From the IMG/VR virus record IMGVR_UViG_3300046653_000093, positions 62,001-126,000 of that record: a stretch of 64,000 nt of DNA. One strand, given 5' to 3'. How positions within the stretch are numbered: the first letter of the stretch is position 1; each line of letters opens with the position of its first letter. The notes beneath the pieces are model-generated. The model searched no databases. It was not told where the DNA came from and saw only the letters and a list, made by a program, of their open reading frames with translations. The position numbers and the translations under genes are program-made. Positions 1-64,000 of the stretch are shown here, piece after piece.

Positions 1-2
1 AT

Positions 3-73
3 GCCCATGTAGTATAATGACATTACATTTCCTTGGTAAGGAAAAAAATCTGGTTTGATTCCAGCCTTGGGCT
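3..73 (+). tRNA. tRNA-Thr(GGT), slightly degenerate
   Basis: Acceptor GCCCATG/CTTGGGC (one mismatch); anticodon arm TTTCC-TTGGTAA-GGAAA; T-arm CTGG-TTTGATT-CCAG (TTT rather than TTC). Confidence 0.75.
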
Positions 74-117
74 CTAATAGTAGTTCGATTCAGAATTCAG
101 CTGATATATGCCAACGC

Positions 118-762
118 ATGAGAGCTGGATTAACATACGAAGAAGCCGGTAAACTTGGGGCAATTGCTTACGCCAAAACAGCAGCTACTCTAAAGCAACA
201 AAGAGTAGATAATTGGAACAATAATCCTAAGCTTTGTAAGGCATGTAGTAGCGCAATTCCATACGAGAAGCGTCAGAATAATTTCTGCAGCCACAAATGT
301 TCGGCAGCATTTAATAACAAGGGAATTAGAAGAAATGGTAACGCACCAATAAGCTGCCTCAACTGCGCAACTGAAACTCACAACCCAAAGTTTTGCTCTT
401 CTAATTGTGCGCTTGAATGGAATTGGAAAGAGGCAAAGCAGCATTTGATAGACACTGGAGTCGATGAATCTTGTGCTAATAAAATTGGTAAAAGATATCT
501 GATAGAATTGCACGGTAGATGCCAGCAGTGCTTGTCATCTGAGTGGCAAGGAAAAGCAATCCCGTTAGTTCTAGATCATATCAACGGAAACCCATATGAT
601 AACTCATTACCAAATCTCAGGGTAATATGTCCTAATTGCGACGCTCAAACCCCAACCTTTGCAGGAAGGAATAGAGGCAATGGTAGGTTTGAGAGAGCGA
701 AGCGTTATAAGTTTGAGAAAGATACATTTTGTGATCTAAACAGATCACAATGGAAACATTAA
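118..762 (+). CDS. HNH endonuclease with N-terminal Cys-rich zinc fingers (free-standing homing type)
   Basis: LDHINGNPYDNSLPNLRVICPNC; repeated CxxC...FCSxxC motifs; start moved to ATG 118 because the ORF-track start overlaps the tRNA. Confidence 0.85.
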   Translation: MRAGLTYEEAGKLGAIAYAKTAATLKQQRVDNWNNNPKLCKACSSAIPYEKRQNNFCSHKCSAAFNNKGIRRNGNAPISCLNCATETHNPKFCSSNCALEWNWKEAKQHLIDTGVDESCANKIGKRYLIELHGRCQQCLSSEWQGKAIPLVLDHINGNPYDNSLPNLRVICPNCDAQTPTFAGRNRGNGRFERAKRYKFEKDTFCDLNRSQWKH

Positions 763-1427
763 TTTGCATAAACCCGCATAGAAGTATGGTTTCCAAAATT
801 TCTATCGTCGGGGTTGATGATAGTGTATGTCCCGCAGATCTAGTTGATATTTCACAGACCTTTCAGTTTGTTGAGTGGGGCGTTAATCTATGCCCTGAAC
901 AAGAACAGAGGCCTGGACACCCCTCATCCGAATGGCTTGAAGAACTACTACCTTGCGCTGAAGATCTCCGATTGCGCGGAATCCTGCACGGCCGCTGGGA
1001 AAATGATGTGCTTGAAGGTGCTCCATCGCTAAAGGAGGAACGTCCAGATATCTGGGCAGCTTTTAGATGGTTGCAAGTTGACATCAGGAAAGATCCAAAG
1101 AAGATATTAACATCACTGCAACATTACCCAGATAAGATTATTCTATATACAAATCTAGAGCCAACATTTTCATCTAGGATTCTATTACCAAGAAATAAGA
1201 TATTTACATGTCTTGATTATTGTGGATACGATTTACTTGAGTCTGACCTTGATTGGTTGTGCCAAGAAACGAAGAAGTCATTTTGGGTAAGCATCGAGGG
1301 ATTTAGATCTGATGACGAGATTACCATGGACCTCTCTAGGGTAGTGAAGTTTTTGAATAGGGCAGAAGATTTTGTCACCCATGATAGTTTGGTGAAATCT
1401 CTGCGTCATAAGGGTTATCGAATATGA
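750..1427 (+). CDS. Conserved phage hypothetical protein, possibly TIM-barrel (TrpF-like)
   Basis: N-terminal GVDDSV...FQFVEWGV pattern; possible start at 786. Confidence 0.4.
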   Translation: METLICINPHRSMVSKISIVGVDDSVCPADLVDISQTFQFVEWGVNLCPEQEQRPGHPSSEWLEELLPCAEDLRLRGILHGRWENDVLEGAPSLKEERPDIWAAFRWLQVDIRKDPKKILTSLQHYPDKIILYTNLEPTFSSRILLPRNKIFTCLDYCGYDLLESDLDWLCQETKKSFWVSIEGFRSDDEITMDLSRVVKFLNRAEDFVTHDSLVKSLRHKGYRI

Positions 1428-2299
1428 TCCTGAACCACATCAAGCAAATCGCACATTCCAACTACTCCGAAGAGATTCGGCATGTAACGAAGGAAGAGGT
1501 AGCCGCCCTAAGTTCACTTGACCTATCAATGCTTCACTCAATCATGATTGGGCCGCATGTAAGTTTGGCGTTAGCGGTACTTCAGCGTATTGGTTTCTTT
1601 GAAGATCTCATCCCGGAGATTCAGGAAGGGCTTGACCTCAAGAGTTCGAAGCACTTCAAAGAAATCTGGCCGCATACGATTCAGGTAGTTGGACAAACTC
1701 CGCCGGTTATCAACATTCGCTGGGCGGCACTGTTTCACGATCTGGGTAAGGCTAAGGCATTCGATATCAAGAACAACAAGGTTACATTCCATAACCACGA
1801 ACATATCAGCGCATACATCTTCGATCAGTTTGCAAAGCGTACTGGGATTTTCAGTAACGGACAGCGAAGATCTATCCGATTCCTTGTAGCCAATTTGGGT
1901 TATGTTGAAGCGTATGATAGCTCTTGGACTGATACCGCCGTACGTAGGTTTGATAAGGAAGTTAGTATTTTTATTGATGACCTCTTGACTTTATCCGAGG
2001 CTGATATTACAACTAGCAAACCGGAAAACAGAAGGAGGATCCTTCGCAGGATTCAAGAGCTGAGAGACCGTATTGCAGATATACGAGAAAAAGACTCCAA
2101 GCAACGCCCGCTTCCAAAGGGATTGGGAAATGCTATCTCTGACAACCTAGGAATTCCGTTAGGGCCTAGAATTGGGCAGCTGATGAAAGAATTAGAGGGA
2201 AAGGTTGAGATAGGAGAAATATCGGCAAATGAAGATATCACATACTATATTGAACACCTAAGAAAGTCCCAAGTCGAGATTGCTAATACGCCAGCATAA
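1424..2299 (+). CDS. HD-domain phosphohydrolase resembling the C-terminal half of bacterial CCA-adding enzymes, without an NTase head
   Basis: HT...RWAALFHDLGK...TFHNHE...WTDTAVRRF...ADITT and a GPRIG tail; no GGxVRD or DxD motifs. Confidence 0.8.
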   Translation: MILNHIKQIAHSNYSEEIRHVTKEEVAALSSLDLSMLHSIMIGPHVSLALAVLQRIGFFEDLIPEIQEGLDLKSSKHFKEIWPHTIQVVGQTPPVINIRWAALFHDLGKAKAFDIKNNKVTFHNHEHISAYIFDQFAKRTGIFSNGQRRSIRFLVANLGYVEAYDSSWTDTAVRRFDKEVSIFIDDLLTLSEADITTSKPENRRRILRRIQELRDRIADIREKDSKQRPLPKGLGNAISDNLGIPLGPRIGQLMKELEGKVEIGEISANEDITYYIEHLRKSQVEIANTPA

Positions 2300-2304
2300 G
2301 GTGT

Positions 2305-2706
2305 ATGTCAGAAACAATCATTATCGACAATAGCTTCTTCACTTTGTCATATAACCCAGATACCAAGATCGTTCATCACGAAATAAAAGTTGCCCTCACT
2401 CACCAGGCGTTCATTAACTTGCTCACTGGTGGAGAGGCGGCTTTGAAAAGCAACCAGGCTATCAAGTGGTTGTCAGATGACCGTAAGTACAGCTCTCTAA
2501 CTGCCGAAAATATGGATTGGTCTGGCCAGTGGTTACCTGGGGCCATGGCAGAGACCGGCTGGAAATATTGGGCGAGGGTTGTTGATAAGATGCCACCAAA
2601 GCCAATTCAGGATCAATTCGTTTCCGGTTATGGCAGTTACGGTCTTGTGGCAAAGATATTCACAGATATGTCTGCGGCAATGAAGTGGCTAGAAGATCAG
2701 GTGTAA
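2305..2706 (+). CDS. STAS/SEC14 (SpoIIAA-like) domain protein
   Basis: KWLSDDR...WLPGAMAETGWKYWARV...FTDMSAAMKWL pattern. Confidence 0.6.
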   Translation: MSETIIIDNSFFTLSYNPDTKIVHHEIKVALTHQAFINLLTGGEAALKSNQAIKWLSDDRKYSSLTAENMDWSGQWLPGAMAETGWKYWARVVDKMPPKPIQDQFVSGYGSYGLVAKIFTDMSAAMKWLEDQV

Positions 2707-2838
2707 GCTACTAATACTTTGGAATAATTATCTAACCTGTCTCTTGAACACAACGATGATAGTTGGTTGGAACAGGACAAACCACTAACCATGGTTTGTG
2801 GCCATACCATAGCAGAATAATTCAGGGTGGTCATTTTT

Positions 2839-2910
2839 GCGGGCGTAGTTCAGCGGTAGAACGCGATCCTTCCAAGTTCGATGTCAGGAGTTCGATCCTC
2901 CTCGCCCGCT
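2839..2910 (+). tRNA. tRNA-Gly(TCC)
   Basis: GCGGGCG/CGCCCGC acceptor, U73, anticodon loop CTTCCAA, GTTCGATC T-loop. Confidence 0.92.
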
Positions 2911-2934
2911 CTACCAATAATCTGGAGTTCTAAC

Positions 2935-3030
2935 ATGGGTATTAAGAAACATAGAAGTATTAAGACGCATCGTGTTCCTGGTGGTGCTGGTAGTGGATCA
3001 AAAGTGATTCCAATCAAGAGAACTAGTTAA
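2935..3030 (+). CDS. Small basic peptide (31 aa, MGIKKHRSIKTHRVPGGAGSGSKVIPIKRTS)
   Basis: GGAG 7 nt upstream of the ATG; fills the spacer between two tRNAs. Confidence 0.45.
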   Translation: MGIKKHRSIKTHRVPGGAGSGSKVIPIKRTS

Positions 3031-3035
3031 TATTT

Positions 3036-3108
3036 GCGGGCGTAACTCAATTGGCAGAGTACCAGCTTCCCAAGCTGGAGGTTGAGGGTCCGATGCCCTT
3101 CGCCCGCT
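3036..3108 (+). tRNA. tRNA-Gly(CCC)
   Basis: CCAGC-TTCCCAA-GCTGG anticodon arm; atypical T-loop TCCGATG. Confidence 0.88.
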
Positions 3109-3193
3109 CTCCCACCGGCGGTGGGAACAAATGGTTCTTAAGTGAACTGTTTCTGACTGTCACGATGTGAAAGCAGCGATTGATGGTCATTTC

Positions 3194-3274
3194 GCGGGCG
3201 TAGTCTAATGGTATGACAACAGCCTTCCAAGCTGTCTCCGAAAGGAATTGAGAGTTCGAGTCTCTTCGCCCGCT
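3194..3274 (+). tRNA. tRNA-Gly(TCC) with long variable arm
   Basis: ACAGC-CTTCCAA-GCTGT anticodon arm; 14-nt variable region containing TCC-GAAA-GGA. Confidence 0.88.
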
Positions 3275-3284
3275 CTCAACCCAC

Positions 3285-3357
3285 GCGGGTAACTCCTCAA
3301 TGGTGAGGTGCCTCGTTGCCAACGAGGAAGCGGCCAGTTCGATCCTGGTTACCCGCT
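3285..3357 (+). tRNA. tRNA-Gly(GCC)
   Basis: GCGGGTA/TACCCGC acceptor; CCTCG-TTGCCAA-CGAGG anticodon arm; A at position 8. Confidence 0.88.
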
Positions 3358-3390
3358 CAAACAACACAACGCATATCCTGGAATTATACC

Positions 3391-4305
3391 ATGGATTCCA
3401 ATAAGCTCCTTAAACGCTGGGCATCTTCAAATAGAGATATCAATTCTCAATTGGTAGTTTCTGAAAATCTATTAGATGGTTTCTTTGGTACCAAAGTTGC
3501 TGCTGAATCTATGGATGATGAAGCCTGTAAGATTCTATCAGCCTACGTGGCGTTCACCAGAGCGCTCTACTTAGTACATCAACAGAATCATTGGGACGCC
3601 CAAGCATATGGAGATCACTTACTCTTTCAACGACTATACGAAGGGGCACAAGAACTAGCAGACGACGCGGCTGAGCGTGTAAAGGGTCTGTGTGGTGACG
3701 TTATTTTTGAAGGTGAAGAGGCCATCACAAAGAAGTTTGAACCAAGTATCAAGACACTAAGCTCACTTCTAGAATCCTCGTTGGAGATTGAACGCGCATT
3801 CCAGGATGTATGTCAAAACACCTATGATGCCATGAAGAAAAAAGATATGATGACTCTTGGGCTTGATGATCTTCTTATGTCACAAGCCAGTCAAGGTGAA
3901 GTACATATTTACCTTCTGCAGCAGGCTTTAAAGGGACTAGGAGAAGATATGAGTAGTGTAGCTGATAATGCTAAAGAGATTCTTGAAAAGACCGAGAGTT
4001 TTAGGGATATTTTGGTGGTGGCCGGCAGGAAGCGCAAGCCAGAATATAAGCCAAAGGACATCATCGAGTATATCGAAGCTGCCCTCAAGGTTCGTCCACA
4101 TGAAGAAGTTTTCGCTTATATCAAGGGATTGGAAGAAGCCCTGCTAGATCAGGTCATCAACATCTTGATGAAAACTAACCCTGCTTTGTTGAAGAAGATC
4201 TTTGTTAGCAGCATCGCAAAGCCTGAAGTTGAAATTGAAGAAAAGATTGAATCTCCTGAGCTGCCAGGCTTGGAAGATGCGCAGAAGAGTGTTGTCCTGT
4301 TGTAA
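3391..4305 (+). CDS. Dps/ferritin-like protein with C-terminal extension
   Basis: HQQNHW...YGDHLLFQRLYE...DDAAER ferroxidase-type pattern; start moved to ATG 3391. Confidence 0.7.
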   Translation: MDSNKLLKRWASSNRDINSQLVVSENLLDGFFGTKVAAESMDDEACKILSAYVAFTRALYLVHQQNHWDAQAYGDHLLFQRLYEGAQELADDAAERVKGLCGDVIFEGEEAITKKFEPSIKTLSSLLESSLEIERAFQDVCQNTYDAMKKKDMMTLGLDDLLMSQASQGEVHIYLLQQALKGLGEDMSSVADNAKEILEKTESFRDILVVAGRKRKPEYKPKDIIEYIEAALKVRPHEEVFAYIKGLEEALLDQVINILMKTNPALLKKIFVSSIAKPEVEIEEKIESPELPGLEDAQKSVVLL

Positions 4306-4335
4306 TAGAAAAGAGGTAGTTGTTATGCTTTAGTT

Positions 4336-4569
4336 ATGCAAACAACCAACAATTACGTTCCGACAATTATAGAACGCAGCGCCCGTCGAGCTACCCGCCG
4401 TATCTGCGGGGGTGATAGAGCTTTGCGTTACTTTAAAAAATCATCACATCGTTCTTATCGAAGAATGATGAACCAACAACTCAGCGACATTACGTCTGGT
4501 TACATCGACGTGGAAGATTACAACGATGAACCCGGTCATTGCAAATGCACCAGCTGGGATATTTGGTAG
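4336..4569 (+). CDS. Hypothetical basic protein
   Basis: ORF with upstream GAGG. Confidence 0.5.
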   Translation: MQTTNNYVPTIIERSARRATRRICGGDRALRYFKKSSHRSYRRMMNQQLSDITSGYIDVEDYNDEPGHCKCTSWDIW

Positions 4570-4659
4570 TTGATTGTATTACCTATTAATTGGCAACAGG
4601 TGATATTTCCCTATTATTTATAGGGTTTCAATAAAATTCAAAAATTACAGGGAGGTTAT

Positions 4660-5745
4660 ATGTCCACATCATTTTCTAGACTTATCACAAGTGTAGTTGT
4701 ATTCATGGCGCTTTCCTGTGGCAGCAAAGGGCAAGAGAGCGGCAATGGAAATACTGGAGGATCTGGTTACGTAATTCAAACTGGCGGAACCGGATCTGAT
4801 ATTGATGGAGGCTCTAATGGAGGTGGAACAACCTGTGCTCAGCAACAAGTCCCACTAAAAGTATTGCCTCCAGACATCTTGATAATTCAAGACAGATCTC
4901 AGTCGATGACTGATAACTCCAACGATAAAACCTGTACTGGTGGGTGCGGAGCGGCATCAAAATGGGCACAGGTAACCACCGCTATCGAGGATGTAGTTAA
5001 CTCTACCCAAAATTCTGTAAATTGGGGACTGTTCTATTTCAGCAATGGAGTTACCGAATGTGGAGTTAATACAACACCAGCTGTGTCTGTATCTCTAGGC
5101 AATGCCAGTCAGATTGTTACTTCTCTAACGGCAAATTCTCCAAGTGGCGCAACCCCAACAACTGCAACTGTAAATAATGCAGTTGCCTATATGCAGACAC
5201 TTACAGATCCTAATCCAAAGTATCTTTTGCTCGCAACAGATGGAGAACCAAACTGCCTTGGTGGAAATGCAAACAACAAAGACATTGCTGGGGCTACCGC
5301 AGCAATTGATAATGCAAAGTCTCTGGGCTTCCCCGTATTCGTTGTGGGTATTGGTAATGTCACTACAGCAACCTCAACACTAAATGGAATGGCTAACGCT
5401 GGTGGAAAAGCTCAAGCGGGCACCACAGCTTATTATGCGGTTACTGATACTGCGAGTCTTGAAACGGCCTTGACCAATATTGTAGGTATGGTATCTTCAT
5501 GTACCATCTCATTGCAAAATGTACCAAGTGGTCAATGGACAATTGCTATTTGGGCAACCGATTCTTCTGGTAAAACAATTCAGATCCAAAATAGCGCATC
5601 AGATGGTTGGGCCTATACTGACACAAACAAGTCGAGCATTGCACTGGTTGGACCAATATGTGATAACCTAAAGAATGGTACATATTCAAATATTCAGTTT
5701 GTTTATACTTGCCAAGATCAGGTTATTAATCCACCAGTGAACTAA
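4660..5745 (+). CDS. VWA-domain lipoprotein, myxobacterial type (CglB-like)
   Basis: GGAGG RBS; signal peptide with lipobox ALSC; Gly/Thr/Ser linker; MIDAS DRSQS, GATPT and TDGEPN; many Cys. Confidence 0.85.
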   Translation: MSTSFSRLITSVVVFMALSCGSKGQESGNGNTGGSGYVIQTGGTGSDIDGGSNGGGTTCAQQQVPLKVLPPDILIIQDRSQSMTDNSNDKTCTGGCGAASKWAQVTTAIEDVVNSTQNSVNWGLFYFSNGVTECGVNTTPAVSVSLGNASQIVTSLTANSPSGATPTTATVNNAVAYMQTLTDPNPKYLLLATDGEPNCLGGNANNKDIAGATAAIDNAKSLGFPVFVVGIGNVTTATSTLNGMANAGGKAQAGTTAYYAVTDTASLETALTNIVGMVSSCTISLQNVPSGQWTIAIWATDSSGKTIQIQNSASDGWAYTDTNKSSIALVGPICDNLKNGTYSNIQFVYTCQDQVINPPVN

Positions 5746-5746
5746 A

Positions 5747-5914
5747 GTGCCCAGACATATTCAAGAAAATCAATTATTATTAGCTAAAGAGAAAGATGTA
5801 GATAGGTTAGCTCAATATTTAGGTATTGATACAACAGGTTTATCAAAAGAAGATATAGCAAGTATTGTTGCTAGAAAAATTCAATTCTATACTGAGCCTG
5901 TTAATTACTATTGA
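5747..5914 (+). CDS. Small hypothetical protein (55 aa, GTG start)
   Basis: Open frame VPRHIQENQLLLAKEKDVDRLAQYLGID... filling the gap before tRNA-Ser. Confidence 0.45.
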   Translation: MPRHIQENQLLLAKEKDVDRLAQYLGIDTTGLSKEDIASIVARKIQFYTEPVNYY

Positions 5915-5915
5915 T

Positions 5916-5998
5916 GGAAAGACAAGCCAATTGGCGATGGCATCAATTTCGAAAATTGACGAGCGCAAGCCTTGGGGATTCGAATTCCTCTCTTTCCG
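5916..5998 (+). tRNA. tRNA-Ser(CGA)
   Basis: GGAAAGA/TCTTTCC acceptor, G73, TCAAT-TTCGAAA-ATTGA anticodon arm, long variable arm. Confidence 0.88.
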
Positions 5999-6011
5999 CA
6001 AAAATTATTAT

Positions 6012-6094
6012 GGTAGGACAATCCAATTGGTGATGGAACCTGTTTTGAAAACAGTCGAGCGCAAGCCTTGGGGATTCGAATTCCTCTCCTACCG
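6012..6094 (+). tRNA. tRNA-Ser(TGA)
   Basis: GGTAGGA/TCCTACC acceptor, G73, loop TTTGAAA; 3' half nearly identical to tRNA-Ser(CGA). Confidence 0.88.
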
Positions 6095-6098
6095 CAGA

Positions 6099-6401
6099 AT
6101 GAGTAGATACACAGAAATTGCTAAGCGTCTCCAAAGCGGAGAAACTGTCACGTATAAAGAGTTCGGTAATTCAATGTTACCAAAGATGAAAAGTGGCGTG
6201 AAGGTAAGTGTCCGCCCCTGTAAATTAGAAGATTGTAATGTTGGTGATATTGTCCTATCTAAAGTACATGGAGCCCATTATTTGCACTATGTCAAGGCTG
6301 TAGCCTCTGATGGTAAGGTTCAGATTGGAAATGCCCATGGACATATTAATGGATGGACAAGAACTGTCTTTGGTAAATTAGACTCCTTTGAAAATCCATA
6401 G
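6099..6401 (+). CDS. S24/S26-family peptidase-like protein
   Basis: GNSMLP serine motif, VGDIVL and GHINGW; true start is ATG 6099. Confidence 0.7.
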   Translation: MSRYTEIAKRLQSGETVTYKEFGNSMLPKMKSGVKVSVRPCKLEDCNVGDIVLSKVHGAHYLHYVKAVASDGKVQIGNAHGHINGWTRTVFGKLDSFENP

Positions 6402-6463
6402 TCGAGAAACGCGAAGTTCACGGCTATAAATTCAGCTAATAATTAAGAATAGATTTAATACCA

Positions 6464-6913
6464 AGATGCTTTACATAGGTAAAGTAAACCACATCGGTTC
6501 AGCCCCGCCGCCTTAGTTGGCCGTGGGGCTTTTGGGGTAGGTGCTCAATACTCAGATGGTACGAGAGCCACACCTGGATCCATTAGGCAGCGGTGACCAT
6601 GACGCAGGGATAGACCGAATTCGATGACAAGCGGATATTACAGCTAGTCTGGCATTGGAAAGACAATTGACAGCTCTGAGAAAGATCAGAGATCGAAGGT
6701 AAGCGGATTGCAGCTCCCTGGAATCTGGGAAGACAGATGACGGCCGGAAAGACAGCAAAGTCGATGAGTAAAGCGGACATGTATAAGCAGCTTCCCGACA
6801 ATTCGGATAGACGATTGACAGCTGGAATTAGACAGCAAATCTCGATGATAAGCGGAGCAAATTTATACAGCTACAGACAGCGGGAAAGACAGCTGACGGC
6901 GGGAACAGACCGC
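6464..6913 (+). ncRNA. Candidate large structured ncRNA upstream of tRNA-Ser(GGA)
   Basis: GC-richer than its flanks, no credible ORF, many stems; strand inferred from the flanking + strand tRNAs. Confidence 0.6.
6600..6913 (+). repeat. Tandem array of four 68-81 nt units plus one partial unit, each with two GAAAGA-type hairpins
   Basis: Units start at 6621, 6693, 6761 and 6842; shared TCGA(T)GA..AAGCGGA..CAGCT..stem-GRWAGA-stem-GACR-stem-GAAAGA-like-stem. Confidence 0.85.
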
Positions 6914-6918
6914 ATTAT

Positions 6919-7003
6919 GGAGAGTCAATCCGATTGGCGACGGAACCTGCTTGGAAAGTAGACGAGCGTAACAGCCTTGTGAGTTCGAATCTCACACTCT
7001 CCG
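6919..7003 (+). tRNA. tRNA-Ser(GGA)
   Basis: GGAGAGT/ACTCTCC acceptor, G73, loop TTGGAAA, GTGAG-TTCGAAT-CTCAC T-arm. Confidence 0.9.
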
Positions 7004-7008
7004 CAAAG

Positions 7009-7455
7009 ATGAATGTTAACCAAAAAGGCGTGGTTGGTTTGGTTAAGGTAATATCCGATTTAGTAAGTAGAGGATATGAAGTATTCACGCCAATTTCTGA
7101 TTTTTGCCCAGTTGATATTATTGTGGCAGATAGTAAAATGAACCTTAGGAGGATACAGGTAAAATACCGTGAACATGACAACAGGAATAAGAATGCAATA
7201 GTTGTACAACTTGACTCAATAGTAAATGGGAAAAGAGTTCCAGTTGATGTTTCGCTAATTGATGGGTGGGCAATATATTTCCCTGAAACTAATGAAATTT
7301 ACTACGTTCCCAAAAGTGAAGTGCAGGGCAGGAGTATTTGGCTATGCATTAGGGAGTATAAATTAAGAAGAAACAAATTAGCAAGTAAGTTTCTTGATCC
7401 TGATAGAATTTTTGGAGAGGCAATCCAACAGCTGGCGATGGAATCTGGTTGCTAA
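7009..7455 (+). CDS. PD-(D/E)XK endonuclease (group I intron-associated/homing type)
   Basis: KG...DLVSRGYEVFTPISDFCPVDII...RIQVKY pattern; start at ATG 7009. Confidence 0.8.
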   Translation: MNVNQKGVVGLVKVISDLVSRGYEVFTPISDFCPVDIIVADSKMNLRRIQVKYREHDNRNKNAIVVQLDSIVNGKRVPVDVSLIDGWAIYFPETNEIYYVPKSEVQGRSIWLCIREYKLRRNKLASKFLDPDRIFGEAIQQLAMESGC

Positions 7456-7503
7456 CCAGACGAGTTCGAAAGGGCCTTGCGAGTTCGACCCTCGCCCTCT
7501 CCG
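7414..7503 (+). tRNA. tRNA-Ser(GCT)
   Basis: GGAGAGG/CCTCTCC acceptor, G73, TCTGG-TTGCTAA-CCAGA anticodon arm, long variable arm. Confidence 0.9.
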
Positions 7504-7517
7504 CAATATGAGTACCT

Positions 7518-8018
7518 ATGAAAAAAGATACCTTCTACGATCAATATCCACTTGTATTTCCCACACGAGAACCTGAACAAGGTTTTCATTGTGGCAAGGG
7601 ATGGTATCAACTTCTGGATTGCCTATTCGAAGTAATCCAAAAACACCTTGAGAAGCTTGCAGAGCCGCCTCCGTTCCGCATTACTTACATCAAAGAGAAG
7701 TATGGCACGGTGCGCATCGGCTACGAGCACGCCACAGACTACATCAAGGAAACCCTCATCCAAGCCGAAGAGATGAGCGGACACATTTGCGAAACATGCG
7801 GCGAGTATGGCAAGCTTCGTGACTCCGCGCTTTGGATCAAGGTTCGCTGCGATGATTGCGAAGAGAAACATTTCGCATATCAAAACGCACCATTGTCTCC
7901 AGAGTCTCAAGCGGCGCTGGATGAGGGGCTACGTAGCGCCAAGGCTGACATCGAAGCTGGGAAGCCCCCGATTGATCTCGGGAGCTTCGCTCAGTACGCT
8001 GATGACGATGAAGAGTAG
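7518..8018 (+). CDS. Conserved phage hypothetical protein
   Basis: CGKGW...IKEKYGTVR...ICETCG...C pattern common in phage ORFs. Confidence 0.6.
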   Translation: MKKDTFYDQYPLVFPTREPEQGFHCGKGWYQLLDCLFEVIQKHLEKLAEPPPFRITYIKEKYGTVRIGYEHATDYIKETLIQAEEMSGHICETCGEYGKLRDSALWIKVRCDDCEEKHFAYQNAPLSPESQAALDEGLRSAKADIEAGKPPIDLGSFAQYADDDEE

Positions 8019-8027
8019 GTGTTACTC

Positions 8028-8618
8028 TTATAGTATCACCATAGTCTCTCCGCTCGGTGCAACAAACCAATCTTTCGTCAGCTTGTCTCGAAAGATTAAC
8101 CAATCAGTAGATAAGATCTTATCATCTACAATTTCGCACCTAAGCCTTTCTTGAATTCGCTTTAAGTTCTTATAATATCTCTGCTGATTGTTTCCGTAAA
8201 AATTACCTAGCACATATGCGTGCTTATCTGTCCATAGGTGCCATGACCCAAAACAAGCGGCCACGTCACCCTTTTCTTTTCGGAATTTTCTTGTCGGAAT
8301 TGGATCGCCTTCTTTGACCGTTTTGCGAAATTCTTCTAGAAAGCTAGGATAACGATCTAGAATTTGTTCATTTGTCAGGTTTATAGATGGGAATCCTGTG
8401 AATAAACAAGACATCAAGCTGCCATCTTCCCATATAGCCCTATCATGCTTGAAAATCTCAACGTCATACTTACCACTTGAGAACATAGGATAGACCCGAA
8501 TATGGGCGCTTCTTCTGCTCTTCCACTTACCCTTCGGCTTGATATCAGGAATATCAATTCCGGCAAAAATATCAAAGTCATCATCGCTTCGGACTTCTCC
8601 AAAAATATCTAGTTCCAT
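8028..8618 (-). CDS. Hypothetical protein
   Basis: 196 aa ORF. Confidence 0.55.
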   Translation of the reverse strand: MELDIFGEVRSDDDFDIFAGIDIPDIKPKGKWKSRRSAHIRVYPMFSSGKYDVEIFKHDRAIWEDGSLMSCLFTGFPSINLTNEQILDRYPSFLEEFRKTVKEGDPIPTRKFRKEKGDVAACFGSWHLWTDKHAYVLGNFYGNNQQRYYKNLKRIQERLRCEIVDDKILSTDWLIFRDKLTKDWFVAPSGETMVIL

Positions 8619-8651
8619 AACATTAAACTTTCTATCTTTAGGCGATGATGC

Positions 8652-9257
8652 TTATGATGCCAATGGTAATGGATAAAGATCCGGATTGATTGTATTGGTG
8701 GTTACAATACGATTCCTATTACTCCGCTTGAACCTGCGAAGAGTACCATCATTTTTGCGCAGAGACATTTCGGTTCCATCTGGTCCAGCATACACACCCA
8801 TACCTGGATAGATCCAATGATTAAATGGAGAAACCAATACATTGCCAACGAGTAATGGTATGTACTCGTCACAATTGAATATATTGATATCAACTCCAAA
8901 GAATTCACTCATGGCGATGAGAAGCTGGTCCACGAATGGAGCTTGGATTTGAGTGCCATGACCAGTTATAATGTTGCCAAGAATAAACAGAATAGTAAAC
9001 CTACCAGTTCTATAGCTGATTGCCTTTGGATCTTCGTAGTGCATCTTATGAATCGCCCCAGAACCTTCCAATTCTTCATCTTTGAATCCATCCAACCCAC
9101 GTGTAGTGGAGAATGGATATCTATCTCCAGCCACATCAAAAATAGGATTTGACTCAATATCCAAATACAAGCCAACAGAGCGATGCTCTGTTACTCTAGA
9201 TTCAGCACCAACAATGAGGGTTTCATAGTAGTCTAGCGGTATATATCTAAGTGCCAT
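8652..9257 (-). CDS. Hypothetical protein
   Basis: 201 aa ORF preceded by repeated AAAGGA. Confidence 0.55.
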   Translation of the reverse strand: MALRYIPLDYYETLIVGAESRVTEHRSVGLYLDIESNPIFDVAGDRYPFSTTRGLDGFKDEELEGSGAIHKMHYEDPKAISYRTGRFTILFILGNIITGHGTQIQAPFVDQLLIAMSEFFGVDINIFNCDEYIPLLVGNVLVSPFNHWIYPGMGVYAGPDGTEMSLRKNDGTLRRFKRSNRNRIVTTNTINPDLYPLPLAS

Positions 9258-9262
9258 GTTTT

Positions 9263-9289
9263 TCCTTTATCCTTTATCCTTTATCCTTT
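9263..9289 (-). repeat. Four AAAGGA (SD-like) copies with 7-nt period
   Basis: + strand TCCTTT at 9263, 9270, 9277 and 9284. Confidence 0.85.
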
Positions 9290-9344
9290 TTGGAGGATAT
9301 GAAAAGGAAGTGCATCTAGGCGGGATCCTCGACGGGGAAAATAG

Positions 9345-9569
9345 CTACTTCTCATTCTTACAAGCAAACTCAACGATAGCCGATTCCAAATCACAATCCT
9401 CGATGTAGAACAGCGGAACCTTAGGTGCTGTTTCCGAGGCACGGATAGCATTCACAATCAATTGACCAAGGCGCAAATCTGGACACTTGATCCACGATTG
9501 AAAGATAGCCTCGATCATCATACTTTTCTGGGCCACAGTAATTGATCGCCCCTCTATCGGCTTAGTCAT
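9345..9569 (-). CDS. Hypothetical protein
   Basis: W..CPDLRLGQLIVN...LFYIED phage-type motif. Confidence 0.6.
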   Translation of the reverse strand: MTKPIEGRSITVAQKSMMIEAIFQSWIKCPDLRLGQLIVNAIRASETAPKVPLFYIEDCDLESAIVEFACKNEK

Positions 9570-9769
9570 TGACTAATGCGCTCTTATTAGCTCAACGTAG
9601 TAGGTTTCATCTTGGTCTGCCACACGTTGAAATACCTTACGGCAATCATGACACTCTACCACTGACGTCACCCTAAGGCCAATTAGAGTACCATTGCACT
9701 TTGGGCAATTGGCTTCTGAAATCAATTCCTGTGTATTTCAAGCATTATCATATTGTACTCATCATTCCG

Positions 9770-10018
9770 TCAGGAAACGAAGTCTGCTCGACCCAATCTT
9801 GACCGAATACATCCAAGCAATACCTCTGATACTGGACATCCATCTTTTCTCTCAATTGTAAGAGGGTACGGATTGAGAATGTAATCTTCTCTTGCATATC
9901 CGAGGAAATCAATAATAGTAAAAACTTCGTGTTGAATTACTTGAAATAGACCAGCTATAGAGTTCTTGAAAGTTGGTTTATATTCTAATTCATTGTTGAG
10001 AATTGTTACTGCACCCAT
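9770..10018 (-). CDS. Hypothetical protein
   Basis: ORF in the minus-strand gene run. Confidence 0.45.
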   Translation of the reverse strand: MGAVTILNNELEYKPTFKNSIAGLFQVIQHEVFTIIDFLGYAREDYILNPYPLTIERKDGCPVSEVLLGCIRSRLGRADFVS

Positions 10019-10021
10019 ACT

Positions 10022-10522
10022 TCACCCCTGATCGTATACAGTAACATTGATACCTCTTTTCAATAACTCATTCTCAATAAGTGGCTCAATTTCTTCCCAG
10101 TTACCCTGAGCGAGCCCACACCCAATCCTGGGCATGTGTACTGCTGCGTTATACTTACTGATTTCGTCACCAGCCTTATCCAAACACTTTTGTAGGGCGC
10201 TGTAGTCAATTGGCTTAGGATTTTTTGGACCCACGATACCTTTTTGGGCGACCATATTGATCACCACAAGGTCGCTGAGAATTTGTATAATCTGGATGTC
10301 TCCGAGAAGCAATTTTCCGTAACGTTCACGCCACCACTTGCGATATTCAATCTCGACTTTTGGCCATCGCCTTGCAAGCGCTCCAGAGAAGCCCGCTCCG
10401 TATTTACCCTCATCATTGACAATCTGAATTACGTAACGGGTGTTACTTCCAAGAGGATTGGTAGCATCGCCATTCACGAACTTGAGCAGACCTTTTGGAT
10501 TATGATCACTTGGTTTTACCAT
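10022..10522 (-). CDS. Macrodomain ADP-ribose hydrolase (TARG1/Poa1p-like class)
   Basis: GDAT...IVND.G.YGAGFSGAL...MPRIGCGLAQGNW. Confidence 0.9.
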   Translation of the reverse strand: MVKPSDHNPKGLLKFVNGDATNPLGSNTRYVIQIVNDEGKYGAGFSGALARRWPKVEIEYRKWWRERYGKLLLGDIQIIQILSDLVVINMVAQKGIVGPKNPKPIDYSALQKCLDKAGDEISKYNAAVHMPRIGCGLAQGNWEEIEPLIENELLKRGINVTVYDQG

Positions 10523-10619
10523 ATTTTTCCTACTTAAAAGAGGTAGTTTTTTGATTCTGAAACTACCAAAACAGCCGCACCACCGATCACCACTGCGCCG
10601 CCGACCAAGCGGAAAGACA

Positions 10620-10847
10620 TTATTTTTTTCTATAGATTATTCTACATTTGGTCATGTCGAATGTATCCAGCTCAACATCAACCTTATCGCCCTCAACAAC
10701 TTTTATATTATTGGTGCGCATCTTACCGGAAAGTTGTCCCATCACTTTTTTTGTATTACCGTTTTCAAGATCTATGCTAACGGCGAAGAATCCGTTACCG
10801 CAAGCTCTATCAATTATTCCGTTGAATCTTGGTTTTTCAGAAGGCAT
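10620..10847 (-). CDS. infA: Translation initiation factor IF-1
   Basis: GNGFFAV...LSGKMRTNNIKVVEGDKVDVELDTFDMTKCRIIYR. Confidence 0.92.
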   Translation of the reverse strand: MPSEKPRFNGIIDRACGNGFFAVSIDLENGNTKKVMGQLSGKMRTNNIKVVEGDKVDVELDTFDMTKCRIIYRKK

Positions 10848-11371
10848 CTAACTCTTTCCTTAAGATTTTTTTCTTCAATTGGAATTCCTGAAACCCAAGC
10901 TTCCTCGATTTCGAAATCTTTAGGATATGAAATATTGGTTGGCTTAATTAATCTTGTATTTGTTTCAAGATATCCATTTACTATATATCGAAGAGTATTG
11001 ATTCCTAACAATAAAGGACTGATATTATTCTTCCAAATACCACCCTCAAAATAACAACTGCGAAGTTTACCGTCATTACCAAGAAATGTAATGATGTCTT
11101 TTTCTTTTGCAGAATATAGAATAAACCAATAACTATTCTTTCCGATCAGGGCTGGCCTTGCCTTGCGGAAGATGTCCTTGGTCTTTGTGGCTGGGACAAG
11201 CGCCGGATAAACCTGTACTGCTCGGTTCTTAAAGATACGCAACCGATTACCTTCCGAATCGAGCCAAAAGTGCCAGTCACCCTTTGGCTCAAGCATTAGC
11301 ATGTCAGCCAGGATATCAAATGGGCAGTTGATTGCCGCCCGCGCCGAAGCTATTGCCCTATCCTTTTGCAT
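10814..11371 (-). CDS. Hypothetical protein
   Basis: 185 aa ORF overlapping both neighbours. Confidence 0.5.
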   Translation of the reverse strand: MQKDRAIASARAAINCPFDILADMLMLEPKGDWHFWLDSEGNRLRIFKNRAVQVYPALVPATKTKDIFRKARPALIGKNSYWFILYSAKEKDIITFLGNDGKLRSCYFEGGIWKNNISPLLLGINTLRYIVNGYLETNTRLIKPTNISYPKDFEIEEAWVSGIPIEEKNLKERVRCLLKNQDSTE

Positions 11372-12081
11372 AACTGTGGTTTATCAGAAACTATTGGATA
11401 TGGCTTTGTAATCATCTTATGGCGAGTTAGTTTTTCCCTCTGCCATACTAAGGCAATAATAGCCTTCTGATTTGAGATGAAATACGGCCACCTTGGATGT
11501 TTATTTGGAGCCTCGGTGCTCGTAACGATTCCGTACAACGCTTCTGCCTCATTAGCGAATTCAATATCAGCTATTGGAGGCTGCTTATTGTATGTACTGA
11601 ATCTGCAATCGCCCCAAGAGAACTCACCTATGTTTGGCCAAAGGTTTCCGACTACATTATGTATATCAGAGTATTCAAGATCAAACAACGGAAAGATATC
11701 TGCATTGCCATCTGATCTCTTTCCATAACTTCGATGGTAAAGGCCAAACGTTCTATCTACTGAACCCACTACTAGACCATTGTCCCCGGCAATTTCGGCG
11801 CAAGTCAAATAGAAATTTTCATCTGATAAAAACGGACGATCATAGTATGTTATCTTTCCGTTGAATACGTTTTGTGTTCCAATCCTTTCTCCTCTACATA
11901 AAGCATGAGTAGATAACCATCCCCCATACATCTCAGTAGCTTTTGAACAAATACTAAGTAGAAGGGCATCGGAGCGGCAACCTCGAAAACCTACAACAAA
12001 TACACTTCGTCCAGCAGCCTTGGCGTACTCCGCTAGCCACGTTGCTAAATGTTTAATAAGTAGATCTTGATTGATAATCAT
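11350..12081 (-). CDS. Degenerate NAD synthetase (NadE)-like protein
   Basis: WLAEYAKAAG..VFVVGFRGCRSDAL, GLVVGS, YGKRSDGNADIFPLFDLEYSDI and EKLTRHK follow NadE motif order; SGGxDS motif lost. Confidence 0.6.
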   Translation of the reverse strand: MIINQDLLIKHLATWLAEYAKAAGRSVFVVGFRGCRSDALLLSICSKATEMYGGWLSTHALCRGERIGTQNVFNGKITYYDRPFLSDENFYLTCAEIAGDNGLVVGSVDRTFGLYHRSYGKRSDGNADIFPLFDLEYSDIHNVVGNLWPNIGEFSWGDCRFSTYNKQPPIADIEFANEAEALYGIVTSTEAPNKHPRWPYFISNQKAIIALVWQREKLTRHKMITKPYPIVSDKPQLCKRIGQ

Positions 12082-12302
12082 TTCTTCTTTGAATCTTTTA
12101 CTACCCTATCAACCAAACCCTGAATATCTAGGTTTGGCATTGTTGGGGTATCATCAACTGATTTAAATCTATCCAATGCGTAATCTGCAATTTTGCCAGC
12201 CCTATGAATAACATCATCAGCAGAGTAATTTGAACATTTCATCATAGCTGTAGTTATACGAGTATATACATGATACCAAACTTGATACTCTGAATATTTC
12301 AT
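12078..12302 (-). CDS. Hypothetical protein
   Basis: Coupled ORF. Confidence 0.5.
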   Translation of the reverse strand: MKYSEYQVWYHVYTRITTAMMKCSNYSADDVIHRAGKIADYALDRFKSVDDTPTMPNLDIQGLVDRVVKDSKKK

Positions 12303-12613
12303 GATGGTATTACTTCCTTCTTCTTTCGTGATTTCTTAACTCTAACAGGTGATGTTGGGCTATGATAATTGGAAATTATCTGCTTGATCTCAAGTGTCTC
12401 TTCGGGAGTGCAAGCATTGCCAAGAGAATTCATAACTTCCAGACCATAATTGTTTGTCTGTTGGTTTTTGTGAATTATTACCCATGCTCTTGGAAGGCTA
12501 TCCATAATTGCCTTCCTGTAGCTTATCATAAGATTGAGATCTGTACTTATCTCAAACAAGTCTTTTCGCTGTTCAATAGGCGTTGTCATATTATTCTTTC
12601 TATAGCAAACCAA
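12299..12613 (-). CDS. Hypothetical protein
   Basis: Coupled ORF. Confidence 0.5.
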   Translation of the reverse strand: MVCYRKNNMTTPIEQRKDLFEISTDLNLMISYRKAIMDSLPRAWVIIHKNQQTNNYGLEVMNSLGNACTPEETLEIKQIISNYHSPTSPVRVKKSRKKKEVIPS

Positions 12614-13169
12614 GCAACATCATTGCTAGCACACATCCATGTCCGAATTTGATATTCTCGTTCTCAATAAGTTTAAAAATATCATATCCAATCACATTGA
12701 TATTGTGAGCATCAAAGTCTTGAAGTACCAATATATCAGATGAGTCAAATGCGTCCTGAAGCTTGGAAAATGCTATTGTATTTCTTACAGCTTCAGAATA
12801 TATAGGAAGATATATCTTCTTCCTTGCCTCAATATATCCAAATTTTTGGCCATCCCACAAAGAATACAGTGGCCTAGCTCCTCGACCTTTGGGATAACGA
12901 TCGGCCATGCGCTTATCCCAACCCTTCTGAGCCCAATCGAAATAGGATTGGTTGGGTTCGTTGTTCTCGTCCGTATACTCAACATACACCTTAGAATACT
13001 GCCAAGCATTCTCTACGTTCTGCGATGTATAATCTCCATATAGCTTGACTGGTCCAAGGAAGAATGGAGATAGTCCTCTGCCCCAATCTCCAGAGCGTGA
13101 TGTTGTATTGACAACAGTTGCCCCCTCTGGGGCCGCATATGAATGCATGGCTACAATTAGTTGTTTCAT
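12600..13169 (-). CDS. DUF6939-like protein
   Basis: TTSRS...LSPF..GP...VENAWQYSKVY...YIEARKKIYLP.Y...GHG.VL. Confidence 0.6.
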   Translation of the reverse strand: MKQLIVAMHSYAAPEGATVVNTTSRSGDWGRGLSPFFLGPVKLYGDYTSQNVENAWQYSKVYVEYTDENNEPNQSYFDWAQKGWDKRMADRYPKGRGARPLYSLWDGQKFGYIEARKKIYLPIYSEAVRNTIAFSKLQDAFDSSDILVLQDFDAHNINVIGYDIFKLIENENIKFGHGCVLAMMLLGLL

Positions 13170-13762
13170 TTGTATACTAAAGAAATTCCACTAGCCGGGT
13201 CTTCTGCCAAGATAGTAAGTCGTTGCTTGAAATCGAATTCTAAGTCTTTTTGCAGACTAACATACTCTTGTTTTCTTTCTGTTGACTTACTAATAAGTCT
13301 AGAAAGAGATCCTTTAGGATCAAGATACGCCCCATACAGATATTGCATCCTGATTTTAGAAGTGGCCTCTCGAACTTCTTTAGCAGCAAGTTCTTTGAAC
13401 TTTTCTACATTACTTTCTATTCTGGTGCTCTTGAGAATTCCACAGTCAATATCAAAGAACATATCCTCTTCATACATTGAGCCATACCCGGCGTGAACAT
13501 AATGAAGTTCATGACCTTTCCAAACATGAAGTTCTTGAGAAACCCAATCGGCAAAAAATGGGCCTTTCCCCTTCATAACTCCGCCAACCACTCGATTGAG
13601 ATATAGCTTATTATCTACAATCTCCCACTCCCCAACGTACCCTCGATAGTTGGCTGTGTGAAATGGATGACTTGGATTAGCCTTACCATTTAGGCTTGGA
13701 TTAGAGATCATATCCAGCTTCTCATCTTCATAGATAAGAATTTCAGGTTCTTGCGCAGTCAT
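13166..13762 (-). CDS. Hypothetical protein
   Basis: TANYRGYVGEWEI...FADW..HAGYGSMYE conserved-looking motif. Confidence 0.55.
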   Translation of the reverse strand: MTAQEPEILIYEDEKLDMISNPSLNGKANPSHPFHTANYRGYVGEWEIVDNKLYLNRVVGGVMKGKGPFFADWVSQELHVWKGHELHYVHAGYGSMYEEDMFFDIDCGILKSTRIESNVEKFKELAAKEVREATSKIRMQYLYGAYLDPKGSLSRLISKSTERKQEYVSLQKDLEFDFKQRLTILAEDPASGISLVYK

Positions 13763-14055
13763 ACTGTATCATCTTCTTCTGGTCCAATGAAAATTCTAGC
13801 CCTATCTATTGCGCCAGATAGATCTTCCAATTCTCTCAAGATCCAATCGCGATTAGTTTCGCGTTGTTCAGGTGGAATATCGGGGTTGGTACTTTCCAAT
13901 CCCCAGCGTTGAGTTTTACCAACTGCTGCAAGAACTTCACCACACTCTTCTACGAGATATCCAAGTGCCTGTTTGGTTGTTTTTGGTTCGTATTGTGGTT
14001 TCATGTTACCATCATTCTTTAATACTAAGAGATTTGTATAGAGAATCTTTGTCAA
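13759..14055 (-). CDS. MazG-like NTP pyrophosphatase
   Basis: EECGEV...ELEDL all-alpha motif. Confidence 0.6.
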   Translation of the reverse strand: MTKILYTNLLVLKNDGNMKPQYEPKTTKQALGYLVEECGEVLAAVGKTQRWGLESTNPDIPPEQRETNRDWILRELEDLSGAIDRARIFIGPEEDDTV

Positions 14056-14362
14056 CTGGTGATGGTTCTGGTCTGCGGAATATCATTGGATTCGGTGGCA
14101 ACGAAAGATATTCTGTATACAGATGTCCCCATTCAGGAACCTTAGGATGGCATTGATCATTCATTTCCTTGACTAAATCCAAAGCCGCTACAGCTGTTAT
14201 CTTAATATTCTCGGGATCATTAGATTCAATAATGATATGTAGAGCCTCTATCAAGTTAGCAATCAAAACACCACGACCATCATAGTATCTAGCCAGAGCA
14301 TTCAACCTATCATAAGATACCATTTCTTCTCTATACTTTTCAATGGTCATAATAACCATCAC
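14012..14362 (-). CDS. Hypothetical protein
   Basis: ORF in the minus-strand gene run. Confidence 0.45.
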   Translation of the reverse strand: MMVIMTIEKYREEMVSYDRLNALARYYDGRGVLIANLIEALHIIIESNDPENIKITAVAALDLVKEMNDQCHPKVPEWGHLYTEYLSLPPNPMIFRRPEPSPVDKDSLYKSLSIKE

Positions 14363-15173
14363 TTTCGAGAGCTATCTTCAAATTGCTATATAATACATCA
14401 GGATCGTTATCAGAAAGTCCCGACATTTGACCATCATTCAATTCGATAAGAATCCATTCACCAGCGGCTGTCTTTGCCACATCAATCACATAGTAATCTG
14501 GCGGCTCGCTCAGCTCTGTGTTTTGAACTTTATCGATAATAGCATTTAGGAAAGAGCGTGGTACCTCGTCCGGATTTACGTTGACACCTTCGGCTTTGAT
14601 ATCTTCAGAATGAGATGCCCAGTAGAAGCCGCCGCTGAGTATCTTATGTTTATAAATAAAGAAGCGATACTCTCTGGTAATTGGGAGTCCTTGAAGTCCT
14701 TCTGAAAGTGTCTCTAATGGCACATATTGTCGAATATATATCTTTTGGTATTGCAGCATCGAATCAGCTGTGAGGCGTCCATGAACTTCGATAGCCTCCC
14801 TCTTGTCCTTCGCGAACATATGGGTATTCCATAAGAATTTCTTCGAGTTTGTCTCGCCCTTCAGAACGAATGTCCCTTGCTCTGGAATGGTATGAAGCTC
14901 ATTCCAAGTTCGCGGCGTGAATTCTGCAAGGTCCATATACCAATTACCCAAGTCAGCAATGTATAGATGCTGCTCGTAGGTATTGATCATCTTACATCCC
15001 ACATACCCAAGATCTTTTTCTTGTTCCTTGTAGAATGGCAGAGCGGAGAATCTAGCAATCACCAAATTGTCTTTAAGTAGCATTCGGCTATCTATACAAG
15101 TGAAGTGCTTCTTTGCTACTTCTGCTTCTTGACGCCAATCTACATCATTGCGAAAGAGAATAACAGGCTTCAT
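14340..15173 (-). CDS. ATP-grasp domain protein (R2K/DUF4343-like)
   Basis: FVLKG...EYRFF...YVIDVA...WILIELNDGQMSG. Confidence 0.8.
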   Translation of the reverse strand: MKPVILFRNDVDWRQEAEVAKKHFTCIDSRMLLKDNLVIARFSALPFYKEQEKDLGYVGCKMINTYEQHLYIADLGNWYMDLAEFTPRTWNELHTIPEQGTFVLKGETNSKKFLWNTHMFAKDKREAIEVHGRLTADSMLQYQKIYIRQYVPLETLSEGLQGLPITREYRFFIYKHKILSGGFYWASHSEDIKAEGVNVNPDEVPRSFLNAIIDKVQNTELSEPPDYYVIDVAKTAAGEWILIELNDGQMSGLSDNDPDVLYSNLKIALESDGYYDH

Positions 15174-15423
15174 TTATTGCACCAAAAGCTATAAGATCCT
15201 CAGCAGCCATTATATCCTCAATGGCTCGTCTTTGAACTAATTGAAAAACATCATCCTCTGCATGGTTCATCATTTCTATAAATAGAAGATGCCTTCCCAA
15301 TATTGCTCTTCTAACATCGGCTTTAGAGACTTTTCGGACAAGTTCTCCAAACTCATTCTCGCGCCAACCACGAGGCAACATGGACTTGATGATCTTGCGC
15401 TTTTCACGATGTTTCTTTCCCAT
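15145..15423 (-). CDS. Hypothetical protein
   Basis: ATG 4 nt after tRNA-Pro; ORF-track start overlaps the tRNA. Confidence 0.5.
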   Translation of the reverse strand: MGKKHREKRKIIKSMLPRGWRENEFGELVRKVSKADVRRAILGRHLLFIEMMNHAEDDVFQLVQRRAIEDIMAAEDLIAFGAINEACYSLSQ

Positions 15424-15427
15424 TTTG

Positions 15428-15501
15428 TCGGAGTGGTCAGATTTGAACTGACAACCTTTCGGACCCAAACCGAACGCGCTACCAAGTTACGCTACACTCC
15501 G
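15428..15501 (-). tRNA. tRNA-Pro(TGG)
   Basis: CGGAGTG/CACTCCG acceptor, A73, TTCGG-TTTGGGT-CCGAA anticodon arm, GTTCAAATC T-loop. Confidence 0.92.
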
Positions 15502-15537
15502 ATTTTTAAGCTAAGCTATTCTAGTATATATCAGTAA

Positions 15538-15885
15538 TCAATCGTCGTAATCACTATTGCTATAACTCATATCAAGCATTTCAGCCAACTCTTCTAGAAC
15601 CGCCTTTACCTCAGCCCTTCTTTTTGCTTCTGGCATATTGGCTTCCATCTTCTTTATGATCTTGGAAACTTCATTTGCTTCCTCGATTGATTCTAGTGTT
15701 TGCGTCCTGACCTTGACTGATACAACTTCTCCGAGCATTGTTGCTCTAATATATCTAAAAGCCAGATCTTCTTTATCATTGTAAGATCCAACCACTACAG
15801 CACCATCTAGTTGACTCATGCCACCTGCGACTTCAGTCACTTCAGCTGCTATATATGTCTTCTTGGATGTCTCTATAATCTTCAT
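15538..15885 (-). CDS. Hypothetical protein
   Basis: 115 aa ORF. Confidence 0.5.
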   Translation of the reverse strand: MKIIETSKKTYIAAEVTEVAGGMSQLDGAVVVGSYNDKEDLAFRYIRATMLGEVVSVKVRTQTLESIEEANEVSKIIKKMEANMPEAKRRAEVKAVLEELAEMLDMSYSNSDYDD

Positions 15886-16061
15886 GATATACCCTTCTTA
15901 TACTTTCCAGAAAAGTATAAATACTTTTCTTTTATTTTCAATACCAACTTCAATTTCATTAAATTCAGCTAGTTCATAAGATCCTTGATCGCTATGAACA
16001 ACAGGTAAATCTCCGTGAATCAAAATAAGCTCTTCAAGTTTAGTGCTAAGTTCTTTTGCAT

Positions 16062-16841
16062 TCATATTGAAATCTTTGCCTGTAGTATTTGGGCTTTACC
16101 ATCTAGAACATCACGAATCCAAGCTTTAGTATCTCCAGGATCTCTTACCGGTACATTATTGAGACCCATCTCAACTGCGGCATAATCGCTGCCGCCTTTG
16201 AAAATCGAATCTCCCACATATACTACATCATCTTTGCTTACATGAAGTCTCTTCATCAGCTCATCAATACCATACTTCTTATTGATACCCTTCATAGATA
16301 CATCAATTGAATTCATACCGGCAATGCGGACATCATAGCTTTGAAGCTTTTTACGCAACGACTCCACCAAGACTCGACGCTTATTGCCATCGACATCCCA
16401 CTTCTCTTTGACTTCAAACGGAACTTTTTGTCCGAGTGCCGCAAAGGTTATTTTAGAATCACAGTTTTCGAATTGCTTACCCCAGAGCTTTTGAGGTGTC
16501 TCAAAAGAAGACTCTGCAATTGCCTCTTCAAAGGCATTATTGATTCGATCAATATCTCGTGTAGCCAGCTTGTGTTGATACGCTGCCACCCAGCCATACC
16601 TTGGCCAGGACTGATATAGGCTTCCACCAGATGCTGGCAGCAAATACAGGTTATTGAGTAATCCCTGATCAAGACTTAGGAGTCCATTGATCTGTTTGCA
16701 AACTTGCTTCCATGGAGCCCCAGAGATTATAGCTACATTATAAGATGGTAAAATCTTACTAATCAACGTTACCATTTCATCGTCTAAGGGGTCTTTGGAT
16801 ACAGTAAGAGTACCGCCAAGATCTAAAACAATTGTCTTCAT
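16062..16841 (-). CDS. HAD-IIB hydrolase, phosphomannomutase-like
   Basis: DLGGTL, IISG, SIDV..KGINK, YVGDSIFKGGSD. Confidence 0.8.
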   Translation of the reverse strand: MKTIVLDLGGTLTVSKDPLDDEMVTLISKILPSYNVAIISGAPWKQVCKQINGLLSLDQGLLNNLYLLPASGGSLYQSWPRYGWVAAYQHKLATRDIDRINNAFEEAIAESSFETPQKLWGKQFENCDSKITFAALGQKVPFEVKEKWDVDGNKRRVLVESLRKKLQSYDVRIAGMNSIDVSMKGINKKYGIDELMKRLHVSKDDVVYVGDSIFKGGSDYAAVEMGLNNVPVRDPGDTKAWIRDVLDGKAQILQAKISI

Positions 16842-17562
16842 ACTATTCTCTGCTACAGAAGTTATAAACTACTCGCCGCTCTCGACTTTTAATAATTCAA
16901 TCCATCCATATCTAATTGCCTTCTTAGCCAAGGACCAATCTAACGTCTGGATTATCGCATTTAGTTTCTGCTCTAAATAGAAATTGTTGTCTCCAACATT
17001 AGTGTATACAATATCATTTGTTCCAATTATTACACTTGGATGTTCAGAACAAAATCCACTTATAATCTTGTAACTTCTATTCCTAATTTGTGACATATAA
17101 TAATGCCTAATTAGACCAATGCCGTATCACTATCTCTCCAAATTCGAATGCTTTCTTTTATTTCACGAGGCAACGAATCAAGCCGGACATACTGTGATAT
17201 AACCGGCTTGGAATTATCACTCTTCAATACAAAAATGGTATCTGGAAGATTTGAATCTTCCACAATTAATACCGTATTGAGTGTTGGAATGTTGGTAGCC
17301 GCAGCCATTACTTAACCCGCTTCTTTACCCGCACCTTTCTCCTGGCAGCCTTGCGCTTGTTGCGAGCCTTTCTCTTTTCTTCCAGTTCTTTTCCCAAAGA
17401 CTGAGAAGCTTCCCTAATTAGTTGTTCTTTTAAATATTCCATATTATTTACTCCACTCTTTATATAACCATTCCTTAATGCACGGACTAAGATTTTCGTA
17501 AAACGAATCATCTGGTAATTTACCAAAGAGATTTACTAAATATAGAAGAAATCTATATTCCA

Positions 17563-18255
17563 TTAAATATCATCCATATCTGGAGAATCATCTCCAACAA
17601 CAACTTCTTTATGTGGAACTCTTCCTATCAAAGATACATGTTCAGTATGTGAATTAATTAGCCAATTATATAGTTCGACAGTGTTTTGGACATCTACCTC
17701 TGCGCTGTGAGCCCCAAGCTTTGGTACTAACCCAATCCCGAGCATGAAGTTGTTCAGACCGAACTTGGGCTTGAGGGCACCGTACTTGTCCCGCTTGATC
17801 TCGACGCCGGCATCAACTTGAGCCTGGGCAATCTTCTCGCCGTTGCGGTGCTTGGCCACGTGCCTCTTAGCGAAGCTCTGAGTGCAAAGCCAAAGATCGG
17901 CTAGGAACTCCTTGCCAGCCTTATCCCAGGCCCGGTGGATGAATTTTCGGTCAAAGGGAGCGTTATGTGCTATGATGCAGCGGCTAGCTTGGGTTTGGCC
18001 GTCCTCCTTGAGGAACATGTCAATGGACTCAATCGCCTCCTCAATCGGAATCCCTTTCTTCAGGTCATCTGGCGTAATCCCTTGAACTTCAAGGGCTTGC
18101 GCGCTATAAACGTGAGGTCGTTTCACCCTAATTTGAAGACTCAATTGTTCTCTATCGATAACTCTAAGTACTGAGATTTGGTTAATCTCATGCACGTCGC
18201 AACTAAGTCCGCTAGTTTCCGTATCTATGATATAATAATGTATTCCGTTTGACAT
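17563..18255 (-). CDS. DEDDh 3'-5' exonuclease (DnaQ/RNase T-like) 1
   Basis: IDTETSG, AHNAPFD, AHSAEVD. Confidence 0.88.
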   Translation of the reverse strand: MSNGIHYYIIDTETSGLSCDVHEINQISVLRVIDREQLSLQIRVKRPHVYSAQALEVQGITPDDLKKGIPIEEAIESIDMFLKEDGQTQASRCIIAHNAPFDRKFIHRAWDKAGKEFLADLWLCTQSFAKRHVAKHRNGEKIAQAQVDAGVEIKRDKYGALKPKFGLNNFMLGIGLVPKLGAHSAEVDVQNTVELYNWLINSHTEHVSLIGRVPHKEVVVGDDSPDMDDI

Positions 18256-18389
18256 GTATCTTCATGTCAAGATGTCACCAGCTCTCGACGTTTGCTTTTA
18301 AATTTTGGATATCTTGCTGGAAATTTAATTGTTCCATGATAAGGAATCCAAGATGACTCGATATAGAGATATGCGTACATTGCAGTTGA

Positions 18390-18776
18390 TTATCTTGCCT
18401 TTATAACTATCTTGGATTCATATTCTTTAATCATAAGGCAAATCTTAGTCCCAATTAATTTTGATGCATACACCAAGGCATCATCTGGGCTGCTTTTGTT
18501 TGGATTATCTCCAATGAACGCATCAACTCCAGCGTCATATTCAATTGGAAGTATAACAGAGTCATGCACATAAAAACCATCTTTTTTAAGATCTATATTT
18601 GCCTCTATAACATTACCAGGAATACTAATCGACAATCCTATATTTAAATTCTTTCCATATTTCTTTGAGGATTTTACTATAGTTATCAATTGATTTTCAA
18701 GTTCGTCAAGCGCCACCGAAAGATCTCCGCCAATTGCCCGATTAAGTGCCTCTTCTGCTTTTTTGATATCGTACAT
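18390..18776 (-). CDS. Hypothetical protein
   Basis: AGGAG RBS. Confidence 0.5.
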   Translation of the reverse strand: MYDIKKAEEALNRAIGGDLSVALDELENQLITIVKSSKKYGKNLNIGLSISIPGNVIEANIDLKKDGFYVHDSVILPIEYDAGVDAFIGDNPNKSSPDDALVYASKLIGTKICLMIKEYESKIVIKAR

Positions 18777-18831
18777 ATTTACTCCTAATATTTAACTTAT
18801 AATTCTATTATGAACCCACGGCCATCCTCGA

Positions 18832-19113
18832 TTAGAAGTTCTTAACTAACTTAACTAATGATGTATTGGCATCTTTTACAGTAATCTTCTTTCTAAGTAA
18901 TCTTGGTATATCAAGCTCTGGTTTCTCAAGCATGCTTAGTAAATGTGGATTATCTAATTGTTTGAGAGCCTCTGCTTCATCTACTGCAAATGTTTGGAAG
19001 CGTATCTTGGCAGGAACTAATCCCTCAACTAATACAATAAACCTTTGTCGAGGTTTTGGAGCCTCCGCCTTCTTTTGAACTGGCCTTTTACTTTCACCTT
19101 TCTTTTCTACCAT
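18832..19113 (-). CDS. Hypothetical protein
   Basis: AGGAG before ATG 19113. Confidence 0.5.
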   Translation of the reverse strand: MVEKKGESKRPVQKKAEAPKPRQRFIVLVEGLVPAKIRFQTFAVDEAEALKQLDNPHLLSMLEKPELDIPRLLRKKITVKDANTSLVKLVKNF

Positions 19114-19120
19114 AACTCTC

Positions 19121-19969
19121 CTATGTTTTAGATTGTCTTCCAGGTCTGACACACGTTCCTTTATATGGACGCCAAGTTTTCCAAATCTTGTACAATTCAA
19201 ATTTCCTAGATAATGAGAAGTTTGAATTTTCGTATATATGATTCAAAAAAGATAAAGCGTGTCTTCCAACAAAATACACATCAGTTTTACCAACACAACT
19301 ATTTATATCATACTTATCGCAAAACTTCTCAATATCAAATCTCATAGCATCTGAATATGATGTTATCTTACATCTTGGAGATGTACATCCGAACCAAGGA
19401 TTTGTAATACTACCATCACTATCACTCAGCCCCCTAATAAAGTGCCACATTAATTCATCCGGTAGGTTTGGTAAAGATAATGAGTAGCATTTTTTACCAG
19501 GAACTATCCTAAGATGACCGCAAATATCTTCTACAATTCTTGTTGAGTTTATTTTCACAGATAGGCAGTTTTCATCAGGTACTATATTGAGTGTCGGCGC
19601 AACAAATGATCGTAGTAAATTCAAGCTCTCCACATCGTTTTTGTTGGCGTGAAGAGCAATCCGTTTGTTGTCGATGCTGCCATCACCAGCTATCAAACCT
19701 AATAGGTAAGCCTTGATTTCCGAGTCTATTTCTAAGAAACACGTTTCATTCTTTCGGTGTACAAACGCACCATTTCTTTCCCCAACATTCACCGACTTGT
19801 TATAGCAGTATGTGCAAATATCTTTATCTTGATTTTTTAATCTAGACTTTACAATCCACCTGTATCCCTTTAAATATCGACCCTTACATTTGATAGAAGA
19901 TTTTAAGTCACACTCTATCAGTACCTTAGAATTTGTATTTTTGTAACTAGATAGGTCTACAATAACCAT
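19121..19969 (-). CDS. LAGLIDADG homing endonuclease with N-terminal zinc-binding region
   Basis: AYLLGLIAGDGSI and HFIRGLSDSDGSI. Confidence 0.88.
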   Translation of the reverse strand: MVIVDLSSYKNTNSKVLIECDLKSSIKCKGRYLKGYRWIVKSRLKNQDKDICTYCYNKSVNVGERNGAFVHRKNETCFLEIDSEIKAYLLGLIAGDGSIDNKRIALHANKNDVESLNLLRSFVAPTLNIVPDENCLSVKINSTRIVEDICGHLRIVPGKKCYSLSLPNLPDELMWHFIRGLSDSDGSITNPWFGCTSPRCKITSYSDAMRFDIEKFCDKYDINSCVGKTDVYFVGRHALSFLNHIYENSNFSLSRKFELYKIWKTWRPYKGTCVRPGRQSKT

Positions 19970-21560
19970 GACATCCCTCACATTTTCCACAAAAGAAACG
20001 AAAATATTCAATTTATTGCTATCCGTAGTTACTACTAAAACACCAAGTACCATTCTACGAGTAGCTGGGGGTTATATTAGGGATAAGTTATTATGCCTAG
20101 ATTCCAATGACATAGATATTACCGTTGATAATATGACTGGCGAAGCTTTTGCCAATTTAGTCAGCAACTACATGACTGAACATGGACTCAAAAAGCAGAA
20201 CGTTACTGTTGTAGGGGCAAACCCAGATCAATCGAAACATCTAGCTACTGCTATGATCAAACTGTTCGGGCTGCCGATCGACTTCGTGAATCTGCGTACA
20301 GAGACATACGCAACAAGCCGAATCCCAACCATGAAAATGGGCACCCCCGAAGAGGATGCTCAACGTAGAGATCTTACCATCAACTCGCTGTTCTACAATA
20401 TTAATAATGGCGAAATTGAGGATTATGTAGGCGGAATCAAAGACCTTCGTGCAGGCATTGCGCGCACCCCTCTCGATCCGATGCAAACATTTCTTGACGA
20501 TCCTTTGCGCATTCTTCGAACGGTTAGGTTTGCGGCTAAGTACGGACTGGAACTTGATCCGGCTATCATTACAGCTGCTCACAAACCAGAAGTCAAAAAA
20601 TCATTCAAGAACAAGATTTCAAATGATCGCATCTGGGCTGAGCTTGCCGGCAAGAAAGAAGGCGACAAGTACAAGGCCGGTGCTCTGATTGGCCAAAACC
20701 CAACACGCGCCATCGAGCTGCTAAAAGAGCTTGGCTTGATGGAGGCGATATTTGACCCCACACCAGAAGAGGTCAAGAACCTGGCTCCGCCCCCAAAGCC
20801 GCCAGAAGACCCAAACGTCCCTGTTGAACCACCGCGCGAAGAACGAATGGTTCCATGGGAAACTCCACAGAACAACCCTCATCATCAGTTCGATATTTGG
20901 AATCATACTCTGCAAGTGGTGAAGAATCTAATTGATCAAACACCACAACCAATTCGTGAAGACCAAGAGACGTACCTTGTGCGTAACCTAGCAGCATTGC
21001 TGCATGACATAGGAAAACGATACACTGGAATTCAACGCACTTCGGAGAACGGCGGTCATACCTCATATCATGGACATGAGGAAACCTCTGCTAGATTGGC
21101 TAATGCCGTACTAAACAGATTGCGAGTTCCACAGAATATTATCAAAAGAGTTATGGATTTGATTTCTGTGCACTTGCGCCCTCATACCCTATTGGATCAG
21201 GGAAGTTCCAGGAACTATCGAAGATTCGTTCGTGATTATCCTGATTGGGAGCATAGTGTCGATCTTGCTATTGCTGACAATCTTGGGAAGCAAAACTTCA
21301 CTCAGGAACAAGTAGAAACTGAGAAACAAAAGTACGAAGACTTGCGTGGAAAAATCCAAGAATCCATGCAGTGGTCAAACCATAACCCACGACACAACCG
21401 GACTATTCCTCGTCCAATTACTGGCAATGACCTCATTGCCATTGGTATAAAGCCAGGCCAAATCATGGGTCAGATTATGGCGGCTCTCGACGAAGCCCTG
21501 CTGGACAATCCAGGTATGAGCAAAGAAGAAGCTCTTGATTTAGCAAGAACCTTTATTTGA
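19968..21560 (+). CDS. cca: Class II CCA-adding tRNA nucleotidyltransferase with C-terminal HD domain
   Basis: AGGYIRD..DIDI, DFVNLRTE, EDAQRRDLTINSL, DDPLRILR..RFA; HD motif LLHDIGK. Confidence 0.92.
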   Translation: MTSLTFSTKETKIFNLLLSVVTTKTPSTILRVAGGYIRDKLLCLDSNDIDITVDNMTGEAFANLVSNYMTEHGLKKQNVTVVGANPDQSKHLATAMIKLFGLPIDFVNLRTETYATSRIPTMKMGTPEEDAQRRDLTINSLFYNINNGEIEDYVGGIKDLRAGIARTPLDPMQTFLDDPLRILRTVRFAAKYGLELDPAIITAAHKPEVKKSFKNKISNDRIWAELAGKKEGDKYKAGALIGQNPTRAIELLKELGLMEAIFDPTPEEVKNLAPPPKPPEDPNVPVEPPREERMVPWETPQNNPHHQFDIWNHTLQVVKNLIDQTPQPIREDQETYLVRNLAALLHDIGKRYTGIQRTSENGGHTSYHGHEETSARLANAVLNRLRVPQNIIKRVMDLISVHLRPHTLLDQGSSRNYRRFVRDYPDWEHSVDLAIADNLGKQNFTQEQVETEKQKYEDLRGKIQESMQWSNHNPRHNRTIPRPITGNDLIAIGIKPGQIMGQIMAALDEALLDNPGMSKEEALDLARTFI

Positions 21561-22236
21561 TGCTTCTGCCTTTGCTTTAGAAAACTCCTCTATAAGTTCT
21601 GGCTTGGCAGAAAATACACAATTTTCATCACGCGCTGTATCACGGCATCCATTTTCATGTTTACAGTATTCACAAGTCCATGCCCTGTGAAGTTCATATA
21701 AAGTTTCTGGTTTCCAGAGTCCCATCATGTTTCCTTACTGCGTAGATTGGTTTCGATAATCGCGCAACCTGCGCCTAACGATTCCCAGATACAATTCAAC
21801 CTCCTCTTCATCCTCAAGTGGTCCGAAGAGGTACATGACAACAGCCAGACAAGCTGTATGCTCTAGGGTTTTTGTGTCTGGGAATTGCTTTTCGAAGTTT
21901 TCGACAAGCTCCACTATACGCGGCTTGTATCGACTATCATCATTCCACGATTTATTCTTGCAAATCTCTTCCCATTCTTTAATCATTTTTCATCTCCAAC
22001 AATAACTGTCCTAATAGCCCTAGGATGGCCGGATAATGCGCGAGGATTAATGAACCCAATTCCAATACGCTCAACTATTCTAAATTCTCCACCCAGTAAG
22101 TCAGGTAATACTTCTGGCTTTGGCCCCTTCCAGATATGTCTTTCAGGATTAATTGGAGTCATCTCAATTACAATCTCATTAGCAGGATGAAGATCATCCT
22201 CGGTAATATCTGGGTAGCCTTCTCTTTTAATAACAA

Positions 22237-23271
22237 TCATAGTATGATGCTATGTGGATGTGATTCTTTCAAGCCAGCATTGGATATTACTACAAACTCA
22301 GGATCTAATTTCAGTTCTTTAAGATTGCGCGCACCTTGATATGAGCACCCACTTCTTATACCCTCAGTAAGTTTAATAACAACGTCAGCAACTTTTCCCT
22401 TATAGGGGACAAGGGCAACAACACCCTCTATATGATTTTGTTTATGGGTAGAGCTACCCTCATACTTCTTGAATTTTGAACCTCCATCTAAGATGCCTGT
22501 GGGCCTATAACGATCATCAATAACCGAACCTGGCGCTTCATCAGTTCCAGCAAATAGATTGCCAATCATTACCAGATCTGCAAAGGCCAAAGCCTTCACA
22601 CAATCACCTGCGCTCTTGATTCCGCCATCGGCTATAAATATTGGCCATTCGCCATCGTGCTCACCATAGCAACCATTGCATACGTTGTCTAAAGCGCTGA
22701 GTTGTGGATATCCATTGCCAGTCTCAATTCTTGTTGTGCAAAGAGATCCTGGCCCAACACCAATCTTGATAATATCAGCTCCAGCACTCCACAGATGATT
22801 GGCCCCGGTCTCAGTAACCACATTACCAGCTATAATAAGAATGCTTGGATATTTGGCGCGAATATCTGCAACAAAATCATATACTTTATCATGATCTCCA
22901 TGGGCAACATCTACGCAAATTACATTGCACCCAATGTTATAGAAATCACTTACTAATACTTTATCCTCATCCTTTATACCAACTGAAACCCCAATCAACC
23001 CATCAGATACCGAGTTCCTAGCTGTATCGAAGTTCTTTAGAAGAGTTATATGGTCATCAAACCGATGAAGGATAGGGAGCCCGCCAAGATTGGCTATGGC
23101 AATTGTCATCTTAATTTCGGTAACAGTCTTCATATTTGCCGAAAGAATAGGCAACTTCAAACTATTACCTTTTGGTAACCTAACTGATAAATCTACATCA
23201 TCGCGAGATTTGAGAGAGCTGCGTTTGGGGATTAGAAGCACATCGTCAAAAGTATATCCTTGAGTGAACAT
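22237..23271 (-). CDS. IMP dehydrogenase/GMP reductase family protein (no CBS domains)
   Basis: TFDDVLLIP, DVAHG, GVGPGSLCTTR, IADGGI. Confidence 0.9.
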   Translation of the reverse strand: MFTQGYTFDDVLLIPKRSSLKSRDDVDLSVRLPKGNSLKLPILSANMKTVTEIKMTIAIANLGGLPILHRFDDHITLLKNFDTARNSVSDGLIGVSVGIKDEDKVLVSDFYNIGCNVICVDVAHGDHDKVYDFVADIRAKYPSILIIAGNVVTETGANHLWSAGADIIKIGVGPGSLCTTRIETGNGYPQLSALDNVCNGCYGEHDGEWPIFIADGGIKSAGDCVKALAFADLVMIGNLFAGTDEAPGSVIDDRYRPTGILDGGSKFKKYEGSSTHKQNHIEGVVALVPYKGKVADVVIKLTEGIRSGCSYQGARNLKELKLDPEFVVISNAGLKESHPHSIIL

Positions 23272-23431
23272 GTGTACTAAATAGTACGGCGAAAAGTATG
23301 CGCTCTCGACGATTCTTATATTGACAGCTCTAAATTGATGTGCATATTGAAACCCAACGAGGAATCCAGAAGGGAGCCCTAGGTATGCTTAGAGGTAGCT
23401 CGATACCTTATAAATCGAGACGAGGATAGTC

Positions 23432-23773
23432 ATGATTATTAAAATGAGAAACGGTAATATAGCTCTCGAAGAGTTAGCTTCTAACGAAAGAACGTCTGGT
23501 GGAATTTACATTCCAACAACAGCCGCTCGTATAGGAAGTCTACGGCACGGTAAAGTAGTTGAAGTTGGCCCCGGTGAATTGGTTCAGGGTCAGTTCGTAG
23601 CGGTAGATTTTGAAAAGGGACAAGAAGTAATCTTTGATGTTTCGCGCTCAGAAACCATAGAGGTTGACGGCAGAAAATTGACCATATGTAATATGGTTGA
23701 TATTATAGCTATCGTAAGCGCTAAGCACTTGTCAGTAGTTCCGACAGCCACAATCCCAAATGAAACCGCTTAA
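23432..23773 (+). CDS. groES: Co-chaperonin GroES
   Basis: ERTSGGIYIP...GKVVEVGPG...DIIAIV. Confidence 0.85.
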   Translation: MIIKMRNGNIALEELASNERTSGGIYIPTTAARIGSLRHGKVVEVGPGELVQGQFVAVDFEKGQEVIFDVSRSETIEVDGRKLTICNMVDIIAIVSAKHLSVVPTATIPNETA

Positions 23774-24011
23774 TTAGGCGCTTCATCTGAGACGGCATCT
23801 GGCTCTACGGCGTATACTTCTATCGAACCATCACTGTTAAGTTCGCACGTGATTTCTCCATCGAAATCATCTGGGAGATCTCTATACCAGATTGCAAAGG
23901 AAATGTATTCAAGCGCTTCTTTAACAGAAAGAGTCTTGTGTCGTGTTACTGCCGGCATAACTATCTCCAATAGTGATCTTGCGTAAGCAAGTGTCTATTA
24001 GATATATAACA

Positions 24012-24713
24012 CTATGCCAAGGAAAGATGTGTCCGCATATTTTTTGCGGCCTCTTCGTCTGACCTAAAATTATTGATATCAAACAATATACCATTATGGT
24101 ATTCATTACCCATGGTAATATTATCTTGCCTATCATCAAAATACTTTACTTCTCTTCCCCATCCATAATTAATTAAGAAGCTCTGGAAAAACAATCTAGT
24201 TGGTTTTCTTGCCCCAACATCACAAGAGAAGTGTTGGATACACTTATTAAATATCTTGCAATTATCACGAACGAAATAAGCGTGATCTGGTCCTATATTA
24301 GATAGAAGGGCAACATCATAATTATTACCAATCAATTCTTCTACAAGATCTATCATTGGTAATGATGGTGAGAATGTTTCCATCCATCTGTCATGAATAT
24401 CCTGTAGTGTCTTATTTGATAGATGTGGATTTAGTTGATAGAAGCTTTGCTTTATATCGTATAACCCAATTTCCTGAGAGTGCTGAAAGCTGCCTCCCAT
24501 GAACTCATAAGCCAAACTGGTATTCTCAACTATATTGAGACCAATCAACAGATCTAATAGTGGGGTAAGATCAAAATGAAATAAGACATTCCCAATATCA
24601 AATGCGACCTTCCTAACCGGACTAATCTGAATGTAATCTTTCGTCAAGCTGCCTCCATTTTTGAACAGATAGAGATGGGTGGGGAGCTGAACGCTCGACC
24701 TGCCTCTTGACAA
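24012..24713 (-). CDS. HAD-superfamily phosphatase
   Basis: FDIGNVL, LLSN, RKP, FDDR..N; true start uncertain. Confidence 0.75.
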   Translation of the reverse strand: MSRGRSSVQLPTHLYLFKNGGSLTKDYIQISPVRKVAFDIGNVLFHFDLTPLLDLLIGLNIVENTSLAYEFMGGSFQHSQEIGLYDIKQSFYQLNPHLSNKTLQDIHDRWMETFSPSLPMIDLVEELIGNNYDVALLSNIGPDHAYFVRDNCKIFNKCIQHFSCDVGARKPTRLFFQSFLINYGWGREVKYFDDRQDNITMGNEYHNGILFDINNFRSDEEAAKNMRTHLSLA

Positions 24714-25473
24714 AATCCATATTCATTGATCTGCCAATATTAATCGCAACTCCATACCACTGCAACAATTGCGCATTTAGCACTTGTTCAATTTCTGATG
24801 GATTGGGACTTATAAAGAAAGACTTCCCAGAATACAAACAATCTGATACAAAGCTTGTTTCGCCTGTAGTTACCAAAGAGTTTTCAGGAATTAGTCTTTG
24901 AATATTTGATATGTCTATTTCTGATGTCAACTCTTTAGGGCTTGTAGTATATGGTCTTACCCACTCAAAGCCGCGCTTCAATAATGGCCTAGCTGAAATA
25001 TCACAGAGTGGAGAATACACTAGATAAGCGTCACCACGCGGTAGTGATTTGAGATACAGTTTCGTTGTATCCATTATCTTGGTATTCAGCTCTTTTCGTT
25101 CATGCTCAATACCAATCATCTGGAGCATTGGACTGCAATACCATAGCGGAACTTCCAATACTTTTGCAACCATCGCTGTGAAGAACTCACAATCGCTGAT
25201 CACTAATTCTGGTCCCCACTCCAATAGATCATTGATGATCATGTCTGCCATATCATGATCCACTGGTGGTCCGGCAATCCCATACTTATCTTTGAAGTAG
25301 TTCTTCTCACATCGGACAGATAGTGCATCCAAACACCAATCTATAGATTGTAGATATATACTATTTCTATAGTAAGCGGCAATGCTAACCTCATGTTCCT
25401 GAGCATGCTGAAGAAATCGAGACAACATGATATTGGAACCTATGTTATTGTTAGCTCCAAACAGAATTTTCAT
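24622..25473 (-). CDS. GT-B glycosyltransferase-like protein (MJ1255/VC2487-like)
   Basis: PELVISDCE..., TTG...SDCLYSGK...P...EQVLNA. Confidence 0.6.
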   Translation of the reverse strand: MKILFGANNNIGSNIMLSRFLQHAQEHEVSIAAYYRNSIYLQSIDWCLDALSVRCEKNYFKDKYGIAGPPVDHDMADMIINDLLEWGPELVISDCEFFTAMVAKVLEVPLWYCSPMLQMIGIEHERKELNTKIMDTTKLYLKSLPRGDAYLVYSPLCDISARPLLKRGFEWVRPYTTSPKELTSEIDISNIQRLIPENSLVTTGETSFVSDCLYSGKSFFISPNPSEIEQVLNAQLLQWYGVAINIGRSMNMDFVKRQVERSAPHPSLSVQKWRQLDERLHSD

Positions 25474-25685
25474 GCATTTCCAGTGTCATAGGCATTGAAG
25501 ATCATGTCATCTTCTATTTCTACAGAATCACCAGGACATAGCGTTCCTGCACGCTGCATATCACCAACAACTTTGCCTCTGTAAGTTACACTTATGATTC
25601 TACTGGGATTATATCCAGCACGAGAAAGTATCTCTTCATAAGTAAGTTTCAGTGGTTTTTTATTACCGTTTATTGTAATTTCCAT
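25470..25685 (-). CDS. Ubiquitin-like (multi-ubiquitin/beta-grasp) protein
   Basis: ITING...LTYEEI...SVTY...GTLCPGDSVEIEDDMIFN...TGNA. Confidence 0.65.
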   Translation of the reverse strand: MEITINGNKKPLKLTYEEILSRAGYNPSRIISVTYRGKVVGDMQRAGTLCPGDSVEIEDDMIFNAYDTGNA

Positions 25686-26065
25686 TATTCTTCCTCATTC
25701 GCAATCCAAGCTAGAACATGACCATGGCATAGCTTAGGGCTACAAAAGCAGCCGAGCACTTTAGATTTCAATTCTCTCTTAATCATAGCCATCATTTCTG
25801 GCTGTGATCGTATCCATTCCTCATATTTTTTTACGGCCTCAGCTCTTGATTCAACTTTGAATTTTGCTAAAGTACCATCTTCATGGGAGAACGGATTTCC
25901 ATATTTCGAAGGACGTCCAATATAGACATCATAAGGTTTTTTACCTTTATTAACTACTAGATGCCAAATTTTTCTAAAATCCATATCGAAGTCCCAGCCC
26001 CAAATATCTATCATATCATGATCAGATATATACAAACTTTCCTGTAACATATTATTTAAATACAC
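25685..26065 (-). CDS. DUF4326 protein
   Basis: YDVYIGRPSKYGNPF...LGCFC.P..CHGHVL. Confidence 0.85.
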   Translation of the reverse strand: MYLNNMLQESLYISDHDMIDIWGWDFDMDFRKIWHLVVNKGKKPYDVYIGRPSKYGNPFSHEDGTLAKFKVESRAEAVKKYEEWIRSQPEMMAMIKRELKSKVLGCFCSPKLCHGHVLAWIANEEE

Positions 26066-26286
26066 CTAATTTTAGACCATGTGGTCTTACGCGCATTACG
26101 CTACCCTCGGATATAACAACCAAATGATTTTTTTCTTTATAACCCTTGCCTTAGGAAGCTTGCTCTTATACAGAAAGAATAACCATTCCAACAGCTCATC
26201 ATTTGCATAGTAAGCCACATTGAATATTTTATCACTAATTCTTTCGTATTCTTTGTCAGTCATCACTATCAACTATAGTTGTCAAA

Positions 26287-26751
26287 CTACATTTTATGAG
26301 CCATCAACTCAGAGCGAATTTCCATCCACAACTTCCCCAATTGATTCCTACCATCCCTATTAGGTCCCCAGCCCCAGAAATCATCACGCCAAGAATTCTC
26401 CACAAGCTCACGATCGCCAGTAGCAAGAAGCTTGCGGCGTACATATTCATGCTGGTTGACTTTGGCGCGTAGAATATCTCGCATGATGTCAACCTTAACA
26501 AGATCCCAATCAATCAGACGTATCGCCTTATTTTTCTCAGCAATTTTGAATGCTTCGTGAGCGCTTGGGGCTGTTTGAATAGCCGCTCGTACAATGATCT
26601 CTCCTGGAAATTTCTCCCAGTGGTAAGCAGCTTCGCTAGTGTCGAATCTCAAGTTCTTCCAACTTAAAGTAAATGCCGAGAAGTTGGATAATACGTAGAA
26701 ATCTTGCTCGTAAAAGCAAATACGCTCGTCAGTATCTAGGCCGTGATTCAT
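26287..26751 (-). CDS. NADAR family protein
   Basis: LSNF...TSEAAYH..KF...LLATG..ELVE....D.FWG......NQLG.LWM..R. Confidence 0.9.
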   Translation of the reverse strand: MNHGLDTDERICFYEQDFYVLSNFSAFTLSWKNLRFDTSEAAYHWEKFPGEIIVRAAIQTAPSAHEAFKIAEKNKAIRLIDWDLVKVDIMRDILRAKVNQHEYVRRKLLATGDRELVENSWRDDFWGWGPNRDGRNQLGKLWMEIRSELMAHKM

Positions 26752-26752
26752 A

Positions 26753-27403
26753 TCAATTCCTTTCTGAGTAGGATTCACTAAATGCTGCAATGATTGGATC
26801 TTTGAGAACTGCAATAATCTTCTCGAATAATTCCTTGGTCATCTTAACGTCACCGTCAGCTCTATGGGCCGTAGCCTTAGTAATGCTGAAGTCTTTGACC
26901 AAAGCTCCGAGACCATAACGTGCTCGCTTCTTTCCAGTGCAAACATCGATCAGTCGAGCAAGCTGCATCGTATCGATGATGTATCCCTGATTGCGTCTCT
27001 TGCCTTTGCCCTCGATCCAATATCCGAATGGAAAATCGTCTTCGGAGCCGGCCTTGCGCCACAGAGCAAGAAGGAATTGATAATCGAAGTCAGGATTCTG
27101 ACCGATGAATACCCGCTCTTCCGCAGCTGCCCCATCCTCCATCAGCCACATTTCGATCTCTGGAAGAACTTCGCTTGGGAGCCTATATGTTTCCCTTCCC
27201 TTTTGAGTTTTACAAAGGATATCTTCCAGAAGATGTCCATTGACACGAAGAGCTTCATCTTCGATATTCTCCGGAGATAAAGGCTTAAGACACCAAGTCT
27301 TGCTTTCGACGTCACCTATACGCCAAAGGCAAAGTTCAATGACATCGTGTTTTTCTGGATCTGTACCTGTTGTTTCTACGTCACAGACATATTGAACATA
27401 CAT
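26753..27403 (-). CDS. DEDDh 3'-5' exonuclease 2
   Basis: DVETTG, GQNPDFD, AHRADGD. Confidence 0.88.
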   Translation of the reverse strand: MYVQYVCDVETTGTDPEKHDVIELCLWRIGDVESKTWCLKPLSPENIEDEALRVNGHLLEDILCKTQKGRETYRLPSEVLPEIEMWLMEDGAAAEERVFIGQNPDFDYQFLLALWRKAGSEDDFPFGYWIEGKGKRRNQGYIIDTMQLARLIDVCTGKKRARYGLGALVKDFSITKATAHRADGDVKMTKELFEKIIAVLKDPIIAAFSESYSERN

Positions 27404-27586
27404 GTCATTTAGACGGACTCAGCGAATCGCTCTCGACTGGCTTTGTTGGCGGAGATAAACGATCGAAGTACCGCATAAACCAGATCATTATTTCCTCAGC
27501 AACAGGAATATCAATCGTAGACCCTAGTTCATTAGAGAATCGAAGGAAATGATCATCTCTTATACTTCTTGTTCCTTGGAATATAA

Positions 27587-27940
27587 TCATACCTTTACCT
27601 GCAACTGTCTTTTGAATTCAGAAACAGATTTCCATCCATTTTTAATTCCACTGATGATGAACATCACTCCATCTGTTGTTCGAAGAAATTCTTTTTCCTT
27701 AGATGTGAAACGTATTCCCTTAAGAACAAGAGCTTCTTGTTCGTTTATGAATATCTTCCAATCCTCATGAGAGCTGTTAGCAACTCTCTTTACTCTTACA
27801 GAATTACCTGGAATATAATCTTCATCATTGAAGAACTCGGAGTCTTGTTTTATAAAAGACCCTTTCTTACCAGCTTTTTCGTCATAGGCAAATTGATCAT
27901 CATCTGCATATTTATTGTAAGCACTTTCGCTTCCATTCAT
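27587..27940 (-). CDS. Hypothetical protein
   Basis: Coupled ORF. Confidence 0.5.
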   Translation of the reverse strand: MNGSESAYNKYADDDQFAYDEKAGKKGSFIKQDSEFFNDEDYIPGNSVRVKRVANSSHEDWKIFINEQEALVLKGIRFTSKEKEFLRTTDGVMFIISGIKNGWKSVSEFKRQLQVKV

Positions 27941-29184
27941 CTTGCAGCTCCTTCAGCTGCCACCGCTCCCATAATGCCGGCAGCTGCTATACCTTTAATT
28001 CCTGCACATTCTCCAGCGACAAATAAACCATCAACCTCGGTTTCTAAGTTGTTAGCTATATTTATCTTGCTTATATTTGTATCAATATCTGGAACATGGA
28101 AATATCCTCTATTGATAATATTAGGGAATACTGGCTCAAGAGATTTTAGAACTCCTCCAACCCAAGAGTATTCTGGCATTTCTGCCAAATCTCCAACGCC
28201 ATGAGTAAAGCTCTTTATCTTCTCTCTACCTACCCTATCACCAGATAACAAATGTGATAGTTTTGCAATCCTATCCACATGCGCACATGGACTGGTATTC
28301 ACTTCAATGCTTTTCTGTACTGAGAAGAATACCTTGTCTGACTTCCACCTATCTTCATTAGATCTGAAAGCGGCGATAGTCATGTCGTCATGATCTTCTT
28401 GTATTACGGAGCCCATCCATTGAAGAGGGCCAATATCCAAATCACCTTTTACCAAAGAGCAATGAGATTTATGGAACTCTTTCAAGGCCGATGATGGCAT
28501 TTCGACTCTGACGCCATACCTTGCTATATTATCTTGCTGTAAGAGACCTAGGTTTTTGTAAATGTTATTAACCCAGCGCCAGCCGCTTCTACCAACTCCC
28601 AGAATAAGCTTCTTACAATTGAAATCTCCTTGAGAAGTATTGACAACGAATTTCTTATCGTTCTTCAGGAAATCGAATACCTCAGTGTCAAAGCTTAGGT
28701 ATACATTACCAGCGGATTCAATCTTCTCTGAAGATATCTTTGATAACTGATGTATCTGATCTGGATTCCATTGATCATAATTATGTACAACCAAATCAAA
28801 TCCATTATCAGCAATAGTCTTCTTAATAGCCGGAGATGGTTGTTTGGTTTTTATGTTTCGTTGGACATTTACTTCACTCAATTGCAAATCTAGCCAGTCT
28901 TTTATTGCACGGACTCGCCTACCATCAGCAATTTCCAAAACCTTATCAGCATCCTCATCTAAGTAGATCTTACCATCCCCTGTAGGGAAACATCCTAGAT
29001 ATCCTTCTAATTGGCGACGTCTACGTTTCACATGGATTGGATCTTGGCGCAAACAATTAGGAGGAGGTGGCCCGAACTCGAACACAACAACTTTCAGGCT
29101 CTTGTGTCGTTCGGCTAATCTTAACGCCGCGAATACGCCAGAAACACCAGCACCAATAATTCCGATATCATAATTATAGTTCAT
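27937..29184 (-). CDS. FAD-dependent oxidoreductase
   Basis: IIGAGVSG Rossmann motif, GRSG, GLFVAGE.AG..GI. Confidence 0.8.
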   Translation of the reverse strand: MNYNYDIGIIGAGVSGVFAALRLAERHKSLKVVVFEFGPPPPNCLRQDPIHVKRRRRQLEGYLGCFPTGDGKIYLDEDADKVLEIADGRRVRAIKDWLDLQLSEVNVQRNIKTKQPSPAIKKTIADNGFDLVVHNYDQWNPDQIHQLSKISSEKIESAGNVYLSFDTEVFDFLKNDKKFVVNTSQGDFNCKKLILGVGRSGWRWVNNIYKNLGLLQQDNIARYGVRVEMPSSALKEFHKSHCSLVKGDLDIGPLQWMGSVIQEDHDDMTIAAFRSNEDRWKSDKVFFSVQKSIEVNTSPCAHVDRIAKLSHLLSGDRVGREKIKSFTHGVGDLAEMPEYSWVGGVLKSLEPVFPNIINRGYFHVPDIDTNISKINIANNLETEVDGLFVAGECAGIKGIAAAGIMGAVAAEGAAR

Positions 29185-29848
29185 AGGAGGATGTGGCGCT
29201 CAAATAAGATTGCCTTACACAATCATATATCGCGTCTGTTCCTGATATAACATCATCCTGAATATCTTTGATCTTATTCTCTAATTTACCAGATACTCCC
29301 AATGGCCACATAAACCAATAAGCAGAGCTTTTGAAATATTTGGTATCTATTTTTGTGGCATCCGCAGAGAGTAATTCAGCTATCTTGCTAGGTTGATTTT
29401 TTAAGAATTTGAGTTGTGAGTTCGATACAAACAAACTCATCGCATATGCATCAATCTCAAAATAAGTTCTAAATGGCGCTGGTAATGGAGCTGCACAAAC
29501 CAAGAATAGCAAAAACCATATAGAAAATGGCGCTAAGAGAGCAAGAATAACCAAGCATTGCGGAAATAAATACAATAGACCAAATAGTATTTTACCATAC
29601 TTATTAGCTTGCTTCACATGAACTAATTCATGAGCTAATAATATAATTGAAGATTGGTCATTATTTTTGACAAAATCTTTACTTGGGAAATATATAGTAC
29701 TTCCAATAGTTGATACGAAATTAGTCATGAAGCTTTTGCTAAAGAATAATAGAGCTCCAAGGAACTTCATAAACAATGATTCATTTTTGTATTTGATATC
29801 GAACTTATACAACTTATGCATGTTGTCTTCGAAAGCTTTAAAATACAT
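29174..29848 (-). CDS. Membrane-associated HExxH metalloprotease-like protein
   Basis: LAHELVHVKQ, hydrophobic segment, downstream EIDAY. Confidence 0.6.
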   Translation of the reverse strand: MYFKAFEDNMHKLYKFDIKYKNESLFMKFLGALLFFSKSFMTNFVSTIGSTIYFPSKDFVKNNDQSSIILLAHELVHVKQANKYGKILFGLLYLFPQCLVILALLAPFSIWFLLFLVCAAPLPAPFRTYFEIDAYAMSLFVSNSQLKFLKNQPSKIAELLSADATKIDTKYFKSSAYWFMWPLGVSGKLENKIKDIQDDVISGTDAIYDCVRQSYLSATSSYEL

Positions 29849-29854
29849 AACATC

Positions 29855-31420
29855 CTATGATTTTTCAACAGCAAAACATAGTCTTGTCAGACTAACTTCT
29901 GGTGTGATTATATTACCACCTTGAGATTCAGCAAAGAATTCTAATGTAGCTGCTGTTAGACCTGTTATTATGACTAGTAATTCGACACCATTTGTTACAG
30001 TTGGAATTATAGTCCTTTCGGTGCTGGCTCCTGGCTGAGAGGTCTTACTTCCACCATCTATTATGTAAGATACTCTGAAATCTAATATATCAGCATTTGG
30101 TGAGTTTACATCCAAGCTCAATCTACAAATCCAAGAATTTGTAGGAACCGACTCTCCTACAATAACGCTATACGCTCCCATGCTTGCCCATGATGGAGCA
30201 TCTATTAATGTTGGTGTTGTAATTGAGTAGGATCCTGCATATTTAATATCACTATTGTCATTGCTACAATTTCCCAAAATATGGTTGAAGTATAATACCT
30301 CTACAGTATCACCTGGAATTAAAGATCCAGAAGTCAGCGTAATAGTATTTCCGACAACTATATAATCTGTCTGCTTGATTCCATCAATAAACAAAAGAAC
30401 AAAATCATTCCACGCTTCATTTGATAGTGTTAATATCATTTGACCAATCATTGTAACTGTCAATGATTCTGTAATTGGCTGCCAGATATCTCCTTCCGTA
30501 TCTGTAACAGTATAGTAGGCCTCAACTACATCGCTTGTAATTAATGAAGGAGTGCCTGTCCAAGTAAGACTTTGACCAATCACGGTGTAGCTACTTATTG
30601 GTTGTTTTAGGCCGCCAATGAATAGGGTAACAAGACCATTTTTTGGTACTAATGATAGTGTAAAGGCAGTCTGACCATTTATCAAAACTGGAAGGACTTC
30701 AAGAGTTGGCCTGTATACATTTCCTAAGTTAGTATCATGGAAAACTTCATAGAAAACTTCAAAATTATCTGATGTAGAGACGGCTTGTCCAGACCATATT
30801 AAGCTGGAACCAGATACAATGTAATCATCAACTTCTTGCTTGATTCCATCTATGAAAACCATTACTATGTGGTTGTAAGGGACAAGAGATAAAGTAAAGC
30901 TTGTCTGACCATTTGATGTGACTGGTAATGATTCTTGAATTGGCTGATAACCATCAATACATTTACCAGTACCGCCTCCACAACAAGGAATATGAACATT
31001 CACACGGCCATTTATAGCAAAGTCTATATCTTCGGTTACTGTTACTCCATCTCCGAAGAAATTGATCTGTTTAACTTGAGCATTATCAGTTACTGTTGCC
31101 GAATTGTAAAAAACTCCAATACCAATAGATGCCCAAATAGAGCAGAGCAATGCCTCCATTGCGTCTAAACGGTCTCTTACAGTTGTATAAGTTCCACTGG
31201 GCTGAATTCCCAATTCGCCTTCAACCGCCAGAATTGACTCTCTATGGCGGTTTACAACTTCAGCTTTTACCGGAGTCTGCAAGTCTACAATTACGGGCAA
31301 ACCACGGGTATCCGTAGGGCGCGGGTCATCCTGATCGCACGGATAGCGGGTATAGGTATATGCCGGATTCACCCCGCAAGGTACTGGATTACTAAAATCG
31401 CATGGGTTGATAGTTACCAT
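29855..31420 (-). CDS. Probable virion/fibre-associated protein with three beta-rich repeats
   Basis: Three copies of GQT.FTLS..P....V..FI.G.KQ...Y.V.G..L......D..E..Y. Confidence 0.55.
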   Translation of the reverse strand: MVTINPCDFSNPVPCGVNPAYTYTRYPCDQDDPRPTDTRGLPVIVDLQTPVKAEVVNRHRESILAVEGELGIQPSGTYTTVRDRLDAMEALLCSIWASIGIGVFYNSATVTDNAQVKQINFFGDGVTVTEDIDFAINGRVNVHIPCCGGGTGKCIDGYQPIQESLPVTSNGQTSFTLSLVPYNHIVMVFIDGIKQEVDDYIVSGSSLIWSGQAVSTSDNFEVFYEVFHDTNLGNVYRPTLEVLPVLINGQTAFTLSLVPKNGLVTLFIGGLKQPISSYTVIGQSLTWTGTPSLITSDVVEAYYTVTDTEGDIWQPITESLTVTMIGQMILTLSNEAWNDFVLLFIDGIKQTDYIVVGNTITLTSGSLIPGDTVEVLYFNHILGNCSNDNSDIKYAGSYSITTPTLIDAPSWASMGAYSVIVGESVPTNSWICRLSLDVNSPNADILDFRVSYIIDGGSKTSQPGASTERTIIPTVTNGVELLVIITGLTAATLEFFAESQGGNIITPEVSLTRLCFAVEKS

Positions 31421-31498
31421 TGATCCTCAAAAGCTAGCCATGGTTTCATTTTATATGGCAGATTATGTATACCCGGATCTAACGGATTAAACGAAATA

Positions 31499-31524
31499 AC
31501 CCTGGAAGTTTTCACTTCCAGGGT
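31499..31524 (-). terminator. Intrinsic terminator
   Basis: ACCCTGGAAGT-tttc-ACTTCCAGGGT 11-bp stem followed by a T-rich tract on the minus strand. Confidence 0.7.
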
Positions 31525-31549
31525 CATTTACCACAAATGTTGTCAGCAA

Positions 31550-31858
31550 TTATTCTGCTTGGAACAACGTTTTGATTTGCCGCTGAGTTACTTTGCTCGG
31601 ATTGATGCGGTAATAGAACGTCCTCCGGCTGGTCTTGCGAGCTAGGTCATCAGAGCTTTTACACTCAACCCGGAACCCACCAAATTCAGCCTTTCGCAGA
31701 TCTCGTACCCTGGCAGTTGCTGACGGAATCCTACTCAAACGAGAACGTGGGATCCATTCGCCATCAGCTGACAATAGGCGTACACCAACGCGCTGGGTGT
31801 TATTGGTTATCTTGGTCATCTTCTGAATTGCTTGGATTGTTGTCTTCAATGTTTTCAT
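31550..31858 (-). CDS. Putative winged-HTH protein
   Basis: SATARVRDLRK..FGG..V motif. Confidence 0.5.
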   Translation of the reverse strand: MKTLKTTIQAIQKMTKITNNTQRVGVRLLSADGEWIPRSRLSRIPSATARVRDLRKAEFGGFRVECKSSDDLARKTSRRTFYYRINPSKVTQRQIKTLFQAE

Positions 31859-32066
31859 TTTGTCTTCCTTGTTGTACGATTGGGCCTGAAACAGACTTCA
31901 CAGCTTCAATCAATTTTGCTAATGATACTTCAGCCGAATTTACTAGTAACTCCAGATGATTGTCTGCTTTCCTAACCGCGACTAGCACATGAATATGATG
32001 TGCCTTTTTTGATCGCTGAAGTTCTAAGTACCCACCATCACCGAAAGAAATTCGCATTGCTCGACC

Positions 32067-32870
32067 TCAAAAATCTTTGGCACTTATACCGTGATCAGTA
32101 ATAATATGCCTGTTTCCATCTTCATCAATGGTTACACTATGTTCAAAATGACATCCGATGTCATGAGTTACAACTGTCCATTTATCAACCAATGTTCTTG
32201 CCCGAGTATTATTACCAAGGACAAACATAGGCTCTATTGCAATTGACATTCCTGGTTGAAGCTTCACCCCTTCATTAACTCCAGATTTATTTGATACAAA
32301 TGGATCTGCGTGCAATTTATCATTGTCGATTCCATGACCGCCAAAATCTGTAATTACTCCAAACTTGTCTTGCTTAGATCTTTCCCAAATCGCCTTGCCG
32401 AGTTCGCCAATACGCCTACCAATCTCTACAAGCTTTATGGCATCATGCAAAGCTTCTTGACAAGATATTAGCATACGGCCAATTTCAGGATTGGTTATCT
32501 TACCATATACATATGTTACGGCACAGTCTCCAATTGCCCCTTCGAAAGTTGCTCCGATATCTACTTTTAGAACGTCCCCATCCTTCAAATTGATATCTCT
32601 GGTGCCAATGCCATGAACAAGCTCTTTATTCAAAGAGGCACAAATAGAAGCCGGGAATCCTCGATAGTAAAGGAAAGTTGGAGTACAATTATTATATCTA
32701 ATCAACTCCTCTACTAAGGAATTAAGCTTGGAAAGCGTTAGGCCACTGGCCGTGCCTTTCAACATAGCATAAATCTCATTATGAGCCTTAGCTACAACAC
32801 GACCAGCAATCTTCTGCCGCTCAATCCACTCTTTGTCCTTCAGAACAATTATTTCACTCTTTTGGGTCAT
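32067..32870 (-). CDS. map: Methionine aminopeptidase type I
   Basis: FPASIC.S.N...HG, VDIG...GDCA, GHGI...H, IEPM, HFEHSV. Confidence 0.93.
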   Translation of the reverse strand: MTQKSEIIVLKDKEWIERQKIAGRVVAKAHNEIYAMLKGTASGLTLSKLNSLVEELIRYNNCTPTFLYYRGFPASICASLNKELVHGIGTRDINLKDGDVLKVDIGATFEGAIGDCAVTYVYGKITNPEIGRMLISCQEALHDAIKLVEIGRRIGELGKAIWERSKQDKFGVITDFGGHGIDNDKLHADPFVSNKSGVNEGVKLQPGMSIAIEPMFVLGNNTRARTLVDKWTVVTHDIGCHFEHSVTIDEDGNRHIITDHGISAKDF

Positions 32871-33663
32871 CTTCTTTCTTAGAAACCCTCTTGTTGCTGC
32901 GACCTTGCTTCTTTAGTATTTCTTTTTGTGCTTTGACGCGCTCGGCAATCAATGCCAACTCAGCCTCTTCGGAATCATCAACCGGCTCGGGTTTGGCCTC
33001 TCCCTTGAACTTCTTAACTGCTTCCTTATCGGCCTCATTCTTGAAATAAAAATCATGAATTTCAGCCTTCTCTTTATCAGTTAGATCTCGACAAAGTTTT
33101 TCCTCTAACTTTAGTTCATCTTCTCTTTGAGAGTATCTAGCTTCATCAATATATCTTCTAGCTTGCTCATCATCTGGATGATCTGGTGCAGTATCAGCAT
33201 CTTCCCAAAATCCATCTGATGACGATGTATCAAGAGATACAGTTGCCTCATTAAGATCACGGATAGCTGAAGAACCAATCTCTATTGTTGGAATTTCAGT
33301 ATTGGGAACTATAGTTATATTGCCATCCTTATTCAACTCGAATTTGACAATATTGACCGCATTATGAGAGAATATTTTGAAGTCAGGATCTTTTTTTGAC
33401 TCCTCAAATACCTTTCTCCAATTCTCAAGATCTATTTGAGTTGGTTTATAATTATCATCGCCAATCTTGACCAGAAGTAATTCATTTGGAAACAAATCAT
33501 CAATATTTGTTTCTCTTAATACTTCAATAAACTTCTTATCAAGCTTAATTCTCATATCATTGAGAGGCCTGAAATCATCTTTGCCAGAAACGCCCTTATC
33601 ATTCATTACTACATTAATATGATTACGTACAGTAACAAGGGCGGCCAGATCAGATATCTTCAT
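32854..33663 (-). CDS. Hypothetical acidic protein
   Basis: 269 aa ORF. Confidence 0.55.
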   Translation of the reverse strand: MKISDLAALVTVRNHINVVMNDKGVSGKDDFRPLNDMRIKLDKKFIEVLRETNIDDLFPNELLLVKIGDDNYKPTQIDLENWRKVFEESKKDPDFKIFSHNAVNIVKFELNKDGNITIVPNTEIPTIEIGSSAIRDLNEATVSLDTSSSDGFWEDADTAPDHPDDEQARRYIDEARYSQREDELKLEEKLCRDLTDKEKAEIHDFYFKNEADKEAVKKFKGEAKPEPVDDSEEAELALIAERVKAQKEILKKQGRSNKRVSKKEDDPKE

Positions 33664-33665
33664 TT

Positions 33666-34034
33666 TTACTCTACCCCTTCAGAAGGTTCAACCTCTACCT
33701 TTGGATCTTCGACTACCGCAACCTTCTTATTACGCTTCTTCTTTTCAGGCTTATCAGCAGGGCCTTGCTCATCATCATCCTCAGTTGCCTTTGGCCATTC
33801 AACAGTTCCGGTAGAAACATCTACACGACAATTTTGAGCAAGCCCCTTAGCCAAGTACAACTGTTGAATTTGAACCTTAAACTCAAGCTCTGACAATCGA
33901 GCATCCTTCAATGCCTTTTCGGCAACAGAAGCAGCTTCAATAGCCTTTGCTCGTGCAGCGACAATAGGTTCCATGTCTTCTTTGCTAATCTGCGTAACTT
34001 TAGTCATTCTCATTCTCCTCTTGATCAAATACAC
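33666..34034 (-). CDS. Hypothetical protein
   Basis: ORF with GAGGAG RBS before an internal ATG. Confidence 0.55.
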   Translation of the reverse strand: MYLIKRRMRMTKVTQISKEDMEPIVAARAKAIEAASVAEKALKDARLSELEFKVQIQQLYLAKGLAQNCRVDVSTGTVEWPKATEDDDEQGPADKPEKKKRNKKVAVVEDPKVEVEPSEGVE

Positions 34035-34380
34035 TCCATGTATTTACGACCATCTCATAATAAAGCTTCTTGGCTAATGTTCTCGCCTTAATATCTTTTC
34101 GCATGATAAATTTAGGCTTGAACCATTGAGCTAGTTTAGTATCCTGACAATAGATTTCATATCCTCTATCACCATCTTCTATAATCTCTACTTCTAGTTC
34201 ACCAAGCAAACCACGTAGTTTTATCTTTTCTTCTACAGTTAGTAATATATCAGGCCAAATATCTTCTAGAGGAACACCTATCTGTTCTAGTATGCTTTTA
34301 ATAAAAAGGTTTCTCTCCTCTTCCTCTACAACCTTTTCGTCTCCTCTATCTAGATAAACCGACCGATTCATTACCCACAT
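34000..34380 (-). CDS. Hypothetical protein
   Basis: Coupled to the RNR stop. Confidence 0.5.
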   Translation of the reverse strand: MWVMNRSVYLDRGDEKVVEEEERNLFIKSILEQIGVPLEDIWPDILLTVEEKIKLRGLLGELEVEIIEDGDRGYEIYCQDTKLAQWFKPKFIMRKDIKARTLAKKLYYEMVVNTWSVFDQEENEND

Positions 34381-37300
34381 CCACTATATGTACACTCCTC
34401 GTTGGTACAATTACCACAGGCAGCTCCAGTCTTTCGATATGTTCGCTTGCCACAAGATGGGCACTTTTCCATAGGGACTGCGTTTTTCCTATCAAAATCT
34501 TCAATAGTAGATGTCTTAGACTCTTCCTCTTGCTGCTCTTCTGCATAAGTTCGCAAGACACGAGCAATATTAGTTGGCAAAGAGAATATATACTGTCCGC
34601 CAATCTTATCCAACTGCTCACAGATGAACATGATAGGAACACCATGCCTCAAGTTCATGCTGGTTGTTCTTGCTGTCAGCTCTAGGATTTGAAGATCTTT
34701 TTCGCTCAATCCAAAATACGGGGCAATCACCAAGACCTCATACGGCTTCTTGGTACCAGGGAAGAAGCTCACTGTAACATAAGCATTTCTCGGTTCACCA
34801 TTACCAAAATCAATTCGAATCTTGTGCGTCTCTGAATCCAGAATCTTGTCACGCTTTGGAGCAAATGCCTGACCGGGCGCATCAAAGATTGGTGTAAACC
34901 AACTAAGTACATCTTGCTTCGTATACTTGGGCAATGATATACCATCTGCCGTTTCCCAATCAAAATTGCCCTGAGCTAAACTCTTAGCCTTGGCAATCTC
35001 CTTCAATTCCTTGCTGACATCTTCCAGCTTAGAGGCGATGGCATCCCACAGATCAAATCCTTCCTTATCAAAGACTTGACTATAATGTCCGATAAGATAG
35101 TTTTCGCACTTCAGCGCCTGCTTATCGCCTGTTACCAAAACTCCATCGCGAGATCCGTCAACATAAACGGTGACTCCTTTGAGGCCATATTTCCAAGCCT
35201 CCATATAGATCTTAGAAACAACACTATTGGGAGTTCCTGCAGGTAAATTGATAGTACTACTAATCGAATGATCGATATGCTTCTGCTCAGCAGCCTGGAT
35301 CATGATTCGCTTTGTCCAGTCTACCTCATCCGAGTTAACAAAGAATTCAGGAAGTGGTGCGCTCTCATCTAGGCCGAACTTCTCTAGATATGCTCTAGCA
35401 TTGTGTGAGAACTGCTTGTACTCTTGCCATGAATCACCATTGACGTCTGTGAAGTCAACACGTACACCAACATCATTTGGATTCACCTTCTTGCGGCGAA
35501 TGAAGTAGATACGGAAGACTGGTTCAACACCCGAAGAAACATTGAAGTAAGAAAAATTGCCTAGTTTGGAAATGATAGCCACCGAACCAGTTGGGGCTTG
35601 CGTCAACATAGAAATGTTGCGCCTTCCATATATAGCCATATCAGCTAGGATGTCTGCTGGTAGGTCTTTGATGAAAGGATTGTCCTTTTCCAATTCCCAA
35701 TTGAACTCTGGGAAGGGCCCACGAATTTTTGCCAACTCTACAGATGTTCTATAGGCCGTTTCTTTGAATGTTCGGTAGATTTTATCTACCATTTCAATAG
35801 CAGCATCAGAATCATACCTAATACGAAGCTGTGCTAAAGCATCGGCTAGCCCATGAGTTCCTAAGCCAGTTCTACGACCATCACGCCCGGCATCATGAAG
35901 CTTCTGCCAGATAACAATCTCCTGATCGACATCCTCTTGGGTAGTGCCAGTGTCTTTGATAACCGTTATGATCTTCTCAATCAATTCCAATTCAAGATCA
36001 ACAAGGTTATCACCCATCCTTGCTTGAATAGCAACATCGGCAATGAAGCGATCGAAATCGAACTGGGCTGTTCCCTCAAATGGGTTGTTGACGTAATTCG
36101 TTAGATTCAAAGATATCAAACGGCAACTATCGCTTGCTGAAAGAATAATCTCTGAACATGGGTTAGTTGAAACTGACTTGAATCTTGGATAGCAATGTGC
36201 TGGTAATGTTCGTACGGCGTTATTCCAGAGAACCAAACCAGGCTCTGCTGACTTGGTTGCAGAATCAACAATAGCATCCCAAACACGGCGCGCAGAAACC
36301 TTTCGGCTGATCTTCGGCGTCTTACTTTCACAAGGCCAACGAACTTCATAATCAGTTCCATCTTCAACAGCCTTGAGGAACTCATCACTCAAGCGCAAGG
36401 AGATGTTAGCTCCTGTAACTTGAGTTAGGTCATGCTTCATGTTCGTAAACTTGAGCACATCTGGATGATGGACATCCAAAGTTATCATCAAAGCGCCACG
36501 CCTCCCGCTGTTATGAACATAAAATCCTTCGCACCAAAATAGATGTTCTTCAGGAAGCTCTAAATCGAATGTCTCTTCAACTCCGTCCTCTGTAATTGAT
36601 GATACGGTCGCCTTTATAAGCAGACCGCTCTGAGCCAGCTTTTCGCCAGCAGACTTGATCTTCAAATACGCAGTGGCCGATACAAAATGTGAGTTATCAG
36701 GTATAAAATCATATTGATTATGAGTTACGCCAAGTGACTTTGCTTTGTATGGTGTTGTATAATTGTCTCGCTTAGAAATGAAGCGTTCATATATCTTTTC
36801 TGCAGGAAAAGTACCACCATCAATACAGGCAACCAATGCCTCTTGTGCATGTGTTCCTGTAATCGCTACAGAGTATAAATCTCTCCACTCTTTTGATGTA
36901 CGATCTTCTGTGTGAATTTTACTAATAATTCCATTTGCCATCAACATTATCTGAATATCCTTGGCAAAAGAAAATGAAGTTGTTGAAAAAGAATATCCTT
37001 TTTTGGATTTACCGTTAGTTCCATCGGCGTCAAAGAAACCTGCCAAGAATGACATTTGAATCTCTGATGAGGCTTTTAATATACTAGATGGTACCCTAAT
37101 TTTGGTTGATTTTTCCTTGAGTAGTGAATTAGCCTTCAACCAATGACAAACCAACTTACTGTTAATTGTGACCTTATTAACGGCACCATCACCGGGCCTA
37201 ATTGATGCATCAATACCAAATACTCTTTTAATTATCTTACAAGCTTGTGCCTGAACCGCCGGATGTTCATGAGCACATGCTATTGAAATCAATAATGGTT

Positions 37301-38297
37301 CGTTGAATTTATCATACTCAACGCCCCCATCACCATACATTAACCCAAGGATATATGCTAAATCAGTATTTATATTACGCGGTAAATTTACATCTTCATT
37401 TAATCTATTTGAATTATTGTATTGCTTCTTTACGTATTCTGGACAAACCAGATCATCAGTTCCAACGCCAACCCTCCAAGCTCCAGGTATTAATACTACA
37501 GAGTCACCCTCTTCAAAATCACCTAGGCGCTTTTCTATCAGGACACCATCCTCTTCTGTTAAGAATAGATGATCTTCCGACGCCCGAACAGAGAAACCAT
37601 ACGATGTTTGTAGTTTGTAAATCTTCTTTGAACCATTAATGAATAAATTAGAAACCCCAATAAATCCATTCTTGGTCCATACAGAATCAATACTAGGCCT
37701 TACTTCCTCAATTGGAATTAGCCCATTTCTAGTAAGAACCCTCTCGCCTTTAGCAATACACTGTCCTATCTTTCTGGTAACTTCAGAGAAGAAATCTGCA
37801 AAGCTCCATGCTCCAGTTGTTGTGCGTGCGGCATTGTTCACCGTCATCCCATCTGGGCGCAGGGATGATAAATCAAACCCAACTCCACAGCGTCTTTTAT
37901 AGAGTTGGGCAAGATTGTGAGCGGTCCTAAAAATACCAGAAATTGAATCTTCTGGAGATGCTTCAACGACGCAGTTGGAAGCACTCATTGTTTGGTAGGG
38001 ATTTCCTACCGCCGCCATAACTGAACCTTGTGGTACAATGCGTCCAAATTGAGACATGGCATTGTAATATATAGCTGTTTGATTTGTGTTATCAATAGAA
38101 TCATCGTATCTAGTATCAATACGAGCAAACTCTGTAGCCAGCCTATTGTGCATACTCTCTGGAGTTGGTTCTACAATATCACCATCAGAATCACGCATTG
38201 CGTATTTGTTCAGGTATACGCTGGCTGATATCTCCTCTCCGTTGAAGTAAGCAAGTGCTAGTTTATGGGCATCTTCGTATGAATACTTTTCCGACAT
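34371..38297 (-). CDS. nrdJ: Class II (B12-dependent) ribonucleotide reductase, intein-containing
   Basis: SNC, GRRGALM, TNPCSE, APTGS, SSGVEP, SSTIN, KG.T.Y.DGSR; C-terminal zinc ribbon. Confidence 0.93.
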   Translation of the reverse strand: MSEKYSYEDAHKLALAYFNGEEISASVYLNKYAMRDSDGDIVEPTPESMHNRLATEFARIDTRYDDSIDNTNQTAIYYNAMSQFGRIVPQGSVMAAVGNPYQTMSASNCVVEASPEDSISGIFRTAHNLAQLYKRRCGVGFDLSSLRPDGMTVNNAARTTTGAWSFADFFSEVTRKIGQCIAKGERVLTRNGLIPIEEVRPSIDSVWTKNGFIGVSNLFINGSKKIYKLQTSYGFSVRASEDHLFLTEEDGVLIEKRLGDFEEGDSVVLIPGAWRVGVGTDDLVCPEYVKKQYNNSNRLNEDVNLPRNINTDLAYILGLMYGDGGVEYDKFNEPLLISIACAHEHPAVQAQACKIIKRVFGIDASIRPGDGAVNKVTINSKLVCHWLKANSLLKEKSTKIRVPSSILKASSEIQMSFLAGFFDADGTNGKSKKGYSFSTTSFSFAKDIQIMLMANGIISKIHTEDRTSKEWRDLYSVAITGTHAQEALVACIDGGTFPAEKIYERFISKRDNYTTPYKAKSLGVTHNQYDFIPDNSHFVSATAYLKIKSAGEKLAQSGLLIKATVSSITEDGVEETFDLELPEEHLFWCEGFYVHNSGRRGALMITLDVHHPDVLKFTNMKHDLTQVTGANISLRLSDEFLKAVEDGTDYEVRWPCESKTPKISRKVSARRVWDAIVDSATKSAEPGLVLWNNAVRTLPAHCYPRFKSVSTNPCSEIILSASDSCRLISLNLTNYVNNPFEGTAQFDFDRFIADVAIQARMGDNLVDLELELIEKIITVIKDTGTTQEDVDQEIVIWQKLHDAGRDGRRTGLGTHGLADALAQLRIRYDSDAAIEMVDKIYRTFKETAYRTSVELAKIRGPFPEFNWELEKDNPFIKDLPADILADMAIYGRRNISMLTQAPTGSVAIISKLGNFSYFNVSSGVEPVFRIYFIRRKKVNPNDVGVRVDFTDVNGDSWQEYKQFSHNARAYLEKFGLDESAPLPEFFVNSDEVDWTKRIMIQAAEQKHIDHSISSTINLPAGTPNSVVSKIYMEAWKYGLKGVTVYVDGSRDGVLVTGDKQALKCENYLIGHYSQVFDKEGFDLWDAIASKLEDVSKELKEIAKAKSLAQGNFDWETADGISLPKYTKQDVLSWFTPIFDAPGQAFAPKRDKILDSETHKIRIDFGNGEPRNAYVTVSFFPGTKKPYEVLVIAPYFGLSEKDLQILELTARTTSMNLRHGVPIMFICEQLDKIGGQYIFSLPTNIARVLRTYAEEQQEEESKTSTIEDFDRKNAVPMEKCPSCGKRTYRKTGAACGNCTNEECTYSGCG
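36510..37760 (-). mobile_element. Intein (417 aa) with LAGLIDADG endonuclease in NrdJ
   Basis: GQ|CIAKGERV...SEDHLF...LGLMYGDG...FLAGFFDADG...YVHN|SGRRG. Confidence 0.92.
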
Positions 38298-38303
38298 AAT
38301 TCC

Positions 38304-38963
38304 TCAAAACAAGTCTATCAATTCTCGTTTCAGCGTCTTCTTTGCTTCTGTTAATAACTTTATGCAGCTCATCCTAGAAATACTTAATCTATCGCAAATC
38401 TTACCAATAGAATAAAGGTCTCTGCGATTCTCGGATGCTCCGCCTAGTTCATAATGTAAGGTTATTACCTTACGCTGATCCTCTGGCAATTTATCCACCG
38501 CACTCCGAATCAAAGTAACCGCTTCGTCTTTAGCAATATGATCGAGAGCACTAATCTCTCCGTCGATAATTATTGGAAGTTGAGATACTTTGTACGGTTG
38601 AACATGCTTGGCATGTTTCAGCGGCACCTTGATAGTAGAGTGGCGATTCGCCTCTCGACTAATCTTGGTTTTGATGTACTTATTTGCCCACCAGTAGAAA
38701 TCGCCCTTTTCGGGCTTATAAGTCTGCAATGCCCTATACAAAGCAATACGGCCATCTTGTTTAAGGTCTTCGTAATTTGCGAATCCCTTATATCTTCTAG
38801 TACGTGCATCAACTAAGTATTCAAGTTCTTTGGTACATTCTGATTGAATATCTTCAAGTTCTCTTTTTAGATTGTTGCTCTTAGACTTTACACATTTCTT
38901 TCTAAGGACAACCATATTACTCAAAAGAGCATTAATCCTATCTTGATCAATTACATTATTCAA
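38304..38963 (-). CDS. Sigma-70-family RNA polymerase sigma factor
   Basis: Region 2 EDLKQDG.IAL..A...Y.PEKG.F..WA; region 4 LPEDQRKVI.L.Y...HTH. Confidence 0.88.
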   Translation of the reverse strand: MNNVIDQDRINALLSNMVVLRKKCVKSKSNNLKRELEDIQSECTKELEYLVDARTRRYKGFANYEDLKQDGRIALYRALQTYKPEKGDFYWWANKYIKTKISREANRHSTIKVPLKHAKHVQPYKVSQLPIIIDGEISALDHIAKDEAVTLIRSAVDKLPEDQRKVITLHYELGGASENRRDLYSIGKICDRLSISRMSCIKLLTEAKKTLKRELIDLF

Positions 38964-38975
38964 AGTTCTCCTATA

Positions 38976-39239
38976 TTAATCGTTATTGCCGTATAAATTA
39001 CGAGCAAGCTTTTCATCTTTTCTAGCCTGACGAGCTATATCTTTCCCTTCTTTCCATAGCTTTTGTACAAGATCTCGACCAGTCAATTCAACTTGAGCAG
39101 AAACATTACAAGATATTAATCTTTTCACTTGTCCTTCAACTCCACAATTAGGACATGCTGTAGGAATAGGTGCATGTATACTGTATGTATCTTCAAATTC
39201 TTGTTGACAAGCTTCGCACAAATGATCATAAGTTGGCAT
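38976..39239 (-). CDS. FmdB-family zinc ribbon protein
   Basis: MPTYD..C..C...FE...CP.CG...V.RLIS. Confidence 0.85.
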   Translation of the reverse strand: MPTYDHLCEACQQEFEDTYSIHAPIPTACPNCGVEGQVKRLISCNVSAQVELTGRDLVQKLWKEGKDIARQARKDEKLARNLYGNND

Positions 39240-39418
39240 ATATTATCTCCTAATTTCCTTGAGTGTTTTACCAAGGAGTACTAATTCAACATCATCCATC
39301 CAATTGTCTCGTACTCTTTGTTTAAAGCTCTCATCAATAACCTTAAATACCAAATACAAATCACCTGTAATTGGATCAACTTCCATTCTAATGGCTCGTG
39401 CAACAGTATCAAAGACCA

Positions 39419-40870
39419 TCAACTATCCTTTGCCTTATTCTTTGCCTCCTGAATTGATCTAATCAGGTCTGGTATATTGGCAGTTACATCTCCAGGAATT
39501 TCTCTCTGATCATATGGTACATCTATAAGAGATGCATTGGCAAAATTCTTAATCAAATTACCTTGACCCAATGGACCCTTTCGATTCTTGACTACATGAA
39601 TCTTCAAATCTGGAAAGCTCATCTCGTTTTGCCTTGTCTCTATTTGAATACCCAAATTTACGTGATGCATTATCAAAGATGAACGTCCCCATCGATGCAT
39701 ACCAACTGCACGATTCTCATCCTTGGATCCTGTTGCGTTCCTCTTGAGATCTGTAAGCTGGGCAGCTGTAATAATTGCATTGTCATAAGCTCTTCCGAAC
39801 TCATGCAATGATGCAGCTATCCCTCCAAGCTTCAACCAATCTTGTTCTTTTGCAAGAGCCGTACTGTGCATCAAACCCATATAATCAACGACTACCACGT
39901 CTGGACGATATCGTAACAGTGCATCATGATATCGCAGCTCAACCTCTTCAATTGTAAGGTTTCGTGGGACATCTACAATGTCAAAATAATAGCCGCTTCC
40001 TTGATATGCTTTGATAAAATCATAAGCCTTTTGTACTCTCATCTCTTCCTCACGAGATAGAGTGGCTTTGGTCAAGCCTCGCTGTGGAACATTAGCTAAG
40101 CTGGCAAGGAACCTAACAAAGCAGTCCTCATAGGGCATTTCCAGGGAGAAATAGAGGATATTGTAACCCTTCACCATTGAGGTGCTGGCAGACGACTCGA
40201 TTGTATTTCCCTGAAGCCAAATCTGCTTGGCCATATTGTTAAGCAACTGCGACTTGCCGGCATTGCTCTCACCACCAATCATAATCAGCTCGCCAGGTGA
40301 AATGCCCCCAGAAACGGCATCAATCATACTGTAGCCGGTCTTGATTTCTACGGAATCTTCGGGGTTAAGCTTGCGCGCCTCGTAAGAATCAATGAATTCA
40401 GGGATATAATCGCCGACAGGCTTTTGGGTATAGGTTCGTTCAAGCTCTATCGAGGTAATTCGGTTGATAGCCAACGATAGCTTGTTGAAATACTCCTCTG
40501 GGTTATCTGGAGAATCAGGATCATCAGATGACGCCTGCGCACGGATATCCTCTACCGCCTGTTGTTGAAACCTCTTCTTCAACTGTTCGAGATCATAGGG
40601 ATATTCGCGAGTGTCGTATTCTAGCCCTTCTATCTCACTCCAAGCATCCTCTATATTGGCCACGAGCAGTGGATTGCCACTGTGATGTTCGATAAGGGTT
40701 CGTTTGGTAGGGGGCGATCTGAAGTGTTTGGTATAATCCAGGACTAGTTTGGCGAAACGCTGAACGTCAATATCGAACAGAGTATGATCATAACGAGAAA
40801 CGAATGTGAGCGCGCTTACCTTGTCATGTACAAGGGCTTTAAGAATCTTAAGATCTAGTTCCTCTATCAT
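39419..40870 (-). CDS. dnaB: DnaB-like replicative helicase
   Basis: TGY..ID...GG..PGEL..IGG...AGKS, FSLEM, VVDYMGL, AAQL, KNRKGP. Confidence 0.88.
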   Translation of the reverse strand: MIEELDLKILKALVHDKVSALTFVSRYDHTLFDIDVQRFAKLVLDYTKHFRSPPTKRTLIEHHSGNPLLVANIEDAWSEIEGLEYDTREYPYDLEQLKKRFQQQAVEDIRAQASSDDPDSPDNPEEYFNKLSLAINRITSIELERTYTQKPVGDYIPEFIDSYEARKLNPEDSVEIKTGYSMIDAVSGGISPGELIMIGGESNAGKSQLLNNMAKQIWLQGNTIESSASTSMVKGYNILYFSLEMPYEDCFVRFLASLANVPQRGLTKATLSREEEMRVQKAYDFIKAYQGSGYYFDIVDVPRNLTIEEVELRYHDALLRYRPDVVVVDYMGLMHSTALAKEQDWLKLGGIAASLHEFGRAYDNAIITAAQLTDLKRNATGSKDENRAVGMHRWGRSSLIMHHVNLGIQIETRQNEMSFPDLKIHVVKNRKGPLGQGNLIKNFANASLIDVPYDQREIPGDVTANIPDLIRSIQEAKNKAKDS

Positions 40871-42636
40871 AATTCTCCCTTTTTAATCATGTCTCGCATA
40901 TCCTGCCCACCAATAACAGGAACCAATTTAACCACTTTCATCAAACTTTCAATACTTGCTCGCAAAGGTCCAGAGAAACTTTCCTCAACCTTCACGCTGT
41001 TGGTACAGAAGAATAGAGGTACCTTATTTTGAATTCTGGTCCTCATAATTGGCTCAAGAATGCGGCCAAATAGATCGGCGGCATTCTCACTGCCCATAAA
41101 GCGAGCATCGAACTCATCTATTACCAAAAAGTCTATAGATAGTAATATCTCTCGCGCCTGAGATTTTACCTCTGGCGAGGAATACAGCATGATATGGATT
41201 ATGTCCGTCAGATTGACATACAGAGCGCTGTAGCTCTTTTCGACGGCTCGCTTCAGGATGCAGCAGGAAACCATCGTATTGTGCGTTGCGATAAAATTGC
41301 GCGTAATCAAAAATAAATGAGATGGGCTATCAACCGTAAGGCATCTCATTGGCCTTGGATCAATTATAGAAACCTTAGTTATGAACCTGTGAGTTGTTCT
41401 GGTTTCCTGTGATTTTTCCAATCTTATATTTTGAAGTTTTCGAGTAATTCTACAGATTGGTAGTTTTGTAGTAAATGTTACTCGATAACGATCCTGGCAT
41501 CGCTTACCATTGAGAAAGCTTTTGTTTTTATTGATTGTTGCCTTTATCCCAAAGCTCAAAATCAATTGTAAAAACCCCCTAGCTAATGGCTCAATAACAG
41601 AACAGAACTCACATAGGCCAGTATCAGTTATATGGCCATCAGTATCCATCAATCCCTGAACTAAAGCAAGTCTCTGTTCAAATGAAGAATGTAAATATTC
41701 CCAAGGTATATACTTATTCTGTATTAGCCCAAATTCTCTCAATTCTTTAGCTAATCTTCCGGTTTTTCTCTTAAACTTTCCAACAGGAATCAATTTACCA
41801 ATTCTATAAAGAAAAGATTTTGATTTAGAACTAACTGATGAAGGCTTCAAAAACGCTTCATATCCAATCAGCTCTATATTATGAATAATCTCTATATCTG
41901 CAGATTCAATCGATCCCTCTCTACAAGTCCCATCACCAAGCCAGCAACCCAAAACATAAGGATCTATTAGTAGTGATTTGCTGCTGTAATTTATTGGCCT
42001 CGAACACTCAATGGAATGATTAGATATTTTTTGCTTACCATTAACCTTTTGAGTTAGGAATATTTCCTTAGTAGTCCTTACTTCTGGAGCTGATTTATCA
42101 AGTCTGCTTTTTCTAGTATGAGTAAGCCATAAATGATCAGCACAAGCATTTACTTTTAAACCATCATCAAACTCTAGTTCATAAGATTCTGGGCTTATCT
42201 GTATTGGGTGTAATTTTAATACCTTACAAATATTACCATTTTCATCAAATAAAGAATCTCCTTCGCAAAGATCCTTTAGCTTGATAAATCCGGTTGGTGT
42301 TGGCAACTCGGTCTCAAGATCTAATTGTTTACCGATTCCATGTTTACCGGCAAAGAATGCCCGCTCACCATTCTTGTAAGTCTCCTTGATGTCTTTTGTA
42401 ACATCTTGATAGACTTTACCCAGAATAGCGGGGCCTGACCAATCCGTCATGTCACGCCACCAGTAATCAACTGGTATATTGGCGTCGTAATAGCGCTGGA
42501 ATGCAGTTGTAAGAGAAGCACCAGCTGTGGTTAGTATGCCATCGTTGGATTGACTATCAAGAAGGTCACTGACGGAATCATCTAGCTTTCTTCTTGGGAT
42601 GTTTAGGAATGGGTTTTGTAAATATTGGGTATCCAA
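40867..42636 (-). CDS. DnaC/IstB-like AAA+ ATPase (helicase loader), intein-containing
   Basis: Walker A GKHGIGK|T split by an intein; Walker B LVIDE; adjacent to dnaB. Confidence 0.8.
   Translation of the reverse strand: MDTQYLQNPFLNIPRRKLDDSVSDLLDSQSNDGILTTAGASLTTAFQRYYDANIPVDYWWRDMTDWSGPAILGKVYQDVTKDIKETYKNGERAFFAGKHGIGKQLDLETELPTPTGFIKLKDLCEGDSLFDENGNICKVLKLHPIQISPESYELEFDDGLKVNACADHLWLTHTRKSRLDKSAPEVRTTKEIFLTQKVNGKQKISNHSIECSRPINYSSKSLLIDPYVLGCWLGDGTCREGSIESADIEIIHNIELIGYEAFLKPSSVSSKSKSFLYRIGKLIPVGKFKRKTGRLAKELREFGLIQNKYIPWEYLHSSFEQRLALVQGLMDTDGHITDTGLCEFCSVIEPLARGFLQLILSFGIKATINKNKSFLNGKRCQDRYRVTFTTKLPICRITRKLQNIRLEKSQETRTTHRFITKVSIIDPRPMRCLTVDSPSHLFLITRNFIATHNTMVSCCILKRAVEKSYSALYVNLTDIIHIMLYSSPEVKSQAREILLSIDFLVIDEFDARFMGSENAADLFGRILEPIMRTRIQNKVPLFFCTNSVKVEESFSGPLRASIESLMKVVKLVPVIGGQDMRDMIKKGEL
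41278..42327 (-). mobile_element. Class 3 intein (350 aa, Gln1) with LAGLIDADG endonuclease
   Basis: QLDLETELPTPTG...ADHLW...LGCWLGDG...QGLMDTDG...MRCLTVDS...ATHN|T. Confidence 0.88.
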
Positions 42637-43003
42637 ATTCTACCTCGGGAAGTACTTCGATCTTCTGTGATCTTTTCAGCAATTCACGAGCCCGCTTTCT
42701 TTCCTCTTCCGCTTTGAGCTTATGCAACTCTGCCAAATTCTTGGCTCTCATATCCTCTCGGGGATAATAACGGTCAGGCTCGGGCTCTTCTTCTAGAAAG
42801 ACCTTCCCTGGCTCGCTCGACCCCGTTGTTTGATGAGTGATCTTAATTGCCAATACATTCTTAAATGGATCCTGCACAATAAACACAGATCTATCAAACA
42901 GTTCAAGAACCATCTGCTCGTCCGTTAGCTCAATCAGCCTACCCGCCTCAATAACGTTGTTCGCACAAATGATCTTGATAACAGATCCAATCTCAATTTC
43001 CAT
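42578..43003 (-). CDS. Hypothetical protein
   Basis: ORF in the replication gene run. Confidence 0.5.
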   Translation of the reverse strand: MEIEIGSVIKIICANNVIEAGRLIELTDEQMVLELFDRSVFIVQDPFKNVLAIKITHQTTGSSEPGKVFLEEEPEPDRYYPREDMRAKNLAELHKLKAEEERKRARELLKRSQKIEVLPEVEFGYPIFTKPIPKHPKKKAR

Positions 43004-43631
43004 CTAGTCTCCCTAAAACACTATCATCGAAGCCAATACTCTTCAGATCATCAAACATCTTTGTATATATCTGAAGTTCGTTATTACCAGGATCATTCTC
43101 GACAGCAATTTTAGCAAATGCTAAATCACCATATGTACTAACATCAAGATTAAGATTATTAACCACGCTCTTACAATCCTGTGGTAATAAAGTTGATCTT
43201 GTAATCTTGGTTTCTTTACGGAACTTCTTTTTGAATTCAAATATGAAGTTCGTTGTGAAAAAGTAAGCGATAGAACTTAAAGAAACCTTCTTTGGAACTA
43301 TATACTGATCAAATACGAAATCTATATAGTCCTTTATGGTTTGATTATCATCAACTCCTAGAAATGAAATCATTCTCTTTATACAAAATAACTCAGAGCA
43401 TTTACTTGGTGGGCCGCTGTAAGAAAGAGTAAAGTCAATGCCCATGTAGTCTTTGTAGCGCTTCAATATATGGCCAAGGAAATGATGGTCTTTCCATTCC
43501 GAAATATCATCAAAACTATACCCGGACAATTTTGATTTGAACTTTAGCCAAGAACTATTCGGCGAGCCATCTTCTTTGAGCCCACTCACCTTTCGAACTT
43601 TAGTTGTTGCTACTTTTTTTCCTGTGGCCAT
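42993..43631 (-). CDS. Hypothetical protein
   Basis: ORF in the replication gene run. Confidence 0.55.
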   Translation of the reverse strand: MATGKKVATTKVRKVSGLKEDGSPNSSWLKFKSKLSGYSFDDISEWKDHHFLGHILKRYKDYMGIDFTLSYSGPPSKCSELFCIKRMISFLGVDDNQTIKDYIDFVFDQYIVPKKVSLSSIAYFFTTNFIFEFKKKFRKETKITRSTLLPQDCKSVVNNLNLDVSTYGDLAFAKIAVENDPGNNELQIYTKMFDDLKSIGFDDSVLGRLDGN

Positions 43632-45088
43632 GTTACATCGAACTCCGATTCGTATATCTCGCGTCTAATTTCGGCATGCTCTGTAAGATATGGAGCTTGA
43701 TCTGCAAAGTCTATAATAGCCGACATGTCTTTTCCCTTGTAGGGACGAATGACTCGACCTATTCTCTGCAAAGCTCTTACAGATGATTTACCAGATCCGG
43801 CAATAACAAGTCCTGAAAGTATTGGTAGGTCAATTCCAATATCGAAGATTTTACTTGCAACCAAGCATTTGATTTTGCCAGCTTCCAATTCATCTTTAAT
43901 TTTGTCACGCTGTTTTGCGCTGTCTTTTCCACTAAGAAGACCAGTTGGAACATTTTTCTTCAGCGAATCAAAAAGAACATCCCCATGTTTGATGGTGTGG
44001 AAGAGAACCAACGGCACAAAGCCTTGCTCGACCATACTTGTAGCCGCTCTCAAAATCATAGAGTTGCGTTGTTCGTTCTCTACAACGTATTTGGAATAAA
44101 CCTTGGGATATTTTCCTGTTCTGAAAGGATAAGGCTTAGGAGCTAGGAATCGTATATTTGGCTGTACAAGATATCCTTGCTTAATTAATGTTTGTGCAGA
44201 TATATCAACAATTATCTTACCAAGAAATGCTTCAATTAGCATATCTGCGTTATCATCTCTCCATGGACTTGCAGACATACCGTATACGTATTCGGCTTTT
44301 ATGTTTTTTGAAATAACCTGAACTGTATCACATGCCGCCAAATGGCATTCATCCATAATATGTACAGAGCTATTCAATAGCATCTCTTTGATCTTGCTAA
44401 ACTTGTTAGGATCTATTTTCTTTTCAGTTTCACTAACATCATCAAGAGTGATATTCTTCTTCAGACCTAATGCCTGACCAACACTCCAGATTGTTGCGAT
44501 ATTTATGTTCTTTATCTCGCACTTACCGTCTCCAATGATTCCAATTTCCTCATCGAATATCTTAGAGAAGAACTCTTGCAACTGGTAAAGAAGATCTTTT
44601 CCAATTACGTAAACAATCGTTGGCTTGCCAAGCTTTGCAGTAATGAGAGCGGCGATCAGGGTCTTTCCGCCACCGGTTGCCAATCTGATGATGCCGCGCT
44701 CCGTCCCCACGGCCTGATTGGCGGCATACTCTTGGTACGGTCGAGGTTCTTTGCCAATCGTACGCAGTTTTTCAGAGACATCAATTGGAGTTGATTTTTC
44801 TATTGGCAATCTTTCGTCAACAATTAATGGATGGATTCCCTTCTGTGAATAGAAGTCCAAAACTCTTGGAAGAAGCCCAACTGGGAATTTTCCAGATGAA
44901 GATAGCAGATGCCTCTTCCCATCCCAAGAAACGAACTCACCAAGTTCATTTACATATCCCTTATACGCAGGAGAAAATTCGGCACCAAGTATTTGAAATG
45001 ACAACTCTCGATCCAAATCACTAAGGATCTCATCATCATCTTCGTCAACAACCTTGCAGGAGTTTTGGTGCCGAATAATTGCTGTCAT
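43610..45088 (-). CDS. SF2 helicase (UvsW/XPB-like)
   Basis: PRPYQ, ATGGGKT, DECH, SAS, QRIGRVIR. Confidence 0.9.
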   Translation of the reverse strand: MTAIIRHQNSCKVVDEDDDEILSDLDRELSFQILGAEFSPAYKGYVNELGEFVSWDGKRHLLSSSGKFPVGLLPRVLDFYSQKGIHPLIVDERLPIEKSTPIDVSEKLRTIGKEPRPYQEYAANQAVGTERGIIRLATGGGKTLIAALITAKLGKPTIVYVIGKDLLYQLQEFFSKIFDEEIGIIGDGKCEIKNINIATIWSVGQALGLKKNITLDDVSETEKKIDPNKFSKIKEMLLNSSVHIMDECHLAACDTVQVISKNIKAEYVYGMSASPWRDDNADMLIEAFLGKIIVDISAQTLIKQGYLVQPNIRFLAPKPYPFRTGKYPKVYSKYVVENEQRNSMILRAATSMVEQGFVPLVLFHTIKHGDVLFDSLKKNVPTGLLSGKDSAKQRDKIKDELEAGKIKCLVASKIFDIGIDLPILSGLVIAGSGKSSVRALQRIGRVIRPYKGKDMSAIIDFADQAPYLTEHAEIRREIYESEFDVTWPQEKK

Positions 45089-45624
45089 TCAACCTTCAAA
45101 ACTTGAACAGCTTCTGTTGAAAGACCTCTACTTCCAAATAAACAATATAGGCGATCCATATCTTTTTGATCATCAGAAGAAACTGAACCAAAACATCCAA
45201 AGAATTCTGGATCTGGTAATATCATGCAAACATTATCTTCTATATCATCAATTCCAAATACTCTATTTGATTCTATTTGTTTTTTCAAAGAAGTGCTGCA
45301 CACGATATTACGATCTTGAATTAGATTGAAGTTATACTTATTCATTTTCTTCTCAAGACCTTCATTGATGTAATCATCTATGATAAACTTCAAAAGTTTA
45401 TTAGCCATCTCAACTATACCAAAGATATCAGGATCTATAAGCCTCATCATCAACCTATCTCTGACATCAACTTTTCGCTTACAAATACTACCATCTGCTT
45501 GTAGTAAATAATAAGTTGTTTCATCAGCTTCATAGACAGGTTGATAGTAATTGGATAGCCTCCCTAAACAATCACACACAAATATGCGCTGCAGGCTATC
45601 AATCGAGCCATGTTTGAATTCCAT
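45085..45624 (-). CDS. Hypothetical protein
   Basis: 179 aa coupled ORF. Confidence 0.5.
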   Translation of the reverse strand: MEFKHGSIDSLQRIFVCDCLGRLSNYYQPVYEADETTYYLLQADGSICKRKVDVRDRLMMRLIDPDIFGIVEMANKLLKFIIDDYINEGLEKKMNKYNFNLIQDRNIVCSTSLKKQIESNRVFGIDDIEDNVCMILPDPEFFGCFGSVSSDDQKDMDRLYCLFGSRGLSTEAVQVLKVE

Positions 45625-47018
45625 TACTTCTTTCTCCGGTCATGAACGGCAGCGTTGTGTAGCTTGGTAAAGGAAGATGCCTTCTGCTGAATCCTGCGCT
45701 TGATTTCCTCAACCTGATTGGTGCTCTCTTCTCCAACATCAACCTTAATGGTCATGTTGCGCTCATCGTCCTTGCGCTGAGCAGCTCCCATTTTCAACTG
45801 GGCCTCGGTCTTCAATTGATTAACTCTTTCCTCTGGTAATCCAAGACCGGAGAACATTGAATAGACCTTTACGCAGTCATCCTCAGACTCTTCTTTGTAA
45901 ATACCATGGAAGGGCACAACGCCTTCACACGTATCAAGAATCATCGATTGTGCAAAGTGTAGGCTGGAACTTGGAATTTTGTTCCACACCCTATCAGGGG
46001 CCACAAGCATGAATCCAGCATATCTAGCCTGACGAATATTGAATCCTGAAGCCAGCAAATTACCCTTGAGAGACTCTAGAATTGCTGAGGCAATTGCCAT
46101 CTCATCTTCATAATCCGGGACAGTGGTAACGCCATATACCGTGAAGCCTTTGCCGTCCATAAATAGCTTACCAAACTCAGAGGAATCAAGAACCTTGACT
46201 CCTTCATCTGGGCGGCGGCTCATTGTATTGAAAACATCCAAAGGCTCTACAATAGCCTTATTCGAAACCTGGAAGAAGTTGAATGGACCAACATCACTAT
46301 ACAATGACTCAATCTTTGCGTTATCAACAGCAATGATGTTGTGTATCTTGCCAGCGGTAAAGAGCTTCGTAAACGTGCTTAGTGTCTGCCATGCATTGTG
46401 CTTCAGCTGAGCATCTTCGCTGGCTTTTGGTAGAACCGTAAGTACAGCAATTGGCTTTTCTAGCTGCGACAGAATATCAACGACAACTGGCACAGAACCA
46501 GCACCAGAACCACCACCAAGTGATGTGCAGAAAATGAATACTTCTACATCGCTCAAATGACGCTGAATAAGTTGATTGATAGCTGCTCGATAGGCATCCG
46601 CAGCATCATGGCCAATGGTCAGATCTTTTGCAGCGCCTCCAAGACCAAAGTCAAGCAATAGCTTTTGCCGCTCTGGAAGCTTGATATTCTCCAAATCCTG
46701 AGGGGCTGTGTTCATGCAAACCGCTGGGTAACCAAGAGCAAAGAATTGTTCTGCCAAGCGGCTTCCTGCCTGACCAGACCCAACAATTCCAAAGCGCAGG
46801 CTTCGTTGCTGCTCCTCTACAATACGTGGTGGCATAACCTCCTCCTTTACCTCCTCTTTTGTCTCGTTGAGCTTGGCAAGTTCCTTTGCTTCTTCTGCTC
46901 TCTTCTGTGCGGCTCGCGCCTTCAGAGCGGCCAATTTTTCTTCATCAACTTGTGGTGTTTCGATATCGTTCACTATTTCCTCTCGATTTAATTTTTCAAT
47001 CTTTGATTGAGTTACCAT
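45624..47018 (-). CDS. Tubulin/FtsZ-family GTPase (PhuZ/TubZ/CetZ-like)
   Basis: GSGQAGSRLAE, NTA..D, GLGGAAKD..G, LGGGSGAG, VDN. Confidence 0.9.
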   Translation of the reverse strand: MVTQSKIEKLNREEIVNDIETPQVDEEKLAALKARAAQKRAEEAKELAKLNETKEEVKEEVMPPRIVEEQQRSLRFGIVGSGQAGSRLAEQFFALGYPAVCMNTAPQDLENIKLPERQKLLLDFGLGGAAKDLTIGHDAADAYRAAINQLIQRHLSDVEVFIFCTSLGGGSGAGSVPVVVDILSQLEKPIAVLTVLPKASEDAQLKHNAWQTLSTFTKLFTAGKIHNIIAVDNAKIESLYSDVGPFNFFQVSNKAIVEPLDVFNTMSRRPDEGVKVLDSSEFGKLFMDGKGFTVYGVTTVPDYEDEMAIASAILESLKGNLLASGFNIRQARYAGFMLVAPDRVWNKIPSSSLHFAQSMILDTCEGVVPFHGIYKEESEDDCVKVYSMFSGLGLPEERVNQLKTEAQLKMGAAQRKDDERNMTIKVDVGEESTNQVEEIKRRIQQKASSFTKLHNAAVHDRRKK

Positions 47019-47032
47019 TATTTACCTAATTA

Positions 47033-47992
47033 TTACATATTTAGCACATATTTATTGCTAACGTACCACTGGCAAGTTTGGGCAATCCCGTCTCTGAATT
47101 TGAATTGCGGATTCCATCCAAGAGTCTTTATCTTATCATTAGACATAGCTAATCTACGATCAAAATTACTCTCGACGTGTTTGATTAACTCATGACCTTT
47201 ACCAATGGTATTACAAATCATCTGAACAACTTCCAGATTGCTAAATTCCTGCTTAGAAGTTATATTGTATATCTCTCTATCAACCCCATTATCAATGATG
47301 CTAAATAACGCAGAGCATGTATCAAATACATGTGTCCACTCTTTAGTATGAGCACCCGAATCATTGATGTTTATATTTTCTTCACTTATATATCTATCAT
47401 TCAATATACAATCAATAATTCTTGGTATTAGATTAGATGCAGTCTGCCATGGACCATAGTTATCACTCAGACGAACAATATTGTAGTGCAAACCTGATAG
47501 CCCATAAAAACTAGAAGCCTTCACCAACAACTCACCAGCCGCTTTTGTAGCAGCAAAGGTTCCTCGCGGATTTGGAGTATCTAATTCATTATATGGGCTA
47601 TCGTTCTCAGACTTTAGTTCGCCATATATATTATTGTCGCTGACATAAACCAATCTAGCATCTATTTTCATGCATTCATTGATAATATTTTGCGTTCCAA
47701 CAAGATTACTACTTACCATGGAGGCTTCATCTTTTGATTCTGCGGCTCCATGGATAACAATATCTGGGCGTTCCTTCTCAAATATTACATGTAGGGTATG
47801 AGCATCTCTAACATCTGCAATATAAAACGAATGATCGGTATTTACGTAGATGTTATGAATAATATGAGAGTCTCGCACCCTATCCATACTAGAAATGGTG
47901 TAGGGCAGTTTCGAATAGAAAACTTGCCGAATGAAGTTCCCGAAAATAAACCCCCCCGACCCCGTGATCAACAATCGCCTTCTTTTAGCCAT
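47033..47992 (-). CDS. RmlB (dTDP-glucose 4,6-dehydratase)-like SDR with degenerate active site
   Basis: HGAAES, NYGPWQ..LIP, EWTHV.D, D.R..M...KI..LGW.P; YxxxK replaced by FAATK. Confidence 0.7.
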   Translation of the reverse strand: MAKRRRLLITGSGGFIFGNFIRQVFYSKLPYTISSMDRVRDSHIIHNIYVNTDHSFYIADVRDAHTLHVIFEKERPDIVIHGAAESKDEASMVSSNLVGTQNIINECMKIDARLVYVSDNNIYGELKSENDSPYNELDTPNPRGTFAATKAAGELLVKASSFYGLSGLHYNIVRLSDNYGPWQTASNLIPRIIDCILNDRYISEENININDSGAHTKEWTHVFDTCSALFSIIDNGVDREIYNITSKQEFSNLEVVQMICNTIGKGHELIKHVESNFDRRLAMSNDKIKTLGWNPQFKFRDGIAQTCQWYVSNKYVLNM

Positions 47993-48141
47993 TAAATAAT
48001 CCCTTTTTATACATCTCTCTTAATGTATCTATACTTCTTCCAAAATATACTGGACATATATCTTTGACGCCTTGATATGTCACAATGCTACAACCAAAAT
48101 ACCACCACTGCCAGTTACCAGAACTTTCTTTCTCTTAGCCA

Positions 48142-49689
48142 TTAGGTCCTTAGTATCTCATCTTTAATTGACTTCAAATGGAACAGTATTTTCTTTAGTT
48201 TGCTTATACGTGGCAACTTTGCCTCAAAGGCTTTCAAATCAGCCAACAGAGATGGTGGTTCCACCAGCTTCGCCATCTTTTCATTTGCCATGAACATAAC
48301 TTCTACGTCAGTAACATTACGAAGTGGAGATGAGAATGGTTGTGTGCTTGGTGTGAAAGCTGAAACACCTCGCTTACCTTTATCATTAGGGTTCAGCCTA
48401 TTTTGACCAATACCAAAGCGATTCTCATACGCCTCAATGGCCTTTTTATATTCGGCAACAACCTCGGAAGCTTTCTTGACGAAGCGCGGTTTTATTCCAT
48501 CCTGTTCTACGCGCCTAAAATTGCCAGCATGCTTCTGTTTCCTATATTCAGAAGTAAACTTACTCTGAGATTTCGCATTAAGTTCTTCCTTAATGGTTGG
48601 CTGTTTAGTAATTGGCAAATCAATATTAGTTATCACGGCCATATTTCTAGCTGATTCAGGATCTATTCCAGCACGAACTAATGATTTTACATACTCATCA
48701 TTTCCACGTACTGCCACTGATACCAGCTTACCACGATCAGGAAAGGTTATTTTTTCAACTACCTTACCATCTGCTGATTTCACCTCTTTAGTATCATTGA
48801 ATGTCGAGTTGATTTTATTTGCCAACTCCTTCAAGATGCGAGCCTCTTCTGTTTCAGTGTTTTTTATCGCTCTCTCCAAAACCTCACTTATAAATTTGAC
48901 ATCAATAACCTTAGAGAATGCCAAATTATTTTCCACCAAAAGAGCAGATAGCAAGAAGCCAAAATTTCCTTTATGCCCAGCCTTATACTCATCAACTTGT
49001 CTCGGATGTGCCGCCATCACTTTCATGCATAGAGGAATCAATTTAATCTCTTCCAAGATACGCTCATCTTCGGCATCTCGAATGCTTTCAGCATTTTTGC
49101 GAGTTATTTCAGACTTAGATAATTGAACGAATTTATATCTGAATTTTGTACACACCCCATCCTTATCTGCAGATGTTGACAAAACTTCATAACGACATCC
49201 TGTCAGACCAACCAATACATCGCCATTTTGAATTAAACTAGAGGTTGTCCAACCTCCAAACTCAGAATCAAATCTAACTTTTGTGATGCCAAGATTTTTC
49301 TCAGACCTAACCACGTTAACCGTTTCACCTGCCTTTTCCAAAAGTGAATCCAAATGTTCACGCTCACGCCTGAGGCGAAGCTTATTAGCTTCGGCCTCTG
49401 ACTTCTCAAAATCAGCACGCAATTTATCCCTATAAGAAGATGATAATGGCAGCTCTAGTTCTGATATTGGTAGCTGGAATGGATAGAAACCATCCATAAA
49501 GGAAAGGCGTGGGTGTTTTTCAGTAACAATCTTTGGCAAAGAATTAAGATCGGGATAGCTCGCCTTGAGAACTTCCCAGCTAATCTGGACGGTAAGTTTT
49601 CCATTACCTTCTATGATATTAATGTCTGAAATATTTACGTTGCTAGGTATTGTATTACCAATGACCTGTTTAATAGTTGAAAGATCCAT
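48142..49689 (-). CDS. Mosaic hypothetical protein with an internal GatB/YqeY-like segment
   Basis: VMAAHPRQVDEYKAG.KG.FGFLL. Confidence 0.5.
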   Translation of the reverse strand: MDLSTIKQVIGNTIPSNVNISDINIIEGNGKLTVQISWEVLKASYPDLNSLPKIVTEKHPRLSFMDGFYPFQLPISELELPLSSSYRDKLRADFEKSEAEANKLRLRREREHLDSLLEKAGETVNVVRSEKNLGITKVRFDSEFGGWTTSSLIQNGDVLVGLTGCRYEVLSTSADKDGVCTKFRYKFVQLSKSEITRKNAESIRDAEDERILEEIKLIPLCMKVMAAHPRQVDEYKAGHKGNFGFLLSALLVENNLAFSKVIDVKFISEVLERAIKNTETEEARILKELANKINSTFNDTKEVKSADGKVVEKITFPDRGKLVSVAVRGNDEYVKSLVRAGIDPESARNMAVITNIDLPITKQPTIKEELNAKSQSKFTSEYRKQKHAGNFRRVEQDGIKPRFVKKASEVVAEYKKAIEAYENRFGIGQNRLNPNDKGKRGVSAFTPSTQPFSSPLRNVTDVEVMFMANEKMAKLVEPPSLLADLKAFEAKLPRISKLKKILFHLKSIKDEILRT

Positions 49690-49736
49690 ACTTTTGTATA
49701 TATCTATACTTTCGCCACCATTTCAGCTTCATGGCA

Positions 49737-50729
49737 TCATTTTGAGCGTTCGATATGAGCTAATCTGGCCCCATAGAATCTGGCGGCCCTCTGTGACACC
49801 TTATACCAATTGATGGTTTCTATCAGCCCATCAATTAATGACGTCCTGGCTTCAAATCCTAAAATCTCTTTAGCCCTAGACACATCAAGGCATCTACGAG
49901 GTTGCCCATCTGGATTTTCATAGTCGTAAATAATAGTTCCTTTATATCCAACAATATCACAAACAGCAGTTACGACCTCATGAATGCTGGTCTCCACCCC
50001 AGTGCCAAGATTGATTATTAGATTAGTATTTAGCTCTCGTTGAATTGCAAGCAACAAATAATGACTAACATCCTTTGCAAAAATAAAGTCTCTAGTAGCC
50101 TTTCCGGTTCCCCAGATATTAACACTATCTTGATTGAGATAATGGGCATCGCATACTTTTTTAACTATAGCCGGTATTACATGAGAGTTCTCTAGATCAA
50201 AATGATCTTTTGGCCCAAATATATTTGATGGAAGAAAGAACACAGAGTTTAATCCATATTGATCCCTATATTTCTCTCCAAGAACAAGTAATGCCTTTTT
50301 GGCAAAAGAATATCCACTATTAGAGCGGTCCTCTCTCCCATTCCAAAAATCATCTTCTTTAAATGGAGTTGCGCAATTTAATGGATAACCACAAGCAGAT
50401 CCGCAATTGTATACATTCTTAATTCTATCCAAATTAGCTTCAATTCCAGAATATAAATTTATACCCATCAACAAGTTTGTATGAGTTAAATTTGCTGGTC
50501 TGCGTTTATTCAATCCAATCCCACCAACAAAGGCAGCTAAATGTAAGATAGTATCGAAATCATTGCTCTTGAAATAGTCAAGAACGCCACCAACATTTGT
50601 AAGGTCCAATTCCTTTGATGATGGTGTTAAAATATCCAAACCATTATTAACAGCTTCTTCAACGACATGCTGCCCAAGAAAGCCAGAGGCTCCAGTAATT
50701 AATATTTTCACATCACCTCCATATTCCAT
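49737..50729 (-). CDS. fcl: GDP-L-fucose synthase
   Basis: GASGFLG, LAAFVGGIG.N, YSFAK, FDLENSHVIPA, WGTG.ATRDF, PDGQPRRCLD. Confidence 0.9.
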   Translation of the reverse strand: MEYGGDVKILITGASGFLGQHVVEEAVNNGLDILTPSSKELDLTNVGGVLDYFKSNDFDTILHLAAFVGGIGLNKRRPANLTHTNLLMGINLYSGIEANLDRIKNVYNCGSACGYPLNCATPFKEDDFWNGREDRSNSGYSFAKKALLVLGEKYRDQYGLNSVFFLPSNIFGPKDHFDLENSHVIPAIVKKVCDAHYLNQDSVNIWGTGKATRDFIFAKDVSHYLLLAIQRELNTNLIINLGTGVETSIHEVVTAVCDIVGYKGTIIYDYENPDGQPRRCLDVSRAKEILGFEARTSLIDGLIETINWYKVSQRAARFYGARLAHIERSK

Positions 50730-51661
50730 GCATCTAATATTTCCAACTCTCTTTCACTTACAATTCCATTATTTACCAAAGATATATATATATGATTCAT
50801 GTTTTGAACCTTATTTTCTCCCAAATGGCACCTGTCCAATATCTCTACTGTTCTTTCCACATCGGAATACATCTGGATTTCATCCACAAAATCCTTCATA
50901 TAATCTTGCCTAAATCTATTTTGATAGACTATAGATTTAGAAAATCCCAAATACAAATTGTCCTGTCTTAGTAATCTTTGTGCGATGTAAGATCTGAGTA
51001 TATCAGCGAATCTCCAAGATACAGTTGACGGGAAATACATATATTGGAAACATTCTTTATTCCAGAATGTACTTTGAGAATTGAATGGGGCATAAGAATT
51101 ACTATCCAATACAAATGGATATTTTACATCAAAATTCAATTGATGATTGAAAACCAATCGGTAGATAGCATCGACATCAGGGTCCTGGTCTATTAGTGTT
51201 TGCCATATACCAACCTTTTTACTATCTCTATTCGACATAGTGTATGTAATGTTTTTATTGATATAACTTAATGGAAATCCCCTATTCCAAATTTTCTCAT
51301 TTGAAAGATATCCATATATATTGGCAAATTTCTCAGAGCTTGATAATACATTATCGCACACAAATCCAGTATCAAAATTCCATGAGTCGTATGGAATGTT
51401 ATCATCATCTGTTTCGTAAATTATGTCGCTACCACAGCGCATAGCCATTAGATATCCTAAGTTCTTTCGACTATAGCGATTTGGCCCAATCATATTTGAT
51501 AGTTTTGAATTTTCTTCATAACGCAAAAATTCAATTTGTGCATCATTATATTCTGGAGTTTTCTTATCACCAACAAGAATAAGCTTCCAATTAGGGATAT
51601 TCTTGAACTTATAAATTGATTCTGTTTCAGAGTTTATTGTGGTTATGATTGTGCTATTCAT
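50708..51661 (-). CDS. STELLO/DUF288-family glycosyltransferase-like protein
   Basis: VGDKKTP, YSRKNLGYL.A, ETDDDN, RGFP, DPDVDAIYRL, PFNSQ.T.W, DILRSY.AQR. Confidence 0.85.
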   Translation of the reverse strand: MNSTIITTINSETESIYKFKNIPNWKLILVGDKKTPEYNDAQIEFLRYEENSKLSNMIGPNRYSRKNLGYLMAMRCGSDIIYETDDDNIPYDSWNFDTGFVCDNVLSSSEKFANIYGYLSNEKIWNRGFPLSYINKNITYTMSNRDSKKVGIWQTLIDQDPDVDAIYRLVFNHQLNFDVKYPFVLDSNSYAPFNSQSTFWNKECFQYMYFPSTVSWRFADILRSYIAQRLLRQDNLYLGFSKSIVYQNRFRQDYMKDFVDEIQMYSDVERTVEILDRCHLGENKVQNMNHIYISLVNNGIVSERELEILDAWNMEVM

Positions 51662-51989
51662 TGTATATTTTTACGCTATCCTCAAATAGCGATTTACCTT
51701 CTATGATAGATTTTTCAATCAATTTATTAATGGCCTCTACTAACCTTGGTCGCTTTTGTTTGAAACAGATATCTATTTTTCTTTTCAATGCCCCTAATTC
51801 CTGATCTGATATGTCTTTATGAATCAAATCTTCAAGCATCCAGGTTCGAATGTGAACTATAATTAGCTTGTCAAGAACTTCCCCTAAACTATCAGTCTCA
51901 ATATATTCTTTAGCTTCAGGAATCTCTTTCTTACCACAGATTTCTGCAACATACTCTTTTATCCGCAAATCTATAATGTCCTTTGGCAT
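51654..51989 (-). CDS. DUF4254-like protein
   Basis: SLGEVLDKL.I.HIR.W.LED. Confidence 0.5.
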   Translation of the reverse strand: MPKDIIDLRIKEYVAEICGKKEIPEAKEYIETDSLGEVLDKLIIVHIRTWMLEDLIHKDISDQELGALKRKIDICFKQKRPRLVEAINKLIEKSIIEGKSLFEDSVKIYNE

Positions 51990-51994
51990 ATAAA

Positions 51995-52804
51995 TTACAA
52001 TCCTTTTATTTCTTGTTTGATCATTTCAGGAGATACGAGTTTTATTTTTAGATTACTAAATGTAACACTTGATGAAAAAAACAGAGGATGCCGTTCACAA
52101 AGACATGCACAGTTTTTTATGAGCAATAGCTTTGAATCACAACAAATCTGGCAAACTGCACCACCTCCACTTGCTGGTGAAATAATTACATTGCATAAAG
52201 GATGATGCATAACAGATGCCCAATCTTGCAAGTTATCAAGATATGTTACGCCTTTGTCTTTCCAAACCCTTTCAGATCCAATTCCAAAAACAAATACCTG
52301 GCTATATTTTGATTTAAGCATATCTATAACTGATCGATAATAATAATCATTTAGATTTCTATCAGAACACCAATTTCTAATTCTAATCAAAACTCCTGCA
52401 AATTTTTTGGAAATATGATATTTTTCTTCAACATTTGAATAGTCAACTTTCAAAATATCATCTTTACATTCTGGATATTTGTAATGATCAATTTTACCGC
52501 AACTATATTCGTCATGTAATTCCCCAAGATCTTCAAATTTACAAACACGATCTTCTGTATATTTAAAGACATCTTCTGTATCCGGTAGGTCTTCAATCCC
52601 AATAACATTCTTGGCTATTTTTGTATATAGGAATTTTCTATCGGCTATGGTAACGACAACATCATCTGGAGTCCATATCCCTTTATGCAAATCTCTAATA
52701 TACGCCAATCTAGAGACCATAAGTTCCCAGCCGAGTTCAGTATAGTTTTCTGTTGTTCCAATATCAGATTTTTGGCCAGTACCAGTTATTATATATGTCA
52801 TCAA
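51995..52804 (-). CDS. Putative glycosyltransferase
   Basis: Cluster context; weak GT-B-like C-terminus. Confidence 0.4.
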   Translation of the reverse strand: MMTYIITGTGQKSDIGTTENYTELGWELMVSRLAYIRDLHKGIWTPDDVVVTIADRKFLYTKIAKNVIGIEDLPDTEDVFKYTEDRVCKFEDLGELHDEYSCGKIDHYKYPECKDDILKVDYSNVEEKYHISKKFAGVLIRIRNWCSDRNLNDYYYRSVIDMLKSKYSQVFVFGIGSERVWKDKGVTYLDNLQDWASVMHHPLCNVIISPASGGGAVCQICCDSKLLLIKNCACLCERHPLFFSSSVTFSNLKIKLVSPEMIKQEIKGL

Positions 52805-53884
52805 TTACCTCGAATCTGCTAAGCTCTCAACCATAGTTACTAATTTATCAGTCAGGAAATTCCAATCATTATCCTTGCGATCAAGATGAGTTTGAATTAG
52901 TTCTTGTCTTATTTTGTAATACTCATCTTTGAAATCATTACTCAAAAGTCTCTTTAGATTGGCTAGATTTTGATCTTGGCGCGCAGGGTCATATGTCCAC
53001 TTCAGGATATCGTGACCATATGGATCCCACCACTCTTCGTGGCCAAATAGCGGAAGTCCTTGGCAAAGGAACTCATTAGCAAAGTATGGAAACCCTTCTG
53101 AATATGAGGTGTGTGCCAAATATGCAAAATCGGATAATATCTCTCTAACCGCTCTGTCTGTTTTGTAAATGTGACTTATCACATTATACGATGAACTGTC
53201 AAAGTTGTTTGACTTTAGCATATCTATGAGCTGTTCTGCATTTTTGCCACCAGCATCTTTCCCACCTCTATTATAGATTAGCATTTTCAATTTAGATAAT
53301 CTAATATTTCTATTATAGAATGTAGAGAAATAGGCTTTGTCTATTGGGTGCGGAACTAGCTCTATATTTTGTATGCTTGATACTAGTAATTGTTTCGTTT
53401 CAAGCACATCAATATTATCTGAATTCCATTTGCGTATTGCTACATCATTAGTTTTGAAGATTGCGCCATAAAGCCCTTCAAGTAAAGATGGGTGAGTGGG
53501 ATATGTATTAGATCCTATTCCATACTTATTGAATTTACCATACTTCCACTTATCAACTTCAAAATTATCGTTGTCAATAATAATTGAGCGCTCAGGAAAC
53601 TTTTTCAATTGGTAAGAGGGGCGTGCAGAAATGAATACATCTTTATTTGTCATTTGTATTTCATTTTTAGGTAATACAAACTCTTCAGTTGGCCCATTTT
53701 TCCAATTGGTATATATTGTATTCTTTGGAAATTTTGCTAATATAGAATTGTATACAAAATATGTTATCTGATCCCATGAACATCTTCTGCCATGCAAATA
53801 ACCATTTGGATTTTCTGGAGGTAATGATATGTAGATATTCATAACCTTATCCACTCTGGAGGTGCTAGGTCTGTTGTTGACCAT
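52805..53884 (-). CDS. Putative GT-B glycosyltransferase
   Basis: SYSEGFPYFANEFLCQGLP (EX7E motif). Confidence 0.55.
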   Translation of the reverse strand: MVNNRPSTSRVDKVMNIYISLPPENPNGYLHGRRCSWDQITYFVYNSILAKFPKNTIYTNWKNGPTEEFVLPKNEIQMTNKDVFISARPSYQLKKFPERSIIIDNDNFEVDKWKYGKFNKYGIGSNTYPTHPSLLEGLYGAIFKTNDVAIRKWNSDNIDVLETKQLLVSSIQNIELVPHPIDKAYFSTFYNRNIRLSKLKMLIYNRGGKDAGGKNAEQLIDMLKSNNFDSSSYNVISHIYKTDRAVREILSDFAYLAHTSYSEGFPYFANEFLCQGLPLFGHEEWWDPYGHDILKWTYDPARQDQNLANLKRLLSNDFKDEYYKIRQELIQTHLDRKDNDWNFLTDKLVTMVESLADSR

Positions 53885-54564
53885 GCGCTATAAGCGGGAC
53901 CAAACCAATTGCTAGGCGCAACAACTACCTTATCTTCTGCCTTACTTAACCACGCCGCCCACCAAGAAAAAGAACTATTTGCTATAATGAAATCGGAACA
54001 ACTAACCATTTTACTGAAATCAGAAATTGTAGAAGATGTCTCGTTTATAGTAAACTCATTGCCCTTGAAGTTTTGTTTGCACCATTCAGTATCATCAGAA
54101 AATACCATGAATTTCTTCGTTGGAATCTTTTCTGCTGCACTCATATAATATTGCATCGTTTGAGTTGGATGATGCTTTGGATAGTTTAAATAATCTCCAC
54201 GGCGAACATGAATACAACAATAATCCTTCATGTCTTCAACTGGAATTGGCGATAATATTTCTTTGATGTAATCCTTGCAATTATCAAAGTATCTCCAGCT
54301 TTGAAAATAACCAGATAATGAACAGTTATTCTGAAATGGTATCTCTACATAATGATACCCAGATTCTTTGTATTGTGTAGATATCTTAATAGAAGACTTA
54401 TCAATAAAATACTCGTCTGGTATGTTTGTCCAACTTTGAAATTCCCATTTTGGAAAGCAAAACTGAACATTGTATCTCTTCGCATATCCAATAGTTGCAG
54501 CTATCTGAAATAAGGAATTACCAAATCGACCATGATGCCCAAGTTCAATAAATGTAGCTGTCAT
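53839..54564 (-). CDS. GT11 alpha-1,2-fucosyltransferase
   Basis: GRFGNSLFQ, GYFQS, HVRRGDY, FSDD, IANSSFSWW.AWL. Confidence 0.92.
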   Translation of the reverse strand: MTATFIELGHHGRFGNSLFQIAATIGYAKRYNVQFCFPKWEFQSWTNIPDEYFIDKSSIKISTQYKESGYHYVEIPFQNNCSLSGYFQSWRYFDNCKDYIKEILSPIPVEDMKDYCCIHVRRGDYLNYPKHHPTQTMQYYMSAAEKIPTKKFMVFSDDTEWCKQNFKGNEFTINETSSTISDFSKMVSCSDFIIANSSFSWWAAWLSKAEDKVVVAPSNWFGPAYSAWSTTDLAPPEWIRL

Positions 54565-54565
54565 A

Positions 54566-55324
54566 TCATCTATCCATGATTCTCTTGTATGGAAGCATCG
54601 ACCTGATTCTTCTTTCTGTTTCAATTTGCAAACTTCGGTCTACTTTCGCTTCATTAATTGGCGATGTATAATTGTATACATATAATACATCTGGTATAAA
54701 TGATTGCTTAGGACCGGCAAGCTCAAGCATTGGGAACATAGTAGCCAAATCTCCAGCCGCCCTAAACCAATCACCTTTGTACATCAAATCTTCTTTGCGT
54801 ATCATCTTGTAAAGCCAAGCATAATGAGTTCTTAAGTGAGATGAACACCATTGATAGCGCCTAAACATATTGGAATCAATTATGTTCTTAGGTATCTCAC
54901 ACGAAAATCCATGACTATTATCTGAATATGATATCCATTGACCATAGGTAATCCATATATCTTTTTCATTGTACTCTCTATTTACACGAGTCAATACATC
55001 ATTGTTTGCAAGCCAATCATCACCATCTAACAGAACAACAATCTCGTCATCATCACAACTATGTATCATGTTGTATGTATTACCAATTGGTAATAGACGT
55101 TTAGTATTTCTAGTCAGAATAATTTTATGATTATTGTCATGCTTGGAGATAATGCGTTCTACCTCATCGGCGGTCCCATCAGTTGAACAATCATCTGCAT
55201 AAATAATCCTAAAGTCTGGATAATTCTGGTTCAAGGCAGAAAGAAGATTCTTCTCGCACCAATCTATATTTTGATAGCTTGGAATTACAATAACAAATCG
55301 ATTAACTTTTGACATACAAAGCAT
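54566..55324 (-). CDS. GT2 glycosyltransferase
   Basis: DDCSTD, LDGDDWL. Confidence 0.85.
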   Translation of the reverse strand: MLCMSKVNRFVIVIPSYQNIDWCEKNLLSALNQNYPDFRIIYADDCSTDGTADEVERIISKHDNNHKIILTRNTKRLLPIGNTYNMIHSCDDDEIVVLLDGDDWLANNDVLTRVNREYNEKDIWITYGQWISYSDNSHGFSCEIPKNIIDSNMFRRYQWCSSHLRTHYAWLYKMIRKEDLMYKGDWFRAAGDLATMFPMLELAGPKQSFIPDVLYVYNYTSPINEAKVDRSLQIETERRIRSMLPYKRIMDR

Positions 55325-55913
55325 CTCCCCAAGTCATACCATCCCACCAGGTACCAACTCTCTTGAATCCATAGCTACCCAGAAAGCCATCTATCTCACC
55401 AACTAAAGCACAGTTTTTGTATAACTCTGCTCTATTAACCTCAGCATATACATAATCTATGCCCTTCAAAGTATCAATTCCACCTTTAAAAACCTCCAAC
55501 TCATATCCCTGTACATCAATATTTATGAAGTTGTACAAAGCACAATCAAATGGCAACAAATCAAGCTTTGTAACACCAACCTTAATCTTGCCGTTGAATA
55601 TTATATCTGGATACTGACTTAGGTGCTGATGTGGCTGTAATAAAGACGATGATTGACCTTGATTGGCAACTTCAGTAAACATATCTGCTTCGCCTTCAAA
55701 ATTGCCAAGAGCAACATTGAATAATGTGCACTCGCTCCCAACATTTTTTGAAAGAATGTTGAAGTTGTCTAGTTGTGGCTCTACAAATATTATATTAGTC
55801 AGTCCGATGTCTTTGTAATAAACATACTCCTGACCACGGTGGCCTCCTATGTGAATTACACCGCGAATATTCAAATCAAAATCAGAAATAAGATTCGGAA
55901 GAGGTTTTAGCAT
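55302..55913 (-). CDS. FkbM-family methyltransferase
   Basis: HIGGH.GQE, VEP, IDVQGYELEV.KG. Confidence 0.88.
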   Translation of the reverse strand: MLKPLPNLISDFDLNIRGVIHIGGHRGQEYVYYKDIGLTNIIFVEPQLDNFNILSKNVGSECTLFNVALGNFEGEADMFTEVANQGQSSSLLQPHQHLSQYPDIIFNGKIKVGVTKLDLLPFDCALYNFINIDVQGYELEVFKGGIDTLKGIDYVYAEVNRAELYKNCALVGEIDGFLGSYGFKRVGTWWDGMTWGDALYVKS

Positions 55914-55947
55914 ATAAACCCATATATAACACGATATATTTGCAATT

Positions 55948-56871
55948 ATGGATATTAATATTGTATACGACGCTATCAAAACCACCGAGATTTTATATGA
56001 AGGACCAGAGGGGAAGGTATATTATTCGCCTACTAGAAAAGAAAGAATGCCAAATATTTTTCAAAGCCTATGCAACAACCCAAACCCAAATGATAGCGCT
56101 CTTATGGCTGAACCAATAGTAGTCTCACCAGGAAACTACGATGTTAATTATCTGTCAAGGTTCAGGAAAGTATTTGGATGTTTTGAAAAAGCTTTCGAAA
56201 ACACCAAAATCAAAGAAAAATATGTGTGCGTAAATTATGGATATGATTTGAAAATTCACTCTCCATTATTGCAAATAGATGCAGAATCTATAAGAGAAAA
56301 TTGGAAATCATGGAACCAACGCAACGGAATGATTGTTATTGCCGGTGGTAGTAAGAATTCCACACATCAGGCATCAATTTATTGCCTAAGATTAATGATT
56401 GCAGATTTGTTCTATCAAAACAATTTTGAAGTAGCATGGTATGGTCAGCAACACTGCAATAGACCATATTACAAAGGAGCGGTTCACGACAAAATTAGTG
56501 AAATAGGCAAATACAAGTTTGTAATATGTTCTGAAAATACATATGACCCAATTTATTCACATAATTATCTAACAGAAAAATTACCTCATGCTATTTACGG
56601 AGGAGCTCTTCCTCTTTATATTGGCTGCTATAATATAGATGACCTTGCACCTAAACATACATTTTTTGATCTGAGAAATTTTGTCTTACAAAATTACGGC
56701 CAAGTAACACTATTAAAAGAACCATTGCTAGAAGCTATAAAATCATTTAGTCAAGAAAATTTCGAACGATATCAAGAGGCAGCATATCAATTCATAAAAG
56801 ATCCTCTTGGTATTAATTATCATATGGATCCTAATAGAGTTTACAAAAAAATGTTAGATACATTACAATAG
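55948..56871 (+). CDS. GT10 alpha-1,3-fucosyltransferase-like protein
   Basis: YKFVICSEN......YLTEKL..A...GALPLY.G. Confidence 0.8.
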   Translation: MDINIVYDAIKTTEILYEGPEGKVYYSPTRKERMPNIFQSLCNNPNPNDSALMAEPIVVSPGNYDVNYLSRFRKVFGCFEKAFENTKIKEKYVCVNYGYDLKIHSPLLQIDAESIRENWKSWNQRNGMIVIAGGSKNSTHQASIYCLRLMIADLFYQNNFEVAWYGQQHCNRPYYKGAVHDKISEIGKYKFVICSENTYDPIYSHNYLTEKLPHAIYGGALPLYIGCYNIDDLAPKHTFFDLRNFVLQNYGQVTLLKEPLLEAIKSFSQENFERYQEAAYQFIKDPLGINYHMDPNRVYKKMLDTLQ

Positions 56872-57588
56872 ATTGAATATCTTATTCAATTCATTGTTAT
56901 ACTTCGAATATGGCCTAACCGAATGAATATCATAATAGTAACCTTTGCTAACCAATTTTCTATCGTATCTCCAAGTTGAGCGATCTATCCTGTGCCCATT
57001 CTGACCGCCATCTCGCTGAATGAAATGAAACAGTGACTTATACTCATAATTATTTATTAGCATTGTTGAAGATACTTCATCAACAGACCAATGCTCATTA
57101 CCATCATGGTTAGTATTAATTCCATTTGAGGATATAATTGCTTTATCTATATACATATCAAAATCAACATTCCCAAGAACCTTGCTGTAAGTATTCCCAG
57201 ATGCAATATGATAGCAAGCCGGGATATTGTTTGCACATGGGTTTATGTGAACGTATTTATCGTTCGAGATCTGCTCTAGTTGAGTATTGAAGTAAAAATT
57301 TGACAGCGGATACATATCAATATCAGAAATAATACCAATCTTATTTCCAAGTTGTGTCGCATACCAATACCTAACAATTTGACATTGTAAAGATATTGAA
57401 AATCTTGGAATTGGCTTTATTCTAATTACATTACCATATTCTTCTGATATATTAATACTCTCGTTATCTTCTATATAAAGCAATATAGGGTTTATATTCA
57501 ATCTTCTCCATGCTTTAGACACAGAAGGCCAAAAATCCAAATAGAATGAATTTGAGTTAGAACTATTTATAGCAACATCTATTTTCAT
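56863..57588 (-). CDS. Putative GT-A glycosyltransferase
   Basis: ISDIDMYPLS DxD motif; cluster context. Confidence 0.5.
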   Translation of the reverse strand: MKIDVAINSSNSNSFYLDFWPSVSKAWRRLNINPILLYIEDNESINISEEYGNVIRIKPIPRFSISLQCQIVRYWYATQLGNKIGIISDIDMYPLSNFYFNTQLEQISNDKYVHINPCANNIPACYHIASGNTYSKVLGNVDFDMYIDKAIISSNGINTNHDGNEHWSVDEVSSTMLINNYEYKSLFHFIQRDGGQNGHRIDRSTWRYDRKLVSKGYYYDIHSVRPYSKYNNELNKIFNLL

Positions 57589-58520
57589 TACAAGATTTTC
57601 CTAAAATAAGATATAGTCTCCTTAAGCCCATCATCTATATTTACGGATGGCTCCCAAGAAAGTTTGTTCTTAGCCAAGCTAATATCTGGTTTACGTTGCT
57701 TTGGATCATCCTGCGGAAGAGATTTGAATATCAGTTTCGACTTAGCTTTAGTCTGAGTCAATATCTTCTCTGCTAGCTCTAACATCGTAAACTCACCAGG
57801 ATTTCCCAGATTGATTGGTCCGGTAAAGCCAGCCTCTGTATCCATCATGCGCAACATGCCTTCCACCAAATCATCAACATAACAGAAAGAACGTGTCTGC
57901 CTGCCATCTCCATAGATTGTGATGTCCTCACCACGTAAGGCCTGCACAATGAAATTGGAAACTACGCGCCCATCGTTTGGATGCATTCGAGGCCCATAGG
58001 TATTGAATATCCTAATCACTTTGATATCAAGGTTATGCTGCCTGTGATAATCGAAAAACAATGTCTCGGCACAGCGCTTACCCTCATCATAACAACTGCG
58101 AATGCCAATCGGATTAACTCGGCCCCAATAACTTTCAGGCTGGGGATGTACCTCAGGATCACCATAGACTTCTGAGGTTGAAGCCTGAATAATGCGTGCT
58201 TTGACTCGTTTAGCCAGGCCAAGCATGTTGATGGCCCCGTGTACGGATGTTTTGGTCGTTTGCACAGGGTCAAACTGGTAGTGCACTGGGGATGCTGGGC
58301 AGGCTAGATTGAAAATTCGCTCAACTTCAACATACAGAGGAAATGTCACATCGTGTCGCATCATTTCAAAAAGTGGATTATTAAGCAGATGAGCAATGTT
58401 CTTCTTGGTACCCGTGAAGTAATTGTCCACGCAAAGAACTTCGTTCCCAGACTTCAACAGACGTTCACATAGATGCGAGCCAATAAATCCAGCGCCGCCA
58501 GTGACCAAAACTTTATTCAT
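57588..58520 (-). CDS. uxs: UDP-glucuronate decarboxylase (UDP-xylose synthase)
   Basis: [54 protein letters not shown]. Confidence 0.95.
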
Positions 58521-58522
58521 AA

Positions 58523-59350
58523 TTATCCTTTGAATGGAATATGGATTGGCTTAAAGTGATTCATATACAATCCACAATTCTTCTTGAAAGCATCTACAAG
58601 CTCATCATGTTGCTGAGTTTTGAATTTACGATATTCATTTACCTCACCATTATCCTCACCCAAATGAATGCCCATCTTTTCAACGTATCCCATCTTAAAG
58701 TTGGCAACTCTGGCGCGAATTCCAAAATCGCTGTCCTCAAGGCCATACTTATTGTACTCAGTATTGAAGAAGCCTATCATTTGGTGTAGCTGTTTGCGAA
58801 ACACCATACAGGCCGTTCCCAAATTACCAGCTGGCTTATCCTGGAAGACGCAGCCATTATGAGTTACCAAAGGATAGGATTTTGGTTCGAAGTTTACCCC
58901 AATAGCGCCATAGCCTTTATTGGACTCCAGAATTTTGATGCTGTCCTCTAACCATCCATTTGGTAGTTGAACATCATTATCAATAGTGCAATACCAAGTT
59001 GGCTTCAATTCATCAGCCTTCTTTAGGGCTAGATTGCGACCAATGGCAATACCCTTATTCTCTGGGAGCAGAATCAACTCTACTTCTTTCAATGGGTCTT
59101 TGTCGCGGCCAGGGGCCATCATTGAGCTGGCAAGTTTTAACTTCTTGAGATATTCCGGGGTTCCATCACTTGATCCGTTATCTACTATTACAAGAGAAAA
59201 TGGATGTTTCGTGCTACTAGATAAAGCAGCTACCGTCTTTTTGGTAAGATCAAGCCGATCATATGTTACCATCATTAAAACAGTGTCAGTTTTCATTATT
59301 TTTCCTTTCATGCGGACAATAACCATAGGATCCGCGAGATACAGCGGCAT
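58523..59350 (-). CDS. GT2 glycosyltransferase
   Basis: [20 protein letters not shown]. Confidence 0.85.
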
Positions 59351-59353
59351 CTG

Positions 59354-60313
59354 TCATAAGCCCTCGCAAATCCCAAACACATCTATCGGAGATACATGTC
59401 GATCTGTAAATATATCATTGTTCACCCCAAGAAATTCGGCATTTTTAAACAAACTATACTGATTGTCCAGGTGTCTCGAAATAAGTTTGGCATCTGATAT
59501 AATAAGAGAAATCAACAACCAATTAATATCATTTGATAATACCATCCAAGACTTCTTGATTGTTTGTAATATGTTTCTTAGACTATATTCAATTGCCAAT
59601 ATATTTGTTCCATAAAAGGCGCTGGTTTTATGTGTAAACACAATAACTTTCCAACCCTTATGAGATGCCAGTTGAGAAAATTCTTTGATGTTCTGTAAGT
59701 TCCATCTTAGGATATCTTTATTGGTATTGCTTAAGACAATAGATATAACTTTGGTAGTTTGCCTAACTCTACCAGTGTTATGCAGCTCATCAAAGAATTC
59801 TGTTCCAAGACCACGAAGCTTTGGGACATAATTTCTCCAAGGAATCATGATATTTCCAGACATCTGTTCTAAAACAGGAGCCTTAACGACATCCGGATAC
59901 TTTCCCCAATAACTTTTGCGAACCAGATAGTTGTTCAGGATGTTTAGGTAGGCATTACCACCGTTATCTAAGAATAACGGAACTGGATACTGCTTCAATA
60001 TCTCTGGCGTTAGTTTGACCGGACTGATCTTGCATAATCCCTGAGCCCTAACAAAAAACGAATACTCAGGATTGCCAAGCCAATAAATCTTGTGAGAAGA
60101 ATCAAAAGATACAAGAGCTTCAGCTGCGCTCAAAGAGAAAAACGATTCTAACAAACCGCCGAATGCAGCAATTATAATCTCACGACCATCCAGAACTTTA
60201 TGCCAAGTTTCGAAATCAATTTCTGGAATAATATACTTTCCATTACTCAATTTCCAGGGAATTCCTGGTGAAAATGGAAAGAACCTAGACCTGTATTTCT
60301 TTTTCGGCTTCAT
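59354..60313 (-). CDS. Degenerate GT9-like protein
   Basis: FGGLLESFFSL resembles the GT9 N-terminal motif; weak. Confidence 0.35.
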   Translation of the reverse strand: MKPKKKYRSRFFPFSPGIPWKLSNGKYIIPEIDFETWHKVLDGREIIIAAFGGLLESFFSLSAAEALVSFDSSHKIYWLGNPEYSFFVRAQGLCKISPVKLTPEILKQYPVPLFLDNGGNAYLNILNNYLVRKSYWGKYPDVVKAPVLEQMSGNIMIPWRNYVPKLRGLGTEFFDELHNTGRVRQTTKVISIVLSNTNKDILRWNLQNIKEFSQLASHKGWKVIVFTHKTSAFYGTNILAIEYSLRNILQTIKKSWMVLSNDINWLLISLIISDAKLISRHLDNQYSLFKNAEFLGVNNDIFTDRHVSPIDVFGICEGL

Positions 60314-61104
60314 TAGTCGTCATACTTGTAAATCCCAGACCATTTACTTCGAAATAACTTTGCATTAGTACCCATCATTAATTTGTGCATTGGGTTCTTC
60401 TTTAAAGTTGCGCTTTCCTCATGGAATACATTGGTCTTACCACAATACATAATCTTCTTATTCATGCCATACTTTACAGATAAGCAGGCATCGATGTCTT
60501 CGAATGACCAGAAGAAGCCCTCGTCCATTCCAACTCTACCGCTCTTGTTTGAAATGCAGATCCTCCTATAATCGCCAGCCCGAATCAAGACCAATGCTCC
60601 AGTTACGGCTTGGAATTCACGATTCTTCTTAGCACTTTCATCGGCCACTTCTTGATGCCGATAATGGTATGGGAAATAGTTATACTTCTTGGAAAAATAC
60701 ACACCAGCATGCTGAAGCTTTTGCCCATCCGGATACAATATCCTAGCGCCAACCATACCTACATCATCAGTTAGCAACTTGAACATTTCCACAACCGAAT
60801 TCTTGTCATTGAACCACAAATCATTGTTGAGCAGCATGATAACGTCATCATCAGCCGGCTTGGTTCGTTCAAATAGAACGTTCATTCCACCAGCAAATGA
60901 ATCTGTATTGTGGCCACAGAAAAATGTATCCACTCTATCGCTTTGTATTGACGACAGATACTCAGCCGATCCATCCTTTGAACCATTATCCTTGATCCAC
61001 CATTTGTAATCATACATCTCAACGGCTGGTATGAGAGATTTGTAAAGGCGCTCTATTTTTTCCTTAGCGTTCCAATGAAGCGTAAATATCATCAATTTGC
61101 TCAT
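60313..61104 (-). CDS. GT2 glycosyltransferase
   Basis: DNGSKD, LLNND, AVTGA, FEDID. Confidence 0.85.
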   Translation of the reverse strand: MSKLMIFTLHWNAKEKIERLYKSLIPAVEMYDYKWWIKDNGSKDGSAEYLSSIQSDRVDTFFCGHNTDSFAGGMNVLFERTKPADDDVIMLLNNDLWFNDKNSVVEMFKLLTDDVGMVGARILYPDGQKLQHAGVYFSKKYNYFPYHYRHQEVADESAKKNREFQAVTGALVLIRAGDYRRICISNKSGRVGMDEGFFWSFEDIDACLSVKYGMNKKIMYCGKTNVFHEESATLKKNPMHKLMMGTNAKLFRSKWSGIYKYDD

Positions 61105-62096
61105 AAAGAAACCCTCTCTGTAATTTTACATTGCTTTTCGTGACAATGAGGACACCAAGTCCCAATATTCCTGACGCTGTGCATTGTAGCCAGCCATTCA
61201 TGGCCTGACTTACATTTCCATCGCAACTTTTTATTTGCCGAGACGTATTCATCGGACAAACAAAACCCACCTCGATTAGAGGCCACAAACTTAGCATCGT
61301 CTAATGTTAGTTTCTTCAAACCGCAACAAGACGGACACCAACTTCCATTTTCTATAGAATACCCAACCGCACTCCATGTGTGGCCATGTTCACATTGCCA
61401 AACCAATGGCTCATGAAAATTAATATACGCATCAGATAAACACTTACCATATCTTTCAGACGCCAAATCCTTGTAATAACCAAGCCTATCAAAACCACCT
61501 TGAAGCTTAGACATATCTACATGTATATTGTTAATGCTTGCTGGCAATGATATCCTCAACCTTTCGCACTCTTTGACCAAAAATTCACCAAGATCCTTTA
61601 GCTTAATTTCTCTAAATATCTCGGGTATAATCATCAGCTTAACTCCAAGTTCTCTGCATTTATTGGCCTTGAACAAATCTCTCGACTTTTGCTTATTCAA
61701 CGAAGATCCGTCGCGATGAAAGTATGGTACATTTGTATTGTGCTGAACTCCATTGTGTTCAAAAGCAATGGCCAACTCATGACAATATCCGTCAAGCTCT
61801 AAATTATATTTGCTGTGTTTCAGCCAAGCTGGCCGTATCTTTACAAATGGCTTTCCGAATATAGCCTCTAAATACAATCTACAAATACCCTCCCCAATAT
61901 TTGAATTGCATTGGTTGCACCAAGACTTATAATATTGGATATGCTTCCAAGCCAGAGAAAACGCATGTCCAAATTCACACTCCCACATCAATGGCTTATT
62001 TGCGTTTATATAAATGCTACTAAGGCACTTGCCGTTTTTGGATTTGGCAAGTTCATTACAGTCGTTGATTGTTATCTTCCTATATTGATTAGACAT
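61101..62096 (-). CDS. Zinc-ribbon-repeat PD-(D/E)XK-like endonuclease
   Basis: Three G.CLS..Y......L.W.C..GH.W/F...WC..C repeats; LELDGY..ELAIAFEHNG.QH. Confidence 0.8.
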   Translation of the reverse strand: MSNQYRKITINDCNELAKSKNGKCLSSIYINANKPLMWECEFGHAFSLAWKHIQYYKSWCNQCNSNIGEGICRLYLEAIFGKPFVKIRPAWLKHSKYNLELDGYCHELAIAFEHNGVQHNTNVPYFHRDGSSLNKQKSRDLFKANKCRELGVKLMIIPEIFREIKLKDLGEFLVKECERLRISLPASINNIHVDMSKLQGGFDRLGYYKDLASERYGKCLSDAYINFHEPLVWQCEHGHTWSAVGYSIENGSWCPSCCGLKKLTLDDAKFVASNRGGFCLSDEYVSANKKLRWKCKSGHEWLATMHSVRNIGTWCPHCHEKQCKITERVSL

Positions 62097-62129
62097 AGCA
62101 TTCCTATCAGTAAGAATATATAATTATGC

Positions 62130-62810
62130 CTATTTATTGCCCCATATTTCTATAAACGTTTTCTTAGACTTCAAATACAGATCTGATAATACTTTCTTCC
62201 CGGTAACTCTGCCAATGTGTCTGACAGGCACATCAACAACTTTAAACTCAATACCAAGGCCCTTAGCTCTAAAGGATAGGTCAGTATCCTCGAAGTAAGA
62301 TATGAACTTAGTAGAAAATGGACCAACATCGCCTTCTAGAATCAAACGATCCCAAGTAGCAACAGAGGCAGTGATATTCCATCCGCTTAGGTAGAAAAGA
62401 AACCCAGTCGTAGGAAGCTTGTTCATCTCACGAACAAAGTTCAAATGAATATCTAACAGCCCAATGGTTGGACCTACAAGGAACCCATTTTGAGCCTCAC
62501 GAATAATAGGCTCTGTCCACACAGAATTTTCCTCGGCAATACGAATATCATTGTTGAGGAACATTATGTTTTCATAACCGAGACTGACAGCCCTTTCGTA
62601 ACCAGTATTGCACCCCTTAGCAAACCCAAGATTCTTGGAATGTCGTACGACAGACAATCTGGCTGATGATTGTAGTTGTTTGGTACTGTCTGTGCTTCCA
62701 TTATCCACTACAACAAACCCATGGTCTTGTGGAAGATGGGATAGATCTGATAATGCGCGCTTTGTATATGCCCAATTGTTCCAGGCCGGAATAACGATAG
62801 CTAAACTCAT
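62130..62810 (-). CDS. GT2 glycosyltransferase
   Basis: VDNGSTD, NLGFAKGCN, LNND, FEDTD. Confidence 0.85.
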   Translation of the reverse strand: MSLAIVIPAWNNWAYTKRALSDLSHLPQDHGFVVVDNGSTDSTKQLQSSARLSVVRHSKNLGFAKGCNTGYERAVSLGYENIMFLNNDIRIAEENSVWTEPIIREAQNGFLVGPTIGLLDIHLNFVREMNKLPTTGFLFYLSGWNITASVATWDRLILEGDVGPFSTKFISYFEDTDLSFRAKGLGIEFKVVDVPVRHIGRVTGKKVLSDLYLKSKKTFIEIWGNK

Positions 62811-62822
62811 TTATTTCTCCAT

Positions 62823-63944
62823 TCAAGGTACGCACATGTCTATAATTTTTTGGGCTGCATTATTCCAAGTGAACTTGCTAGCAGTATCTGTCATATTTTG
62901 AGCAAACCCAGCTTTCAATGAATCTAATTCAAATACAGCCCTTCGAAGTTTTTGGGCAGCGTCATCAGTATCAATCTCAAAATGAACAGCAAATGGATTG
63001 AATGCCCAATATTGATGATCTCTTGGTGCCCTTGTGATTGTGCCATCTATAAGAATAGAATTCTCATCATTACAGAAATCTAGTTGTCCACCATATCTAG
63101 GAACTACATTAACAATTCCAGAAGCTAGAGCTTCCAATGATGGTAGATGCCAACACTCAGCATAAGTAGCAGAGAAATTTATATCACAAGACTTATAGAT
63201 GTCTGCGATATTTGTTATATATGAATGGACAAACTCTACTTCGGCGTGCTGTGGAAACTTAGATTGAAAAGTTTTAAACAACGCAGTGAAGTCTATGTCA
63301 AATGGATGGTCTTTCTTGTTATGCTTGAATACTTTAGCTATCAAACATACATCATCATCCTTGGTAAAAGCTTTACCAAAAGCCTTAAGAGCTAAATGTA
63401 ATGCTTTGCGCCGATGTGGCTGGGCAATATTAAGAAGTATCTTCTTTGTCTTCCTAGTATTTAGCTTGAATGTATTATCACTCTTGAAATCTTCAAGATT
63501 TATTCCATGAGGAACTACCATCATCTTTTCTATGGGGATACCCATACTAATAAATACATCTCTAGAGAAATTAGATGAAGGAAGAACAAGGTCAGTTGAT
63601 TTGTAAAACTTAGAAAAACCTTGAAGTAATGCTAAGTACTTATCATCTGACCTTTTATTGTTGTATTCGTAATTCCAAATACCAAATCTATTCTTTGTAC
63701 CCCATTTAAGATAATTTGGCCAATTATGAGGTGCTGTGTAGCTAATTTGGCAGTCATATAATCCAGATGGTTCTTGTTTAACAAATGGCATTATATCCTC
63801 TGGTATAAATCTCTTTTCAAGTCCATCTGTAGAAATAAACTCTACATTATGTCCTAACTTAATAAGTGATCTGCCTAAATTCTGCCCAACCACACTCCAA
63901 CTATGATTTTGGCCAAATAGAAATTGTTGGATTTTTATTCTCAT
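62823..63944 (-). CDS. GT4-like glycosyltransferase
   Basis: VPHGI, RK, AECWHLPSLEALASG. Confidence 0.85.
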   Translation of the reverse strand: MRIKIQQFLFGQNHSWSVVGQNLGRSLIKLGHNVEFISTDGLEKRFIPEDIMPFVKQEPSGLYDCQISYTAPHNWPNYLKWGTKNRFGIWNYEYNNKRSDDKYLALLQGFSKFYKSTDLVLPSSNFSRDVFISMGIPIEKMMVVPHGINLEDFKSDNTFKLNTRKTKKILLNIAQPHRRKALHLALKAFGKAFTKDDDVCLIAKVFKHNKKDHPFDIDFTALFKTFQSKFPQHAEVEFVHSYITNIADIYKSCDINFSATYAECWHLPSLEALASGIVNVVPRYGGQLDFCNDENSILIDGTITRAPRDHQYWAFNPFAVHFEIDTDDAAQKLRRAVFELDSLKAGFAQNMTDTASKFTWNNAAQKIIDMCVP

Positions 63945-64000
63945 ATACTATATGAGATATTGAATTACATATCCTCGACTTATTACTCGCAATCACCTGC

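What the first reader, a model, noticed from the sequence alone, without database searches (positions are those of the whole stretch)
19968..21560. Phage CCA-adding enzyme with a fungal/plant-type head fused to a bacterial-type HD domain
Seen: NPDQSKHLATA, IDFVNLRTETY..SRIP...GTPEEDAQRRD and RTPL.P.QTFLDDPLR closely follow my recollection of yeast/plant Cca1 (NPEKSKHLETA, DFVNLRSE.Y...SRIP...GTPEEDALRRD). Those eukaryotic enzymes lack an HD domain, whereas this protein has one, after a Pro-rich linker (APPPKPPEDPNVPVEPP). The EDxxRRD template motif and an RxE flexible loop are intact, which suggests full CCA activity. This bears on the origin of the ancestral eukaryotic CCA clade or on cross-domain transfer.
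Basis: partly seen in the sequence, partly recalled or inferred. Interest (0 to 1): 0.68.

Follow-up and report, generated by a model that had tools for sequence, protein, structure and literature searches.

The report
Jumbo-phage CCA enzyme of eukaryotic type
A 392-kb peat phage encodes a tRNA CCA-adding enzyme whose closest known relatives outside phage-like metagenomic contigs are the enzymes of plants, fungi and protists, yet it still has the active-looking HD phosphohydrolase that eukaryotes lost, so it bears on where the eukaryotic enzyme came from.

Summary
ORF 19968-21560 (+, 530 aa) is an intact class II tRNA nucleotidyltransferase, and every quoted motif is present. Outside its own phage family, the nearest relatives of its head/neck (residues 1-268) are eukaryotic 'eCCA' enzymes. 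They show 45-49% identity (236-251 bits) and the Arabidopsis structure scores E 2e-63. The best bacteria found (Bacteroidota) reach 35% and 111 bits.

The 'eukaryotic head fused to a bacterial HD domain' reading is not supported as a fusion:
- The whole protein is colinear with Arabidopsis CCA (441 residues superposed at 2.8 Å).
- Its extreme C-terminal tail is also eCCA-like (hhalign E 7e-12).
- Head and HD-tail trees give the same phage sub-clades.
- The nearest bacterial relatives sampled also carry HD.

So HD is most likely ancestral. It was kept in several phage-like lineages and degenerated in eukaryotes, and independently in some phage variants.

The likely function is maturation and repair of tRNA 3' ends. 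The phage carries 51 tRNA genes, and at least 42 lack an encoded CCA.

Branching order between the phage lineages and eukaryotes is unresolved (AU p about 0.11 either way). Heimdallarchaeial sequences could not be included. Enzyme activity is inferred, not tested.

The parts
19968..21560 (+). Complete gene for a 530-aa class II tRNA nucleotidyltransferase (CCA-adding/repair enzyme), P0001
   Evidence: ORF and translation. Pfam, NCBIfam and PHROG hits. More than 120 full-length metagenomic homologues at 44-88% identity. AlphaFold model with pLDDT 88.7.
19968..20771 (+). Head plus neck (residues 1-268) with motifs A-E and the flexible-loop region; carries the eCCA-type signature NPxQSKHL(A/E)TA, DFVNLR, SRIP, FYNIN
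   Evidence: Motif alignment. PDB phmmer best hit 9kma at 2.3e-63. Big search: the top 150 cluster representatives all score at least 222 bits, and every one that carries an organism or eukaryote-database label is eukaryotic.
20772..20852 (+). Variable linker that includes the Pro-rich insertion (residues 273-289)
   Evidence: The long Pro-rich form is present only in P0001 and its closest relatives in alignment A1. pLDDT drops to 66-68 here.
20853..21287 (+). HD phosphohydrolase body domain (residues 296-440); H306, H346-D347, H370, H402 and D437 are invariant in the family
   Evidence: Invariant columns in 20 aligned family members. Pfam HD and NCBIfam HDIG hits. Structural match to stand-alone HD enzymes, PhnZ Z 10.4. 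Colinear with the Aquifex CC-adding enzyme 3wfo.
21288..21557 (+). C-terminal tail (residues 441-530) with the motif G.DL..LG.KPG..(M/V)G....L.E..L.NP..(S/T)KEEA; shared with eukaryotic eCCA tails and with tRNA_NucTran2_2
   Evidence: hhalign of family tail against eukaryote tail: probability 97.5%, E 6.8e-12; global alignment 98.4%. Weak Pfam tRNA_NucTran2_2 hit at 484-522.
17563..18255 (-). DEDDh 3'-5' exonuclease (RNase_T/DnaQ family); a conserved divergent neighbour of the CCA gene and a possible tRNA 3'-trimming partner (inference)
   Evidence: Pfam RNase_T. Same neighbourhood in relatives L009 and L016. NCBIfam cannot separate RNase T from DnaQ.
2839..3358 (+). Cluster of four tRNA-Gly genes. 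Further tRNA genes lie at 3-74 (+) and 15427-15501 (-). All belong to the phage's set of 51 tRNAs and are the likely substrates.
   Evidence: ARAGORN on the window and on the whole genome.

Best explanation
The gene encodes a functional phage tRNA CCA-adding/repair enzyme of the class II family. Its architecture is head-neck-HD body-tail, as in many bacterial enzymes (Bacteroidota, Actinomycetota, Clostridia, the Aquifex CC-adding enzyme, E. coli Cca). Its sequence belongs to the clade otherwise known only from eukaryotes ('ancestral eukaryotic' eCCA: plants, fungi, amoebae, algae, stramenopiles, euglenozoans). It is not a recent chimera. It represents the HD-retaining state of the eCCA lineage. 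That state survives in several lineages found only on phage-like metagenomic contigs: the window's family on contigs up to 463 kb, the P0171/P0153 group, and a CCA-HD-2H 'Swiss-army-knife' group. Eukaryotes, and independently some phage variants, let the HD body degenerate while keeping the head and the tail end. Inferred mechanism: the head adds C74-C75-A76 without a template (motifs A-E and the flexible loop are intact) to the phage's own tRNAs, and it rebuilds damaged 3' ends. The HD domain removes 2',3'-cyclic or 3'-phosphate groups from cleaved ends, as shown for E. coli Cca, so that nuclease-damaged tRNAs become primers again. The conserved DEDDh exonuclease next door may trim 3' trailers. 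Shown here: sequence, fold, motif conservation, phylogenetic placement and tRNA content. Inferred: all enzymatic activities and the direction of evolution.
For: Identity: Pfam, NCBIfam and PHROG tRNA nucleotidyltransferase hits. All motifs A-E are intact. The model has pLDDT 88.7. The best structural match is Arabidopsis CCA 9kma, Z 27.7, 441 residues at 2.8 Å across model residues 1-530. eCCA affinity of the head: PDB E 2e-63 to the plant enzyme against about 1e-20 to bacterial ones. In a search of 1.84 billion cluster representatives, the top 150 all score at least 222 bits. Those with a full HD tail (or a remnant of one) are unnamed metagenomic proteins; four groups were checked and lie on phage-like contigs. 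Every hit that carries an organism or eukaryote-database label is eukaryotic; most hits carry no label. Family head-HMM scores: family 350-478, eukaryote-like hits 284-335, Bacteroidota, Lak and LR756501 about 126-132, other bacteria 55-104. Head identity: eukaryote to eukaryote across supergroups has median 56%, eukaryote to this family 49%, eukaryote to the SAK phage group 55.5%, and any of these to outgroups about 30%. The eCCA-like clade has 100/100 support, and the window family 100/99. Against fusion: tail-end homology with eukaryotes. In the HD-tail tree the eCCA-headed phage groups form one moderately supported clade (89/75), with the same sub-clades as in the head tree, apart from bacterial tails. 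The Bacteroidota relatives are annotated as HD proteins and match the tail HMM across its length. HD-less variants are nested inside the family. HD active-site residues are invariant. Need for the enzyme: 51 tRNA genes plus a tmRNA, and none is followed by CCA. At most 9 could end in an encoded CCA, depending on where ARAGORN sets the 3' end. Phage context and synteny.
Against: No biochemical data exist. S. pombe shows that eCCA-type enzymes can be CC-only or A-only after subtle changes, and both S. pombe enzymes hit strongly. The genome also holds a second minimal nucleotidyltransferase, so a split activity is not excluded. The stem leading to the eCCA-like heads is long (1.6 changes per site), while the corresponding tail branches are short. 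That unevenness could hide an old domain replacement. The HD core itself aligns to eukaryotic bodies only with low confidence. Most metagenomic relatives are unlabelled, and their phage origin rests on gene context for four groups. Structural hallmark genes of the phage are very divergent: only a weak tail-sheath hit, and no Pfam capsid or terminase hit.
Confidence: 0.72

Rival explanations
1. A phage captured the head/neck of a eukaryotic eCCA gene and recombined it with the HD-tail half of a bacterial CCA enzyme.
For: The head is 45-49% identical to eukaryotes but only 29-36% to bacteria. The HD-tail is 24-32% identical to bacterial tails and almost unalignable by BLAST to eukaryotes. A variable low-complexity Pro-rich linker sits exactly between the two halves. 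The head stem is much longer than the tail stem.
Against: The tail end after the HD core is eCCA-like. The whole chain superposes on Arabidopsis CCA. Head and tail trees share the same sub-clades, and the phage tails form their own (moderately supported) clade rather than nesting in a bacterial one. The Pro-rich insert is confined to the closest relatives, but the HD is family-wide. The closest bacterial heads sampled (Bacteroidota) already have HD. Loss of HD is seen happening inside the family.
Confidence: 0.1
2. Cross-domain capture. The phage lineages obtained the whole gene from an early or unsampled eukaryote (or its Asgard-like ancestor) that still had an HD body. On this reading the phages are recipients, not a source or sister group.
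For: In unconstrained trees three eukaryotic sequences (an oomycete, Diplonema and a chytrid) fall outside the main eukaryote clade, among phage groups. Identity between phages and eukaryotes is nearly as high as between eukaryotic supergroups. A 2026 preprint places eCCA with Heimdallarchaeaceae and Bacteroidota-type enzymes.
Against: No labelled eukaryote in the samples has an HD hit. Eukaryote monophyly is not rejected (AU p 0.107 and 0.114). Huge phages (Lak-A1, LR756501) branch between Bacteroidota and the eCCA-like clade (98/91), which fits a prokaryote/phage-side origin.
Confidence: 0.13
3. The enzyme does not add the full CCA. It may have a partial activity (CC-adding or A-adding, working with the second 247-aa nucleotidyltransferase of the genome) or act as a poly(A) polymerase.
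For: A second head-only class II nucleotidyltransferase exists in the genome. S. pombe cca1 and cca2, of the same eCCA type, have split activities, and both match strongly. The NCBIfam PcnB models also hit, though far below cut-off.
Against: The flexible-loop region, which bacterial CC-adding enzymes lack, is present and eCCA-like. Motifs B, C, D and E are canonical. All PcnB scores are far below cut-off and weaker than the CCA models. Most relatives were seen on contigs with no sign of a partner, though this was not surveyed systematically.
Confidence: 0.12

Closest known systems
Eukaryotic 'ancestral-type' CCA-adding enzymes (eCCA): Arabidopsis thaliana CCA (PDB 9kma), S. pombe cca1/cca2 (9ns2, 9ns4), yeast Cca1 type
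   Same: Head/neck at 45-49% identity with the same signature strings. The fold is colinear over 441 residues at 2.8 Å. The C-terminal tail motif is homologous. Motifs A-E are the same.
   Different: The phage protein keeps the H..HD..H..H..D residues in the body domain, and labelled eukaryotic proteins have no HD hit. It has no organellar targeting extension. It is encoded by a phage.
Bacteroidota CCA enzymes annotated 'HD domain-containing protein' (e.g. Parabacteroides distasonis WP_320643352.1; Prevotella; Phocaeicola)
   Same: Same head-neck-HD-tail layout. They are the closest bacterial heads among the bacterial sequences found in the plasmid collection (33.6-35.3% identity, 105-111 bits) and branch as the nearest bacterial group in the head tree.
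   Different: They lack the eCCA signature strand. The head-HMM score is about 130, against 350-478 in the family and 284-335 in the eukaryote-like hits. A long stem separates them.
E. coli multifunctional CCA addition/repair protein (Cca) with an HD phosphohydrolase
   Same: A nucleotidyltransferase head followed by an HD domain. It is the functional model for 3'-end healing plus CCA addition (annotation; activities from established literature, Yakunin et al. 2004, cited from my own knowledge).
   Different: Only remote similarity: head 61 bits, tail 31 bits, and NF008137 scores 85.7 against a cut-off of 451. It belongs to a different subfamily.
Aquifex aeolicus CC-adding enzyme (PDB 3wfo-3wfs)
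   Same: The only solved structure whose C-terminal half matches the HD-tail by sequence (E 1e-10, colinear from the HD motif to the C-terminus). Z is about 25-26.
   Different: About 22% identity. By the literature it is a CC-only enzyme that lacks the flexible loop. Its head is not of the eCCA type.
Known phage tRNA nucleotidyltransferases (phrog_2244; Vequintavirinae, Erwinia, Vibrio and Aeromonas phages, Lak phages, huge phage LR756501)
   Same: A phage-borne CCA enzyme that accompanies large tRNA sets. LR756501 also has head plus HD.
   Different: The best match in 50,697 phage records is only 32.5% identical. Those enzymes group with bacterial types, not with eCCA.

Membership tests
Class II tRNA nucleotidyltransferases (CCA-adding enzymes) | Pol-beta head with motif A (GGxxRD...DxD) and motifs B (RRD), C, D ((E/D)DxxRxLRxxRF) and E (RxxxE) | tested here: met
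   All motifs are present in P0001 and aligned with eukaryotic, bacterial and phage enzymes. Pfam PolyA_pol E 3e-26.
Class II tRNA nucleotidyltransferases (CCA-adding enzymes) | Sea-horse fold: head, neck, and helical body and tail | tested here: met
   The model (pLDDT 88.7) matches 27 PDB entries of class II CCA-adding, CC-adding, A-adding and poly(A) polymerase enzymes at Z 20-28 over residues 1-530.
Class II tRNA nucleotidyltransferases (CCA-adding enzymes) | Template-independent addition of exactly C-C-A to tRNA | not testable with these tools
   Needs an enzyme assay. The flexible-loop region that CC-adding enzymes lack is present.
Eukaryotic ancestral-type eCCA clade (Betat et al. 2015, PMC4538823) | Head groups phylogenetically with plant, fungal, amoebozoan and other non-holozoan enzymes, apart from bacterial types | tested here: met
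   The clade of eukaryotes plus these phage lineages has 100/100 and 100/99 support against 7-15 bacterial and phage outgroups. Similarity ranking agrees.
Eukaryotic ancestral-type eCCA clade (Betat et al. 2015, PMC4538823) | eCCA-specific sequence composition between motifs A and B (NPxxSKHLETA strand, DFVNLR, SRIP loop) | tested here: met
   Present in P0001 and in all phage eCCA-like groups. Absent from Lak, LR756501, and the Verrucomicrobia, E. coli and Mycobacterium-phage enzymes.
Eukaryotic ancestral-type eCCA clade (Betat et al. 2015, PMC4538823) | Encoded by a eukaryotic nuclear genome; the body domain has no HD catalytic residues | tested here: not met
   The gene is encoded on a 392-kb virus record with a tmRNA and bacterial-type genes. 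The HD residues are invariant in the family.
Bacterial multifunctional CCA addition/repair protein, E. coli type (NCBIfam NF008137) | Score above the curated equivalog cut-off | tested here: not met
   85.7 bits against a cut-off of 451.
Actinobacterial CCA tRNA nucleotidyltransferase (TIGR02692) | Score above the curated equivalog cut-off | tested here: not met
   It is the best NCBIfam hit, but at 171.1 bits against a cut-off of 438.8.
HD-domain metal-dependent phosphohydrolases (PF01966) | Conserved H...HD...D metal ligands in an all-helical domain | tested here: met
   Pfam HD scores 28.8 bits, above the cut-off of 22. H306, H346-D347, H370, H402 and D437 are invariant in 20 aligned members. 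Structural matches to the HD enzymes PhnZ and TmpB at Z 9-10.
HD-domain metal-dependent phosphohydrolases (PF01966) | Phosphatase or 2',3'-cyclic phosphodiesterase activity | not testable with these tools
   Inferred only from residue conservation and the E. coli Cca precedent.

The most novel reading that the evidence does not exclude
[quoted passage not shown] They would mark the route by which a Bacteroidota-type enzyme reached the eukaryotic stem: bacterial HD-CCA, then huge-phage lineages, then proto-eukaryote, with later decay of the HD site. In that case an essential eukaryotic translation enzyme would have a viral intermediate. This would give concrete support to the 'viral highway' that a 2026 preprint only speculates about.
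Probability: 0.22. Interest if true: 0.85.

Novelty: new variant of a known kind. Interest (0 to 1): 0.64.

Why it matters
[quoted passage not shown] A 2026 preprint links it to Heimdallarchaeaceae and Bacteroidota-type enzymes on an 'eroded' signal and considers no viruses. In this analysis, several lineages found on phage-like metagenomic contigs have heads 45-60% identical to eukaryotic enzymes. That is as close as eukaryotic supergroups are to each other. They also keep the HD domain that links them to bacterial enzymes. These sequences could break the long stem leading to eukaryotes in future trees. They show that the eukaryotic body domain is most likely a decayed HD domain. They make the direction of transfer testable. 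For phage biology, the finding adds a tRNA 3'-end maturation/repair module (CCA enzyme, HD, and a neighbouring DEDDh exonuclease). In relatives the enzyme is fused to 2H phosphoesterase or to cell-wall hydrolase domains. All of this sits in phages that carry near-complete tRNA sets.

Tried and rejected
- **Megablast of the gene against 50,697 phage records:** no match.
- **Motif-based scan of 185,579 species genomes:** only two hits, both on short (2.0 and 4.9 kb) MAG contigs whose genomes hold a separate, much more distant CCA homologue (head-HMM about 90 bits). One is identical to a metagenomic family member, so they are probably phage contamination. The patterns were strict, so the near-absence in cells is suggestive, not proof.
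- **ESM Atlas feature search on head and tail:** returned only generic bacterial CCA/HD clusters and did not discriminate.
- **Pfam Phage_capsid, Terminase_6C and NCLDV capsid in the genome:** nothing found. Tail sheath was only weak (22 and 36 bits). PHROGs were blank for most large ORFs at 300-340 kb. The phage assignment therefore rests on the IMG/VR record, the tmRNA, the tRNAs, DnaB, gene density and the weak sheath hit.
- **NCBIfam on the neighbouring exonuclease:** it cannot be told apart as RNase T or DnaQ.
- **AU tests:** neither eukaryote monophyly (p 0.107, 0.114) nor phage-lineage monophyly (p 0.111) is rejected, so the branching order stays open.
- **Local profile alignment:** it did not extend across the HD core. 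Only the global alignment did, at low confidence.
- **Sequences I could not obtain:** Heimdallarchaeial, Chlorobiota and Rhodothermota CCA2 sequences. Bacteroidota sequences came only from chromosome pieces filed as plasmids.
- **Sequencing runs:** the run search shows only that the gene recurs in peat and permafrost metagenomes from several studies.
Full report
**What is there.** Window 19968-21560 (+) is one open frame of 530 codons. Pfam finds a PolyA_pol head (30-164, E 3e-26), an HD domain (341-407, above the gathering score) and a weak tRNA_NucTran2_2 tail (484-522). NCBIfam's best model is the actinobacterial CCA enzyme, but far below its cut-off (171 against 439 bits). The E. coli-type and PcnB models score lower still. 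PHROGs calls it a tRNA nucleotidyltransferase.

**Genomic setting.** The window is part of a 391,957-bp IMG/VR virus record estimated 91% complete.
- The genome has 51 tRNA genes and a tmRNA. None of the tRNA genes is followed by CCA, and at most nine could end in an encoded CCA, depending on where ARAGORN sets the 3' end.
- It has DnaB, an intein-bearing ribonucleotide reductase and a GMP reductase/IMPDH-family gene.
- It has a weak tail-sheath homologue and no NCLDV capsid.
- The gene recurs in peat and permafrost metagenomes from several studies.

I treat it as a jumbo phage of a bacterial host. Its structural genes are very divergent.

**The family.** The word-index protein search found more than 120 full-length relatives at 44-88% identity. 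Nearly all have head plus HD, on contigs up to 463 kb.
- A relative on a 131-kb contig keeps the local gene order: DEDDh exonuclease, CCA gene on the opposite strand, two small genes, IMPDH-family gene.
- In an alignment of 20 members the catalytic head residues are invariant. So are H306, H346-D347, H370, H402 and D437 of the HD domain.
- The Pro-rich stretch is a lineage-specific insertion in a variable linker of low model confidence.
- The best match among 50,697 deposited phage genomes is only 32.5% identical, and there is no nucleotide match.

**Is the head really of the eukaryotic type? Yes.**
- Against PDB sequences the head/neck hits Arabidopsis CCA (9kma) at 2.3e-63, S. pombe cca2 at 2.5e-54 and cca1 at 4.6e-47. 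E. coli poly(A) polymerase, Thermotoga, Aquifex, human and Bacillus enzymes lie between 1e-20 and 1e-7.
- An exhaustive HMMER search with residues 1-268 against 1.84 billion cluster representatives gave 1,286 hits below 1e-30. The best 150 all score at least 222 bits at 45-73% identity.
- Among those, the ones with a full HD tail, or a remnant of one, are unnamed metagenomic proteins.
- Every hit that carries an organism or eukaryote-database label is eukaryotic: Heterostelium, Soliformovum, Chattonella, Diplonema, Nothophytophthora and a chytrid, and, from the reciprocal search, Dictyostelium, Acanthamoeba, Balamuthia, Physarum, many plants, green algae and a red alga. Most hits carry no label.
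- A head HMM built from the family scores 350-478 on family members and 284-335 on the eukaryote-like hits. It scores about 126-132 on Bacteroidota and on the huge phages Lak-A1 and LR756501, and 55-104 on other bacterial and phage enzymes.
- Median head identity is 56% between eukaryotic supergroups, 49% between eukaryotes and this family, 55.5% between eukaryotes and a second phage group, and about 30% to outgroups.
- In the reciprocal search, with the Heterostelium head as query, three phage-context proteins score as high as plant enzymes do (314-317 bits).
- The strand NPxQSKHL(A/E)TA and the DFVNLR...SRIP segment occur only in eukaryotes and these phage groups.
In careful trees the eukaryote-plus-phage clade has 100/100 and 100/99 support.

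**Is it a fusion with a bacterial HD domain? The evidence says no.**
1. *Fold.* The AlphaFold model (pLDDT 88.7) superposes on the Arabidopsis enzyme over 441 residues at 2.8 Å, spanning model residues 1-530 (Z 27.7). The HD body therefore occupies the place of the eukaryotic body domain. The same region also matches free-standing HD enzymes (Z about 10).
2. *Tail.* A profile of the family's C-terminal halves aligns with a profile of eukaryotic C-terminal halves at 97.5% probability (E 6.8e-12) over the last ~110 residues, including the G.DL...KPG...NP..(S/T)KEE motif. A global alignment is colinear throughout (98.4%). In it the HD dipeptide and the AIAD aspartate face non-ligand residues in eukaryotes, though confidence in that stretch is low.
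3. *Congruent trees.* The HD-tail matches bacterial CCA tails along its whole length (Nonomuraea 109 bits, a Clostridium plasmid 91, Bacteroidota 69-84, LR756501 129; Aquifex CC-adding enzyme E 1e-10). In a tail tree, however, the eCCA-headed phage groups form their own moderately supported clade (89/75). Its sub-clades are the same as in the head tree, and it does not nest in any bacterial group.
4. *Nearest bacteria.* The nearest bacterial heads sampled, from Bacteroidota, belong to proteins with the same head-HD-tail layout. In the head tree Bacteroidota join the branch leading to Lak-A1 plus LR756501 and then the eCCA-like clade (91/76 and 98/91). This agrees with a 2026 preprint that groups eCCA with Heimdallarchaeaceae and Bacteroidota/Chlorobiota/Rhodothermota.
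5. *Loss in progress.* HD loss is seen inside the window's own family. Variants of 430-460 aa keep the head (54% identity) and the last 50 residues, but their body has decayed. That is the same end state as in eukaryotes.

The simplest reading is that HD is ancestral to the eCCA lineage and was retained in phages.

**Other phage-like lineages with eCCA-type heads and HD.**
- P0171 lies on a 152-kb contig with SbcCD-like genes, DnaJ, an L7/L12 homologue and an RNA ligase.
- The P0153 group carries 200-250-residue N-terminal extensions.
- A 'Swiss-army-knife' group adds a 2H phosphoesterase after the tail. It sits beside an RNA ligase and a PTH2 peptidyl-tRNA hydrolase.
- Members of the window's family are fused to VanY/M15, M23 or CHAP cell-wall hydrolase domains.

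**What remains open.** Within the eCCA-like clade the order of branching is not resolved.
- Unconstrained trees leave three long-branch eukaryotes outside the main eukaryote clade.
- Eukaryote monophyly is not rejected (AU p 0.107 and 0.114), and neither is monophyly of the phage lineages (p 0.111).
- The stem to the eCCA-like heads is long, so long-branch effects are possible.
- Heimdallarchaeial sequences could not be fetched with the tools at hand.
- Whether phages are sister to, source of, or recipients from the eukaryotic lineage is therefore undecided.

**Function.** Motifs A-E and the flexible-loop region are intact and eCCA-like. The phage carries 51 tRNA genes, and at least 42 lack an encoded CCA. 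The most likely role is 3'-end completion of phage tRNAs and repair of tRNA ends. The HD site would remove cyclic or 3'-phosphates, as in E. coli Cca (established literature, cited from my own knowledge). The conserved DEDDh exonuclease neighbour could trim trailers, but it cannot be distinguished from a DnaQ-type proofreader. Jumbo-phage CCA enzymes have been discussed as RNA-repair components (PMC7824862) and listed in huge-phage translation repertoires (PMC7162821). I found no report of a eukaryotic-type phage enzyme in the papers searched.

**Verdict.**
- It is a new variant of a known kind of enzyme.
- Its main value is evolutionary. These are the closest non-eukaryotic relatives of eCCA found in this analysis, and they still carry the bacterial HD hallmark.

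Noticed in passing
window 19121-20053 (-): A LAGLIDADG-type homing endonuclease ORF (310 aa) is inserted between the exonuclease module and the CCA gene. As the longest ORF it overlaps the first 86 nt of the CCA gene. It is absent at this place in the syntenic relatives L009 and L016.
   Followed up: partly
window 17563-18255 (-); also L009:4952-5668 and L016:3018-3632: A DEDDh (RNase_T/DnaQ family) exonuclease is a conserved, divergently oriented neighbour of the CCA gene in three related contigs. It may be a tRNA 3'-trimming partner, but family models cannot tell RNase T from DnaQ.
   Followed up: partly
window 22237-23271 (-) and 34371-38297 (-); L009:8147-10306: The GMP reductase/IMPDH-family gene is intein-free here, but its counterpart in a relative carries an intein (719 aa). 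The ribonucleotide reductase large subunit in the window carries an intein with a LAGLIDADG endonuclease.
   Followed up: no
G000:C1:372503-373246 (-) = L002:1210-1953 (outside the window): A second, minimal class II nucleotidyltransferase (247 aa, head and neck only, very divergent) lies in the same phage genome. Its role is unknown. It could be a partner with partial activity or an unrelated RNA-tailing enzyme.
   Followed up: partly
G000:C1:117243-234945 (tRNA region; window 3-74, 2839-3358, 15427-15501): The phage carries 51 tRNA genes and a tmRNA (tag ANDNAYAAAA). One predicted tRNA has a CTA anticodon (amber suppressor; ARAGORN labels it 'Pyl') at G000:210332-210422.
   Followed up: no
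relatives P0086, P0059, P0077, P0093, P0095, P0101-P0119: Many family members are fused at the N-terminus to cell-wall hydrolase domains (VanY/M15, M23, CHAP). This is an odd pairing and might mean the enzyme travels with the virion. P0254 is a 1,697-aa frame that combines topoisomerase IB, CCA-HD and a LigD-type primase-polymerase.
   Followed up: no
L017:4226-8923 (contig of P0352): A separate phage-like lineage encodes CCA-HD-tail-2H phosphoesterase in one protein, next to an RNA ligase and a PTH2-type peptidyl-tRNA hydrolase. This looks like a compact tRNA repair cassette.
   Followed up: partly
L003 and L004 (short contigs of a Polyangia MAG and a Verrucomicrobia MAG): The only 'bacterial genome' hits for the eCCA-type motifs lie on 4.9-kb and 2.0-kb contigs of MAGs. 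Each MAG also holds a separate, much more distant CCA homologue elsewhere. L003 encodes a protein identical to metagenomic family member P0100. These contigs are likely phage sequence binned into MAGs.
   Followed up: partly
window 50001-58000: G+C drops to 33-35% (against about 40% elsewhere) across a block that, with its flanks, holds nucleotide-sugar epimerase and glycosyltransferase genes.
   Followed up: no

What the first reader, a model, noticed from the sequence alone, without database searches (positions are those of the whole stretch)
47033..63944. 17 kb phage glycan-building cluster with paired fucosyltransferases
Seen: GDP-fucose synthase, UDP-xylose synthase, GT11, GT10, a STELLO-like protein, FkbM, four GT2, a GT4 and several putative GTs, with no flippase, polymerase or initiating transferase in the window. 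Inference: a cytoplasmic pathway building a methylated Fuc/Xyl glycan on virion proteins (as in giant viruses) or on DNA, or remodelling host LPS/EPS. Alpha-1,2 plus alpha-1,3 fucosylation would resemble Lewis-type epitopes.
Basis: partly seen in the sequence, partly recalled or inferred. Interest (0 to 1): 0.65.

Follow-up and report, generated by a model that had tools for sequence, protein, structure and literature searches.

The report
Huge-phage glycan-building island beside tail genes
A 392-kb peat phage carries 19 sugar-activating, sugar-transferring and methylating genes right after its baseplate and fibre genes; a core of this module holds the same position in 57 of 58 related phage contigs, so it most likely coats virion proteins with a strain-variable glycan, though remodelling of host LPS is not excluded.

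Summary
Window 47033-63944 is a tightly packed island of 19 genes. It has at least 11 glycosyltransferases, three of them seen only by fold or language-model features, one FkbM methyltransferase and four unknowns. No island protein has a membrane segment. The whole 392-kb phage record has no flippase, polymerase, initiating phosphoglycosyl transferase, GMD or UDP-glucose dehydrogenase.

The island is not a chimeric host segment. It sits between the baseplate-J/2265-aa/999-aa structural genes and a tubulin gene. In 57 of 58 related viral contigs, a GT4 homologue follows the 999-aa gene. There is a conserved inner set (GT4, GT2, GT2, RmlB-like) and a low-GC, cassette-like variable part.

Best reading (about 0.45): a cytoplasmic pathway without a lipid carrier glycosylates virion baseplate or fibre proteins, as in giant viruses and mycobacteriophages. 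Main rival (about 0.3): extension of host LPS core, which also needs no flippase genes. DNA glycosylation is unlikely. Fuc/methyl/GT clusters are already known in jumbo cyanophages, so this is a new variant of a known kind. Its target is untested.

The parts
47033..47992 (-). RmlB-like NDP-hexose 4,6-dehydratase (319 aa). It is the last gene of the island, 14 nt before the tubulin gene, and is conserved in the relatives.
   Evidence: TIGR01181 gives 212 bits, below the 365 cut-off. PDB dTDP-glucose 4,6-dehydratases match at E 9e-39. It lies next to tubulin in the relatives.
48142..49689 (-). unk515, a 515-aa protein of unknown function
   Evidence: No Pfam or NCBIfam family. Only 16 relatives among 1.84 billion representative proteins. 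The Atlas model is poor, pLDDT 0.49.
49737..50729 (-). GDP-L-fucose synthase (GMER/Fcl family, 330 aa)
   Evidence: NF047922 gives 237 bits. PDB GMER matches at E 3e-53 and the catalytic residues are kept.
50708..51661 (-). DUF288/STELLO-family glycosyltransferase (317 aa)
   Evidence: PF03385 gives 37.6 bits. 5,354 full-length homologues of about 325 aa were found.
51654..51989 (-). DUF4254 protein (111 aa), function unknown
   Evidence: PF14063 at E 3e-10.
51995..52804 (-). unk269, a GT9-like (heptosyltransferase-fold) glycosyltransferase
   Evidence: AF2 pLDDT 77. Foldseek finds WaaF/WaaC (E 6e-6) and TibC.
52805..53884 (-). unk359, a GT-B fold glycosyltransferase from a family with no Pfam model
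   Evidence: 35 homologues, none with a Pfam domain. AF2 pLDDT 91. Foldseek finds GT4-type enzymes at E 2e-8.
53839..54624 (-). GT11 fucosyltransferase. The true start is probably the internal ATG about 20 codons in.
   Evidence: PF01531 gives 104 bits. The HVRRGD motif is present. It is 34-36% identical to cyanophage GT11.
54566..55324 (-). GT2 glycosyltransferase (GT2a)
   Evidence: PF00535 gives 64.9 bits.
55302..55985 (-). FkbM-family methyltransferase, a probable sugar O-methyltransferase
   Evidence: PF05050 gives 56 bits and TIGR01444 gives 59 bits.
55948..56871 (+). GT10 fucosyltransferase, the only gene on the opposite strand. Its orientation is conserved in the relatives.
   Evidence: PF00852 gives 26.2 bits. 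The EN[ST]...YxTEK motif is present. PDB 3-alpha-L-fucosyltransferase A matches at E 5e-6. The relatives keep it on the opposite strand.
56863..57588 (-). unk241, a 241-aa protein of unknown function
   Evidence: No family found. A piece of it is present in an RNA library.
57588..58520 (-). UDP-xylose synthase (UDP-glucuronate decarboxylase). It is unique to this phage among the relatives sampled.
   Evidence: PDB UXS1 matches at E 1e-121. It is 85-86% identical to Myxococcota MAG proteins. No orthologue turned up in the relatives. Its GC is 0.44.
58523..59350 (-). GT2 glycosyltransferase (GT2b) with a weak Glyco_transf_7C match; part of the conserved set in this subclade
59354..60313 (-). unk319, probably a GT9-like glycosyltransferase; part of the conserved set in this subclade
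   Evidence: Atlas feature score 0.96 to GT9-containing clusters. Conserved in the relatives.
60313..61104 (-). GT2 glycosyltransferase (GT2c), in the clade-wide core
   Evidence: PF00535. Present in 49 of 58 related loci.
61101..62096 (-). unk331: an unknown N-terminal part plus a C-terminal DUF4379 treble-clef zinc finger
   Evidence: PF14311 at E 8e-10. Present in some relatives.
62130..62810 (-). GT2 glycosyltransferase (GT2d), in the clade-wide core
   Evidence: PF00535. Present in 51 of 58 related loci.
62823..63944 (-). GT4 (GT-B) glycosyltransferase. It is the first gene of the island, directly after the 999-aa structural-module gene, and belongs to the clade-wide core.
   Evidence: PF00534 and PF13439 score just over their cut-offs. 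A homologue follows p999 in 57 of 58 related loci.
45624..47018 (-). Tubulin/PhuZ-like gene, the conserved boundary of the island on the downstream side (direction of transcription)
   Evidence: phrog_4733 and TIGR00065 match weakly. PF00091 is recorded for the relatives.

Best explanation
The island is a virus-encoded glycosylation module that is soluble and needs no lipid carrier. It belongs to the core genome of a large clade of uncultured huge phages.

Shown:
- Three enzymes finish activated sugars from host intermediates. UXS makes UDP-xylose from UDP-glucuronate. A GMER-type enzyme makes GDP-L-fucose from GDP-4-keto-6-deoxymannose. An RmlB-like dehydratase makes an NDP-4-keto-6-deoxyhexose.
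- At least 11 glycosyltransferases and one FkbM methyltransferase are encoded with them.

Inferred:
- The inner set builds a conserved inner oligosaccharide. This set is GT4, GT2d and GT2c, conserved across the clade, plus unk319 and GT2b in this subclade.
- The low-GC, cassette-like set adds strain-specific outer sugars, including alpha-linked fucose, xylose and a methyl cap. This set is GT2a, GT11, GT10, unk359, unk269 and DUF288, with FkbM, UXS and Fcl.
- The acceptor is most likely a phage protein made from the same gene block: the 999-aa and/or 2265-aa baseplate-associated fibre proteins encoded immediately upstream. It would be glycosylated in the cytoplasm before assembly. Giant viruses do this for capsid and fibril proteins, and mycobacteriophages for capsid and tail-tube proteins.
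For: - Enzyme identities.
- All island proteins lack membrane segments. The 392-kb record has no Wzx/Wzy/WecA-like protein and no Bac_transf match.
- The island lies on the same strand directly after baseplate J, the 2265-aa protein (ConA-like lectin domain) and the 999-aa protein (dockerin-like Ca-binding domain). Genes inside the island are nearly contiguous.
- In 57 of 58 related viral loci with enough sequence, a GT4 homologue follows the 999-aa gene, down to about 30% identity. The order p2265, p999, GT4, GT2d, GT2c, then further genes, RmlB-like, tubulin is kept. The island spans 6-10 kb in distant members and 17 kb here.
- A module this fixed in a structural gene block behaves like a core virion function. 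The cyanophage clusters, by contrast, are sporadic accessory islands (PMC7824862).
- The fibre-like proteins are evenly conserved, while the island's middle is replaced between relatives and has GC 0.32-0.36 against 0.43 for the genome.
- Precedent: the Mimivirus glycogene cluster includes the gene of its glycosylated fibril protein, and those clusters are clade-specific (PMC9614988). Chlorovirus capsid glycans contain Fuc, Xyl and Rha and are made in the cytoplasm by viral enzymes (PMC5408694).
- Identical fragments of four island genes occur in a peat metatranscriptome library.
Against: - No direct evidence identifies the acceptor.
- Adjacency to the fibre genes is also adjacency to the replication block (tubulin, helicase, DnaB) on the other side.
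- No promoter or terminator pattern defines the transcription unit.
- LPS core or LOS is also built by soluble GT4, GT9, GT2, GT10 and GT11 enzymes without Und-P, Wzx or Wzy, so the missing membrane machinery does not discriminate.
- The field's usual reading of similar jumbo-cyanophage clusters is host surface modification (PMC7824862, PMC12801897).
- The 999-aa and 2265-aa proteins have no Ser/Thr-rich tracts or other recognisable glycosylation signal and no solved relatives.
- The RNA-library fragments could be carried-over DNA.
Confidence: 0.45

Rival explanations
1. Host envelope remodelling. The phage transferases extend the host's lipid A-core (LOS/LPS outer core) or another envelope glycolipid at the cytoplasmic face of the inner membrane. 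The host's own MsbA/Lpt machinery exports the product. The changed surface blocks superinfection by other phages or stops progeny being lost on cell debris.
For: - GT9-like (unk269, unk319), GT4, GT2, GT10 and GT11 are the families that build LPS core and Lewis-type LOS.
- LPS core assembly needs no Und-P transferase, flippase or polymerase genes of its own, which fits.
- This is the interpretation given for the comparable clusters of jumbo cyanophages P-SSM2, S-SCSM1 and S-SCSM2R (PMC7824862, PMC12801897).
- Cassette-like, low-GC variation resembles O-antigen loci.
Against: - The core of the module holds the same position in the structural gene block in 57 of 58 loci, across phages whose fibre proteins are only 30% identical and which probably infect different hosts. 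An accessory host-surface function would be expected to be sporadic, as in cyanophages.
- No tyrosine integrase was found, so there is no evidence of the lysogeny in which seroconversion usually pays off.
- The host is unknown, so a Gram-negative envelope has not been shown.
Confidence: 0.3
2. The island acts on something other than virion proteins or LPS. Candidates are host or phage cytoplasmic proteins, a soluble oligosaccharide, or a small-molecule aglycone made during infection.
For: All enzymes are soluble. Four island genes remain without assignment: unk515, unk241, the N-terminal part of unk331, and DUF4254. Iyer et al. propose secondary-metabolite-type sugar clusters in some cyanophages (PMC7824862).
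Against: No aglycone-forming enzyme (PKS, NRPS, halogenase, carbamoyltransferase) was seen in or next to the island. Eleven or more transferases imply a large glycan on a defined acceptor. The fixed position after the fibre genes would go unexplained.
Confidence: 0.1
3. DNA hypermodification. The transferases glycosylate hydroxymethylated bases of the phage genome to evade restriction.
For: Phage DNA glycosyltransferases adding one to a few sugars are known (cited in PMC12619734 as Pyle et al. 2024). The island borders the replication genes.
Against: The genome's only thymidylate-synthase-family gene matches canonical thymidylate synthases best (E 1e-67), so no dCMP/dUMP hydroxymethylase was found. 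Fucose, xylose, sugar methylation and 11 or more transferases go far beyond any described DNA glycan. The families found (GT10, GT11, GT9-like, DUF288) are not DNA transferase families.
Confidence: 0.03
4. Artefact: a bacterial polysaccharide locus wrongly joined to a phage contig.
For: The GC dips to 0.32-0.36 in the middle of the island. UXS is 85-86% identical to bacterial proteins.
Against: The same layout occurs in 57 of 58 related viral contigs from many metagenomes. A 118-kb contig from a peat run (possibly the source sample) spans 55501-61500 with no differences. Two further studies hold identical fragments. Phage genes flank the island tightly on both sides.
Confidence: 0.01

Closest known systems
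Sugar-nucleotide and glycosyltransferase clusters of jumbo cyanophages (P-SSM2, S-SCSM1, S-SCSM2R)
   Same: - They are 15-22-gene phage clusters with SDR epimerases/dehydratases, GDP-fucose synthase, GT11, GT10 or NodZ-type fucosyltransferases, GT2/GT4 and methyltransferases, and no export machinery (PMC12801897; PMC7824862).
- GT11 here is 34-36% identical to the cyanophage GT11, and Fcl is 34% identical.
- Their function is untested too.
   Different: - Cyanophage clusters carry GMD and are described as sporadic, polymorphic accessory islands.
- Here GMD is absent. UXS, DUF288 and GT9-like enzymes are present.
- The core of the module is fixed after the baseplate/fibre genes across a whole clade.
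- GT10, unk319 and the 999-aa protein have no match in 50,697 GenBank phage records.
Giant-virus glycosylation machinery (Mimivirus fibril glycogene clusters; chlorovirus capsid glycans)
   Same: - Glycans are built by virus-encoded cytoplasmic enzymes on virion proteins.
- The clusters are clade-specific, with 9-21 genes: a 4,6-dehydratase, several GTs and a methyltransferase.
- The Mimivirus cluster includes the gene of the glycosylated fibril protein R135.
- Chlorovirus glycans contain Fuc, Xyl and Rha (PMC9614988, PMC5408694).
- unk359 has the same fold as many giant-virus GTs, including Mimivirus L138.
   Different: - Those are eukaryotic viruses. No orthology is shown here beyond the shared fold and family.
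- Their glycan structures and targets are demonstrated experimentally. Here they are not.
Mycobacteriophage virion glycosylation (Freeman et al. 2023, as cited in PMC12619734 and PMC12801897)
   Same: Phage-encoded glycosyltransferases modify capsid and tail-tube subunits in the cytoplasm. This is the only demonstrated phage virion glycosylation I could find cited.
   Different: Those systems have a few genes (two putative glycosyltransferases in phage Maravista, PMC11256854). This one has 19 genes with its own sugar-nucleotide enzymes. The paper itself was not held, so details could not be checked.
Bacterial LPS core / LOS biosynthesis with Lewis-antigen mimicry (Helicobacter type; from general knowledge)
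   Same: Sequential soluble GT9, GT4, GT2, GT10 and GT11 enzymes act without Und-P, Wzx or Wzy.
   Different: No Kdo or heptose pathway genes and no lipid A genes are present. The locus is phage-borne and tied to virion genes.

Membership tests
GT11 (alpha-1,2-fucosyltransferase family) | Pfam PF01531 above the gathering score, and the GDP-fucose-binding HxRRxD motif | tested here: met
   104 bits against a cut-off of 23.9. HVRRGD is present.
GT11 (alpha-1,2-fucosyltransferase family) | Alpha-1,2 linkage to a defined acceptor | not testable with these tools
   Needs an enzyme assay.
GT10 (alpha-1,3/4-fucosyltransferase family) | Pfam PF00852 above the gathering score, and the conserved EN[ST]...YxTEK motif | tested here: met
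   26.2 bits against 23.9, a marginal pass. The motif is present. PDB 3-alpha-L-fucosyltransferase A matches at E 5e-6.
GDP-L-fucose synthase (GMER/Fcl) | NCBIfam equivalog score of at least 500 bits | tested here: not met
   237 bits. It is still the best-scoring family by far.
GDP-L-fucose synthase (GMER/Fcl) | Catalytic Ser, Cys, Tyr-xxx-Lys and His of E. coli GMER | tested here: met
   All align in the 1bsv alignment.
De novo GDP-fucose pathway | GDP-mannose 4,6-dehydratase present with GMER | tested here: not met
   No TIGR01472-level match in the 392-kb record. Relative G002 does have a GMD next to Fcl.
UDP-xylose synthase (UXS) | Full-length close similarity to a characterised UXS | tested here: met
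   Human UXS1 at E 1e-121, covering residues 3-309 of 310.
dTDP-L-rhamnose pathway (RmlABCD) | RmlB equivalog score, with RmlA, RmlC and RmlD present | tested here: not met
   TIGR01181 gives 212 bits against a cut-off of 365. No dTDP_sugar_isom and no NTP_transferase in the genome.
Wzx/Wzy- or ABC-dependent O-antigen/capsule locus | Initiating phosphoglycosyl transferase, flippase or ABC exporter, and polymerase | tested here: not met
   No Bac_transf match. No ORF has more than 5 predicted membrane segments. The two 5-segment ORFs are a BPD_transp_1 permease and an unknown.
DUF288/STELLO glycosyltransferases | Pfam PF03385 above the gathering score, and full-length similarity to family members | tested here: met
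   37.6 bits against 27.8. 5,354 homologues of about 325 aa cover 97-100% of the protein.
Viral virion-glycosylation systems (giant-virus / mycobacteriophage type) | Virus-encoded soluble transferases with their own sugar-nucleotide enzymes, encoded next to virion genes | tested here: met
Viral virion-glycosylation systems (giant-virus / mycobacteriophage type) | Glycan covalently attached to a virion protein | not testable with these tools
   Needs virions or co-expression, then mass spectrometry.
Phage DNA glycosylation systems | A hydroxymethyl-pyrimidine-forming enzyme (dCMP/dUMP hydroxymethylase) in the genome | tested here: not met
   The single ThyA-family gene matches canonical thymidylate synthases best, at E 1e-67.

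The most novel reading that the evidence does not exclude
A whole clade of uncultured huge phages, 300-450 kb, from peat, soil and freshwater, wears a phage-made 'glycocalyx' on its baseplate fibres. The inner glycan is conserved. The outer part contains fucose or xylose, carries a methyl cap, and is exchanged by cassette between strains. It is built in the cytoplasm without a lipid carrier, as in giant viruses. In this reading the variable glycan, not the evenly conserved fibre protein, is the diversifying surface. It would set adsorption, stickiness to the matrix, or escape from host recognition.
Probability: 0.2. Interest if true: 0.85.

Novelty: new variant of a known kind. Interest (0 to 1): 0.6.

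Why it matters
Virion glycosylation by a phage's own enzymes has been demonstrated only for a few small mycobacteriophage systems. Large sugar clusters in jumbo phages have been read, without test, as host-surface modifiers, and were said to occur mainly in cyanophages (PMC7824862).

This locus shows a much larger system, with at least 11 transferases. Its core is a fixed part of the structural gene block in at least 57 related huge-phage contigs. Its outer part varies like an O-antigen locus.

If the acceptor is the fibre or baseplate, phages would join giant viruses in making complex virion glycans on their own. That bears on host recognition, persistence in peat, and the design of glycan-decorated phages.

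The island also supplies several uncharacterised transferase families for glyco-enzymology: the unk359 family, the unk269 family and the bacterial-type DUF288.

Tried and rejected
- Promoter and terminator scans over the island and the fibre genes were at chance level and gave no operon boundaries.
- A motif seen in two intergenic gaps (GTATAGATA) is not a genome-wide promoter element: 6 hits against about 2.4 expected per strand.
- unk515 gave nothing from Pfam, NCBIfam, the Atlas or the 1.84-billion-protein search beyond 16 orphan relatives. BLAST shows no similarity to the C-terminal extension of the relatives' long Fcl proteins.
- PDB sequence searches with p999, p2265 and GT4 found nothing.
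- Huge phage LR756500 shares only UXS, not the island.
- The 'moraphage' lineage (PMC12619734) has core glycosyltransferases, but its genomes reach only 307 kb. I could not link it to this clade.
- Host inference is contradictory, so I name no host. UXS is closest to Myxococcota and Xanthomonadales proteins. The tmRNA tag begins AND, as in Pseudomonadota tags (from general knowledge). Shine-Dalgarno-like motifs precede only 22% of long ORFs. Phage GC is 0.43.
- The partial shares in runs X5 and X6 reflect low coverage of the same phage, not alternative cassettes.
- Complex prediction was not run. An enzyme-substrate contact is transient and the test's sensitivity for such pairs is low, so neither outcome would have moved my odds much.
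- The Freeman et al. 2023 paper is not held.

Full report
**Where the window lies.** The window is bases 219445-283444 of a 391,957-bp IMG/VR virus record that CheckV rates 91% complete. Phage identity is clear:
- There is a terminase-like ATPase, a DnaB-type helicase, a second helicase, a ribonucleotide reductase and a tRNA nucleotidyltransferase in the window.
- A baseplate-J protein lies just beyond the window end.
- The genome has 51 tRNA genes and a tmRNA.

The phage occurs in peat metagenomes. Four runs from three studies hold the stretch whole, though these may include the source sample. Other peat studies hold identical low-coverage fragments.

**The observation.** Positions 47033-63944 hold 19 genes, 18 on the minus strand and one on the plus strand. 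Most overlap or are separated by fewer than 50 nt.
- *UDP-xylose synthase (57588-58520).* It matches human UXS1 at E 1e-121 over its full length.
- *GDP-L-fucose synthase (49737-50729).* It matches GMER/Fcl structures at E 3e-53. It keeps the Ser, Cys, Tyr-xxx-Lys and His residues of E. coli GMER.
- *GT11 (53839-54624).* It has the HxRRxD motif.
- *GT10 (55948-56871, plus strand).* It passes Pfam only marginally. It does carry the family's EN[ST]...YxTEK motif and matches a solved core alpha-1,3-fucosyltransferase at E 5e-6.
- *STELLO-like protein (50708-51661).* It is a full-length member of a large bacterial DUF288 family of about 325 aa.
- *Others.* FkbM, four GT2 and a GT4 are as described.

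- Three of the unnamed ORFs are glycosyltransferases by fold or features. unk359 folds with pLDDT 91 into a GT-B enzyme. unk269 resembles GT9 heptosyltransferases, including the protein-modifying TibC. unk319 resembles GT9-containing clusters by language-model features.
- That gives at least 11 transferases.
- unk515, unk241, the N-terminal part of unk331 and DUF4254 remain unassigned.

**What is missing.**
- No island protein has a predicted membrane segment, and no ORF in the whole record has more than five.
- The two five-segment ORFs are an ABC-type BPD_transp_1 permease and an unknown.
- There is no Bac_transf phosphoglycosyl transferase.
- There is also no GMD, UDP-glucose dehydrogenase, RmlC or sugar nucleotidyltransferase.
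- So the phage encodes only the last steps of sugar activation and depends on host UDP-GlcA and GDP-4-keto-6-deoxymannose. The alternative is that the RmlB-like enzyme feeds the GMER-like enzyme, as the R141/L780 pair does in Mimivirus (PMC9614988). This is unresolved.
- A relative (G002) carries a canonical GMD next to its Fcl. Its GMD match is split in a 720-aa protein, probably by an intein.

**Context and relatives.** Just beyond the window, on the same strand, lie three structural genes: baseplate J (1085 aa), a 2265-aa protein with a ConA-like lectin domain, and a 999-aa protein with a dockerin-like calcium-binding domain. The island follows, then a tubulin/PhuZ-like gene 14 nt after the RmlB-like gene.
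- A tubulin query found seven viral contigs, one of them identical to this phage. All carry an RmlB-like gene next to tubulin.
- Fetching the whole interval in four relatives showed a fixed order. It runs: baseplate J, p2265, p999, GT4, GT2d, (DUF4379 protein), GT2c, unk319, GT2b, a variable block, (Fcl), RmlB-like, tubulin.
- Two further relatives have the same layout, one on a 453.6-kb contig. Their variable block holds other content, and one shows a DegT aminotransferase and a homing endonuclease. A separate 18-kb contig, found through the unk359 family, carries formyl- and acetyl-transferase-like genes.
- A profile of the 999-aa protein found 70 viral loci at 30-100% identity, on contigs up to 448 kb.
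- Of the 58 loci with at least 4 kb after that gene, 57 have a GT4 homologue after it, 51 have GT2d and 49 have GT2c. RmlB-like and tubulin close the island wherever the sequence reaches that far.
- The island spans 6-10 kb in the distant subclade and 17 kb here.
- The clade has no member among 50,697 GenBank phage records.

Within the island, the block from DUF288 to unk241 has GC 0.32-0.36 against 0.43 for the genome. This is the part that differs between relatives. UXS is found only in this phage, is 85-86% identical to Myxococcota MAG proteins and has GC 0.44, so it looks recently acquired. By contrast, p999 and p2265 are evenly conserved and have no hypervariable tip.

**Not an artefact.** A 118-kb contig of one peat run, possibly the source sample, covers 55501-61500 with no differences. 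Two other studies hold identical fragments. A peat metatranscriptome library holds four identical contigs of 156-194 nt, in GT10, unk241, UXS and GT2c. DNA carry-over in that library cannot be excluded. Together with the synteny, this rules out a chimeric host segment.

**How it most likely works.**
- *Shown.* The locus is a soluble set of sugar-nucleotide finishing enzymes, at least 11 transferases and a methyltransferase. It is encoded by the phage. Its core is conserved and its periphery is exchangeable.
- *Inferred.* The conserved transferases build an inner oligosaccharide on a conserved acceptor. The variable ones add strain-specific outer residues (fucose by GT11 and GT10, xylose, others). 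FkbM methylates a terminal sugar.
- *The acceptor.* This is the open point. I favour virion proteins of the same gene block, p999 and/or p2265, at about 0.45. The module behaves as a core structural-block function across deep divergence. It is also the variable element beside conserved fibres. Giant viruses set the precedent: a clade-specific glycogene cluster that includes the gene of its glycosylated fibril protein (PMC9614988), and cytoplasmic synthesis of Fuc/Xyl/Rha capsid glycans (PMC5408694).
- *The main rival, about 0.3.* Extension of host LPS core or LOS uses the same enzyme families and needs no flippase genes. It is the usual, untested reading of the comparable cyanophage clusters (PMC7824862, PMC12801897).
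- *DNA glycosylation.* This is unlikely. The only ThyA-family gene is a canonical thymidylate synthase, and the enzyme families do not fit.
- *Lewis-type epitopes.* This remains speculation. Linkage and acceptor cannot be read from sequence. The only hint of a galactosyltransferase is a borderline Glyco_transf_7C match in GT2b.

**Comparison and novelty.** Phage clusters with GMD, Fcl, GT11, GT10 or NodZ, several other GTs and methyltransferases are already annotated in cultured jumbo cyanophages (PMC12801897). They were reviewed as occurring 'primarily' in cyanophages (PMC7824862). The kind is therefore known. What differs here:
- the phage clade, which is uncultured, from peat and related habitats, and absent from GenBank phage records;
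- the fixed position after the baseplate and fibre genes in 57 of 58 loci;
- the conserved-core plus variable-cassette architecture;
- the enzyme set, with UXS, DUF288, GT9-like enzymes and two transferase families without Pfam models, but no GMD.

I found no paper that describes this. I rate it a new variant of a known kind, with interest 0.6.

**Limits.** The host is unknown and the hints conflict. The transcription units are undefined. One fold model is only moderate, pLDDT 77 for unk269. The GT9-like call for unk319 rests on language-model features alone.

Noticed in passing
window 34371-38297 (-): The ribonucleotide reductase large subunit is 1308 aa. Its RNR matches fall at residues 27-170 and 596-1305, and an endonuclease-like insert lies between them (302-485). 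This is probably an intein.
   Followed up: no
L014:8185-10347 (relative G002); L016:13052-14806 (relative G003); L107:14142-14957: Sugar genes in the relatives' islands carry selfish elements. One GMD has a split match in a 720-aa protein. One NTP_transferase carries LAGLIDADG and intein-splicing domains. A free-standing LAGLIDADG ORF sits between GT11 and GT2 in another relative.
   Followed up: partly
window 63983-64117 (-), running past the window end; L002:28-162: A 44-codon ORF with a lipoprotein-type signal peptide and lipobox lies in the 249-nt gap between the 999-aa gene and GT4. It is not conserved in relatives G001-G003, so it may not be a real gene. If it is, it recalls the small receptor-blocking lipoproteins encoded beside receptor-binding genes in phage T5.
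   Followed up: partly
genome G000 210332-210422 (outside the window); window 3-74, 2839-3358, 15427-15501: The genome has 51 tRNA genes and a tmRNA with tag ANDNAYAAAA. One tRNA has anticodon CTA and would read TAG. The island's ORFs are intact under code 11, so I used no recoding.
   Followed up: no
genome G000 140134-141312 (L018, L019): This is the only other GT2 in the genome. It sits apart from the island, next to a three-segment DUF2721 membrane protein.
   Followed up: partly
window 45624-47018 (-): A tubulin/PhuZ-like gene closes the island in every relative where the sequence reaches that far. Its nearest GenBank phage match is Bacillus phage G at 25% identity.
   Followed up: partly
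window 57588-58520 (-): UXS is 85-86% identical to Myxococcota MAG proteins and about 80% to Xanthomonadales proteins. It is absent from all sampled relatives and has a higher GC than its neighbours. It looks like a recent capture from a bacterium.
   Followed up: partly
window 40867-42636 (-): A 589-aa ATPase matches both terminase-large-subunit and DnaC-like helicase-loader PHROGs, and it sits next to DnaB. Its role is ambiguous.
   Followed up: no
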